A DNA stretch of 64,000 bases from Mobula hypostoma (GCF_963921235.1 NC_086097.1:151096001-151160000), one strand, 5' to 3'. Shown: positions 1-64,000, counted from the stretch's first letter. Numbers and translations: made by a program. The notes: a model not told the origin generated them from the sequence alone.

Positions 1-46
1 ACCTCCAAGATAGTAATCTATGGATTGCTATCTGTTCCACGTGCCA

Positions 47-2617
47 TAAGGCCATAAGATATAGGAGCAGAAATTGGCCATTTGGCCCATCGAGTCTCCT
101 CTGCCATATCATCAAGGCTAATCCAATTTTCCTCTCAGCCCCAAACTCCTGCCTTCTTCTTGAATTCATGCCCTGACCAATCAAGAATCTATCAACCTCA
201 ATGTTAAATATACATGGAGATTTAGCCTCCAGTGCTGTCTGTAGCAACAAATTCCGAAGATTCACTACTTTCTGCCTACAGGAATTCTTCCGCAACTTCA
301 TTCCAAAAGGACGCCTCTATATTCTAAGACTGTGTCCTCTGGTAGGAAACATCCTCTCCACATCCAGTCTATCAAGGCCCTTCACCATTCGATTGGTTTC
401 AATGAGGTCACGCCTAATTTTTCTGAATTCTAGTGAATGGAAGCCCACAGCTATCAAACATTCTTCATGTGACAAGCCATTCAATCCTGGAATCATTTTT
501 GTGAACCTCGTTTGAACCCCCTCCAGCTTCATCACATCAATTCTAAGAAAAAGAGCCCGAAACTGCTCACAATGCTCCAAGTGAGGCCTCACCAGTGCTT
601 TATAAAGCCTTCTCCCATGAATCTCAGCCAGTGGTATGGAGAGGACCCCACATGCTCCCTCTGCCCAACTTCAGCAACACTAACACACATTCTGGTGGGC
701 TGCAAGACCAGCCTTACTCAAAGCCGATACACCTGGTGACACAACCAGGTGCTACGGTGTCTTGCAGCGGTGCTGGAAAGTCGGTGGATGAACGTCAACA
801 CTCTCCCTCCCCCTTCATCCCGCTGGCCATTAACAGCATTTGTCCGAGAAGGTGAGGGTCAAGCCAGACTCGATACATTGAGACCAGACACTGGGCGGCT
901 AGGCAGGGCACGTGATTGGAAGATGGCGGCAGACTTAGGCCAGAGGCTCTGCTTCCCAACTGAAATTGCGGAAACCAACCTCAGACCAGACCTTGTGCTA
1001 TGGTGGGCCTCACTCTATCTCGTTTACATCATTGAGCTTACAGTGCCCTGGGAGGATGCAGTGGAGGAGGCCTACGAGCGCAAGAAGCTGAGGTACACTG
1101 AGCTTTCAGCCGATGTGCAACAACATGGCTGGAGAGCAAGGGTCCAACCCGTCGAATTAGGCTGCAGAGGATTTGTAGCCACATCAACATCAAGGCTACT
1201 CCGGGAGTTGGGAGTGTGAGGTAAGACACACCGACAAGCAGTCAAAGATCTCTCCAGAGCTGCTGAAAAGGGTAGTCAGTGGCTCTGGATGAAGAGAAAC
1301 GATTCCATCTGGGCCCCAAGTGAGTGAAAGGCATCTAGGGGGTGAGCCCGGGACGCCGGGATTCACTGCTGAACCCTCTGGAGGTGTCGTGGGCCTATCA
1401 GCGAAACACTGAGGAAAGAGGGCGCTCACTTGATAACCCAGAAGATGCCACCACACAGTTGGCCACCCCACAGAGTCTAGGCAGCATTGTTTCAGGAGTG
1501 CAAAGAAGGGATATTAACATCTCGTCCTATATAACATACCTCAACATTACTTCCTTGCTTTTATATTCTAATCATCTTGAAATGAATTTGCCTTCCTCAT
1601 CACAGACTCAAACTGCAAATTAACCTTTAGGGAATTCAGCACAAGTCCCTTTGCATCTCAGTTTTTTGTTTTTTTCCCTTTATTTAGAAAATAGGTAATC
1701 CTTTCATTTCTTCTACCGAAGTGCATGACCATACACTTCCCAACTGTATTGCATCTACCATTTCTTTGCCCCTTCTTCTAATCTGTCTGTCCTTCTGTAG
1801 CCTCTCTACTTCCTCAAAACTACCTGACCCTCCACCTATCTTCATATCATCTTCAAACTTTTGCAACAAAGCCATTAATTCCATCATCTAAATCATTAAC
1901 AAATGACATTAAAAGAGTCAATCCCAACACAAAACCCCTGTGGAACTCTACTGGTCACCAGCAGCCACCCAGAAAAGGCTTCCTTTATTCCCACTATTTG
2001 CCTCCTGCCAATCAGCCACTGCTTTATCCCCCTAGGATATTCCCCATAATAGCATGGGCTCATAGCTTGTTAAACAGCCTCATGTGTGGCACCTTGCCAA
2101 AGGCCTTCTGAAAATCAAAATACACAAGATCAACCAATTCTCCTTTGTCTATCCTTGTTACTTCTTCAAAAAATTCCAAAAGATTTGTCAGGCAAGACCT
2201 CCCTTGAGGAAACCATGCGGACTATGGCCTATTTCATCACGTGCCTCCAATTATCCTGAAACCACATCCTTAGCAATCAACTGCAACATCTTCCCAACCT
2301 CTGAGGTCAGACTAGCTGTCCTATAGTTTCCTTTCTTCTGCTTCTCTGCCTTCTAGAAGAGTGGAGTGACGTTTGCAATTTTCCAGTCTTCCGAAACCAT
2401 TCCAAAATCTAATGATTCTTGAAAGATCACTACTAATGCTTCCACAATCACTACAGAACCCTGGGTTGTACACCATCTGGTCCAGTTGACTTATCTACCT
2501 TCAGATCTTTTAGTTTTCCAAGAACCTTCTCTCTAGTAATGGTAATTTCATACACCTCATGACCCAGACAACTGGAATTTCCACCATACTGCCAGTGTCT
2601 TCCACAGTGAAGACTAA
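47..2617 (-). mobile_element. CR1-clade LINE, 5'-truncated (RT to 3' tail), split by an RLE element at 611-1538
   Basis: ORFs 317-592 (RPHLEHC..LEGVQTRFTKMIPGL), 1684-1887 (KFEDDMKIGG) and 2451-2759 (LKVDKSTGPDGVQPRVL) are CR1 ORF2 pieces. The CR1 tail is at about 50-120. It sits inside a + strand CR1 esterase sequence (1-46, resuming at 2618) with tgcca on both sides. Confidence 0.9.
611..1538 (+). mobile_element. 3' fragment of a restriction-like-endonuclease (RLE) non-LTR retrotransposon, HERO-like
   Basis: CCHC knuckle CSLCPTSATLTHILVGC, then RYTW*HNQVL, RPDLVLW..IIELTVPWE..ERKKLRY and PVELGCRGF, with a stop at 1321 and a 3' UTR. The flanking CR1 sequence tataaagcct|caacattac is cleanly interrupted. 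Confidence 0.88.
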
Positions 2618-3395
2618 TGCCAGTGACAGTAAGAGTAGGATAACTTGGCAAATGAATGCGTGGCTGAGGAATTGGTGCAGAGTGCAGGGTTTCAGATTTC
2701 TGGGTCATATGGATCTCTTCCTGTAATCTGGAGAAGATCGGCTGACTGGCAAGAGTCAAAGGGTAGGATTAAAAGGGGGCTTATCTGGTTGGCTATAGTA
2801 ATATTCCGAAGGGTTTGGAGTTAGGACCACTTCTTACATTATATGTCACAGATTTGGATGATGGAACTGATGGCTTTTTGGCTAAGTTTGTAGACTATAT
2901 GAAAGTAGGTGGAGAGGCATGTAGTGCTGAGGAAGCAGGGAGAACGACAGATTTGGAGAATGGACAAAGAAGTGGCAGAGGAACATAGTGTCAGGAAGTG
3001 TGTGGTCATGCACTTTGGTAGAAGGAACAAAAGTGTAAATTCTTTTTGAAATGGAAAGAAAATTCAAAAATCAGAAGTGCCAAGGGACTTAGGAGTCCTT
3101 GTGCAGGATTTCCTAAAGGTTAGTTTGCAGCTTGAATCAATAGTAAAGAAGGCAAATACAATGTTAACATTCATTTCAAGGCGGTGAGAATATAAGAACA
3201 AGGATGTAATGCTGAGACTTTATAAGTCATTGTTCAGACCAAACTTGGAGTATTGTGAGCAGTTTCGGGCTTCTTATCCGAGAAAAGATGGGCTGGCATT
3301 GGAGAGGGTCCAGAGGAGGTTCATGAGAAGGATTCCAGGAAAGAAAGCATTAAATTTGTAAAGAACATCTGATGACTGTGGGCCAGTACTCACAT
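2618..3395 (+). mobile_element. Decayed CR1 (end of ORF1 esterase, then RT fragment)
   Basis: Reads WQMNAWLRNWCRVQGFRFLGH, continuing the esterase at 1-46, followed by RT-like sequence (cagaccaaacttggagtattgtgagcagtt). Confidence 0.8.
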
Positions 3396-3544
3396 AAAAA
3401 CTTAATAAACACTTTAGACCATGCTGAGTCATAATTACTTCACAGAGTGTGCTACTTAGACTAACGTCTTTTATAAATCTTTATTTGTACTCAGGGTTAA
3501 CTAGAGACATTAGATACGATACTGGAAAAGTATAGATAAGGGAG

Positions 3545-4140
3545 AAAAGGTTAAACCGGTGTACTTTAGGCCAGAGAGCCTCACATAAGTGGAGCTATAT
3601 GAGAGGATTCTCAGGAATAGGATTAATGTACATTAGGAAAGTCCTACCCTGCTTAGAGACAGTCAGTGTGGCTTTGTGAGGGGCAGGTCATGCCTTACAA
3701 TTGATTACGTTTTTGGAGGAGGTGAGAAAGAAGCTTGATGAGGGTAAGACTATGGGCATTATTTACCAGAACTTTAGTAAGCTATTTGATAAAGGCTCAT
3801 GTTAGGTTGATTCAGAAGATAAAGATGCATGGGATCTAGAGTGAATTGCAAGTTTAGGTTCAGAACTGTCTGACATATAGAAGACTAAGTGAACGGGTGG
3901 AAGGTTGTTATTCTCGCTGGAGGTTCATGACTAGCGCTGTTCTGCCAGGATCAGTACTGGGACCTCTCTTGTTTGTAATGGATATGAATGATTTAGATGA
4001 AAATGTCGATGGGTGGATTAGCAAGTTTGTGGTTGACACCACGACTTGTGGAGGTGTGGATAATGTAAAGTACTATCAAAGTATATATTGGGATAGAGAT
4101 AAGGTAGAAACATGGACAGAGAAGTACAGATGGAGTTTAA
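3545..4140 (+). mobile_element. CR1 RT fragment
   Basis: ORF 3897-4145 SAVLPGSVLGPLLF..NDLD..ISKFVVDT matches the PQGSVLGP and FADD motifs. Confidence 0.85.
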
Positions 4141-4430
4141 TTTGATTTGATTTGATTTAGAGATACAGCAAGTTAACAAGCCATTCAGCCCACCAAGCCC
4201 ATGCCACCCAATTACACACGAGACCAATTAGCCAACTAACCCGCACATCATTAGAATATGGGAGGACAGGGGGGCACTAGGAGGAAACCTACATAGACAT
4301 GGAGAGATCGTACATTACAGACAGTGGGAAACGCACATGGTCATGGAGAGATTGTACATTACAGACAGTGGCAGGAATTGAACCCAAGCTGCTGGTGCAG
4401 TACTAGTCTTACCCTAACCGCTGTGCTACT
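4141..4430 (-). mobile_element. tRNA-derived V-SINE/HE1-type SINE with CR1-like tail
   Basis: Reverse B-box (ggaattgaaccc), V-domain-like core, (tttga)n tail, and an internal duplication of catggagagat(c/t)gtacattacagacagtgg. Confidence 0.7.
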
Positions 4431-4504
4431 GGGGCAATTGTGAGCTGTTGCACTTTTACAGGTCAAATGGAAGAAAAAAGTATATAGTTGATGGTAGACT
4501 CCTT

Positions 4505-4870
4505 TAAAGTTCAATGTAAATTTATTATCATATATGCCATTATATACAACGCTGTGACTCGTTCTCTTGAGGGTATACTCAGTAAATCCAAGAAACATAA
4601 TAGAATAAATGAAAGACCACATCCAACAGGATGGACAAACAACCCGTGTGCAAAAGAGAACAAACTGTGCAAAGACAAAAGAAAAACAAAGAGCTAATTA
4701 TAATAATAATAAGTAAGCAACGAATATCCAGAACATGAGATGACATGTCCTTAAAATTGAGTCCATAGTTTGTGGGAAGATTTCAGTGATGGTGCAAGTG
4801 AAGTTGAGTGAAATTTTCTCCACTAGTTTGAGGTTGAGGGGTAATAGCTGTTCATGAACCTGGTGGTGTA
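4505..4870 (-). mobile_element. Rex/L2-type LINE 3' end
   Basis: Tail aagttcaatgtaaatttattatc and reverse caccaggttcatgaacagctattacccctcaac (RF.NSYYP motif). Confidence 0.6.
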
Positions 4871-4889
4871 GCCCTGTACTAACACTGAA

Positions 4890-5528
4890 TGTGGAAGAGA
4901 ATTGGGATGCAAGTCCATAGTTCACTGAAAGTGGCTACACAAGTGGATCAGATGGTAAAGAAGGAAATGGTTGCACTAATTGGTAGAAGTGTTGAAGATA
5001 ATAGTAAGGAAGTCATGTTACAGCTCTATAAAACTTTAGTTATACCACACTTGGAGTATTATTTGCAGTTCTAATTGCCCCATTATAGGAATAATGTGGA
5101 GGTTCTCAAGCAGGTGAAGAACTTTACAATGATGCTGTCTGGATTAGGTTGGCCAGACTAGGGTTGTTCTCTTTAGAGTATTGGAGGCAGAAGGGAGACC
5201 TGGTGGAGGGTTTTAAACTGATGAGAGGCATAAATAGGATAGGCAACCGGAATCTGTTCCTCGTAATAGAAATGTCAAGCACCAGAAGACATGCTTTTAA
5301 AGTTAGAGGGAGGAAGCTTAAAGAGTGGTAAGCTCTTTATGCAGGTGGTGGTAAGGTGTCTGTAATGGGTTACTGGGATAAGAGTGGAATCTGGCAGTTT
5401 GGTGGAGTTTATGAGAAATTTAGGTATGAATATGAAGGAATGGAGGAATATGGATGATAAACAGGAGGAGACTATTTGGGTCAAATGGCCTGTCCATGCA
5501 ATACAGTTCTGTCTTCTATATTCCATGA
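4890..5528 (+). mobile_element. CR1 3' fragment
   Basis: ORFs QLYKTLVIPHLEYYLQF and RLGLFSLE..KGDLVEGFKLMRG, followed by the CR1 tail. Confidence 0.85.
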
Positions 5529-6994
5529 TCTTCTTCTTTTATTTCTTTCAGAACTGGAAACCTTAAATGAAAGAAGTACACTAAAGATGTTCCTTTTTTT
5601 CCATTTAGAAACTAATTTTAGGGTCAGATACGAATGAAATCAACTTGATTCTTTATTCAATGGCAAGATGTGGACCATGTGAACAACCTCTGCAGTGAAT
5701 CTTTGGAAGATCAATGTCAGTGTCGACTAGTTTCAGCAAAAACCATTCTAACTGCAGATGAAATGAGCTATTGATTCTTTAACTGTGCAATGATGTCCAA
5801 TACGGATTCCAAAATGGAGACATGGTGCAAGTTTGCTGTGCACCCTGCACTTGCTAGATTTTTCTGGCACACAAGTTGGAAGTCTTGAACTATTATTTGT
5901 TATTGTAAGCAATTATAAGTTAACTGACTCCATTCCATTACTAAGGTAAAACACATAAGAGCATTCTCACTAGTAAATCATATTTTCCTAAATATTAATT
6001 GTAAGTAGACAGTGCTGCATAAGTTTTACATGAAGCATTATTTGTTCTTGGAAAGATGAGGAGAGAGCAAAGTCATTTTTACTTCCCATCTCTGCTGATG
6101 ATGGGCCACCTTCATCTCTGCCATGGCCTTACACAATGGTCATGTCGTGATGCAATCAAACAGGATATTAAAGGAGTTTGACCCATTTATAATGATACAG
6201 CAACAGGAGAGGATGAACATTTCTGAATAATCATTTAAGACCAGACCCATGTTGCCTTGGTTCAAATATTCAGCCAGCCAAAGATAACATGCAGCAAATC
6301 TCCGAATATCCATCGTCCAACCATTCTTAACTACCATCAAGGTTTCAGTTTTCATGCTCTAGTTTTCACACTTCCTTCCCAGTCTCTGGGACCAGCTCTG
6401 AAAGAACACAGAGAGTAGAACATTGAACAGGAGAGTGCAGGAACAGGCACTGTGGTCCATGATGTTGTGCCAAACTAATTAAGCTTATGATGCCTAATTA
6501 CACTAATCTGGATATGGTCCATATCCCTCCATTCTCTGCGTATTTACATACCTATCTCAGAGCCTCTTAATTATTTCTATTATATCTGCCTCTAATGCTG
6601 ACATTAGGATTTGGTTTTCCCCGGGAGACAAGAGGTACAGAGTTTGAGTCTTTTGATTTGTTTCATAATAAGCCATTGTTTAGGTAGTTGATAAAAAATA
6701 GGACAATGGGAACACTGGATGAAAGAAATGGCAACTATTGATTGAAAATGAATTTGCTGTGCTTTCCTGGCAATTACCACCTACTGTATCATAATCAACA
6801 ATCAAGACATATTTTGGAACAAATGGATTATAATTACCTTAAAGTTAAAGATTCAAGATCAGAAGGAAAATTCTGTGAATTCTCATTTTGGAAATTCAGT
6901 TCCATTGAACACTACCACCAGATTTCAGAAATGGAGTAGAACATACAACAGCTATATGTACAATAATTGCAACTGAGGACAACTTTTTCCTTGA

Positions 6995-7300
6995 GGTGGT
7001 ATGGTAGCACAGCAGTTTGCCAATGCTTTACAGCATAGGCTGTAGGATTGGGATACAATCCCCACTGTGGAGCTTGTATGTTCTCCTTGTGCCTGCGTGG
7101 GTTCCTCCGGGTGCTCAGGTTTCCTCCCACATTCCAAAGATGTAGGGTTAGGGTTAGTCAATTGTAGGTATGCTGTGTTGGTGTTGGAAGTGTGGTCACA
7201 CTTGCGGGCTGTCCAGCTCACAATCCTCACTGATCTGATTTGATGCAACCTATGCATTTGACTGTATGTTTTGATGTGTGATGTATGCCTGGACTTAATC
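6995..7300 (+). mobile_element. V-SINE/HE1-type SINE
   Basis: V-domain tgtggagcttgtatgttctcc..tgcgtgggttcctccgggtgctcaggtttcctcccaca preceded by a tRNA-like head. Confidence 0.85.
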
Positions 7301-8199
7301 TTAGAGAAATGAAACTGATAAGGTAAACCATAATTGGTCAGGATTTAAGTTGCCATCCAAAAACACCTGACGTTAACTTCCTACAATCAAAAAAACAGAA
7401 AATTTGCTAAGAAAGAGTTGTGATAAAAATAGAATTTTTGATCTCATATTAATCAGATTTCATGTACTCTTAAGCGCAAGGATTATTTTCTGTGCAAATT
7501 CCAACTCGAGCATGTGCACCCGATTACGATTTCCAATTGAAAATCATGTTCTTGTGGATGACCCTTTTTAACCACTTTTTAAAGTGATAAAATGTGTTCT
7601 GGTTGCTGACTTTTGAGAAGAAATCATTTAATTTTCAAAGGAAGAATAACCTAATAATTTGTGTGTGTACTTTAGTCTTCGATTTCTAAAACCTTTCTGA
7701 GAAATGTAGAGTGGTAGCTCAATAAGTAGTTGTCACATAAAATCAATGTCAAAGTCTTTTGTTAGCAATATTTTGTTGCAAAAAACTGCAGAGATTTAAG
7801 ATTCTGTCTTTTCATATGAAGTCTGGGTCATGATCACAGTTCACTGAAGTAGATTAGCTTGCTATATCTAACTTACTATGTTTCTAAATGGCATTTAAAC
7901 AAATTTGGCAAAATTGGACTTCATTAGGGCTGTTTACTGGTCAGAAAATAGAGGCAAATGGAGGCACAACCCTGAATTTAAAGGGACATTCCCTATGCTC
8001 TGACAGGCAGCAAAGCTTCAGACACCATTATTGATGCAGAAATACATTGGTATTCAAGAATTAGTCTTGAATATTTTAATAAGCCGCCAATCATTAGGTC
8101 TGAGGACTCAGTCCAGAAATTAATTTGCTCTGAGTTGAGCAAATTACACTCAGGATTACGATGAATTTGGTCGTTAAAAACCAAGCAAAAAGTGTAAGC

Positions 8200-9790
8200 T
8201 TCTATTGCTGTTCACTATAATGTGGAGTAGGGAAGAACAGGGCAGTGATCCCTACACATTAGCGTCCTGGCAGCACACACTTTGGTCCATCTTCCAATGG
8301 CACTCTCATTTCCTGTGGACTTGCTGAATTCATCAGGAAGGACAGAGTATAAGAGGGGTGACATTAGCAGGCAGTGGAGGCACACAAGTTAAAACTTCCC
8401 TGCGTTGCTGCCTTATGGTAGACTGAGAGGGATCTGCAACCAGTCTGAGTTGACATCGGAGGACATGCTCTTCAGCAACTGGCCCAACTATTCCAACATC
8501 TCCTTCACTGTCAGGTTTGTTTATCTGAAGGTGATGAAGATCTGGTTTGGAGAGGCTGAGGTGTGTAACAAGAATTGGCTGAAGTGGACTGGCCAAGCCA
8601 AACAAAAGTTGTGTCTGTAGAAATAAAGCTCCCTGACAACAACTGGGAAGGAATTTTTCATCAGGTGCAGTTTGCTCTCAGCCATGCTGTACTTGCTGCT
8701 GTGACTTGTTCCTGGCTCCTCTATCTTGGTAATTATCTAGGACGCACCCCAATTTAGTTGGAGGTTCAAAAATGGGGCAAATCCAAGAAGTCACGATGCA
8801 TAAGTTCCCAGAGAATGGGGAAAATTGTGCCAAGCATTGCCCTCATCATATTGACCACCTTTGGGTGTGGCTGCATCAGGCGGGTGTGGATCCAGTCTAT
8901 GAGGGGACCAAGGGTTGCTACATGCTAAGGTTCTACATGTCACTGCTGTTGCAGAGGATGGGCTTGGTCCTGTTATTATGCAATGTCCTAGTCAGCTGAC
9001 ATCGTCTTTTATGGAAGAGTACTTCCAAGTAAATACCTCTGATCACAAGTCATCAACCAGTGATCACCCTGGAACGTACTGAACATAATGTGAGACAGAG
9101 GAATGGTGTGTGTTTGTTCCCTGAGAAAATGGTCCAAGCCATTTGGAAGAGCCTCTGAACACCAGATCGGACTACAAGCACCAAGCCCTTACTTGACTGG
9201 TGGTGAGAAGTGCCATCCCATTCAAAGTCTTTCATCTCCAGATGACATAACACCTCTAATGTATGTTGCCCTCAGGACTGCTGCAGCAGGGAGAAGATGG
9301 TCTCCCATCTCTTTGCAAACAGTGGATTTGCTAAGAGGGTGTGGAGATAGATGCATCCCCAGCTGCTCTGATCTATGGGCTTTTCCCAGCGATACACACC
9401 AAGACAGACATCAAGTGCTACCGGAAGCTCATCAGCCTGGTGAAAGAAGCCCTTGACTATGCCCAGAACCCATTGGTCTTCTGGCACAGTGAGCTGTCTC
9501 TAAGGGAATCCTGCAGACTGGCTCAGTCCAGGCTGCAGGACTACTTGCTAAGGGATGCAATGAAACTTGGTGTAACCAATGCTAAGGCTTAGTGGGGAAG
9601 CACTGCAGTTTAGGATCCTTCTACTACTGCACATGAAGGGGTGGAGAAGTCCATCGAACAAAATAAAGGGCATATTACCCTTGATTGCACACTACTGAAT
9701 GTAGCAACCATGAACATGAAAGTTTTTCCACTGCTTCTTCCTTTGTATAAATACTTTTTATTATGAATAAAGTCTATTTTTAAAATTTCT
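8200..9790 (+). mobile_element. Decayed, internally deleted Tx1/L1-group LINE
   Basis: ORF2 C-terminus ALIYGLFP..KLISLVKEAL..CRLAQSRLQDYLLRDAMKLG.NAKA*WG; 3' UTR ends in aataaa at about 9765. The 5' boundary is uncertain. Confidence 0.65.
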
Positions 9791-10894
9791 AAAGATATCT
9801 TCCATTAGAAACCAACCCCTACCCCCCAAACTCCACCTTGACCATAGGTACTGAAGGGTGCTTCAGGAATTGGAGCAACTTGGTTGACAAAGAACCACTG
9901 AGATACCTGCATCCAGGGGTGTTTCCACGCATCAACCCTGCTTGCATGTTCTGATGGTAGCCACCATGAACCTATGTGGTGCTGTCAGAGTAGCTCAGCT
10001 CAGTAACGGCAGACTATTTTATAAATGGTATACAATACAGCCAATGTGAAGGGAATGAATGTTAAGGGCGGAAGAAGTACTACCACTTAAGCTTCCCACC
10101 CCAGTTTTAGATTGGACTCCTTCCATTCTCCAACTTTCCAATTAAAAATATGAAGAATTACTGTGTAATTATAGTTTGATTTTTATTTTTCTGGAAAAAT
10201 TAGATAACTCTATGTTAATTCTTTTAACCAAAAATAAATGCTTGGTGGTCTCTTCACGGATTTCAACATAAACAATATTTTATTTTATTTTATTTTATAG
10301 GATCAGCAAAATGATTTTCAGGTCTTTTCTTTTGAAATAAGCAATTAGAGTGCAGCAAGAAACCTAGATTTTATACTTTAGAGGAATAAAGAAGAAAGAG
10401 ATTGCAGTGCAATGGACTTGAACCAGCGTCATTTCTCTGCTATCAGTGGCTCTTACTGTACACGCTCTAGATAATCAGACTTGAGGAAAGTGATTACTAG
10501 CAAGGTTTGCTCCAAGCCTTATTTTGACAGGTCAGTGATGCATTGAAAACTTGTCTGAAGTTAGGCAAATAGTGGATTCATTTTTTGACTCCTGTGTGAT
10601 ATTGACTGAGGAATAAAATATTTCATAGTTTAGATTTTCTTACAGCTCTCTGTGATCTTTAATTCTCATTGTTAGGTCTGTTTAATGAACAATATTCTTC
10701 ATAATCTGTACTAACAATGCAAGGACATATTGAATTATGAACAGAAGTTAATACAATTGCCCTTTTATCTCATGGCATTGACTTTAAAACAAACTCAATC
10801 TGATTCTGTTGCCCTGTTCAGATCTGATCTTTAAATTTAGATTAGGCTAAATGTGTCTGGTCTTGTACTGCTCCCCCCACCCTGCTTCAGGAGC

Positions 10895-11660
10895 ATAAGA
10901 ATACATAAATATACAAATTACAAGTAGGAGTAGTCTGTTCAGCTTCTGAAGCATTTAATAAGATCACGGTTGATCTGATAACAATGTAACCTAATCAAGA
11001 ATGTGCCTAAATCTGTCTTTAAAATATTCAGAACCTGCTTCCGCTAACCTGTCATGAGGACAATTCCAAAGACTCATGGCCTTCTGAAAGAAAACAAATT
11101 CATCTTATCTCCAAGTTACTGTAAATGGATGGCACCTTATTTTTAAACTGGGATTTTATGAATTTCAAGCATCACTTCACACTTTTGTAAACTCCAGCAG
11201 TTGCAGGTCAAACCTATCCAATCTTTCCAAATAAAGTTACCTGCCCATTCCCACAGGAGTCCAGGAAGCTTTTTCTGATTAGCTTCTACAACATTAACAT
11301 CCTTCTTCAAATAGGGAGTTCAATGTTGTAGACAACAGTGTAGACATGACCTTACCACTGTTCTAAATAAATGAAATATGATCTCCCTAATTCTGTATTC
11401 ATTTCCTCCCACAATAAATGATAATATCCTCTTAACTTTTGAAAGTATTTGCTGTACTTGTTTACTAGTCTTTTGAGGAGGTACTTCTGCATCTCAGATC
11501 TCAGTGATCTCTCATTATTTATGCAACATGCTGTTTATACTGTATTTTCCTGCCAAAAGGAACAATTTCACGTTTTGCCGCATCACATGTCACTTGCCAA
11601 ACCTTAGCTCACTTATGAAGCCTGTCTATATCACACTGTAATTGACTTGTGTCCTCTTCA
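10895..11660 (-). mobile_element. Old CR1 fragment (RT C-terminus to tail)
   Basis: Reverse translation gives EEDTSQLQCDIDRL..VWQV..FGRK; tail cataagaatacataa at about 10895. Confidence 0.75.
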
Positions 11661-11699
11661 CACGTAGGGGAAAAGTTGAATGGGCTCAGCTAGGACCTG

Positions 11700-12841
11700 A
11701 TGTGAGTTCCAATTAAGTGCTTCCAAAGACAGGTAGAGTCTGTAGAGAAGTAGTTCTACTCTCTTGTGACACAGTGCCTCCATAGGGAGTAGAATACTCC
11801 GGTGAAAATGCCTTAGTTTCATTGGACTTTGAAGGAGCATCAGACAAAACAGTAAGACACTGCTGGCTTTGCTGAGCAGATTGGGATGGACTGAAGGAAT
11901 ATTTTGAGGACTGATGAGGTACTGTTGGTACACAAGTTGTTCCACCCTTGGGAAATGGAATGGGATTTGTGTCCTGGGCTGTGGAACCTGGGATCAATTA
12001 CATCACTTTAATAGCCATCAGAACATTCCAATAGGGTTCATAGAGTTATAGAAAAGTGCAGTGTAGAAACAGGCCATCTAATCCGTGCTGAGCCATTTAA
12101 CCTGCCTACTCCCATCGACCTGCAACGGGACCATAGCCCTCCACATCCCTACCATCCATGTACCCATCCAAACTTCCCTTATATCCTCACTTGCACCACT
12201 TGTGCTGGCAGCTCGTTCCACACTCTCACAGTCCTCTGAGTGAATTCAGGTCAAATCTTGGCTTAGTGTATTGAAGTTTTGTTTTCTGAAGCACTTGAAC
12301 CAATGCAGCAGAGCTTCAGAATTTATAAAATCTTCCTTAGGCAGAGAAACTTTGTGAAAATCTGAATCCATACTACTGTAGTAAGGTTCAGGTGTACTGT
12401 TATCTTGATTTCCCAAGACTTGGAAAACGGGTATGATATAGTTTAGACTGCATTGGCAACCTTTATTTTGGCATGGACTTCCTTTCTCAGATTTGGAAGA
12501 AGTGATTGACAAATAAAAAGTTGACTCAGTCTATTTGCAGCCTCCAGAATGCAGTATTGATTGCAATAGAACCAACAAGGGCTCCGAGGACCCGTGTGCC
12601 TTTAATTGAGTGTGTTGTGTTGTGAGATAAGACAGTGGAGTAGTTTGCCTGCAATTAATATTGAAAGAGGATGACCTTTTTGGGCTATGAGCCACCATTT
12701 GTGAAAAGAACAGTGGCAAGATCCTTATTGCGATATTATTCCTTCTGCTTGTGCTCAGTGGGCTTAAATTATCATCTAGTGCCTCAAGAGTTTTGGCAAT
12801 TTTGGATTCTTTAAAAACTTACTTCAATTTTGCAAAACACC
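11700..12841 (-). pseudogene. Large decayed exon (Ser/Thr/Pro-rich) interrupted by a CR1 insertion
   Basis: Acceptor tttttatatttctttttaataag| at 12842-3. One frame runs about 197 codons (12841-12249) with only two internal stops. A second S/P/T-rich ORF at 11713-11997 lies beyond the insertion. Confidence 0.45.
12040..12245 (-). mobile_element. Short CR1 3' tail insertion
   Basis: catagagttatagaaaag tail plus ggcagctcgttccacactctcac; ttca is repeated at both junctions. Confidence 0.85.
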
Positions 12842-13639
12842 CTTATTAAAAAGAAATATAAAAATAGGTCACAGTAGTCTATTTTTAGGTTCGCTTCCTC
12901 ACATTACCATTGCAATCTTTATTTATGAAGTTTACTTTTCCCTCCTGATTTTGCAAGTCATTTTAAGCTACAGTGCCCATTAAGTTCTTCATGAATGGTT
13001 GCTAATAAGGTTAAAGTAAAGCAAAACTTGAAAGTGACACAAATTGCTTGGTAGAAAGGACGTTGTGCATATCTGTGGTCTAAGGGAGTTGCTTGGAGAT
13101 GAAAGTTAGAGACTATTTTCTTAGATGATTATGCCCTAATCTCAGGGGTGCACAGAAACCCCAATACAGCTAGTTTTTGTGGCTCGACTGCATTTTTTGT
13201 AATTTGGTTCTGATGCCCATTCCAAACCTGGAGATAACATTAATAATAAAACTAACCAGCTTTGCTTATCCTTAGCCCATGATATTCAGTCCCAGCATGT
13301 CTAGTCACTGTTCTGTATTCCACTCAGAGTGCTGTTTCGATTCACATGATGTCACCTGGATACAATTTGCATATTTAAAAATAGCTCTCACCAGCTAAAA
13401 AAGAGCAAACTACTGTTCGGAGATTGTGCATTAGTCAGAATGGGCAGATCTCCAGTTTTATTCCAAGTGACACCTCAGCATTATACCAGAGAGAAATAAA
13501 ATCAGGTTTTGAATTAAGAAAGTCAGTGCAGTTTCTTTTAACTGTGAATATGGCAATAAACAAACCTTCTAACTTAACCTGGTAAAGTGTCTATGGGCTG
13601 ACAAAAAGGAGTTGCATAAATGAGTGGAAATGAGTGACG

Positions 13640-14225
13640 TGAAATATTTTAAAAAATGGAAACTATTAGGAGTACTGTATCCAGATTTGGACACCATACT
13701 GGCGAAGAATTCAAGGTCTTAGTGAAATTACTGAAGTGATTTGCTAGAATGCCACCAAGGATGAGACACTCCAGAAAGATGAGAAAATAGCATTGTTCTT
13801 ATTACAAAGGAAATACAAGAGTCTACAGATGCAGTAATCCGGGGCAGCAAACAATGTGCTGGAGGAACTTAGCAGGTCACCCAGCAATTGTGGGAGTAAA
13901 GAGTCTGCTGATGTTATGGGTTGAAAACCTGCATCAACCAATTTGTGGATCAGATGCTCTATAAAGTTTGTCCTCTTAGCTTAAACCAATGCCCTCTTGT
14001 TTTTGACTGCACTGCCATGGAAGAAAATTCTGTGTATCTATCCTATCTATGCCCTTCATAATTTTATATACCTCTATTAGATCACCCCTCAGCCTCCCTC
14101 GCTGGGAGCCCAACCTCTCCGATTTCTCCCCAGAACACAAGTTCTCCATTCCAGCTGAATCTCCTCTGTTTGATAGTTGCTGAGGATACATTTCCATGCT
14201 GTATCTCTCTATGACTCTATGATTA
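13640..14225. mobile_element. Composite of CR1 fragments and a Penelope-derived short element (13810-13940)
   Basis: ORF 13976-14197 RLRGDLIEVYKIMKGIDR (CR1); atgtgctggaggaacttagcaggtca resembles the Penelope terminal arm at 58.5/59.5 kb. Confidence 0.7.
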
Positions 14226-16104
14226 AATGTCTATTCTTGTTATAAGAATTTTGGCAAGAGAGTCAGTGAAAATAAAAGAAAACATTTTTAATGTTATTAT
14301 CTTGAATGGATTCAAAGGATAATGGAAACAGATTTCACAACAATTTCCAAACAGAATTTGGTAATTGCTTTCAGAAGACTGTGGTTCAAGTCCATCCAAC
14401 AACATTGTCTTGAGCAAACAAACTGAGTTGAGTAGGATAGGGATTGTTTATTATTGGAGCTGTGATCATGAGGGAGAACATTAAACTGAGCTCATACTCA
14501 CTCTGCACGTGAATGTAAAAAAAATCCTACTTTGAGAAATGTAAGGGAGATATATCTGCTGTTTTAACAAGATCTGCTGTTTTAACATCCCTCTTATTTA
14601 ACACCACTAAAAGACTTGAATAACTGGAAATAGTTACAGTCTATTATTTTGCATGTTGCGCAAGTTACTGCTGCATTTCCTGTATTACACCAGTGACTGC
14701 TCTTCAGAAGAACTGCTAACTCTGTAAAACACTTAGGACATCCTGAAATCCTGGGAGCTGATGTACTTGCATCTTTCGGTTTCTTACTGTACACCAAAAG
14801 AAAGCATTAACCACATTGAAACAACTAATCACACCAACGTTAGTTACAGTAATGGCTGCCTATGATGCCTGCAAAGTTACTTTTGGGATCTTTGTATGAT
14901 ATCCCTTTGCTGCTTTATTGGATATTTCTGTCTCAGTCAAGATGTAAACAAAGGAAAATCATAAAATCAGTGTATTTGCCTGTTAATATGGATATCAGTT
15001 TTTAGGATTGAAGTGATTACCAGACAATGTTGCTAAATATTTCCGATCACTGTTTAGCAATTTTCAATAAAGGAGAACAAAATAGCATTTTATTACCATA
15101 CTAGCAGAGTATGAGCACAGAGCAATAGAAAGTGTTACCCACTGGGCATGCAAAATCCATGTGTGAAAATCTAATTTTCTAATTTCAAAGAATGGAAAAT
15201 TAGCTCCATTCACTTAATGTGAAAAGGCAAAATTATGCCAGTGGACATATTCAAAATTTCAGTACAAAAATATTCAGACCTCTGGCCAGGTTGGACCTCA
15301 TGTCTAATCCAATACCCAGACACAATTTCAGTAGACAGCGATTATCCTGCAGCAAGGAGTTGTAAACTAATTCCTAGCATGGGTGATTTGACGAGGAAAA
15401 TAAATGAGGAAAATCTGACTATTTAGCCTTTGAAACGTGATGACAGAGAGTAATCTTCAGAGAACATAAAAATCCAAGCAACTCTCCATACATGGTGAAA
15501 GGCAAACGTACAGGTAATGACAGGGTGATTCTTCACATTGAGGGCAGTGAACACATGGTAAGTGTTCTTGATAAGTTATTAGAAAAAAAAACAACCAGAT
15601 AGTTATGAATTATTGGATCTGGACAAAGGAACAAACTTCTGTTAATTGCTTGAGCTACAAAATGTTCATGGTCTTCATAATTTTTGTTGTCTTATTGTGT
15701 TAAGGTTTCAGGAGTTAGTTTGGCATCAAGAGATTTTTGAAAGGAAAACTATCAACTCAGTTGCATATTTCAGATTTCTCCTGATTTGAAAAGATGGTAT
15801 AATGAATGGTTGAATAATTATCACCCACTTTACTCTTCCATAGTAGGAATTGCTACCTCTGTTACAAATGTTGGGTCTATACCAGATTTTCATGAGTTCA
15901 GCATCACCATTCACTCTCGTCAGTGGAGCTTTTCAGGATATTGAGTGTGTCCTTTTTCACAATGAAATTGTGACCCAAGATATTCTATCAATAAGACATA
16001 ATATCGGAAACAAACTGTCAAACTGAAAATTCATGAAATTAGATTTCAGAAGCAGGGTTCAACATGCTTAATCAACCAAACCAGACTGTTAGCATATGTG
16101 ATCA

Positions 16105-16580
16105 CATGCTACAGCTAGAGAGGGTGCAGAAAAGATTTATAATGGTGTTGCCAAGACTGAAGGGCTTGAGTTGTAAGGAGAGAACAGAACAGATAAGCTA
16201 GGACTGTTTCCCTACAGCACGTAAGACTTCGGGGTGACTTTGCAGATGTTTATAATAAGGGGCATGGATGAGGAGGATGGTTACATTCTTTTTCTCAGGG
16301 TAGGTGAGCCAAAAGGAAGAGGGCATAGGTTTACCTTGAGAGAGAAAGATTGAATAGGGATCTGAGAGGCAGGTTTTTCATACTGACGGTGGTGGGTGTA
16401 AAGAATGAGCTGCCCGAGGAAGTAGTGGAGGAAAGTATAATTACAACATTTAAAAGACAATTGGATGGGCTCATGGATGGGAAAATCTTAGAGGGATTTG
16501 GGACAAATGAGACTAGCTCAGGAAGGCAGCTTGGTAGGCCTAAGGGTCTACTTCCGTGCTGTACAACTCCATGACTACGA
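16105..16580 (+). mobile_element. CR1 3' fragment
   Basis: ctagagagggtgcagaaaagattt, ORF NRDLRGRFF..NELPEEVVE..TFKRQLD, and tail. Confidence 0.85.
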
Positions 16581-19481
16581 CTAACTCATCACAATTTGAA
16601 GCAAGTGGTAAGATCTACCAACTTGAAGTGTAACTAAATTAAGGGAAATTTAGATGGTTGTTAAAGTTCCCATGATATTATTTGAAGAACAGGCATTTCT
16701 ACATTGTTCTGAAGAATACAGGCAAAATACTGATACACAAAATTGCATAAAGATTAAAGTTTAGCCCAATAAACATGTTGGTGTTTATTCTCCATATGAG
16801 CAGTAACCTTGACTAATGTCCACATTTGTACATCAACCATTGATTGAACCTATTCTTAAATATTGACATAGCCTCAGAACAAACTATTATCTCTACAGCA
16901 CGTCCACAGACTTACATAGTTTATTGTGAAAACACTAAATCACCTCTTAGCTTGGATCGGACAACTTTGGTCAGATTACACCAAGAAACCAAGTATGGCT
17001 GGCCCAGGGTAACATTGAATGACAGAAAGTATTAAAATTAGGGAAGCTTGTGGGTATGAGGGATGTGATTCATTTAGAAATGTTGAGAAATTGAGCAGGG
17101 AAAGGAAGAATGCACAAAAGCATTCATTGATAGTTGCTTATAATGAAATTCAAGGAGAAAGACTCAGCAGCTATACACTGGCTATATGGTCCATCTATCT
17201 GTCTCAGGATTTTATGTTTGAGTCTAAAATGTCACATCTCAACCTCCTTTGCTACAGGGAAAACAGTACAAGCCTATCCATCTGTCCTCATAACTCACGC
17301 CCTCTCTAGCTTAATCCACAGAGAATGGAATAGCACACGATACTTGGAGTGCGGCCTAACCATACTTTTTTGTAAAACAGGCGGAAGTTATTATAATAGT
17401 GGCAAGTTTGGTCATGTGACTCGGGATTGCTTGGCATGAGGAAGAGGAATATAGTACTGGTAAGTCTCTGAGCACACAAAGCACCAGATATCATGATTAT
17501 TCAATGGGAGATAAACCCAAATTGGGGAGGAGATAGAGAGAAACCAATGCAGGTACACACTGAACAATAAACCATTGACTGCCGTGCCTGGGCCCACATT
17601 GGAAGAAAAACATAGCTCTGATTGTAGGAAAGAGGAGGGAATATCTGATAGATACAGAGACATTCAAGGGATTCACAGAGGCATCATTGCTCCCTGGAGC
17701 CTATCAAATCTTAACCATATGTCTGAGCTTCCTACAGTTACAATATTCTAGATGGGTTTCATACACTTGATTTCCCCTTCGGATGTTTGCTGTGTCTCAC
17801 CACATTCATAATGTCACTGTCTCTGCAGCTCTGCTTAATTGTTGAGTTTCAGGATACGTGAGGTTTTCTTTCATTTTCCCTCCCTTCCATCCTCTTGTGG
17901 CTCCTTTATGGGAAATATGCTGGTTGGTGGGAACAAGTGAGCCACAAAAGTCATATATTTTAATAAATTAGCATGAGGAGTGAGGAATGTTGGGATTAAA
18001 CTGTGTGGATGCAAATGTCTTTGTGATGGATTTAATCATCCATTCCATATAGAAGGGCAGTGAAGGACAGTGAGTTCCGATGGAGGATCAACGAATGATG
18101 TTTGTGACTGAAGTTAGGGGAGCATATGAGCTTGAGACACTGGTCCAAATGAGGTCAGAAAGGAGCAAGCCATTATGGAAAAAGAAAGGACAGTTTGCAA
18201 ACAAACTGTGGTCATGTCTTATCAGGGTTAATATTAGGGTGAGCTGTGCCCAAAGCCAGAGTTGGAGCAATTTCCATTACATGCCTGGGAGCTAAATTAA
18301 CAGTTAGTTATAATATAAAAGCTATTGAAGATTATAGAGAGTACAAAGGCTATAACAGTGCATGTTATTTTGTTGTAACTTGCAACGTTTCTTATCGTAT
18401 AATCTAATGTCACTTATCTTTGATAGCTTCCTGGAATATTTTGTGTGATACTAGTTGCAGTATCTAATGTATATAAGTAGTCCTGTTTCTAACGTTATTA
18501 AAGAAAGTTCTGAGTTATGTTGCCCTATGAGTCTTTGCTAGCTTTACCCCACCTGAAGGAGTTCAAGGCTGACCAAGGTTAAGATCTTTTAGGGAGCACT
18601 ACTCTTTTATTTTTCATTTTTCTCTATTTTTCCCCTTTGTCTCCCTACATATACATAACTTTGCTTTATTACCTTGCAAAAACCTCACATTATTCCTCTT
18701 GAGCATGTGAGTCATGTTGAGGCGAATTGGTCTTTCACAAATACATGAAATTAGCAGTTTACAAGCAGGAATTTACATTGCACCTGATTTCTTTTTCCTC
18801 AGAGATGAAATTAATGGAAAGAAATAGCGCAGAATATAACATGGACTTTTGATTTGTAATTGCTCAATAAGTAATTTCATTGAAGGGAAATTTTATCCCA
18901 AGCATCCCTGTCTGGTTCGACCAGTCTACACCGATCTATCCACATTGATTCTTCTCCCCTCTGGCTGTCACCTGCATTATTACCACTGTATTCCCCTATA
19001 TACACAGGGTCTCTCTCAACCAAATGAACATCCGTCCGAGATAATATGATTGTTCCTTTTTTTTCCATTTGGAAAAGCAAGCAATGTCAGTACTGCTTTA
19101 CATCATCATTCTACATTAAACATGAGTTGATTTCCTCTTGGTCTACTTATTGGTCATGTTCTACAGACCCAGAGAAAATCACAAAGAAAATAACAGCAGC
19201 AAAGAGACTCATTATGTAACATTAAAGTCAACCATTGCTCCCATATGAGCAAATAGAAATAAATAAAACAAAAACGAAAGGGTCCACCAAAACAAGCAAA
19301 CATACAAAAACAGGACTCTGGAGCTGGTTAAGTATGACAGCAAAGGGAAAGTTGGGCTCGAGCCAAATGATATATGCTGACACAAGAGTTACACGACTCT
19401 TGTGCACAAAACAGCTCTGAATCAAGTCTCCAGAACAGCACTTCAGTGCCAAGGTGAACCAGAAGCTATAGGATTACTAAC

Positions 19482-19537
19482 AGGCTCTCCTTCACTCAAG
19501 GTAGAACACTGGAATTGTTCAAGTGCCTCTTCCTCTG
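19482..19537 (-). pseudogene. Candidate 56-nt exon
   Basis: Acceptor ctagtttgctttcctcag|, reads (A)EEEALEQFQCSTLSEGEP, donor |gttagt. The frame is inherited from the 22928-22973 exon. Confidence 0.4.
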
Positions 19538-19720
19538 CTGAGGAAAGCAAACTAGATGAAAGTAGCAGGTTAATAAGAAATCAACACAAAGGCTGCATTT
19601 TGAACTGGAGCAAGGCTTCATTCAATTACTACCTCTTTTCCCCAACAGACTGATCTTCTAAAGTTCAATGTTCAAAATTTCATGCACAATTATTATCAAA
19701 GTATGTATACAATATACAAC

Positions 19721-20393
19721 TGTAGCCCCCCTGGCCAGCCTCAGGGTCACTCAGATCACTGTCGTCTAGGGAAACAGCCCTCGGCCCCGCCAAACTGGGT
19801 AATTAGTTTGTGTGGATGACGTGTGATGTATCCCACCCTGCCCAAATAACAGACAACACACCAGATACGATTAAATGTTTTACAGTTTATGGATATTACT
19901 GGAACTATATAATTAATAGAGAGTAAAATATAAAAGGAAAATAAAAGGCGAAACACTTATCAAAGTTTAATCTCTTTGTGCACAAACAGTTGGAGCTCAG
20001 CACCCTCCTTCTTCACCCTGCGACCCCTCGAACCACCTCAACTGGCCGCCTGGGACCAACAACGGTGGTTGACCAGACGCTCCACAAGAGTCCGTCTCCG
20101 TCTCCTCTCCTCGCCGAACGCCTCGCTCGGGGTCCGACCCCGTTAGCGGACTCACAGCACCTGGTCTATCCTCTGTCTCTCTCTCTCCTGCCTTCTGCCC
20201 CAAAACCACATGCATACAATATCTTCAGATACACCAAAAACATAACAACTATCCCAATTGGTTTGTAGCATCTTCTTATCACAGTCTAACCCAAAACAAG
20301 CTGCTAGCGCAAGAACTTTCTCAGCGTTTAACATAACAAAGAAGCCATTTTAATTAGCCTTCGCAATAACATAAAAGACAAAACCCCCTTACA
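19721..20393 (-). repeat. 3' LTR
   Basis: tgtagccccc...ccccttaca; direct repeat of 21749-22449. Confidence 0.95.
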
Positions 20394-20594
20394 CTCTCCC
20401 CCCGCCAAACAAAGTCATGTCCTCATGACTTCTAAATAACTCGCCAACCAGTCCTGCAGACACACAACACACACATACACAGATAAACACAGTGAAAGTG
20501 CTCCCCAAACAGTGGACCTTACGCCCATCCCATGGGCGCTACATAGGCCAACCTATCTGGGAGCTTCCTAATCCTCCGAGACCTCCGTACCCCC

Positions 20595-21287
20595 TCACCT
20601 AAACCCTAAAGGCTCAGACACTATTAGGGATACCTCGGGCCTGCCTGCCAACTCCTCTCTCACTGAGGTGTCTTCAGCGGTCAACTCCCCTCCCTCGTGG
20701 TAGTTCGGAGCATCTACTAAGAGGGTCCCACCCTCAGCTACTTTCCCCAGGCTGTCCCACCGCTGGATCTCGTTTAAATTCGGTACCGGCTCAAGGCTGC
20801 TACACATATCCTCAGAAGCAACTCGACACGCTGGGTGCCCAGACAATGCCCCCATGAACTCCAGGGTCATTAACCAATCATTGTCTTCTGGATAACTACT
20901 GGCACTGGAACCCAAAATCTCCGGTGCCCTTGTGGTTGTCAAGGGTAAATGCTTCAGACACCAGTTGTAAAACGAACTGTACAACAACTTGACCTGTGCC
21001 CCGGGGTCGAGGATGGCTTTAACATCACTTCCCTCTATCCGTAACGACACCTTGGGGCGTGGTCCCTCTAAGCCTTCAGGAATAGGGTCTTTTCCTTTCG
21101 GAAGTTCATTGGTACATTGCTGGGAACGTGCTTCCCCAGAGACCACAAGCCGTTCCCCCACTGGGCCTCCACTAAGTTTCCCGACACCTCTCTGATCAGC
21201 TGAACAACTGAAGGTGGGGCTGATCCCCTGAAGTGATCCCCCAGGCACTGCAAGCAATTTAGCTGCCCTCCTAGCCAGAGAAGACAC
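20595..21287 (-). pseudogene. Gypsy gag C-terminus and aspartic protease remnant
   Basis: [36 protein letters not shown] has a retropepsin DTG motif mutated to DPG. No RT, RNase H or integrase. Confidence 0.85.
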
Positions 21288-21748
21288 ACTGAAAACCTTC
21301 CTCCCTCTTTCAAATAACGGTGTAAGTGAACCTGACAGCTATAACACCGTCACCAGCCCGCCTACTTAAACTGTCAACCAATCCCTGTCGCTCCCTCAAC
21401 CGAGCACTGCCACTCATCTAACAACTGCGAGATCTGCTCCGCCCACATCTCCGCCCCTCTTGGGGTGGATATTATCCAAACGCCAGGCGGAGCCTGCCAG
21501 AGCTAGAACATTTATTCGCAGACACTACCTCCAAATCAGATGACTCTTTCCACTCTCTCCCAACAGCATAGACAGCCCCGAGTCCCACCTCCAACTCATC
21601 AACGCTAGTCTGAACTCGAACAAAGACCCCACCCACCACGCATGCAGCAATAACCAACAAATAACCCACAGAGACACACATTACTGATTTAAACAGGGCC
21701 ACCACACAGCATACCAGTAGATCCAATCCCGGACAAAAGCCCACACAA

Positions 21749-22449
21749 TGTAGCCCCCCCGGCCACTCTCAGGGTCGCTCGGCTCGCTGTCGTCTAGGGA
21801 AACAGCCCTCGGCCCCACCAAACTGGGTAATTAGTTTGTGTGGATGCTGTGTGACGTACCCCACCCCACCCAAATAACAGACAATACACCAGATACGATT
21901 AAATGCTTTACAGTTTATAGATATTACTGGAACTATATAATTAATAGAGAGTAAAATATAAAAGGAAGATAAATGCACCACACTTATCAAAGTTCAATCT
22001 CTTCGTGCATAAACAGTTGGAGCTCAGGACTCTTCTTCTTCACCCTGCGACCCCTCGAGCCACCTCGACCGGCTGCCTGGGACCAACAACAGTGGTTGAC
22101 CAGACGCTCCACAAGAGTCTGTCTCCGTCTCCTCTCCTCACCGAACGCCTCACTCGGGGTCCGACCCCGTTAGTGGACTCACAGCACCTGGTCCATCCTC
22201 TGTCTCTCTCTCTCCCGCCTTCTGCCCCAAAACTCCGTGCATACAATATCTTCAGACACACCAAAAACGTAACAGCTATCCCAATTGGTTCATAACATCT
22301 TCTTATCACAGTCTAACCCAAAACAAGCTGCTAGCGCAGGAACTTTCTCAGCGTTTAACATAACAAAGAAGCATTCCCAAGTATAACATAACAAAGAAGC
22401 TATTTTAATTAGCCTACGTAGTAACATAAAAGATGAACCCCCCCTTACA
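21749..22449 (-). repeat. 5' LTR
   Basis: Direct repeat of 19721-20393 with an extra copy of taacataacaaagaagc. Confidence 0.95.
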
Positions 22450-22927
22450 CAACCTTGACATTTGTCTCCTTACAGGCAGCCACAAAACAAAGAAATTCAA
22501 AAGAGCCCACTAAAAAAAATGATCATCAAACACCAAATGTACAGAGAAAAATAAACAAATCGTGCAAACAATGAAAGCAAGCAAATTGCACTCAGAATGA
22601 AAGTGAGACCACAGACACAAAGCCCGGAGCAGCTGGAACAGGCCACAGCCACAGCCTCAGCCTCAGTTCAGTGCAGAGCTGAGAAAGAGTCTTGGAGCAG
22701 TGAGAAGAACCGGCCCCACTCTTGGCTCTGGCCTTGACTCCTGCCTTGTCAATCAGGCCTGGCTTTTAAATTGTCCAAACAGCGTGTCATTCCTCGCTTT
22801 TCCTCCATTTCTTTGTTTTGTTCAACATTGAAATTAAGGGAAAGATTGTTTTCATTTTATAGACTCATACAAGAATAAGAAAATGCTTGCCCAAAAATAA
22901 TGTGAGTAAAACCTGTAAAAATATTAC

Positions 22928-22973
22928 CAGTTGCAAGTTCTTCTTTTGATGTACTTGTATTTCTTATTAGAAC
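22928..22973 (-). pseudogene. Candidate 46-nt exon
   Basis: Acceptor cctttctttctcacattgtttag|, reads VLIRNTSTSKEELAT, donor CTG|gtaata. Confidence 0.45.
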
Positions 22974-23402
22974 CTAAACAATGTGAGAAAGAAAGGGTGT
23001 GAGAGGCTAGACTAGGAAATGCAGAAGATAAAAGCCAAAGGGGAGAGAGGTTACCCATCAGTAGGGCGTTTGGTAATTGATCATTGGAAATGGCATAGCA
23101 ACTTCGATGTCACGAGTTGAGTTTCTTTTCTGGCAAGTTATTAAACTGTATGTGTTTAGCAGAATAATTTATGAGATATTACAAGGGAAAAAAAAATCAC
23201 AAAATCTGCAGATCGTTATAATGAAGTGAAAACAATATTGTGATGGGGGAATTCACAAATATTCTCAAGAGAAGGCAGTCTGGTGAGTTTGGGCAAACGT
23301 GTGACTCAGGTTTACGCTACATAATACCATCCAAAGTGGCCCAGAAATTTACTCAGTTTGTTAGAATAAACTGTTAGCTGCACAGAATCCTGACCCCCTC
23401 AC

Positions 23403-23459
23403 CTTTTCAGGATAAATTACCATAGTTAATAAATGTGGTCTTGCAGAATTTCCCATATC
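23403..23459 (-). pseudogene. Candidate 57-nt exon
   Basis: Long pyrimidine tract tcttcttcactttcttacttgttaacag|, reads DMGNSARPHLLTMVIYPEK, donor AAG|gtgagg. Confidence 0.5.
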
Positions 23460-24132
23460 CTGTTAACAAGTAAGAAAGTGAAGAAGAAAGAGGAAGCAGA
23501 ATCCCTGTTTGTTTTTCATTAAATACACCACTATGTAGGCATATGATTTAAAAATTCATCAGGGGAATGTTATTGGTTGCTAGCACTAAAGGCATGCAAG
23601 AATAATGGCCACTGTAGTTCTCTCCACTGTGGCTAGAAAGAGTGATGATTTCTACAGAAGGACAATAAATTTCAGACCCTTCTCAGAAGAACCATACAGA
23701 CAGAGAGAATGCAAGCTATTCAGTTTTGTAGGCAGGCAGTTTTCTCATGGGTACAAAGAACAATTGTTATTATGAATGAGGAGCTCAATGCCCCATCTGA
23801 TCTCCTTAATTATATGAATTTTGCAGTCCATGAACACTGAGGATAACCTCATTTTACTTAATATGTGCAAGAAACACTAATATTTATTTATGCATTAATC
23901 CACCTTGCTTTGCATTTATTAGAATGGTTAATTGATGATGAACACTATCTCCTGTACTCAGGCTTTTAGACCAGCAAAGATTTATAATGAGAGGCAGACA
24001 ACAATATCAAGAGGCCCACTACACAACAAGAAATGTCTTAGATTGTTGTAGGCATTATTTAAAATCACAGAGAGATCTGATACAACACCACAATGCAACC
24101 GTTCAAGAGTCACCAGAATCATTGCAACTTAC

Positions 24133-24151
24133 TGTGCACTTTCGAACACTT
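24133..24151 (-). pseudogene. Candidate 19-nt microexon
   Basis: actttttctatag|AAGTGTTCGAAAGTGCACA|gtaagt. Confidence 0.4.
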
Positions 24152-24311
24152 CTATAGAAAAAGTCTAGCACCTTACTGAAGCTGAAAGAGATGATAATGA
24201 ACACCATAATTTGAGAAATTTTTAGTGCCTTGGGAGAAATGGATTGGCAATAGCCAGCACACAGAGAAAAATGGAGACTGTAGCACAATGCTTTAAACTA
24301 CACTTCAAAGA

Positions 24312-24660
24312 TTCAGAGAGTCATACAGCACAGGAATAGGCTCTTTGGTGCAACTGGTCCCAGCCAACCAGGATTCCCATCCAAACTAGTCCTATTCAAC
24401 CATTTTGGCCCATATCCCTCTAAACTTTTTTTCCATTCATGTACCTGTTCAAGTATCCTTTAAATGTTGTTAATGTACCTGCCTCAACCACTTCCTCTGG
24501 CAGCTCATTCCATATATTGGCCGCACTCTGGATAAAAGAGATGCCTCTCGGGTCCTGATTAAATCTCTTCCCTCTCACCTTCAACCTATGCTCCCTGGTT
24601 CTTGATTCTCCAACCCAGGGAAAAGAACTATGTACATTCACCCTATCTATGCCCCTCCCA
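24312..24660 (-). mobile_element. CR1 3' fragment
   Basis: ORF 24420-24713 RGIDRV..ESRTREHRLKVRG..WNELPEEVVEAGTLTTFK. Confidence 0.88.
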
Positions 24661-25154
24661 TGAAAAGAGGAAAAAAAAAAAATACCTGTCCATTTCTTTC
24701 CAATGTCCCACAATATTCTTCATTATTAAGGAACTATGTTTCTCAGAGGACATTTTTGCTGTTATGATTTAACAATTAGCATAAATCAAATGGTGCCCTA
24801 AAATTCACACATATTTTCTTCTGCTTTTCATTATTTCTACACCTTGTGCCAGCTGCGTTACTTATTCAAGTTACTAGTTTGCTCTACTTATGAGAAGCTT
24901 ACTGTCTAAAACGAGTTATGGGGATGATTGGAAGAAATCCAAAGATATCAGTGGCTGCTGAGGTTATGGTGATGTCACAGCAGCCTGCCCCAGAGGGAAC
25001 AATTTGCAGAATCATTTCTGTGGCAGTGTCAAGTTCTCCTGGATCATATTTGAATTTTCTTCAGATTCAGGTATTGAAAGGAGACCAAGCATTTAAGACT
25101 TTTCCAGAAACATCAGAGAATATTGCATGCAGTCCACTGAGCATTAACTTGCAT

Positions 25155-25325
25155 AAGACAATCTGCAGGAAGAATTCACTGAGTCAAACAGCATCTGTGG
25201 GAGGAAAGGAATTGTTGATTCCAGCATCCACAATTCTTTTCCTCCTACGAATGATGCTTGACCCTCTGAGTTTTTCCAGCACATTGTTTCTGGTTCCAGA
25301 TTCCAGCACCTACAGTCTGTCATGC
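25155..25325. mobile_element. Penelope-derived short hairpin element
   Basis: Imperfect inverted arms ctgagtcaaacagcatc / gatgcttgaccctctgagtttttccagca and attccagcacctacag, similar to 59480-59550. Confidence 0.55.
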
Positions 25326-25369
25326 CTTCCTTGTTGAACATTAACTTGCAATCTTTTTTGCAACATTAA

Positions 25370-25622
25370 CTTGCACCTTCCAGACCCAAAACCACTACCA
25401 TCTAGAAGGACGAGAACAGCAGATACCTGGGAACACCACCACTTGGAAATTGCCCTCCATGCAACTCACCATCCTGACTTGGAAACATATCGCCGTTCCT
25501 TCATTGTCGCTGGGTCAGAATCATGGAAGTCCCTCCCTAACAGCACTATCAGGGTATCTATTCCTCTGGGACTGCAGTGGTTCAAGAAAGCAGCTCAAGG
25601 GCAGCTAGGGATGGGCAGTAAA
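25370..25622 (+). mobile_element. LINE 3' end of the CR1/L2 group
   Basis: caccatcctgacttggaaacatatcgccgttccttcattgtcgctgggtcagaatcatgg..ggttcaagaaagcagctca..gggatgggcagtaaa. Confidence 0.6.
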
Positions 25623-25624
25623 TT

Positions 25625-26495
25625 CTTTACTTTTTCAATCTTTTTATTAAGTTTCAAAATTAATAAACGTAACAATAATAGTGATGATACATAGAGATCG
25701 GGATTACAATAATAACAGTTAACATGAACAAGCACAGATTCCAAGTAACAAATACAGTTTAGCCTCCCAATCTCATAGTAACTGACCATGAAAGAGATAT
25801 TTTATAAAGAGAGTAAAAAAAACCCTAAACTAAAAAAATACAACGAAACAAAAAAAAACAAAGCTTGGGCTGTCATATTACATCGGCTAAAATTATTATT
25901 TGTTGTTAACTCTGCTCCTCTATACATGAACATATAGTTACTACAAAGGATTCAGAAAGGGTCGACTTACATCATATGAAAATATTGAATAAATGGCCTC
26001 CAAGTTTCTTCAAATTTAACCGAAGGATCCATAGGTACCGCTCCTAATTTTTTCCAAGTTTAGGCATGCTATTGTTTGGGAAAACCACTGAAATGTAGTG
26101 GGGGGATTAGAATCTTTCCATTTAACTAAAGTGGATCTTCTGGCTATTAATGTAACAAATGCAATTAGACGACAAGCCTATCAAAGTCTATCACTGGTAG
26201 TCCAAACATTGCAGTAATAGGATGAGGTTGTAAATCAATACGCAGAACTACTGAAATAATATCAGAAATATCTTTCCAGTATTTTTCTAGAAGAGGACAA
26301 GACCAGAACATATGTGTCAAGGCAGCTACCTCTGAATTACATCTATCACAAACAGGATTTATGTGGCAGTGAAAGTGAGCTAACTTATCCTTGGACATAT
26401 GAGCCCTATGAAACACCTTAAATTGTATCAAGGCATGTCTGGCACACATTGAGGAAGTATTAACTAATAGAAGAATTTTCTCCCATTTGGGCAAT
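25625..26495 (-). mobile_element. L1-clade LINE 3' end
   Basis: ORF2 C-terminal zinc motif IQFKVFHR..CDRC..LTHMFWSCP..YW, with a T-rich (reverse A-rich) tail at about 25625. Confidence 0.9.
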
Positions 26496-26574
26496 AAATT
26501 CTGGCTTAGCTGGTGACACCTGCATCCCATAAATGAATGACTAAAATAATAATTTTTAAAAAAAATTCGGCCTC

Positions 26575-29090
26575 AGAAGATGTTGTTGATTATCAAGGAT
26601 GTGGTCTCAGGGTACTTGGAGGCACATGATAAAATAGGTTGTAGTCAGCATGGTTTCCTTAAGGGAATTTCTTACCTGACAAATCTGTTGTAATTCTTTG
26701 AAGTATCAAGCAGGATAGACGAAGGAGAATTGGTTGATGTTGTGTGTTTGGATTTTCAGAAGGACTTTGACAAGGTGCCACACAAAGGATAATTAACAAG
26801 TTCCAAGCCCATGGTGTTTCAGGGAGGATTCTAGGATAGATAAAGCAGTGGCTGATTGACATGAGGAAACGAGTAGGAATAAAGGGAGCCTTTTCTAGTT
26901 GGCCACCAGTGACTGGTGGGATTCCACGGGTGTCTGTGTTGGGACCAATTCTTTTTATGTTATGTGTTAATGATTTGGATGATGGAATTCATGGCTCTGT
27001 TGCAAAGTTTGCCGATGATATGAAGATAGGTGGAGGGACAGTAGTTTTGAGGAAGTGAAGAGGCTACAGAAAGGCTTAGACAGGTTTGGAGACTGAGGAA
27101 AGAAGTGGCAGATGGAATACAGTGTCAGGAAAGTGTATGGTCATGCACTTCGGTAGAAGAAACGAAAGGGTTGACTATTTTCTAAATCAGCGGTTCCCAA
27201 TCACTGGGCTGCGGACCTGTACCGGGCCGCAAAGCATTTGCTACTGGGCCGCGAGGAAAGGATATGATATGGCGATATGAGTCAGCTGCATCTTTCCTCA
27301 TTCCCTGTCACGGTCACTGTTGAGCTGGAACACACGCGAGGTCATTACCCACGTGTCATCCATGTCAGCGCGGGAAGGAGATCAACTCCTCGAGCTTGCA
27401 AATGACGGCAGGCTGAAAAGTATGTTTGACATAACATCTCTGCCGGATTTCTGGATCAAAGTCAAGGCTCAATATCCTGAGATAGCCACGATAGCACTGA
27501 AAACGTTGCTTCCATTTCCGACATATCTCTGCAATGAATGCAACGAAAACTAAATTGCAGAATAGGCTGGACATAAGGAACCCTGTTCGAGTATCACTGT
27601 CGCCCATCACCCCTCGATAGGACCGTGTTGTTGCAGGGAAACAAGCCCAGGGCTCCCACTGATTCAGCGATATTGGTGTGTTGCAATGATTTTATATGTT
27701 CATATGGGGAAAATATGTGCTGTGTGTTTAATATCCAAACATTACTTAAAATGTTATGATGCTATTGATCATATAACAATTACAGTACGGAAACAGGTGA
27801 TCTCTGCCCTTCTAGTCCGTGCCGAACGCTACTCTCACCTAGTCCCACCGACCTGCACTCAGCCCATAACCCTCCATTCCTTTCCTGTCCATATAGTTAT
27901 CCAATTTTTCTTTAAATGACAATACCGAACCTGCCTCTACCACTTCACCTGGAAGTTCGTTCAACACTTACTTCAAGCTCCACTGGTAATTGACTTATCA
28001 CTATATTCATGCGAGGAAAATATGCGCTGTGTGTTTAATATTAAATTCGTTAGATAAACCCTTTTAGAAACGAAATTGAGTGTATTAGCCACTTATCACC
28101 TATATTGCGTTTGTGATTAACACCCCCCCCCGAACAGAATCGCCAAAAATCGGCACGTACAAGTATGCGCACTGGTGCCCGCGCAAGGCTTCATGGTCAT
28201 TGTAGTCTTTCTTGGGGTAAACCTAACGCATTTGACTGCTACTCTTGTTCATTGGCAACCCTACCACCCCCCCAGCTCCGCTCCCGGTCGGCCGGTCCAC
28301 AAGAATATTGTCAATATGAAACCGATCCGCAGTGAGAAAAAGGTTGGGGACCCCTGTTCTAAATGGAGTGAAAATACACAAAAAAGGAACTTGAGAGTCC
28401 TTGTTCAGGATTCCCTAAAGGTTAATTTGTAGGTTGAGTCTGTGGTGAAGAAGGCAAATACAATGTTAGCATTCATTTTAAGAGGACTAGAGTATAAAAG
28501 CAAGGATATAATATTGAGATTTTATAAAGCACTGGTGAGGCCTTACTTAGAGTATTGTGAGTAGTTTTGGCCCCTTATCTTAGAAAGGATGTGCTGAAAC
28601 TGGTGAGGGTTCAAAGGAAGTTCACAAAAATCATTCCAGGTTCGAATGGCTTGTTATATGGCTCTGGGCCTGTATCCATTGGAATTCAGAAGAGTGACAA
28701 GTGACCTCATTGAAACCTATCAAATGGTAAAAGGCCCTGATAGAGTGGATTTAAAGTAGATGTTTCTTATGTTGCGAGAGTCTAAGACTAGAGGACACTG
28801 CCTCAGAATAGAGGGGCATCCTTTTAGGACAAAGATGAAGAGGAATTTCTTTAGCCAGAGAGTGAGTGATGAATCTATGGAATTTGTTTCCACAGGAAGC
28901 TGTGGAGGCCAAGTCTGTATGGATATTTATGGCAGAGGTTGATAGACCTTTGACTGGTCAGGACATGAGGGGTATAGAGAGAGGAGAGTAGATTGGGGCT
29001 GAGATGGAAATTGGATCAGTCATGGTGAAATGGTGGAGTAGATGTGATGGGTCAGATGGCCTAATTCTGCTCCTATATCTTATGGTCTCA
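26575..29090 (+). mobile_element. CR1 RT-to-3' fragment interrupted by a hAT element
   Basis: GIPRVSVLGPILF..AKFADDMKIGG, CMVMHFGR and ESKTRGHCLRIEG; tail at about 29060-29090. Confidence 0.9.
27188..28356 (+). mobile_element. Non-autonomous hAT (Charlie/Buster-type) DNA transposon, copy 1
   Basis: TIRs cagcggttcccaa / ttggggacccctg, perfect 8-bp TSD ttctaaat, and a transposase C-terminal dimerisation remnant (LPDFWIKVKAQYPEIA..ALKTLLPFPTYLC..GKQAQGSH*). Confidence 0.95.
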
Positions 29091-29099
29091 CTTCACCTG

Positions 29100-31900
29100 G
29101 TCATCCAGTTCACTCCTGAGTTTGGGACCCGCTTGGCTGTAACCTCAGTTGACATAACCCTGTAAATTCGTGAAGATGGAGGAAACCATTGACCTCAACA
29201 AACTCCCACAGGAAGATCGTAAATTAACCATCACCTTCAGTGAAAAGGAAGCTAGCACCCTGCCTGCTCACACATGACATGACTACACGATTGACCTCCT
29301 CAAGGACATTTGATCTCCTTTTCTCCTTCTGAAACTCAAGCCATGAATGACTACATCACTGAAGTGCCATTCCTGTCTCCCGCCAGCGCAGGATTCTTTT
29401 TTGTCAAAAAGAAGGATGGGGGTCTTCATCCCCGTATTGACTATCATTAATGCAACAAAATCACCATTAAGAACCACTACCCTCACTCCTTGATGGACAG
29501 CACATTTGAAACATTCTATGAGGCCTGGATCTTCACCAAACGGGATCTACAGAGTGCATGCAACCTGATCCACATCTGCCAGGGGTATAAGTGGAATATG
29601 GTGTTCAAAATCCCACCAGCCACTGCAAATACTTTGTGATGCCTTTCAGACTTTCCAACAGTCCAGCCATTTACCAAGCCTTCACTAACGAGATCCTCCG
29701 AGAGGTGCTACACAGGTTTGTGTTTGTTTACCTCAACGACATCATTTTCTCCAAGAACCCAAGACCATGTCTGTCAGGTCCATTCAGTCCTTCAGCAACT
29801 CCTCGAAAACCAACTGTATTACAAATTAAAAAATTGAATGTTTCATACCCCAGTCATTTCCTTCCTGGGTTACATCATTTCGCCATAACCTTGGACCCAG
29901 AGAAAGCGTGTGCTATCATTGAACATCCCCAATTGCGCACCCTCAAACAGCTAAAGCACTTCCTGAGCTTCATCTACCATCATTTCATCAGAACCTACAG
30001 CCAGATCACTACTCCTTTCATCTCTCACACCAAATCGCCTACCTCACAGATAACTTGGTCTACTGCTGTGACCACGCTTTTCAGTAGTTCGAGAGACGCT
30101 TCACCACTGATCCCAGTCTCTGCCATCTGAACCCCTGCAGACTTTTCGTGGTAGTTGTGGATGCATCTGATATGGGCGCTGAGGCCACTCTCTCTCAGTG
30201 AGGACTGGATAGGACGACACACCCTTGTGTCTTCTTCTCACCCAAGTTGAAGCCTGCACAGCGTTATAATGGAGTAGAGGATTGGGAGCTACTCACTATC
30301 AAATGGGCACTGGAGAAATGGAGACATTGACTGATGGGAAACACTGAATCCCACTTGAACTGGACTGACCACCAGGACTTCCTATCCATACAACAGACCC
30401 ACAGACTCAACCCATGTCAGGCTCTGCTCTCTTCTTCAAACGATTCAACTTCACCATCTCCTAATGACCCTGATACAAGAACACAAAGAAGGACACCCTG
30501 TCATGACAGTTCAACCCAGATGAAATAGAAATTGACCTTCAGCCCATTATTCCATCCTCTCAAATCCTCACCCTGATCATCTGGGACCTTGAGAATCAGA
30601 TCGGCCAGGCCCTACAACGTGAGCCTGCTCCAGCCGACACACCTGTCAACAGCATGTACATGCCGGTGACCGTGTGCTCTGACACGTTACATTGGACCAC
30701 CCCTCACCCCTCTCTGGCCATCCAGGAGCACAACGGATTCTAGGTTTTTTGTGATGTTAATTCTGTTGATCCACCATGATCGCAGATATATGTCAGCTCT
30801 TTGCTGCCTGCCCTCAGTGTGCTTGGTTTAATTCCTCCAAACAGCATCCCTAGGGCTCCTGCAGTCCCTTAACACCCGTGATCCCACATCTCCATGGATT
30901 TCATCATTGGTTTGCCACCTTCCGATGGAGCCATGGTAATCATGACACCTCTGACTATTATCCGCTAATATCAGGTGTCAGTCAGGAAGAACCAATCAGC
31001 AAGTGGACCAGCTCTAACACTTCCACATGGAAGAAGTATCTACTCTGGACCGAGCTGTCCAACAATCTACACACCTCCTCTGCCACAGAAGTTCTCTGTG
31101 GCTACCAAACCCTGCTGATCCCCACGGAGGAGGCCAGAGTGGAGATCTTCGATGGAGGCCATCCTAGCTACCGACTGCGCCTACTGCCACTAGGCCAACT
31201 GCCAGTGGTTCCCAGCCAACCTTCCCTCGCCTGGGGAACGTGTCTGACTGTCTACCTGAGATCGGCCCCTGCACACCGACTCCCACAAGTTCATGCCCCG
31301 GCTCGTTTCTCCCTTCAAGATCACCCGTTGCATCAATCCAGTCACTTACCATCTCCAGCTGCCACTATCCATCAGGATCACACCTATCTTCCATGTGTCC
31401 TGCCTCAAGCCGCTTGTCTATGGACCACCCAACCTACCTGAGCATGCTGCTAAGTCAGCGGGAGACGGTCCAGTGTTTATGGTCCACCGATGGATGGATT
31501 CACATTGCTGTGGAGAGGGTGTGCAGTACCTGGTTGATTGGGAACAGTACGGCGCAGAGCAGAAGTTTTTGGCTGCATCCAGATACATCTTGGATCAATC
31601 ACTCATTCACTGGATCCATCCAGATTGTCCTTTGCCTTGGTGGGGGGGGGGGAGCCATAGACAGGGGTGTGTGCTCCTGTCAGGCCAGCTCCTACTGACT
31701 TCTCCTAGGCTGCACATGCAGTTGTCTCCCAGTCACCACCCAACTAATAGGATTCACCTGCCACTCATTCCACACTCATCACCTGCAGCCTATTTAACCC
31801 TGTTCTCATTCACAGACCTTGTTCACTCGTCAAACCAGCTGGCCTCAACCAGTTGCTCCTAGCCTTCACTCTCCCTATCTAAAGTTTATCTTGTTACTTG
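29100..31900 (+). mobile_element. Decayed chromoviral Gypsy (Sushi-like) pol and 3' LTR fragment
   Basis: YFVMPFRLSNSPA..FVFVYLNDII (RT), VDASD (RNase H), LPLSIRITPIFHVSCLKP (integrase C-terminus), VQYLVDWEQYGAE (chromodomain), purine run at about 31640-31665. Confidence 0.9.
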
Positions 31901-31904
31901 TTGA

Positions 31905-32610
31905 ATTTGAATTTGTTTAAATCTTACTTACATCCCACAATGTGAGGGAGCAAAAATCTTTGTGTTATGACTCTGTTGCAATGTGTAGACATGTGAATTT
32001 AAAAGTCTAGTGGCTTGTAGAAAGAAGCCTGTAGCCTGTTGGTCCTGGCTTTAATGCTGCAGTAGTGTTTGCTGGACGGAAGCAACTGAAACAGTTTATT
32101 CTTGGGTTGACTAGTGTCCCTGATGATCTTCTGGACCTTCTTTCTGCGCCTGCTGCTATAAGTGTCCTCAGTGGAGGGAAGTTTACATCCACAGATGCGC
32201 TGGGCAATCCATACTGCTCTCTGCAGTGCCCAGCGATCAGGGTTGGTGCAGTTCCCGTACCAGGCAGTGATACAGTCAGTCAGGATGCTCTCAATCGTGC
32301 CCCCTAGAAGGTCTTGAGGATTGTGGGGTCCATGCCGACCTTCTTCAGTCACCTGAGGTGGAATAGATGCTGTTGTGCTTTTTTTTTTGCCATAAAGCTG
32401 GTATGTATAGTTCAGGTGAGATTGTTGGTGATATGTATACTGAGGAACTTGAAACTATTCACCCTGTCAACTGCAGTCTCACTGATTTTGATTGGGGTAA
32501 GCCTGTCTCTGTTTCTCCTGTAATCCACAATCAGCTCTTGTTTTTTGGACACAGAAGGAGAGGTTGTTGTTCTGACACCACCGTGCCAGTGTGTCAACCT
32601 CTCCTCTGTT
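31905..32610 (-). mobile_element. Rex/Babar-type LINE 3' fragment
   Basis: TIESILTDCITAWYGNC..LLPSSKHYCSIKARTNRL and ELIVDYRR..FKFL. Confidence 0.88.
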
Positions 32611-32739
32611 GTGTTTAGTTTCTGTTCTCTCTTTTTGTGGCCCCTTGTTGCTTGTTATTTTGCAGTCGGTTACAAAAGTTATTGTTCTCAACTGAATTGT
32701 CTCTGCTGCTCCGGTCAAGCCTCCTTTGCGTTTCCTGAC

Positions 32740-33385
32740 AGCACACAACACCTTTACTTTCTGAAGAGGTTGAAGAGAATTGGACTATGCACATCTATAC
32801 TCAGGTCCTTCTACAGATGCACTGTAGAGAGTATCCTAACCAGCTGCATCACTGCACAGTGCCAAAATAGCATTCTGGTGGACAGGAAGGCTCTACAATG
32901 AGTAGAAAAAAACTGCGCAAAGCATCACTAGTACCAACTAATCAGCCATCAGAAAGGTACCAGAAAAGGGACAGTAATATCATGAAGGATCCCACCCATC
33001 GAGCTCGTGCACTGTTTGTCCCACTCCCATCAGGGAAGAGGCTACGTAGCATCCATGCCAAGACCACCAGACTCAAAAACAGTTACGTTCCCCAATCAGT
33101 AAGGCTAATCAACAGCTCCACCCCTCCCCACACCCCACTAGTTTATCATTTCCTGTCAGAGTCAACTTATATACGGACACTCCTGTGCATCAACTTATGA
33201 ACATTTAATAAATTTATGTATAGAAACTATCTTAAGTGTTTATTTTTGTTGTGTTTTTAATTATTGTTTTCTTTATCTTGTTGCATGTGTTTTTTTGTGC
33301 TGCATCAGATCTGGAGTAACAGTTATTTCATTCTCCTTTACACTTGTGTAATGGAAATAACATTAAACAACCTTGAATCTTGATG
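32740..33385 (+). mobile_element. Rex/Babar-type LINE 3' fragment
   Basis: QHLYFLKRLK..FYRCTVESILTSCIT and LPSGKRLRSIHAKTTRLKNS; tail ttgaatcttga. Confidence 0.88.
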
Positions 33386-33719
33386 TTCATGTTGAGAAGT
33401 TATTATACTTTAAGTCATGTAGTTACATTAGGAACAGCTGATGGCATTGCTATAATGATCTGTTTCAGGCCATCCTCATTATTATATGCTTTGATCTGGA
33501 GACTATAGTTGTGGATGCAGTGTTTAATTTTTCATTTTGATAACAGATTTCTACAACTATATGCTTTGTAAGGGTGAGAGATGTGGTTTAATATTGTTCA
33601 AGTGCTTGGCAGGTAGGCAGAGGTCCCCTGTCAATCTTCTGCCTACAGTATGTCAGCAAAGCCCATCAATAAACTGATATTTTGTCTCACAAAAGAGAGG
33701 TATTAGTTCAATCAAAATC

Positions 33720-34070
33720 CATCATTGTCATTATGTGCCAAGTCATATCACATGAGCCATCAGGGCTCTTGGCAATTTTTTTCTACAGAAGTGGTTTGCC
33801 ATTGCCTTCTTCTGGGCAGTGTCTTTACAAGACCGGTGACCCCAGCCATTAGATTGTCTGTCCGGTGTCAGTGTTCACATAACCAGGCCTTGTGATATTA
33901 ACCAGCAGCTCATATAACCATCCACCACCTGCTTCTGTGGTTTCACCTGACCCTGACCAGGGGGCTAAGCAGGTGCTACACCATGCCCAAAGATGACCTG
34001 CAGGCTAGCAGAGCGAAGGAGTCCCTTGTACCTCCTTTTGTATAATGATCTGCTCCACCCTGCCACCCTC
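33720..34070 (-). mobile_element. RTE-related short retroposon
   Basis: gaagtggtttgccattgccttc resembles RTE/BovB-type motifs; (atc)n-like tail at about 33720. Confidence 0.5.
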
Positions 34071-35222
34071 AATTAAAATTATCCAATCAAAATTCCAAAT
34101 TGCAAAATAAAAGGGAAGAACGATCCACTGTGAAAAAGTGAGTCCAACGGATTTGGGATAATTTGCAATCATCTGTTCAGCCTTTTAAACTGAACTTCCT
34201 TCAAATTTACTTTGTAGATCACTGGCTTTGGTGTTGCACATAGTAGTCAAGCTGCGTTCCCAGTTTCTCATCCTTATTTATTTTTCCAATTTTCTCCTTT
34301 GGAGTGCCTTACCCTTATTGAACAGGTCAGCATGATTGTTGATTTCAGACTTTTCCTTCAAGTCAGCACTATAATTTAACAGCAGAAGATAATTGATTTG
34401 CTATTGTCACAAGGTAGAAGGAAAGCCTTTTGTCTGCATGCCGCCGAGACAGAGACAGTACAAAAGGGAGGAAAACAGAATGGAGAAAATAATGTTACAC
34501 TTACAGAGAAAGTGTAGCACAGGTTGCTAAGAGTCTTATAACAGTGGGTGTGCAAGATGAAGATCAAGATTGTTTAATGTCATTCCCAGTACACAAGAGT
34601 AAAGGAGAATGAAAAAAAATGGATCCAATGCAGGTGGAAGATCGAAAAACAGTCTAAGATAAACTATCTCCTTTCTGTGCAATGACTCCAACTACACAAT
34701 GTGCCACAGCTTAAACTAGCAATGTGCTAATGTACACAGAGTCTCCATCACATCATGTGATTTCTTTAATGACTAGGAACAATTTGAAAATGAGATCGTG
34801 CATGTATTATTGCTGATTATGAACAAGATTCATCAGTGACTACACGGTCTGATCAATGCATGGCCATTGTTTGGTTAGAGAATGTCAAAAACCTGGTCAT
34901 AAGTTCATTGGTCAGGAATATACAGCAGTATTTATTAATCTTCATTTACTAAATATTACAGAAACACAGCTTCTCCTGGCCCTATATTGTTCATGAGAAA
35001 TCTTGTTCTCGCTGTGTCTCATTTTGGTGTGAATATTAGTTGTTTAAAAAAACGTCTTCAGCACTGTTAGGTCATGTCACTGCAAAAGTATTTCTTTGTT
35101 TCCTCATTAGCTATGTTCAGTTCTAAGCAGTTCCTTTGGTGCCAATGAAAAACAAAGTGTGACTGCTATACTCATATAGAAAATTTTGGTACTGGTATCT
35201 CTTTAATGCATGCTGTACTCAC

Positions 35223-35282
35223 ATTTCCCTCAGGACTACACTGCATTTAAGGCATTTTTCTTTGTTGAAAAGTAATAGAAAC
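35223..35282 (-). pseudogene. Candidate 60-nt exon
   Basis: Acceptor aaaatag| (weak tract), reads FLLLFNKEKCLKCSVVLRE, donor AT|gtgagt. Confidence 0.4.
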
Positions 35283-36449
35283 CTATTTTTGCATTAAAAT
35301 TGAACACATCCATTTTGCCCTACTTGAACAGTTTCCTATGAGCACAATAAAATCCAATTTGTGACATTTATATGCATAGTGATTCAGTTAGAACATGTGA
35401 ATCTGCATTTTTTTTCAATTTTAGCCTCACAGTTAGGTGTTTTAACTCTTGTCCTTAGAAGCCAATCTCAAAACTTTGGGTTTGTGTGATCTGTTTACAA
35501 CAGTTTCACAACATTTATAGAGCACCTTTAATAGAGTGAGTCATACCAAGATGCTTCACAGGCATAAATTCATCTAACTAATTAAAGATATATTAGGCTG
35601 AGGGATTACTTTGGTTACTGACGCAAGATTTACAGATTGTCTAAAAAGAGGAGAGATGAGATGAATGGTTGAAAATATTAACTGATAATAATGAGACAGA
35701 TATTACAAAGGATGCAAATTGATCTCAGAATTGATGGAATGTAGATTACTCACTAATTTATAAGGTTTGAGGAAGTTACAGAGATTTGGAAAGATAGGAA
35801 GAATTTTGGAAGGAAGCACTAACAGAGGGTGTTATATTAACAAATATAACTATCCTTCATCAAAGATCCCTATCATCCAAGTCAATCCATCTTCTTGCAG
35901 CTACTATTGGGAAGGTGATACAGAAGCCCAAGTCCAACACCATCTGGGTTCAAAAGCAACCACTTCATTTATCCTCTACTTGAGGCAGAATTGGACTCCT
36001 TTTCTGATATGAAAAGCTTTTCTGATCCAGGAATCTGGAAAACAACCAGGGACAACACCTGAGAACAATTTCCCAGTCATATACAATGATCTAGAGGCTC
36101 TTCAGGATCCTGATTGTGCCACCCTGTAACCCATGATCATAATTAATCTATACACCAAAGGACAACTTGTCCATTTCCCAGAATGACTAGATGTGACGAT
36201 GGTCCAGTACTCTCCTCAGCTAGCCCATAAACACACTTTGCTCCAAAGCTCAAATTATGAGCAAATACTCTATCTAGATACAAAACCCATCAGTTTTTGT
36301 CCTCATTTCATGATATCCTTACATTTTCAATTATTTGTTCTGTATTTTGGTTTCCATGTTGAAAATGATGAAATCTAAAGATCTAAGTTTTCTTGCTGTT
36401 CTGACAGATTCTGTACAATTGTAAAGCAGTAACTGAATAGCAAAGACAC

Positions 36450-36498
36450 CTTGGTTTCACAGCTGCCTCTTTGCACTTTTGTTTCTTTCTTTGAAAGC
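36450..36498 (-). pseudogene. Candidate 49-nt exon
   Basis: Acceptor gtttcattcttgttcag|, reads FQRKKQKCKEAAVKP, donor AG|gtgtct (weak). Confidence 0.35.
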
Positions 36499-36559
36499 CT
36501 GAACAAGAATGAAACAAGACATTTCTTGTAGCATGGCAGATCAATATGAATTGATGCAG

Positions 36560-39128
36560 GGTACACGATTTCAGACTTGTGGATCATTGGGATCTCTTCT
36601 GGGGAACGTATTTCTTGTACAAAAGGAATGAGTTACAGCTGAATTTGAGGGTGACCAATATCCTTTGCTAGAGGTTTAAACTAATTTTGCAGGGGAGTGG
36701 GAACCTGACTGACAGGTCAGAGGATAGGACAGTTAGTGTAAATGTTAACGAGATGTGTAGAGAGACTTGGAGAAAGGATAGACAATGGGTAGATTACAAA
36801 TTCAGCCAGTTGGATGGGTTGAAATGTGTTTACTTTAATGTGTGAAGTATCAGGAACAAGGATAGTGAACTTAGAGAACATCGGCCAGTATTTGGAATTA
36901 TGACATTGTGGTCGTTACAGAGACTTGGCTAACACAAGGGCAAGAATAGCTGCCAGATGTTCTGGGGGTTAGATGTTTCAATTACTATGGCGGGGGGGGG
37001 GTAAAAGAGTGGCATTGCTAATAGGAATACAGCTGCAGAAAGGAAGAACTTATGGAGGGTTCATTTCCTAAGTCAATGTGGGTGGAAGTCAGAAATAGTA
37101 AGTGAGCAAGTGAGAGAGTATTCTATCGACCCACCCCCTAAAAAAAGCAATAGAAACCCAGAGGAGTAGATTAGGAGGAAGATTTTGAAAAAGTGCATAA
37201 ATAACAGGGTTGTTGTCTTGAGTGAATTCAAATTCCCTAATATTGATTGGGACCTCCTTAAATCAAAAGGTTTAGATAGGGTAGAATTTGTTAAGCATGC
37301 CCAGGAAAAATTAGTGACACAATATGTGGGCAGGCTGACTAGAAGAGAGGCCATGCTGGATCTGGTACTCGGCAATGAATCTGGTCAGGTGACAGATCTC
37401 TCGGCCAGTGAGCATCTTAGAGACACTGTTCACAACTCCCTGACCTTTATCATAGCCTTGGACAGGGATAGGAGCAGATGGGATGGGACAGTATTTAGAT
37501 GGTGTGGACAAATTATGATACTGTTGGGACTGTAAATTGGAAGCAGATGTTCTGAGGGAAATGTACAATGGAAATGAGGAGATTGTTCAGCAAACACTGG
37601 CAGGGGGGTCTGGATAAATTTGCTCCATTGAGGCAGGCAAAGATGGCATGGTGAAGGAACCACTGTTAACAAGAAATGTGGAACATCTAGTCAAGAGGAA
37701 GAAGGAAGCATACTTAAGGTTTATGAAACAAAGATCAGACAGGGCTCTTGATTGTTATAAGGTAGCCAGGAGGAAATTAGAAAAGGACTTACAGGTGCCA
37801 GTAGGAGACATGAGAGGGCCTTAGTGAATAAGATTATGAAAAACCCAATACATCTACACATATGTGAAGAACAGGAGGATGACTAAAGTGAGGGTAGGAT
37901 GAGTCAGGGATAAAACAAGAAATATGTGCCTGGAGTAGGAGGAGGTAGCGGAGGTCCTTAGTGAATACCTTGTTCCAGTATTCACTAGTGAGGGAGACCT
38001 GTGAATGTGAGGTTAATATAAAAGGATCATGTGCTGGAACATGTCGAGGTTAAGAAAGAGGATATGCTGGGAAATTTTGAAAAAACATTAGGATAGTTAA
38101 GTCCCCAGGGTCAGGTGGTATATAACCTAGGTTACCAATGGAAGGGAGGGAAATAATTGCTGTGTCATTGACGATGATCTTTCTGCCTTCACTGGCCACA
38201 GGATTAGTACTGAAAGATTGGAGGATGACTATTGTTATTCTTCTGTTCATAGATGGTAATAGGGATAATCCTGGGTATTATAGTCGAGTGGGTCTTACAT
38301 CAGTGGTGGGCAAACTATTGGGGAGGATCCCTAGAGTCAGGGTTTATGAGCTATCAGAGAAGAATAGTTTGATTAGGGATAATCAGTGTGACTTTGTGAG
38401 GAATAGGCTGTGCTTCAGAAACCCAAATGACTTTATCAAGGAAGAGGCAAAACAAGTTGATGAAAGTAGAGAGTGGATGAGATGTATAAGGCATTCAACA
38501 AGGTTCCATAGTAGACTCCTTCAGAAAGTTAGGAAGCATGGATCATGGATTTGGAGTTGGCTTGTCCACAGAAGGCAGAGGATAGATATTAGTAGATGGA
38601 CCGTATTCAGCCTGGAGGTCAGTGACTAGTGGTCTCCACAGGGATCTGTACTGGGACCCCTGTTCTTAGTGAATTTTATAAATGACTTCGCTAAGGAGGT
38701 GGAAGATAGGTCAGTAAGTTCACAAGTGACGGAAAGATTGGTATAGTGGATAGAGTTAATGGTTGTCTTGGGTTACAATCGAATACTGATAGGATGCAGA
38801 ACAGGGCTGAGAAGAGGTAGATGGGAGTTCAATCTAGATAAGAGTGAAGCAGTACACGTTGGAGTGTCAAACTTGAAGGCAGAGTACAAGGTTAATGGCA
38901 GGTTTCTTAGCAGTGTGAGAGAATGGAGAGATATTAGGGTCCATGTCCATAGATCCGTCAAAGTTGCTACGCACGTTGAAAAGGTGGTTAAGAAGGTGTA
39001 TGCAATGTTGACCTTCATTAGTCAGGGGATTGAGTACAGGAGTCATGAGGCAACATTGCAGCTCTACAAAACTCTGGTTGGACTCCTCAGAGTATTGTTT
39101 TCAGTCCTGGTTGCCTCATTATAGGAAG
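36560..39128 (+). mobile_element. Long decayed CR1 (esterase end, APE, RT); resumes at 44909
   Basis: FKFPNIDW..LDLVLGNESGQV, NRDNPGYYSRVGLTSVVGKLL and LQLYKTLV; breaks at tataggaag and continues gatgtgaaagc after the Gypsy element. Confidence 0.9.
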
Positions 39129-40995
39129 TGTTATGTATGCGAGAGAAAGAGTGTCAATGATTAAATATTTTTACAATCTCATTTAATAACAGTATACGCT
39201 GGGCAATTTAAGGTGTGGGATCTACAGGACCAAAACAAACATATGGATTCTAAGGCCTGCATGAAAAGAGAAAACCCTCCTCGCATAGGAGCCCCAATCA
39301 ATTCACCATGCTATCAAATGGCCGCATACTCACCTGCCACATTCTTCCGAATAATATGAATCAGTTCATCCCTCTGCTGATGGTGACTGCATAGGAGTGA
39401 ATAAGTCAGGTTATCTGAGAAAAATTATGAAATGTCTATCCTGCTTGGTTGTGGTCAACTACTCAGTGCACCCTTATGGACTGCTGCAGGATGGTAGCTT
39501 CTTTCTCTTTGTCTTCCTTGTTAGCTGATATTGAGGAAAAGCATTGTGAACCTCCTCTTCTCTTGCTGAAGTGTCCATTGGTTTATTTGCTGGGACGATG
39601 GCTTCATCAGCAAATGACACTTCTTTAGGTTCCCTGGGTCCTCCCTTAGCTTCCTGGCATAAATGATCCAACTGTCAAATAACAATTCGTCTGTCTGTCA
39701 GCTAAAGTTCTGCTACTTGATCATGACAATGCCGGATGGCAGCTGGTAGCCAGGTTTTCTTCTTGAGAGATGTGCTTGTAGACTTTGACTCTGGAACCTA
39801 ACATTTGCAGCCAGCTGTGCATATTGTAATTTTGTCTCAGAACCTGTTGCTTGCTACAAATTTTCTCCTGGATTCCCAGTGTAGGAGCTCTAATCTGGTG
39901 AGTAAGGCCCACTTAAACACTAACTTGGTGGGTGATGCAGCTGTAGGTTCGTTTGGGGTAACTCGGGAATGAATGGAAAAGCAAATGGCTTAGCTTTGTC
40001 ATCAAGTCGCCCTGTGTGTTTATTTGGAAAGGCCTCATTCACCATTTGCACTGCTCACTCCACCAGGTTGCTGCATGATATGGAGCCACTGCAAGGTGCC
40101 TAATAACATTCCTCTCGACGAATTCCTTAAACCCTGCACTTGCCATTGTCAGAAATAATCCTTCCTGGAATGCTTAGCTTAGTGATGATAGTTGTGGAAG
40201 AACATGATGAATTAGTGACAATGCCTCTATCCACTTCAAATGGGCATCCACAATAACCAGAAACATGTGTCCCTGTCTCAGTCCAAAATAATCAATGTGC
40301 ATGCATTTCCATGAGTGATCAAACCAGGTCCATGGTTTAAGAGGGGGGCCTTTGGCAAATTTTTGTTTTTGTCTGCTGAGATACAGAGCAGATGCACATC
40401 ATGTTCTCAATATCGGTGTCCATTTTAGGCCACCACACGTAGCTTCTTGCCAGTGCCTTCATTCTCAGCACATCTGGGTAGGAATCATGCAGATCGCCAT
40501 GCACAAGCTTGAGGTCTTGGCGGAGGGAGAACCACAATATGACTAATTCGGGTGGAGGGTGGATAGGCCAGATAACCCGTAGTGCCCTTTTCACCTCTGG
40601 TGGAGTGGATCCTGGGCAGTCCACTAACTCTGTAACAATTGGACAACTTCGAATGGTGGTATGCTAGTTGCGGCGACCTCGATTACTGGTAATCTGCTTA
40701 AGGCGTCTGTCACCCCGTTTTCTTTTCCAGGTGTATACTTCACTGTGTAAGAGTAGGCCAATAAGGTCAATGCCCATCGTTGCATCCTGGGTGATGACTT
40801 CATGTCTCCTCCCATTCAGCCTAGGAGAGGCTTATGATGAATATGGATTTCAAACGGACATCAAATTAGGTACAGATGGAAGCACTTAATGCCAAACATA
40901 AGGGCTGGGGTTTCTTGATCAAGCTGTGAATAATTTGTCTCCAACTGATACATTTTCTTGAAGCAAACACAATAGCCACTTCTGTTTCACAAGAA

Positions 40996-42188
40996 CAGGG
41001 GTCCCCAACCTTTTTTGCATTGCAGACCGGTTTAATATTGACAATATTCTTGTGGACCAGCCAACCTGGGGGTGGGGGGGGGGCGTGGGGTGTTGCCAAC
41101 AGACAAGAGTCGCAGTCAAATACGTTGGGTTTACTCCGAGAAAGACTACAATGACCATGAAGCCTTGCGCGGGCACCAGTGCGCATGCGTGACGCGTGTA
41201 CGTGCCGATTTTTTTTCTACAAATTGTTTTTGGCAATTCTGTTCGGGGGGGGAGGGGTGTTAATCACGACTGGAATATAGATGATAAGTGGCTAATACAC
41301 TCAATTTCGTTTCTAAAAGGGTTTATCTAACGAATTTAATATTAAACACACAGCCCATATTTTCCTCGCATGAATATGGTGATTCGTCAATTATCAGGGG
41401 AGGACAGGGGAGCTTGAAGTAAGTGTTGAAAGAACTTCCAGTAGAAGTGGTAGAGGCAGGTTCGATATTATCATTTAAAGTTAAATTGGATAAGTATATG
41501 GACAGGAAAGGAATGGAGGGTTATGGGCTGAGTGCAGGGCGGTGGGACTAGGTGAGAGTAGCGTTCGGCATGGACAGAAGGGCAGAGATGGCCCGTTTCT
41601 GTGCTGTAATTGTTATATAGTTATATGGTTATATAAGTAAGTCAATAGCATCATAACATTTTAAGTAACGTTTGGATATTAAACACACAGCCCGTATGAA
41701 CATATAAAATCATTGCAACACACCAATGTCACTGAAGCAGTGGGAGCCCTGGGCTTGTTTCCCTGCAACAAGGCAGTCCCATTGAAGGGTGGTGGGAGAC
41801 GGCGATACTCGAAGGGGGTTCCTTATGTCCAGTCTATTCCGCAATTTGGTTTCGTTGCATTCATTGCGGAGATATGCTGGAAATGGAAGCAACGTTTTCA
41901 GTGCTTTTTGTGGCTATCTCAGGATATTTAGCCTTGACTTTGATCCAGAATGCCGGCAGAGAGTCAAACATACTTTTCAGCCCGCCGTCATGTGCAAGCT
42001 CGAGGAGTTGATCTCCTTCCGGCGCTGACATGAATGATGCGTGCATTCAAGCTCAACAGTGGCAGTGACAGGGAATGAGGAAAGGTGCAGCTGACTAATA
42101 TCGCCAAATCATATCGTTTCCTCGCGGCCCGGGGGCGCACGCTTTGCGGCCCGGTACCAGTCTGCGGCCCGGTGGTTGGGGACCGCTG
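40996..42188 (-). mobile_element. Non-autonomous hAT element, copy 2
   Basis: Same TIRs and internal layout as 27188-28356 in reverse orientation; TSD cacaagaa/cacaagag. Confidence 0.95.
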
Positions 42189-42769
42189 CACAAGAGTACA
42201 ATCCTTCCCCATATGGTGAGATGTCACTACAGGTTTTCATAATGCACCAACACATACAAAGAACTGAGATCGGTTTTTACCTGTGGAATGCCTTCTGCTT
42301 AGTTCCCGACCATCCCCTGTGCTGGTCCTTCTGGAGAATTCGGTACAGGGGCTTTAATGCTGCAGCCAATTGATTCAAAAACCAATTGTAATGAGTGACT
42401 AGTCCAAGGAATGAGTGAATCTGCACCACTTTTTGACGATGTGGTACTTTTAAGGCTTTGATTTTGTGCTTCTGCAGATGGAGACCCATTTTGTTGATTT
42501 TGAAGCTCAGATAATCAACTGAGTCAGCCAAAATAATGCATTTGTCTTTCTTTAGAGTAAAGCCAGCCTCCTGTAAATGGAAGTACTTTGTCTAGTGTCG
42601 CAAGCTGATGGGTCTCTGGTCTCCCGGTTACTAAAACACCATCAGGGTAGGCACAGACATGGGGGATATCTTTAACCAAATTATCAGTAAGGCATTAGAA
42701 TATATCTGGGGCTGAACTCACTCCCAATGGCAGCCACTTGTATCAAAACAGGCCTCTGTGGGTACTGAT

Positions 42770-43385
42770 TGTCATTACCTCCCGAGAGTCTTCATCCAGA
42801 GTGACCTGATTATAGCCATGTTCAGGTCTAGACCTGAGAATCATGTTAACCTGCAGGATATTTCACCCAAATTCCACCAACACATCACCATGGCCACTAG
42901 GGGAATGAACCAACTAGAACATATTTATACAGACAGACGCGGTACTCACAAAGCCATCCCACGCTCTCATCTTGGCCTCTCTGACTACAGCCTATAATAT
43001 TTATCCCAGCATACTGATCACAGCTGAAAATGGAGAAACCAGTCAAATGGGCCATTGCTGTATGGCCTAGTGCAGCAATCTCTATGCTTCAAGACTGTTT
43101 TGAATGGGTTAACTGGCAAACGTTCAAGGAGGCCACTACAAAGAGAGAAGATGCAGACCTCGAGGAATATTCCTCATCTGTCACCAGCTACATCAGTAAG
43201 TGTGTAGATGTCATTGGTACATCAAGGACGTCCTCATGGCCTAAGCAGAAGCCCAGGCAAAACACAGAGGTGTGCTGTCTACTAAAGGACTGTATGCTGT
43301 CTTAAGTCTGGAGACAGGACAGTCAGGAGCAATCTCATTTTTGGTATCAAGAAGGCAAAGACCACCTATGCACAAAAAGTTCAGG
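42770..43385 (+). mobile_element. Rex/L2-type LINE endonuclease and linker fragment
   Basis: QHITMATRGMNQLEHIYT..HLGLSDY and WP..LQDCFEWVNWQTF. Confidence 0.75.
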
Positions 43386-43399
43386 AATACCTGTCTGAT

Positions 43400-44070
43400 A
43401 ACAGAGTCAACCCCCATAAAATGGCTAGTGGACGGAGAGAGGGTTTAAAAGAAGCCAGCCAGGACAGTTGATACATTTTGCGTGCCATAGTTCCTGAGGA
43501 GTCATCGGATTTCTTAGCAGGAAAATGAATTAAAAAGAAGTGAGTGAGGGTGGTTTTCACATTTTGCACTCCACAGTTCCTGAGGAGACATTGCGCATAA
43601 TCAGGCACTTGGCACGATCCAATAAAAAGAAGTTAGGTTTAAGTGGAGAGGCGTTTGTGGGAGTGGGCCAGTGTTAGAATGAGGTGTTGAGGCTTTGGGT
43701 CATCGAGGCTTCAGCGAGAAGAGGCATAAGCAATAAATAAAAATTTATTTAATCATTTTTTAATCCTTGTTTTTTTCTTACTGCACATTTAGAGCAGTGG
43801 GGATGCCAGGCAGGATAGTGGAATGTTCCTCTTGTGGGACGTGGGAAGTCAGGGAGACCTCCAGTGTCCCTGACGACTTCTCCTGCAAGTAGAAATATTT
43901 AAAGCGGGGGTTGATAGGTTCTTGATTAGTCAGCACATCAAAAGTTACAGGGAGAAGGCAGGAGAATGAGGTTGAGAGGGATAAAAAAAATCAGCCATAA
44001 TAGTATAGGCAGAGGAGACTGAATAGGCTGAATGGCCTAATTCTGCTCCGAAGTCTCATTTTCTTATGTT
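43400..44070 (+). mobile_element. CR1 5' UTR/ORF1 start joined to a CR1 3' tail
   Basis: gaggctttgg..atgccaggcaggatagtggaatgttcctcttgtgggacgtgggaagtc..gtccctgacgac parallels 60955-61050; CR1 tail at 43895-44070. Confidence 0.7.
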
Positions 44071-44908
44071 CGGCTCTTCTCTTCATCTTGACTAAGTTCA
44101 GCAACACTGAAGGAAATGACTGTGGATGTAAAAGCTGGAAACACTCAGCTGAGAGGGGACACGGGACTGGAATCTGGTGTGACAAACAATTCTACTGGAT
44201 GTACTGAGTTCTTCCAGCAGGTTATAAATTGCTGATGGAGACACTCAGCAGTTCATTAATCTGAAACATTGACACTTTTACTTTCTCCATGGATGCTGCC
44301 TGAACTGACGAGTACTTTCAGTATTTTCTGTTTCATAACAATTTTCCATTTCTTATGCAAATATTCAATCATAACTCAATGATGAGTGAAGGATTTAAGC
44401 CCTCATCACAAATTAAAATAGCATTTGGGAAGAGTTGACCATGGAGTTAATTAATTAAGGGTAGTTTGTTTCTTTGCCACTGAGTTCTCTACTGCTTGCT
44501 AACTTGACTATTATTCTCTCTCTCCTTGGGCCTCTGCACTTTCTGCATTGGTTTTCTCCCACTGCAGCCAGGTCCAGCGTTTGGTTTTGCCATAGCTGTG
44601 GCCCAAAATAGATTGGGGACTTGGAGCAGAGTGGCCATTCTTGTTCTGATCCTCATTGTCAAATATTACATACACACAGAGCAAGAATGACAGAGTCATA
44701 TGATTAAACATTTTTACTGAATCATGTCAGTAATGGTACACGCTGGGCAATGTACAGGGCCAGCCGAGATGAAAACAAAAGTGCGCACTTGAAAGCCCAT
44801 GTGAAAAGAGAGAGCCCTCTGTGCACTGGAGGCCGAATCAATTCACTGCACTATCAAAAGGCTGCGTGTGCATCTGTCACATTTTTGTCATCGATCTGAT
44901 ACGATACA

Positions 44909-45725
44909 GGGAGGATGTGAAAGCTTCAGAGGGTGCAGAGAAGATTTACCAGGATGCTGCCTGGATTAAAGAGCATGTCTTATGAGGAAAGGTTGTGTGA
45001 GCTCCGGCTTTTCTCTTTGGAGCAAAGGAGGATAAGAGGTGACTTGATAGAGATGTACAATATGTTAGGGAGCATAGTCAGGATGGCAGCCAGTGCCTTT
45101 TTCCGAGAGCAGCAATGGAAACATGAGAAGGCATACTTCCAAGGTGACAGGAGGAAAGTACAGGGGGATGTCAGAGGTGTTTTTTTTTGACACAGAAGGT
45201 GATAAGTACATGGAACACACTGCTGTGGTGGTGACAGAGGCAGATACATTAGGATGGCATGTAGCCTAGTAGTTAGTTTAATGCTTTACAGTGCCAACAA
45301 GCAGGGTCCAATTCCCACCACTTCTGTAAGGAGCTTGTACATTGTGGATTTTTTCCAAGTGCTCCAATTTCTTCCCACATTCCAAAGAAGCATGGGTTAG
45401 TAAGTGTTTTTGAGCTGTGGGCAGGTACGGCATCGCTTGCTGACTGCTCCCAGGACATTTTCTGACTGTGTTCATCATTAAAGCAAACAACACTTTTCAC
45501 TCTATGCTCTGATGTTTCGCTAACATGTGATAAATAAAGCTAATCTTTATCTACATTCGGGATATTTAAAAGGCTCTTGAAGGCAGATGGATGAAAGAGA
45601 AATTAAGGACTCTGTGGGAGGGAAGGGTTAAGTTGACTTTGGAGTAGGTTATGAGTTTTGCAGAACAGTGCATGCGGAAGGCTTGTACTGCACTATACTG
45701 TTCTAAATTCTATGTTCTCTGCTGT
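44909..45725 (+). mobile_element. 3' remainder of the CR1 at 36560-39128
   Basis: [31 protein letters not shown], with a (gttctat)n-like tail. Confidence 0.88.
45252..45555 (+). mobile_element. V-SINE/HE1-type SINE inserted into CR1
   Basis: tRNA-like head, ccaagtgctccaatttcttcccacattccaaaga, tail aataaagctaatctt; tacatt on both sides. Confidence 0.75.
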
Positions 45726-46194
45726 ACGTTCTATGTTCTGTATGAGCTCCAGACATTCAGCATTAAAAATGGCCTTTCAGCCCTCTGATAGCAGTTACAC
45801 CAATGGCACACTAAACCTTTTCTTATTCTCCGACATTCCTGCCGTTCTGCTGCTCAGCCACACAGCAGGGGCAGTTGATCCCGCAACCTGCACACCTTTG
45901 GGATCTGGTAGGAAACTGAAGCACCTGCAGAAATCCCACACAGGTCACAGGAAGAATGTACAATCTCCACACAAACAACACCAGAGGCTAGGATAGCTGG
46001 AAGTGTGTGGCTACAGCTCCTCCAGTGGTGTCACTGTGGCATTCTGTTGTCCCCAGTATCACCTGATTGATGCCATTTTAATTCATGAAACCTTTGCTTC
46101 TACAAGTGAGGGGTGACCTTTGGTTTCACCACCAGGTTCTTCGGGATCCCTATCCAGTTCCCAGATTTCGAATTGTCTCCTACACAATGACACC

Positions 46195-46810
46195 AGAAGA
46201 ACTCAGGTTCATTATAAAAGCAAGGGTGTGATGCTGAGGCTTTATAAGGCACCGGTGAGGCCTCACTTGGAGTATTATGAGCAGTTTTGGGCCTGTATTT
46301 AAGAAAGGATGTGTTGACATTGGAGAGAGGTTCACAAGAATGATTCTGGGAATGAAAGGGTTATCTATCATAAGAGGAGCAATTGATGATTCTGGGCCTT
46401 TACTCACTGAAATTTAGAAGAATGGGGAGGGGGGGGGATCTCATTGAAACCTATTGAATGTTGAAAGGCCTAGATAGAGTAGATGTGGCAAGGATGTTTC
46501 CTAGGACCAGAGGGCACAGCCTCAGAATGGAGGAACGTCACTTAAGAATGGAGGAAACATGAGGAGGAATTTCTTTAGCTAGAGGGTGGTGAATCTGTGG
46601 AATTCATTACCACAGGCTCCCGTGGATCCCAGTTCATAGTGTGTATTTAAGGCAGAAGTTGATAGGTTCGTGATTAGTTAGGGTGTGGAAGTTTACAGGT
46701 AGAAGGCAGGAGAAGGAGGTTGAGAGGGAAATGGATCAGCAATGATGAAATGGTGAAACAGACTTGATGGGCTGAATAGCCTAATTCTGTTCCTATGTCT
46801 TACGGTCTTA
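46195..46810 (+). mobile_element. CR1 3' fragment
   Basis: LRLYKAPVRPHLEY and tail cctaattctgttcctatgtctta. Confidence 0.88.
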
Positions 46811-46827
46811 TTAACTAACTGTACTGC

Positions 46828-46903
46828 AGGGTTTCACAACTTGGGGTCCACGGACCTTGCTTAATGGTATTGGTCCATGATGTAAACAAGGGTGGGAACC
46901 CCC
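46828..46903. mobile_element. Very short hAT-type MITE
   Basis: Ends cagggtttcacaac / ggtgggaacccccg resemble the hAT TIRs; TSD is poor. Confidence 0.45.
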
Positions 46904-46974
46904 GCCGTAGTCTGACTTCTACTACCAGCTGATTGTTTGCAGCATTTGTTTTGAAAACATCAATGACCTTCAAT

Positions 46975-47250
46975 AAACTCTTCTTAGGCTTCCTGCTGGG
47001 TACAGGTATTGATTATAACTGACGCTTCGATAACGAATTTGCCATCTTCTTCAGGGATGATGCCTGGGTATGTCAAGTCCAGAGGTATTTATATCCTTGT
47101 AGTTTGTCCCTCCTGATTGGTTAGTCCTCATCCAATCGGGTTTCCACTCTCCCACTTTCTTTACAATTGAAATCCAGTTCTTACTTAAAGCGAGACCTTT
47201 GTTAAAATTCTTTTCCTCTAGTTTTATTTCAATGGCTTTCTTTACCAAAA
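46975..47250 (-). mobile_element. Penelope-like element 3' fragment (second family)
   Basis: LLVKKAIEIKLEEKNFNKGLALSKNW resembles a GIY-YIG endonuclease C-terminus and is followed by a hammerhead-like motif. Confidence 0.75.
47016..47058 (-). ncRNA. Degenerate hammerhead ribozyme motif
   Basis: CUGAAGA-a-GAUGGC(aaauuc)GUUAUC-GAAG-C-GUC: stem II is intact, but GAAA has become GAAG. Confidence 0.6.
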
Positions 47251-47492
47251 GCTGGGAAAGCACTAAACCTTTTAACAGTAATTTTCCTTTCACTGGTAGC
47301 TTATCTGCAGCTATTACCTTCTCGGCAAAGTTTCCATTTCCAGTAAAGTTAGACTGGCATCGCAAAAGCAGCTCTGAGTTGCGTCTGATATTTCCTCCTT
47401 TCCTTACTTTTCAATTACCAGCTTGATTATTGTGGGTCTGTGCATAAATGTGCTCCTCTAGTTTTAAATATTATAATATGGCTAACACTCAC

Positions 47493-47838
47493 AATCCCTC
47501 TTCCCTTTACAAGAAACGTATTTTCCTTTTTCTTCATCTGCCACATATTTCTCCAGTTTGTTTGTATTTCTTTGTCATCTTGTGATTCTTATCAATTTTC
47601 CTTATAATTCATAATTACAGCGTTTAGAGTTCTCCTCAGCTCTGAAGTCCCAATCACTGAAGGAAAGTTCAATTTAGTTTTATGGAGTTATGGATAAACA
47701 AATTAATTAATCAAACATAAGTTCTGGTGAAAGAACTATAAAGTATAAATTCACCTTCAGTTGTTTATTTTGAATATCCATTCCATTGTGGGAGTACAGT
47801 GTGTGTCGCTGCTGGGTTTCTGTCCCAGATCTTCCATG
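47493..47838 (-). pseudogene. Two candidate exons (47755-47838, 84 nt; 47493-47656, 164 nt)
   Basis: tattctggtttcag|...AAG|gtgaat and gaactttccttcag|...T|gtgagt, separated by a 98-nt intron; three in-frame stops in the chained frame. Confidence 0.4.
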
Positions 47839-48051
47839 CTGAAACCAGAATACATTTACAACTGATACTGTGACCAGATTTCTAGCCCTTGGTCTAATAT
47901 GAGCAATGATTTCTAGCCAACTCATCCTCCAAGTTCTGATTAATCCTATTGATTCAACATTATTTACATGAATTGTTTTAGGAGGTATCATGTCATGTGC
48001 ACTAATGAATGTTGATATTATCCATGTTCCTTTATTTATTTCCATTTTAAG

Positions 48052-48430
48052 GTATAAGAGCAGAATTAGGCCAATTGGCCTATTGAGCCTGCTCCGCTAT
48101 TCCATCATGGCTAATTTATTATCACTCTCAACTCCATTCTCCCGCATTCTCTCTGGAACATAACCTTTGACGCCCTGATTGATAAACAACCTATCAACCT
48201 CTGTTTTAAATATGCTGAATGACTTGGCCTCCATCACCATCTGTGGCAATGAATTCCACAGATTCACCACCCTCTGGTGAGAGAAATTCCTTCTCACCTC
48301 TCTTCCAAATGGATGTCCCTCTATTCTGAGGCTGTGCCCTCTGGCCATAGACCCACCCCCTGTAGGAAACATCCTCTCCATATCCACTCTGTTTAGGCTT
48401 TTCAATGTTCAATAGGTTTCAATGAGATTC
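48052..48430 (-). mobile_element. CR1 3' fragment
   Basis: ORF 48097-48405 RGHSLRIEG..QRVVNLWNSLP. Confidence 0.9.
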
Positions 48431-48804
48431 CGCATCCCCACCTTCCGTACGTTTGTCTGCCAATCCTTTCTCCCTCTTACTACCTCTCCAGTGTCGTTTT
48501 TCTGGTGGCGCAATATCCACTCTCGCCTCTTTTAATAAATAATAATAATATTCATCATAATAATAAGTAATTTATTGATCCTGAGTGTGAAATACTTTTG
48601 TTACAGCAGCAACATTTAAAAACACTTAGCAGTGTGCAGACTTAACTAATAATAATGTACAGAATAATACTTTACACAATAATAATTTACCAATGTGCAG
48701 TAATAATGTATGAAATAATAAAGCAGAGACTATTGTACAAGATGTGTGTTCTCTTGTTGCACCTACTATATATCTGAAAAAAATTGGTATCCTTTTTAAT
48801 ATTA

Positions 48805-49433
48805 TTAGATTATGAAGACACGTAGTCCTCTTTTATTGTCATTTAGTAATGCATGCATTAAGAAATGATACATTATTTCCTCCGGTGTGATATCACAAAA
48901 CAAAGGACAGACCAAGACTGAAAAAACTGACAAAACCACATAATTATAACATATAGTTACAACAGTGCAACAATACCATAACTTGATGAAGAAGTCCATG
49001 AGCACAGTAAAGTTCAAGGTTTCTCAAATGTCCCACATCTCACGCAGAGGGGAGAAGGAAGAAAAATTCTCCCTGCCATGCCGACCACAGTCCGACTCTG
49101 AGTCATCTGAAAACTTCGAGCTCTGATCAGCTCTCCGACACCAAGTATTGAGCGCCATCTCTGTCCGAACGATTCGACCTGAACCTCGGTCGCCAACAGC
49201 AGGCAAAGCTGGGGATTTTGAGGCCTATCTTCCGAAAGATTCCCGACCACAGAGTAACGACAGCAGCGAACGAGCGTTTCAGAAATTTCTCCAGATGTTC
49301 CTCTGTGCTTTCACGTCCATTCTCCATCAAATCAGAATTGTCCACGGCCCCTATTTAACAGATATGATATCATTTTTCACCGGAGGGCTGCGCACACGCA
49401 GGCGCACTGCTCTCTCTCCTCCCTCCTTCCCTT
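48805..49433 (-). mobile_element. CpG-rich non-coding retroposon with LINE-like tail
   Basis: Reverse tail aaatgacaataaaagagg..cataatctaat, GC-rich head, no recognisable protein. Confidence 0.5.
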
Positions 49434-49595
49434 TCAGCTAGCTAGCTTACCTTCATATTTCATATTTTCCCTCTTTATGGTTTTTTTAGTTGATTTCTGT
49501 TGATTTTTAAAAGCTTCCCAATCCTCTAACTTCCCACTAATTTTTGCTATATTATACTGCACGTCCTCTCCTTTGCTTTTGTTCTGCCTTTGACT

Positions 49596-50725
49596 TCCCT
49601 TGCATCTCCGGAACCTGGGCCTTAGCACTCAGATCTGCAGCTGGATCTTCAACTTCCTCACAGACAGGACCCAGGGTGTAAAAATAGGGGACAAGCTCTC
49701 CTCTGCAATCACTCTGAGCACCGGTGCCCCACTAGGCTGTGTACTCAGCCCCCTGCTGTACTCTCTGTACACCCATGATTGTGTAGCCAAGTTTCCATCG
49801 AATTCAATATATAAGTTTACTGATGACACCACAATTGTAGGCCGTATCTTGGGTAATGATGAGTTTGACTACAGAGAGGAAATTAAGAACCTGGTGGCAT
49901 GGTGCGAAGACAATAACCTATCCCTCAACATCAGCAAGACAAAGGAATTGGTTGTTGACTTCAGAAGGAGTAGTGGACCGCACGACCCAATTTACATCAG
50001 TGGTGCACAAGTGAAACAGGTCAAAAGCTTTAAGTTCCTCGGGGTCAATATCACAAATTACCTGAGTTGGTCCAACCAAGCAGAGTTCACTGCCAAGAAG
50101 GCCCACCAGAGCCTTTAATACCTGAGAAAACTAAAGAAATTTGGCCTGTCCCCTAAAACACTCACTAATTTTTACAGATGCACTGTAGAAAGCATTCTTC
50201 TGGAGTGCATCACAACCTGGCACGGAAGTTGTCCTGTCCCAGACCGGAAGAAGCCGCAGAAGATCGTGAACACAGCACAGCACATCACACAAACCAATCT
50301 TCCATCCTTGGACTCACTTTACACCACACGCTGTCAGAGCAGTGCTGCCAGGATAATCAAGGACATAACCCACCCAGCCAACACACTTTTCGTCCTTCTT
50401 CCCTCCGGGAGAAGGCTTTGGAGCTTGAAGACTCGTACGGCCAGATTTGGGAACAGCTTCTTTCCAACTGTGATAAGACTGCTGAACGGATCCTGACCTG
50501 GATCTAGGCTGTACCCTCCAAATATCCAGACCTGCCTCTCGGTTTTTTTGCACTACCTTACTTTCCCTTTTCTATTTTCTATTTTTGATTTATAATTTAA
50601 ATTTTTAATATTTACTATCGATTTGTACTCCAGGGAGCACGAAGAGAAGAATCAAATATTGCTGTGATGATTGTACGCTCCAGTATCAATTGTTTGGCGA
50701 CAATAAAGTATAAAGTATAAAGTAT
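49596..50725 (+). mobile_element. Rex/Babar-type LINE, 5'-truncated (RT and 3' UTR)
   Basis: [44 protein letters not shown], with a (aaagtat)n tail. Confidence 0.93.
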
Positions 50726-51890
50726 CTGAATGTATCTATCCTGCATCTTCCGAATTGCTCCCAGAAACTCCAGCTACTGCTGCTTTGCTGTCATCCCTGC
50801 TAGCGTCCCCTTCCAATCAAATTTGGCCAACTCCTCTCCCGAGCTTCTGTAATTTCCTTTATTCCACTATTTAATTCTGATATATCTGGCATTAGCTTCT
50901 CCCTCTCAAACTACAGGGTGAATTCTATCATTTTATGATCATTGACTTCCAAATGTTCCTTTACTTTAAGCTCCTGAATCAAATCTGCCTCATTACACAG
51001 TACCCAATCCAGAATTGCCTTTCCCCTGGTGGGCTCAACCACAAGCTGCTCTAAAAAGCCATCTCATCAACATTCTACAAATGACCTCTCTTGGGATCCA
51101 GCACCAATAATTTTCCCAATCTACCGGCATATTTAAATCACCCAAAACTGCTGTAACATGCTTTATTACATGCATTTTCTATTTCCCATTGCAATTTGTA
51201 GCCCACATCCTGACTAAGGTTCAGAAGCCTGTATATAACTCCCATAAGTGTCTTTTTACCCTTGCAGGTTCTTCCCTCTACCCACAAGGATTCTACATCT
51301 TCTGATCTTATGCCATCTCTTTCTGAGGATTTAATTTAATTTTGACCATCAGAGCTACCCCACTCCCTCTCTTTACCTGCCTTCCTTTCAATCAAGATGC
51401 ATCCTTGGATATTAAGTTCCCAACTATATTATTCATATTACCTTGGAGATCCGGCTCTTCAGCTTCTTCCCTAACTCCCTAAACTCACTGTACAGGACTT
51501 CTTCCCCCTTTCTACCGAAGTCATTGGTGCCAATGTGCACCCTGACCTCTGACTGTTCACCCTCCCTTTCAAGAATCTTCTGCAGCTGGTCGGAGACCTC
51601 CTGAACCCCAGCACCTAGGAGGCAACGTACCATCCTGGCTTCTCTTTCACGGCCACCGAACCTGCTGTCCGTCCCTCTGACTGTCGAGTTTCCTATCACT
51701 ACTTCTCTGCCTGACTTTACTCTTCCCTGCTAAGCCTCAGAGGCAGTTTCAGTGCCACTGGCCTGGCTGCTGCTGCTGTGCCCTGATAGGCCATCCTCCC
51801 CCTGCACTGTTCAAAGAGATGTACTTGTTGCTGAGGGAAATGGCCACAGGGGGACCCTGCACTGGCTGCTTACTCCCCTCACTTCTCCTG
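50726..51890 (-). mobile_element. CR1 APE and ORF1 esterase fragments (also 49434-49595)
   Basis: IGNSTVRGTD..CLLGAGV..VHIGTNDFG is an SGNH esterase; APE-like sequence spans 50.9-51.4 kb. Confidence 0.85.
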
Positions 51891-51904
51891 GTGAGGTCGG
51901 TCAA

Positions 51905-52275
51905 GCCGGGACTTTATTCTTTAGCGTGTAAGAAACTGAGAGGTTATCTTATAGAGGTGCATAAAATGATGAGGAACATAGATATGGTGAATACATCCAG
52001 TCTTTTCCTAGAGATGTGGAATCAAGAACCAGAGGGCATAAGTGAGAAGGGAAAAGGTTAAGAGGGGCTTGAAAGGCAACTTTATTTTTTACACAAAGGG
52101 TGGTATCTATGTTGAATCAGCTGTCAGAGGAAGTGTTTGAGGCAGGCACAATAACAACTTTTGAAAGACTGTTGGACGGATACATGGATTGGAAGGGTTT
52201 AGAAGGCTGAGGACCAAACACTGGCAAATAGGACATAGATAGGGCATATATCAGTGCAGTATAGCTGTATGACTC
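51905..52275 (+). mobile_element. CR1 3' fragment
   Basis: GLYSL..KLRGYLIEVHKMMR and tail ctgtatgactct. Confidence 0.8.
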
Positions 52276-52339
52276 TTTCTGTTCAAACCACTCTATAAAG
52301 ATGATAAATCTAAACTATCTTTCAGAAATCTGTGTTAAC

Positions 52340-52608
52340 CTGCAGTGAAGCCTATATTTTGCCGTCTCATATTACAGACAGATCGTGCACACAGAAGAGT
52401 TAGTTGCGCTCTTTAATTAAGGCCAAATGTGGCATGAGAAAGATGGTGTTTGGGGTATGATAACCACGTGCAGGATAGCAGGCATTTTAAAATATAAATG
52501 ATCAATTCCGCAATGCTTTCTTTTTCTGTTTGTAATAACTATAGCTTTCAAACAATGTCCATTTTGCGTGACAATAATTTACAATGGAATTGCAGACAGT
52601 ACAATTAT
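52340..52608 (-). pseudogene. Candidate 269-nt exon
   Basis: Acceptor ccctttcctgatcatggcttcag|, reads IIVLSAIPL*IIVTQNGHCLK..MPAILHVVIIPQTP with three stops, donor AG|gttaac (weak). Confidence 0.35.
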
Positions 52609-53402
52609 CTGAAGCCATGATCAGGAAAGGGCAAAATTTGCAAGATTTATTTATTTATATTAATGGATAGGCAAAAGATTCACAAGTTGATAAAATGAGA
52701 ACATTAAAATAGTATGTAAAAATAAAAGGCGAGTATTTGATGTGCATGCACAAATGCAGTTTCTAAAACATCCAATCATTTTACAGTGAAGTTTTATTTC
52801 TAATAGGGCTCATTTGCGGGGAGACAGCAGCAGGTTTTCTGGCTGACCTTCCCCTCCACAGCCAAAGAATACTGAAAATGACACAGGTTCTCCTGGGAGA
52901 TGGTGGAAGCAGTATTGATTCATTCAAATGCAAATTAGATAGATTCTCTCAGAAAGTAACATTTGGGATACAGTATATGAATAATTTGAAAAATGACTTG
53001 TGGTAATATAACATGTTTGGGTGGAAAAGGTGACTTTGATTCTATTGCTCTGACTAGCGTCTTCTTGTTTCTTCACTGTGTAGTGTAGTTTACTTGTTTA
53101 AGACTGGAGATGGCGGTATGATTAATCAACAATTCCATTATCATTATATAGTTTGAAGACCAATATAGTAAAAGCCAAACAGGATCAACATAAATGTTTT
53201 ACATTCCACTCTTCCCATACAAATCAGGCTCAACTCTAATGAATTTGACCGCACCCATATTAATATTTTAACAAATAAAGAACACAGCACAGGAACAGGC
53301 CCTTCAGCTCACAACACCTGCACCAACTATGGTGCCAGTCTGAACCAATACCATCTGCCTGAACAAAGACTAAATCTCTTTATTTTTTGCCTTTTCATAC
53401 AA

Positions 53403-54040
53403 ACCATAAGACATAGGAGCAGAATTGGGCTACTTGGCCCTTTAAGTCTGCTTCACCATTCAACCATGGCTGATTTATCTTCCCTCTCAATCCATTCTCC
53501 TGCCTTCTCCCCATAACCTTTGACATCCTTACTAATTAAGAACCTATCAACCTCCGCTTTAAATATACCTAATAACTTGGCATCCACTACCATCTGTGGT
53601 GATGAATTTCACAGATTCATCACTCTCTGGCTAAAGAAATTCCTCCTGATTTCTTTTCTAAAGGATGTCCTTCTGTTCTGAGGCTGTGATCTATGGTTTC
53701 TCCCATTACTGGAAATGTCCTCCCCACATCCACTCTATCTAGACCTTTCAATATTCAGTAGGTTTCAATGAGATGCCCATCATTCTTCTAAGCCCCAGTG
53801 AGTAGAGGCCCAGAGTCATTATATGCTTCTCATATCTTAACCCTTTCATTCCATGTATCATTCTTGTAAATCTCCCATGGACCCTCACAACACTCTAAAT
53901 GTGGTCTAAACAATGCCTTACAAATCCTCATCATTATATCCTTGCTTTTATATACTGCTTGTCTCGCAATGAATGTTAACATTGCATTTATCTTCCTTAC
54001 TATTGACTCAACCTGCCAGTTAAACTGTAGTCCCTGCAAA
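53403..54040 (-). mobile_element. CR1 3' fragment
   Basis: QVESIVRKINAML..KALFRPHLEC; tail accataagacataggagcag. Confidence 0.9.
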
Positions 54041-54312
54041 CTATTTTCTCACATGCTCATGGAATCCTCTTTTGATTTATTTCACATTTATCCACATTAC
54101 TGAGTAATATAGTGTACCCGGATGAAATCTATCTTATCACAGGGAGAACCTGAAAACTCGATACGGACGTAACCAAAGGGCAGAACTGAAGTCAGATCCC
54201 TGGAGCTAACATTTTCAGCAATATGCTGCCCTTAATCTCAGTGAAAGCTTTGACTGAATGTTTAGTTCCTCTCCTATTGTTTCCTTCCTTGACTCAGAAT
54301 TCTTTTCTTTAC

Positions 54313-54814
54313 CTGATTGTTAAACATCTTTAATAAACTTCAAAGGTCCCATATAAAAATAAGGCTCTTCTGGGTATGTTCAAGTGAAATCGTCTGCTTT
54401 TCAACATTCCATAGAACCTGGCGTTCACCTGAAGAAGCTGAAGATTGCACTAAATATATACCCATAAAACTCTATCTACATGAGAACATTAGTACTGATC
54501 TAGCTTCTTAAATTTGGAACTTCTAGGCGTAGATTTTAACTCTCATCATTAATGTTTGTTTTTTTGTTACATATGGAATTCACAAGGATATAATGTGAGG
54601 CATGCTTAGGAAGCTGCCGAGTTGGTTGCATTTATACAAAAATAGGATTGCATTAACTTGCCATCCATGAGAAAGTTCCTTGCATGGCATTAAATCCAAT
54701 TTCCATTATCCAGTGGGTAAAACTGTACCTGTGAATCAGCTATGGGGCTCTGCAGGACTAGTAGAAGAACACGAACTCTACACACTGTCTAGCAAACTCC
54801 AAACTTCTAATGAA
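54313..54814 (-). pseudogene. Two candidate exons (54729-54814, 86 nt; 54313-54428, 116 nt)
   Basis: cctttcttctatattgcag|..CAG|gtacag and cttcagcttcttcag|..CAG|gtaaag; the chained frame reads SLEVWSLLDSV*SSCSSTSPAEPHS*FTGERQVLWNVEKQTISLEHTQKSLIFIWDL*SLLKMFNNQ. Confidence 0.5.
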
Positions 54815-55227
54815 CTGCAATATAGAAGAAAGGCATGTTCTCACATTCAATGAAATAATGGCTGATCCATATCTATCAGCTTTGAATTCCAAACAGATAA
54901 AAAAAAATCTATCAACCTGTTTCCTTTTTTAATTAAACTGGCCTTGCAGCTTTATGACTCAGAAAATTTCCAATTTCTGCTCCCTTTTGGCAAAAGAAGT
55001 ATTTTCTGACATCATCTCTAAATGGTATAATTTTGACATGATTTAAAGAGTACCGACAAAAAAAATCATTGACCTGTGATGTTAACTTTCTCCATAGGTG
55101 TTGTCAGACCTGAGCTTTCAGCATTTTTTTACTGTAATTTCAGATATCCAGCACTTGCAGGATTTTGTTTCTGTGTTAACATGCACCCATGTTCTGGATT
55201 TGCCTGGCAATAGTTTATCTCAATCTA

Positions 55228-55503
55228 ACATTTGGGAACAGCTTCCTTCCAACTGTGATAAGACTGCTGAACGGACCCTGACCCGGATCTGGGCCGTACC
55301 CTCCAAATATCCGGACCTGCTTCTCTGTTTTTTTGCACTACCTTACTTTCCATTTTTCTATTTTCTATTTATGATTTATAATTAAAATTTTTAATATTTA
55401 CTATCAATTTGTAATCCAGGGAGCAGGAAGCACAGAATCAAATATCGCTGTGATGATTGTACGATCTAGTATCAATTGTTTAGTGACAATAAAGTATAAA
55501 GTA
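55228..55503 (+). mobile_element. Short copy of the Rex/Babar 3' end seen at 50445-50725
   Basis: Near-identical atttgggaacagcttc..ctgctgaacgga..gacaataaagtataaagta. Confidence 0.92.
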
Positions 55504-56394
55504 CATGCCAAATTTTTAAATTGTTTTAAGGACTTTATTTAGATCACCTCTTAATCTGACATACAAAACAAATTTTTGGAAGTATATCAATACATTACTG
55601 TGTGCTGTGTGCTCAAATTCCAAACAGGGATTATCACCAACTTCATTTGGCTTACAAGGGACAGTTACACCTACATTTTTTTATAATTTAAAACTGAGAG
55701 GTTTTTTTTAAACAACAGTAATAAATAGTTGAAAAATAGTCAAACAGAGAAACAGAAAGACAGATTTACAAAATGGCCATTGAAATTAAACTGTTCCAAT
55801 GCCTTAGCAAGAAGGCTCAACTTGCTCACTTGCAATGTTGAATTATAATTGATGCATCATTATATTATTTTCAAAGTGATTTCATACAAGGGTATATACC
55901 AGTCATTTCTCTAGGGAAATATTCTCAATTGTCCACCATAACCTTTGCAAGAGATCACCCAAGTAAAACCCAAGTAAAAGTATAGATCTGCTAAAGATTA
56001 GTTGATGTCAGTCTTGCTGCTGAATTAAATGGTTTATCCCACTGGTTTATCCAGAAAATTAAAAGGAAAAAATATATTTTTTTCAGAAATAATGACTTTT
56101 GATTGAAGGAGTCTATAATCCTCTAAAGTCATTGTAAAAGATCCCATTGCACAATTTAAACATGGGTACAGTGGTGCTGCCTAACGTCTAAGTTCAGTCC
56201 TGACCTCCAGTGCTACCTTTGTGGAGTTTGCATGTACAGTATGCATATTTAGAGGCAATGTCAGAAAATACTTCTTTTGCCAAAGGGCAGCAAAATTTGG
56301 TAATTTTGCCTGCTTTCCTCTGAAATCCTAATGATATGCTTTTTGGGAGGTTAATTCACTGCTGTAGATTGTGTAGGTGAGTGATGAAATCAGA

Positions 56395-57480
56395 GTTATA
56401 CAGCACAGAAACAGGACCTACAACGTAACTTATCCATGCTGACCAAGCTACCTCCCTGAGTTAGTCTTCATTAATCTGCCCATGTCCTGCTAAACATTTC
56501 ATATCCATGCTCCCTCCCAAATGCCTATTAAATATTGTAATTGTACCTGCCTCTACCATTTCCTCTGGCAGCTCATTCCATTTATCCAGCACTTTCTGTG
56601 AGAAAAAAAACTACCCCTCAGATTTCCTATGAATCTTTCTTCTCTCACTTTAATCCTAAGACCCCAGTAATATATCCATCAGCACTGGGAAAGTGGCTGA
56701 GCTCATCCGCTTTATTTATACCCCTCATGATTTTACAAGACTCTATATGGTCACCCCATCAGCCTTGCTAAGGTCAGGGAAAGCAGCCTATCTAGTCTCT
56801 CCTTGTAACTCAAGCTGTCCAGACTCAGCAACAACTTTGTCTACATCATCTTTAGTTTAGTCATATCTTTCCTATGATATGGTGACCAGAACTGCACACA
56901 ATATTCCAAATGCAGTCTCACCAGCATCTTGCACTGCTGTTACATAATGTCCCATTCTTGCACTCCAAGGCTCCTCTGATTAAAGTAAGCATACGACATC
57001 TATACTTCATAACTTTGCATATGCCTGTCAACACTTTCAGGGGACTATGTACTATCTCAAGATCTCCCTGTTCTACAGCGCTCCACAGCGTTCTGTCTTT
57101 TACAGTGTATGACCTGCTCAAGCATAAATTCTCACTGAACTTATCTGAATTAAATTCCATTTGCCCTTTCTTTGTCCGCTTTCTCAGTTGAACTAGATCC
57201 TATATACCAAGGCAACCTTCTTCACAATCCACCACTCAACAAATTTTGGTGCCATCTGTGAACTAACCATGCCACCTACATTCTGGACCAAAGCTTTAAT
57301 ATATATGACAACGACATGCTCCAGTATCGATCCTTGTGCACCTCACTATTCACAGGGCTCCAAACTGAGGAAAAAAATTCTCTATTAGCAATCTCTAATT
57401 CCTTCCACAAGCCAATTTTCTATCGAATTGGCTAGATGACCATGGATCCCATGTGATCTCACCCTTCTGGACCCGTCTAG
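56395..57480 (-). mobile_element. Old CR1 RT-to-tail fragment, preceded by a SINE fragment at 56165-56390
   Basis: MEFNSDK..VEQGDLEIVHSPLKV and tail agagttatacagcacagaaacagg. Confidence 0.8.
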
Positions 57481-57615
57481 AAGGCATGTAGACAACTAGA
57501 TCTGTGGGGTGTTGATGGCAAATATGGGAAGACTAGGCTACAGGAAAAAAACTTCCATGCTGTAAGGAATTATGGTAAAGGAAGTTCTCCGAATTCACAC
57601 CAAGAAATGTCTCAC

Positions 57616-57900
57616 CGAACAATGGCTATTGAGTTTATTTCAGTACTTTTTGTGGAAGTTTCCTTCATTAGAACAATGATTTCACTTTCAAGGTACTTAA
57701 TGGCTGTCAAAGTGCTTTGGCATACCAAGCCAAATGTTTTCTGTACCAGTTGAAATATTAATATTGTTTTCCTTTCTACAGGTGTTCCCTGACTTTCCTT
57801 CATTTATTCATATCATCACTTCTCACTCTTAAAAGTCTGCAGATTTATGTTACCCTATTCATTTCTGTCACTGAAAGACTCCAGTTCCCTTTAAGATGCC
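57616..57900 (-). pseudogene. Candidate 285-nt exon
   Basis: Acceptor tgatcattttgtatatttcag|, donor CG|gtgaga. The last 62 codons are open (MKESQGTP..NSIAIVR) and the first third has five stops. Confidence 0.45.
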
Positions 57901-58604
57901 CTGAAATATACAAAATGATCAGCAAATAAAATAAGAAAATAACTGATTTGTACATAAACTGAAGGTCATCCTTCGTAATCCTGCAACAGCTTTGCAACTT
58001 AATCTGTGATATCCTTTAAGAACAAATAGAACATTTCAAAAACTGCACAGGATTATGTTTGTTTGGCATTCTCCTAAACATAAATCCAAGAGGATTTACA
58101 GTTTGCCCTGCAGGATACATTCTAAAAATGCTTAAAACTTCTTCTAGTTGATTGTAGCATATGTTAACCTTTCAATAGCTACAGTAAATTGAATGCAACA
58201 TTTCTACGAGAGAGAATTATCCTTGAGCGCCTGATGTAGCCAAATAAGTGATGAGTGTCAAAGATCGGCAGGGGGTGGGTAGGGTAGGGGTGGGAGAAGT
58301 ATAATTTACATATGTTTGTAGATTTTACACAGAATTAAGAAGAAGTCTTTGGTAGGCTAACTGATCACTTGTCCTGAGTATTGAGATGAGGGATAGAATA
58401 AAGAAAGTTGGTGAAAATGTTGGGAGATTAAAATACGTAGTTCCTGGTAAGATTGTTGAAGTGCTGGAATGGCCTACTCCACATTGTATCTCAATAGGTA
58501 AATAACTATCAAGCACACATGTTTCATCAATCTTACCAGGAGCTACACACATAAAAATTGCTGGTGAACACAGCAGGCCAGGCAGCATCTATAGGAAGAG
58601 GTAC

Positions 58605-58640
58605 AGTCTACGTTTCGGGCCGAGACCCTCCGTCAGGACT
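58605..58640 (-). ncRNA. Hammerhead ribozyme motif, mutated copy
   Basis: AGUC-CUGACGG-aGGGUCUCGGCCC-GAAAC-GUA-GACU: A9 is replaced by G and the cleavage triplet is GUA. Confidence 0.75.
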
Positions 58641-59427
58641 AACTGAAGGAAGAGATAGTAAGAGATTTGAAAATGGGAGGGGGAGGGGAAATCCGAAATG
58701 ATAGGAGAAGACAGGAGGGGGAGGGATCTGGAAAGTTGATTGGCAAAGGGAATATGAGAGGATCATGGGATGGGAGGCCTAGGGAGAAAGAAGGGGGGAG
58801 AGGGGAAGCCCAGAGGATGGGCAAGGAGTATAGTGAGAGGGACAGAGGGAGAAAAAGGAGACGGGAGAGAATGAATGAATGAATACATAAATAAATTACG
58901 GATGGGGTACAAAGGGAAGGTGGGGCATTATTGGAAGTTAGAGAAGTCAATGTTCATGCCATCAGGTTGGAGGCTACCCAGACGGAATATAAGGTGTTGT
59001 TCCTCCAACCTGAGTGTGGCGTCATCTTTACAGTAGAGGAGGCCGTGGATAGACATATCAGAATGGGAATGGGACGTGGAATTAAAATGTGTGCCCTCTG
59101 GGAGATCCTGCTTTCTCATGCATGACCATTGACTTCTCTAACTTCCGTTAATGCCCCAACTTCCCTTCGTACCTCATCCGTTATCTATTCATTTATTTTT
59201 TTTCTCTCTCCTTTTTCTCCCTCTGTCCCTCTCACTATACTCCTTGCCCATCCTCTGGGCTTCCGTCCCCGCCCTACTTTCTCCCTAGGCCTCCCATCCC
59301 ATGATCCTCTCACATTCCCTTTGCCAATCAACTTTCCAGATCCCTCCCCCTCCTGTCTTCTCCTATCATTTCGGATCTCCCCCTCCCCCTCCCACTTTCA
59401 AATCTCTTACTATCTCTTCTTTCAGTT

Positions 59428-59463
59428 AGTCCTGACGAAGGGTCCCGGCCCGAAACGTCGACT
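59428..59463 (+). ncRNA. Minimal type I hammerhead ribozyme, intact core
   Basis: AGUC-CUGACGA-aGGGUCCCGGCCC-GAAAC-GUC-GACU: stem I AGUC/GACU, stem II GGGU/GCCC, palindromic ACGU stem III. Confidence 0.88.
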
Positions 59464-59839
59464 GTACCTCTTCCTATAGATGCTGCCTGGCCTGCTGCAT
59501 TCACCAGCAATTTTTATGTGTGTTGCTTGAAATTCCAGCATCTGCAGACCTCCTCTTGTTTACCAGGAGCTATATATTTTATTCTCCCAACATTTTCATC
59601 AACTCTTTCTTTATTCTACCCCTCATCTCTACATTGGGGACAAGTGATCAATTAAACTACCAAAGAATTCTTCTTAATTCTGTGTAAAATCTACAAACAT
59701 GTAAATTATACTTCTCCCACCCTTATCCCCTCCTCCCGATCTTTGATACTCATCACTTCTTTGGCCACATCAGGCGTTCAAGGATAATTCTCTCTCATAG
59801 AAATATTGCATTCAATTTACTGTAGCTATTGAAATAGCT

Positions 59840-60026
59840 AGGATCCTAGCCTAATCATGGGAAAATTTGCAATGGCCAATTAAACTACTAACCTATACTT
59901 TGGACTGTGGGAAGAATGTACTATTTGGATGTGGAGAATGTACTCTTCTAGGCAGCAGCTGGAATTGAACCTGATTCACCTGTACTGTAAAGTGTTGTGC
60001 TAACCACTACGTTTCCATGCCGCCCT
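59840..60026 (-). mobile_element. V-SINE-type fragment
   Basis: ctttggactgtgggaag..ggaattgaacc..gctaaccactac. Confidence 0.65.
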
Positions 60027-60371
60027 AATGGACTCAGTAGTTCGAAAGGTCTTTATCAATGCTGTACCTTTTGCTGACTCCCGGTAAAGTTGCTCTACAC
60101 TAAATAAGCCCCAGAAATGGTTGAATGACATTTGTTTTTACTGAAGTACATTTGATGGCCAGGATTCAGAAAGAAATTCTCTCCACTTTGTCAAATTGTC
60201 CTGTGAGATTTACATTTGCCACAGGAGGTGTATAGAGATTGTGATCCTTGATATCAACAGCCCCTTGCTTCTTGCATGCAATCACCACTTAGTCACTCTT
60301 CGGTGATCGCATACATACATAGGGGGTTAATATTTTTGAGCCACCGATACTTTTGATGTCAGATTGTTAAC

Positions 60372-60487
60372 CTCAAATGTTAATATTTTTTCCCGTTCCA
60401 CAAATCCTTCCCAATTTGCTGAGTATTCCAGTATTTACTGCATTAATAAAAATTGGACCTCTCCATAAGAGGAAGGTGTATTGTGGA
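60372..60487 (-). pseudogene. Candidate 116-nt exon
   Basis: Acceptor atgtcagcttttgcag|, reads HNTPSSYGEVQFLLMQ*ILEYSANWEGFVEREKILTFE, donor GAG|gttaac. Its phase does not join directly to 57900. Confidence 0.3.
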
Positions 60488-60589
60488 CTGCAAAAGCTGA
60501 CATGAAGCTGTGATTCTGTTAATGATGACTTTGTCTGGGAGAGCAGAGGTTCCTTGAAGGACATGGTGCAGGATGGAGCGAAGGAATGA

Positions 60590-63500
60590 GGTATTTTCTT
60601 CGGCAGTTTGAACGGGGCACGACTGCGCATGCGCGTGAAAGTCAGCCTGTGAGACAGCAGGAGAGTTTAAAAAGCGAGCAGATTGAGAAGGGGTGGTCAT
60701 TTCTTTGGCAATTTGAACAGGGCACGACTGCGCAAGCATGTAAAAGTCGGCCCGTGAGACAGCGGGAGAGTTTAAAAAGTGAGCAGATTAACGGAGCAGG
60801 CGTTGCATGAGTGGGCGACATAGTAGTGGGAGACAGAGTAGGAAGGCTTTGGTTCCAGAGGCTTTGGTGAGCAGAGGCTGAGGACCAGTTTGCTCCCAGT
60901 GTGGTAAGGCCAGATAAGTTCCTTTAATAACTCTAATTAACTTGGGAATAAGTAATGGAGGCAGCAGTTAGGGCAGTCGTGTGCTCCATTTGCAGTATGT
61001 GGGAAGTCAGGGCGAGCACAATCGTCCCTGATGACTACACCTGTAAAAGGTGCATCCAGCTGCAGCTCCTGACAAACCGAGTTAGGGAACTGGAGCTGGA
61101 GCTGGATGAACTTTGGATCATTTGTGAGGCAGAGGCAGAAATAAACAGGAGTTACAGGGAGATAGTCACCCCTAAAAGTCAGGAGACAGGTAACTGGGTG
61201 ACTGTCAGGAGAGGGAAGGGGAATAGACTGAAAGAGCAGAGCACTCCTGTGGCCATTCCCATCAACAATAAGTATACCATTTTGGATACTGTTGGTGGGG
61301 ATGACCTACGAGGGACAAGTTGCAGTGGTTGCATCCCTGGCACCGAGACTGGACCCTCAGCTCAGAAGGGAAGGAGGGAAAGAGAAGAGAAGTAGTGATA
61401 GGGGATTCGATAGTTAGGGGGACAGACAAGAGGTTCTGTGGAAGAGATCGAGAATCCTGGATGGTCTGTTGCCTCCCTGGTGCCAGGGTCCGCGATATCT
61501 CAGATCGAGTTCTCAGTATTCTCAAGAGGGAGGGTGAGCAGCCAGATGTCATAGTCCATGTAGGGACCAATGACGTGGATAGGAAGGAGGAGGAGGTCCT
61601 GCAAAGAGAGTTTAGGGAATTAGGTGCAAAGTTGAAGGACAGAACCTCCAGTGTTGCAATCTCAGGATTGCTACCCGTGCCATGTGCTAGTGAGGCTAGA
61701 AGTAGGAAGATAATGCAGCTAAATACGTGGCTAAGGAGTTGGTGCAGGAGGGAGGGCTTCATGTTTCTGGACAATTGGGCCTTGTTCCAGGGAAGGTGGG
61801 ACCTGTTCCGACTGGATGGGTTGCACCTGAACTGCAACGGAGACTAACATCCTTGCGGGAAGGTTTGATATTGCTGCTCCGGGGGGGTTTAAACGAGATT
61901 TGCAGGGAGAGGGGAACCAGAGTGTTAGAGCAGATAGTGAGGTGGAGGAGGATAAAGATCATGTGAAAATTGCAAGTATAGTGCATGGATTAAAGCCAGA
62001 TCTAACATATAAAGAGGCTTTGAGGAAAGAGAAACAGGATAAAGGGTGTAAAGGTAGTAAGGTAGAAGGGCTGAAGTGTGTGTACCTCAATGCAAGAAGC
62101 ATCAGGAACAAAGGTGATGAACTGAGAGCTTGGATACATACATGGAATTATGAGGTAGTGGCCATTACAGAGACTTGGCTGGCACCAGGGCAGGAATAGA
62201 TTCTCAATATTCCTGGATTTCAGTGCTTTAAAAGGGATAGAGAGGGCGGAAAAAGGGGAGGAGGCGTGGCATTACTGGTCAGGGATACTATTACAGCTAC
62301 AGAAAGGGTGGGCAATGTAGCAGGATCCTCTTTTGAGTCAGTATGGGTAGAAGTCAGGAACAGGAAGGGAGCAGTTACTCTATTGGGAGTATTCTACAGG
62401 CCCCCTGTTAGCAGCAGAGATACCGAGGAGCAGACTGGGAGGCAGATTTTGGAAAGGTGTAAAAATAACAGGGTTGTTGTCATGGGTGACTTTAACTTCC
62501 CTAACATTGATTGGCACCTGATTAGTTCCAAGGGTTTAGATGTGGCAGGGTTTGTTAAGTGTGTCCAGCACAGATTCCTGTCACAGTATGTGGACAGGCC
62601 AACTAGGGGGAATGCCATACTAGATCTAGTATTAGGTAACAAACCGGGTCAGGTCACAGATCTCTCAGTGGGTGAGCATCTGGGGGACAGTGACCACCGC
62701 TCCCTTGCCTTTAACATTATCATGGAAAAACATAGAATCAGAGCGGACAGGAAAATTTTTAATTGGGGAAGGGCAATTTATGAGGCTATAAGGCTAGAAC
62801 TTGCGGGTGTGAGTTGGGATGATGTTTTTGCAGGGAAATGTACTATGGACATGTGGTCAATGTTTAGGGATCTCTTGCAGGATGTAGGGATAAATTTGTC
62901 CCAGTAAGGAAGATAAAGAATGGTATGGTGAAGGAACCATGGGTGACAAGTGAGGTGGAAAATCTAGTCAGATGGAAGAAGGCCGCATACATGAGATTAG
63001 GAAGCAAGGATCAGATGGGTCTATTGAGGAATATAGGGTAGCAAGAAAGGAGCTTAAGAAGGGGCTGAGAAGAGCAAGAAGGGGGCATGAGAAGCCCTTG
63101 GCGAGTAGGGTAAAGGAAAACCCCAAGGCATTCTTCAATTATGTGAAGAACAAAAGGTTGACAGGAGTGAAGATAGGACCGATTAGAGATAAAGGTGGGA
63201 AGTTGTGCCTGGAGGCTGTGGAAGTGAGCGAGGCCCTCAAAGAATACTTCGCTTCAGTATTCACCAATAAGAGAGAACTTGATGACGGTGAGGACACTAT
63301 GAGTGAGGTTGATGTTCTGGAGCATGTTGATATTAAGGGGGAAGAAGTGATGGAGTTGTTAAAAAACATTAGGAAAGATAAGTCCCCGAGGTCTGATGGA
63401 ATATTCCCTAGGCTGCTCCATGAGGTGAGAGAAGAGATTGCTGAGCCTCTGGCTAAGATCTTTATGTCCTTGTTGTCCACGGGAATGGTATCAGAGGACT

Positions 63501-64000
63501 GGAGGGAGGCCAATGTTGTCCCCTTGTTCAAAAAAGGTAGTAGGGATGGTTAGGGTAATTACAGACCAGTGAGCCTTATGTCTGTAGTGGGAAAGCTGTT
63601 GGAAAAGATTCTCAGAGATAGGATCTATGGGCATTTTGAGAATCATGGTCTGATCAGGGACAGTCAGTATGGTTTTGTGAAGGGCAGATCGTGTCTAACA
63701 AATCTGATAGGGTTCTTTGAGGAGGTGACCAGGCATATAGATGAGGGTAGTGCAGTGGATGTGATCTACATGGATTTTAGTAAGGCATTTGACAAGGTAC
63801 CACATGGTAGGCTTTTTCAGAAAGTCAGAAGGCATGGGATCCCGGGAAGTTTGGCCAGGTGGATTTAGAATTGGCTTGCCTGCAGAAGGCAGAGGGTGGT
63901 GGTGGAGGGAGTACATTCAGATTGGAGGATTGTGACTAGTGGTGTCCCCGGTTCTGGGACCTCTACTTTTCGTGATTTTTATTAACGACCTGGATGTGGG
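60590..64000 (+). mobile_element. Near full-length CR1 LINE (5' UTR, ORF1 zinc finger/coiled coil/SGNH esterase, ORF2 APE-RT), disabled, runs off the window
   Basis: CSICSMW..CKRC, IGDSIVRG..VHVGTND..DGLHLN, YLNARSIRNK..ITETWL, MGDFNFPNIDW, SDH and DFSKAFDKVPH; several stops and frameshifts. Confidence 0.96.

Follow-up and report, generated by a model that had tools for sequence, protein, structure and literature searches.

A candidate decayed, intron-containing gene on the minus strand of repeat-rich Mobula hypostoma DNA

Unitary pseudogenes, as summarised by Zhang et al. 2010 (PMC2864566), are intron-containing remains of genes that were inactivated at their original site, whether by stops, by frameshifts or by truncation. 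In that summary, assignment to the class requires that a functional ortholog exists, that synteny is conserved and that the genome has no functional copy (PMC2864566). Duplicated (unprocessed) pseudogenes and mosaic segmental duplications likewise leave an exon-intron structure with disabling mutations. Here we examine a window, that is, the whole stretch of 64,000 nucleotides of Mobula hypostoma DNA that was analysed, in which an initial annotation had proposed a decayed, intron-containing gene. We judge the chances to be about even that a multi-exon protein-coding gene once lay on the minus strand here and has decayed into an unprocessed pseudogene. The exon chain as listed is likely to be right only in part.

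On the minus strand, each of the 13 proposed segments has an AG before it and a GT after it, and an AG also stands directly before position 12841, where a large last exon had been placed (Table 1). They also lie in non-repeat DNA, as had been claimed: none overlaps with the within-window repeats found by self-BLAST, and a permissive re-test of 12 segments returned only matches of 28-30 nt, which is chance level. The splice sites were scored in bits, with vertebrate frequency tables. Regarding single segments, the top-scoring frame of exon A is out of phase with the chain frame according to the frame scores, and exon B has its 5 stops within the first 32 codons, with 62 open codons at the 3' side. 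The acceptor of exon I (35282) scores -4.3 bits, at the 70th percentile, and does not surpass a random AG. When both sites are required to reach at least 4 bits, the minus strand has 1051 AG..GT segments and the plus strand 1012; by themselves, the splice sites are no more than chance.

Table 1. Positions of the putative exons and of the parts of the terminal block within the window.
Feature	Position	Strand	Observations
Candidate exon A	60372..60487	-	116 nt; AG/GT; weak donor, 2.4 bits
Candidate exon B	57616..57900	-	285 nt; splice sites 7.2/7.3 bits; rank 2 in blind exon ranking
Candidate exon C	54729..54814	-	86 nt; 2 stops; AG/GT and splice scoring
Candidate exon D	54313..54428	-	116 nt; 1 stop; strong splice sites, 9.5/8.0 bits
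Candidate exon E	52340..52608	-	269 nt; 3 stops; weak splice sites, 2.7/3.5 bits
Candidate exon F	47755..47838	-	84 nt; 1 stop; AG/GT, splice scoring, blind ranking
Candidate exon G	47493..47656	-	164 nt; 2 stops; AG/GT, splice and frame scores, blind ranking
Candidate exon H	36450..36498	-	49 nt; open; AG/GT, splice scoring, blind ranking
Candidate exon I	35223..35282	-	60 nt; open; AG/GT, splice scoring
Candidate micro-exon J	24133..24151	-	19 nt; AG/GT, splice scoring
Candidate exon K	23403..23459	-	57 nt; open; donor 11.2 bits, the strongest of the set; rank 1 in blind ranking
Candidate exon L	22928..22973	-	46 nt; open; AG/GT, splice scoring, blind ranking
Candidate exon M	19482..19537	-	56 nt; open; AG/GT, splice scoring, blind ranking
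Part N1	12249..12841	-	frame 12839-12249, 197 codons, 2 stops
Repeat fragment	12039..12244	-	between N1 and N2; like the 3' end of a LINE
Part N2	11713..11997	-	frame 11997-11716, 94 codons, open, Ser/Thr/Pro/Gln-rich, ends with TAA

The reading frame gives more than the splice sites do. From 57900 to 19482 the segments do join in one frame, with 14 stops in 430 codons compared with 32 and 28 in the other two frames, and the stops are confined to the upstream part as had been stated: the first six segments carry 5, 2, 1, 3, 1 and 2 of them, and the last six are stop-free. H to M give 123 stop-free codons when the count begins inside G. When the phases were scrambled, the hand-picked segments had 20.3+-2.2 stops instead of 14 (P 0.005), and random non-repeat segments had 20.5+-3.4 against the 14 of the hand-picked ones (P 0.044). 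Therefore, the phase coherence is modestly above chance, at a P of about 0.005-0.04, values that are uncorrected for the picking of the segments by eye. The chain frame is also the best of the three in 8 of 12 segments, a frameshift-aware path of protein-likeness held to it almost throughout B-M, and the protein-likeness of the hand-picked chain exceeds that of 298 of 300 random (null) chains (P 0.007). Codon periodicity is absent from the joined chain (p 0.21).

Stops and frameshifts arise at similar rates under neutral decay, and 14 stops together with no frameshift are unlikely under such decay. This pattern is atypical, which implies that frameshifts would have been part of the true history and that some of the listed boundaries are likely wrong. 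The membership of each single segment is putative. Furthermore, the 14 stops and the repeat fragment of the terminal block amount to coding disruptions only on the condition that the frame used to code for protein.

The surroundings of the splice sites point in the same direction as the frame. We compared the 14 acceptors and 13 donors with score-matched controls (302 and 297 sites, respectively). At the picked sites, with p values that are again uncorrected for the hand-picking, upstream T was higher (p 0.004), G was depleted (p 0.009), the AG-free zone (p 0.03) and a loose branch motif (p 0.025) were more marked, the interior was purine-rich (p 0.007) and downstream T was raised (p 0.015). 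The upstream pyrimidine content was borderline (p 0.053), and for a strict branch motif the picked sites equalled the score-matched controls (p 0.34). The context beyond the core splice motif leans exon-like at the picked sites.

The large exon that had been proposed from 12841 does begin after an AG, as noted above, but it is not one uninterrupted block, because a repeat fragment at about 12039-12244 splits it into N1 and N2. The fragment matches four other places of the window at 59-66% (best E 1e-11), and we take it to be of the kind labelled CR1. The chain frame at 12841 stops after 5 codons; the long N1 frame is another one, and M and N1 are thus out of phase. A frame as stop-poor as that of N1 occurs once more, in 21 kb of other non-repeat DNA. 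Codon periodicity is absent from N1 (p 0.9). N2, in turn, has a codon periodicity with a chi2 of 22.6 (p about 0.001). A disordered-protein model ranks it first of all segments in 22.7 kb, with a score of 24.8, although this model was chosen after N2 had been seen; the best score of the null was 13.0+-1.7, with a maximum of 17.3 in 60 simulations. Under a general proteome model N2 is sixth and not top, and there are 7 other open frames of at least 94 codons in 21 kb. Within these limits, N2 is the best coding-like signal of the locus. N1 and N2 are adjacent, on the same strand and directly behind an acceptor.

The strongest alternative is that the chain came about by a chance choice among AG..GT segments, in old non-coding DNA that lies between retroelements, which we hold to be quite possible, if somewhat short of an even chance. 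The by-eye boundaries would then produce the coherence, and N2 would be of low complexity or the remnant of an old mobile element, a version of the chance reading to which we give the same credence. The about 1000 comparable segments per strand speak for it, as do two blind tests, which were run to address the hand-selection of the segments. A blind phase-aware chain finder gave a best score of 116 on the minus strand and 143 on the plus strand, with a null of 118+-19, and under a stiffer penalty the values were 41 and 66, with a null of 46+-12. Phase-consistent blind chains of 31 segments form on both strands, and simulated DNA scores equally. A blind exon ranker, the composition weights of which had been set after the results of the context test were known, found 7 of the 12 eligible segments with exact boundaries among the 20 best of the minus strand; the sum of its top 12 was 215 on the minus strand and 225 on the plus strand, with a simulation null of 200+-10. 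The plus strand thus scores at least as well as the minus strand. In non-repeat DNA, strong donors are equally common on both strands, and strong acceptors are slightly commoner on the plus strand. The putative exon-intron structure has canonical boundaries and a favourable context, yet in the blind tests it does not rise above the plus-strand control. Against chance stand the features outside the core motif, which favour the picked sites, the periodicity and composition of N2, and the position of N1 and N2 side by side on one strand right behind an acceptor.

Chance is also favoured by the outcome of the searches for a homolog by Pfam, by word-seeded search and by phmmer. The initial annotation had asked for collinear protein homology, and no search, each made with single exons in single frames, returned such homology. 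Word-seeded protein searches gave nothing at E<=10 among 354 candidates for N1 (proteins of 346-2000 aa), 44 for exon B (715-2275 aa) and 34 for exons E and G (157-2000 aa), and phmmer with N1 against 1.84 billion representatives gave nothing at E<=0.001; these two large protein searches covered queries other than N2. Pfam had no match for any exon frame tested, and the best PDB match of nine queries (E 0.18) was inside an intron. In the ESM Atlas, the open part of exon B gave a CheW-like match (0.88), which has the level of a lead only, and N2 gave nothing. AlphaFold2, given the 62 open codons of exon B but no alignment, returned one long helix, which is uninformative. Metagenome scans confirmed none of 78 pattern matches for N1 and none of 284 for N2.

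Several candidates were discarded. Weak Pfam matches (E 0.0087-0.12) are under the curated cut-offs and outside the proposed exons, and weak PDB matches (E 0.18-2, for instance TLR2 TIR and IL-17RB) are at chance level across nine queries. By eye we noted what we took to be likenesses to kinase, RhoGEF/PH, RasGAP, RhoGAP, WD40 and RING motifs, which are mutually contradictory; those to RhoGEF/PH, RasGAP, RhoGAP, WD40 and RING have no Pfam or PDB support. A protein kinase pseudogene was rejected as well: with profiles built from 107 and 24 kinases, the best hmmsearch match had an E of 0.66 and lay outside the chain, and the frameshift-aware kinase score was 10.7 for exon E (null 10.0+-1.2) and 14.4 for the chain (null 12.2+-1.2).

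As single exons and single frames were used, the searches have little sensitivity for sequence that has decayed heavily or been frameshifted. They count mainly against a close, annotated ortholog and less against a fossil that is old and frameshifted. No flanking host gene was recognised in the Pfam-scanned non-repeat blocks of the window. There are papers on gene loss in cartilaginous fish, and at the level of their abstracts none is tied to this locus.

These searches also bear on a second alternative, a patchwork of exon pieces imported by segmental duplication or as gene fragments, with a functional parent elsewhere and nothing lost; the loss of phase from M to N1 would be in keeping with it, but a recent copy of an annotated parent should have surfaced in the protein searches, and we regard this explanation as very unlikely.

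As for transcription, no RNA run containing 12255-12850 was found; the 6 runs listed, all of guessed type, contained next to none of its words. In the contigs of 4 of these 6 runs on 47400-58100, the bins of exons B-E and G have a depth of 0-11 and the repeats a depth of thousands; among the 15 contig joints listed for this region (1953 others), none links two proposed exons. Contig depth and joints are evidence neither for nor against expression. Ongoing transcription and splicing here, whether into a lncRNA or from a short gene that evolves fast and consists of the stop-free exons H-M, is highly improbable in our estimation: all GT and AG dinucleotides are intact and the 123 codons counted from within G are free of stops, but the intact dinucleotides carry no weight because they were the picking criterion, the H-M frame ends 5 codons into the terminal block, and Rfam (4227 families) gives no match.

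Regarding its setting, the window is repeat-rich DNA of vertebrate type, with LINE endonuclease, reverse-transcriptase and Gypsy-type domains (Pfam). A long LINE at 60595-64000 (plus strand), presumably a CR1, keeps remnants of an endonuclease (PF03372, E 9e-18) and a reverse transcriptase (PF00078, E 8e-19), and is preceded by a 105-nt tandem duplication (60595-60789). At 58170-59834 there is a long inverted repeat with four pairs of arms, which measure 96-148 nt and are 89-95% complementary, the innermost being 458 nt apart. Inverted repeat copies of about 1.2 kb, 84-94% alike in pieces, occur at 27188-28360 and 40992-42188, about 13 kb apart. Direct repeats of about 510 nt at 19721-20232 and 21749-22259 are 90-92% alike and 2028 nt apart, and between them lies a minus-strand frame of 247 codons that weakly matches an aspartyl protease (E 0.11); the pair (19721-22259) looks like an internally deleted LTR retroelement. 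Gypsy-type remnants at 29591-31862 (plus strand) comprise a reverse transcriptase (E 6e-5) and a Tf2-1-like SH3 domain (E 2e-13).

Three further frames or segments were recorded. The second-strongest codon periodicity of the window is at 8441-8740, which has no Pfam match in six frames and which we take to resemble an old non-LTR retroelement. A 304-codon frame with 2 stops at about 24777-25690 (plus strand) runs apparently across repeat pieces and has no significant Pfam match. At 740-1219 (plus strand) there is a 159-codon open frame with no Pfam match, which to our eye resembles the end of the protein of a site-specific non-LTR retrotransposon.

Returning to the decayed gene, which we favour, this proposal of the initial annotation is plausible and is weakly supported by the frame coherence and the exon/intron context. 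Its further suggestions, a lineage-specific loss or survival as a lncRNA, are unsupported speculation; the former needs an intact ortholog, and none was found. The gene may have encoded a protein with an upstream domain and, behind it, a tail of roughly 290 residues, rich in Ser/Thr/Pro and probably disordered. The 5' end of the gene would be expected past 60487, at the LINE that takes up the end of the window. After losing constraint it would have accumulated stops and probably frameshifts, the latter masked by the single-frame reading; a LINE fragment may have entered the last exon while retroelements filled the introns, so that the gene would have been disabled in place. Such decay in place with retroelement insertion is a well-known mechanism.

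It is doubtful, though conceivable, that an ancient gene of cartilaginous fish or vertebrates, with a long Ser/Thr/Pro-rich tail, was lost in this lineage and left its fossil here. We would be equally hesitant to see in such a fossil the undocumented loss of a 'dark' family that has no annotated protein relative in the databases. If a collinear ortholog exists, the locus would add one more gene-loss event to cartilaginous-fish evolution, the value of which depends wholly on the gene. For now, the case mainly illustrates that, in repeat-rich vertebrate DNA, AG..GT chains picked by hand cannot be distinguished from chance unless comparative data are added.

Compared with the known classes, the candidate would resemble unitary pseudogenes in its stops and in the repeat insertion within the putative coding sequence. 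However, unitary pseudogenes are defined against a functional ortholog, whereas the candidate had no ortholog match in the searches run. It differs from duplicated pseudogenes in that it has neither a parent match nor a second copy of its segments within the window. If real, the locus would work like a unitary or a duplicated pseudogene.
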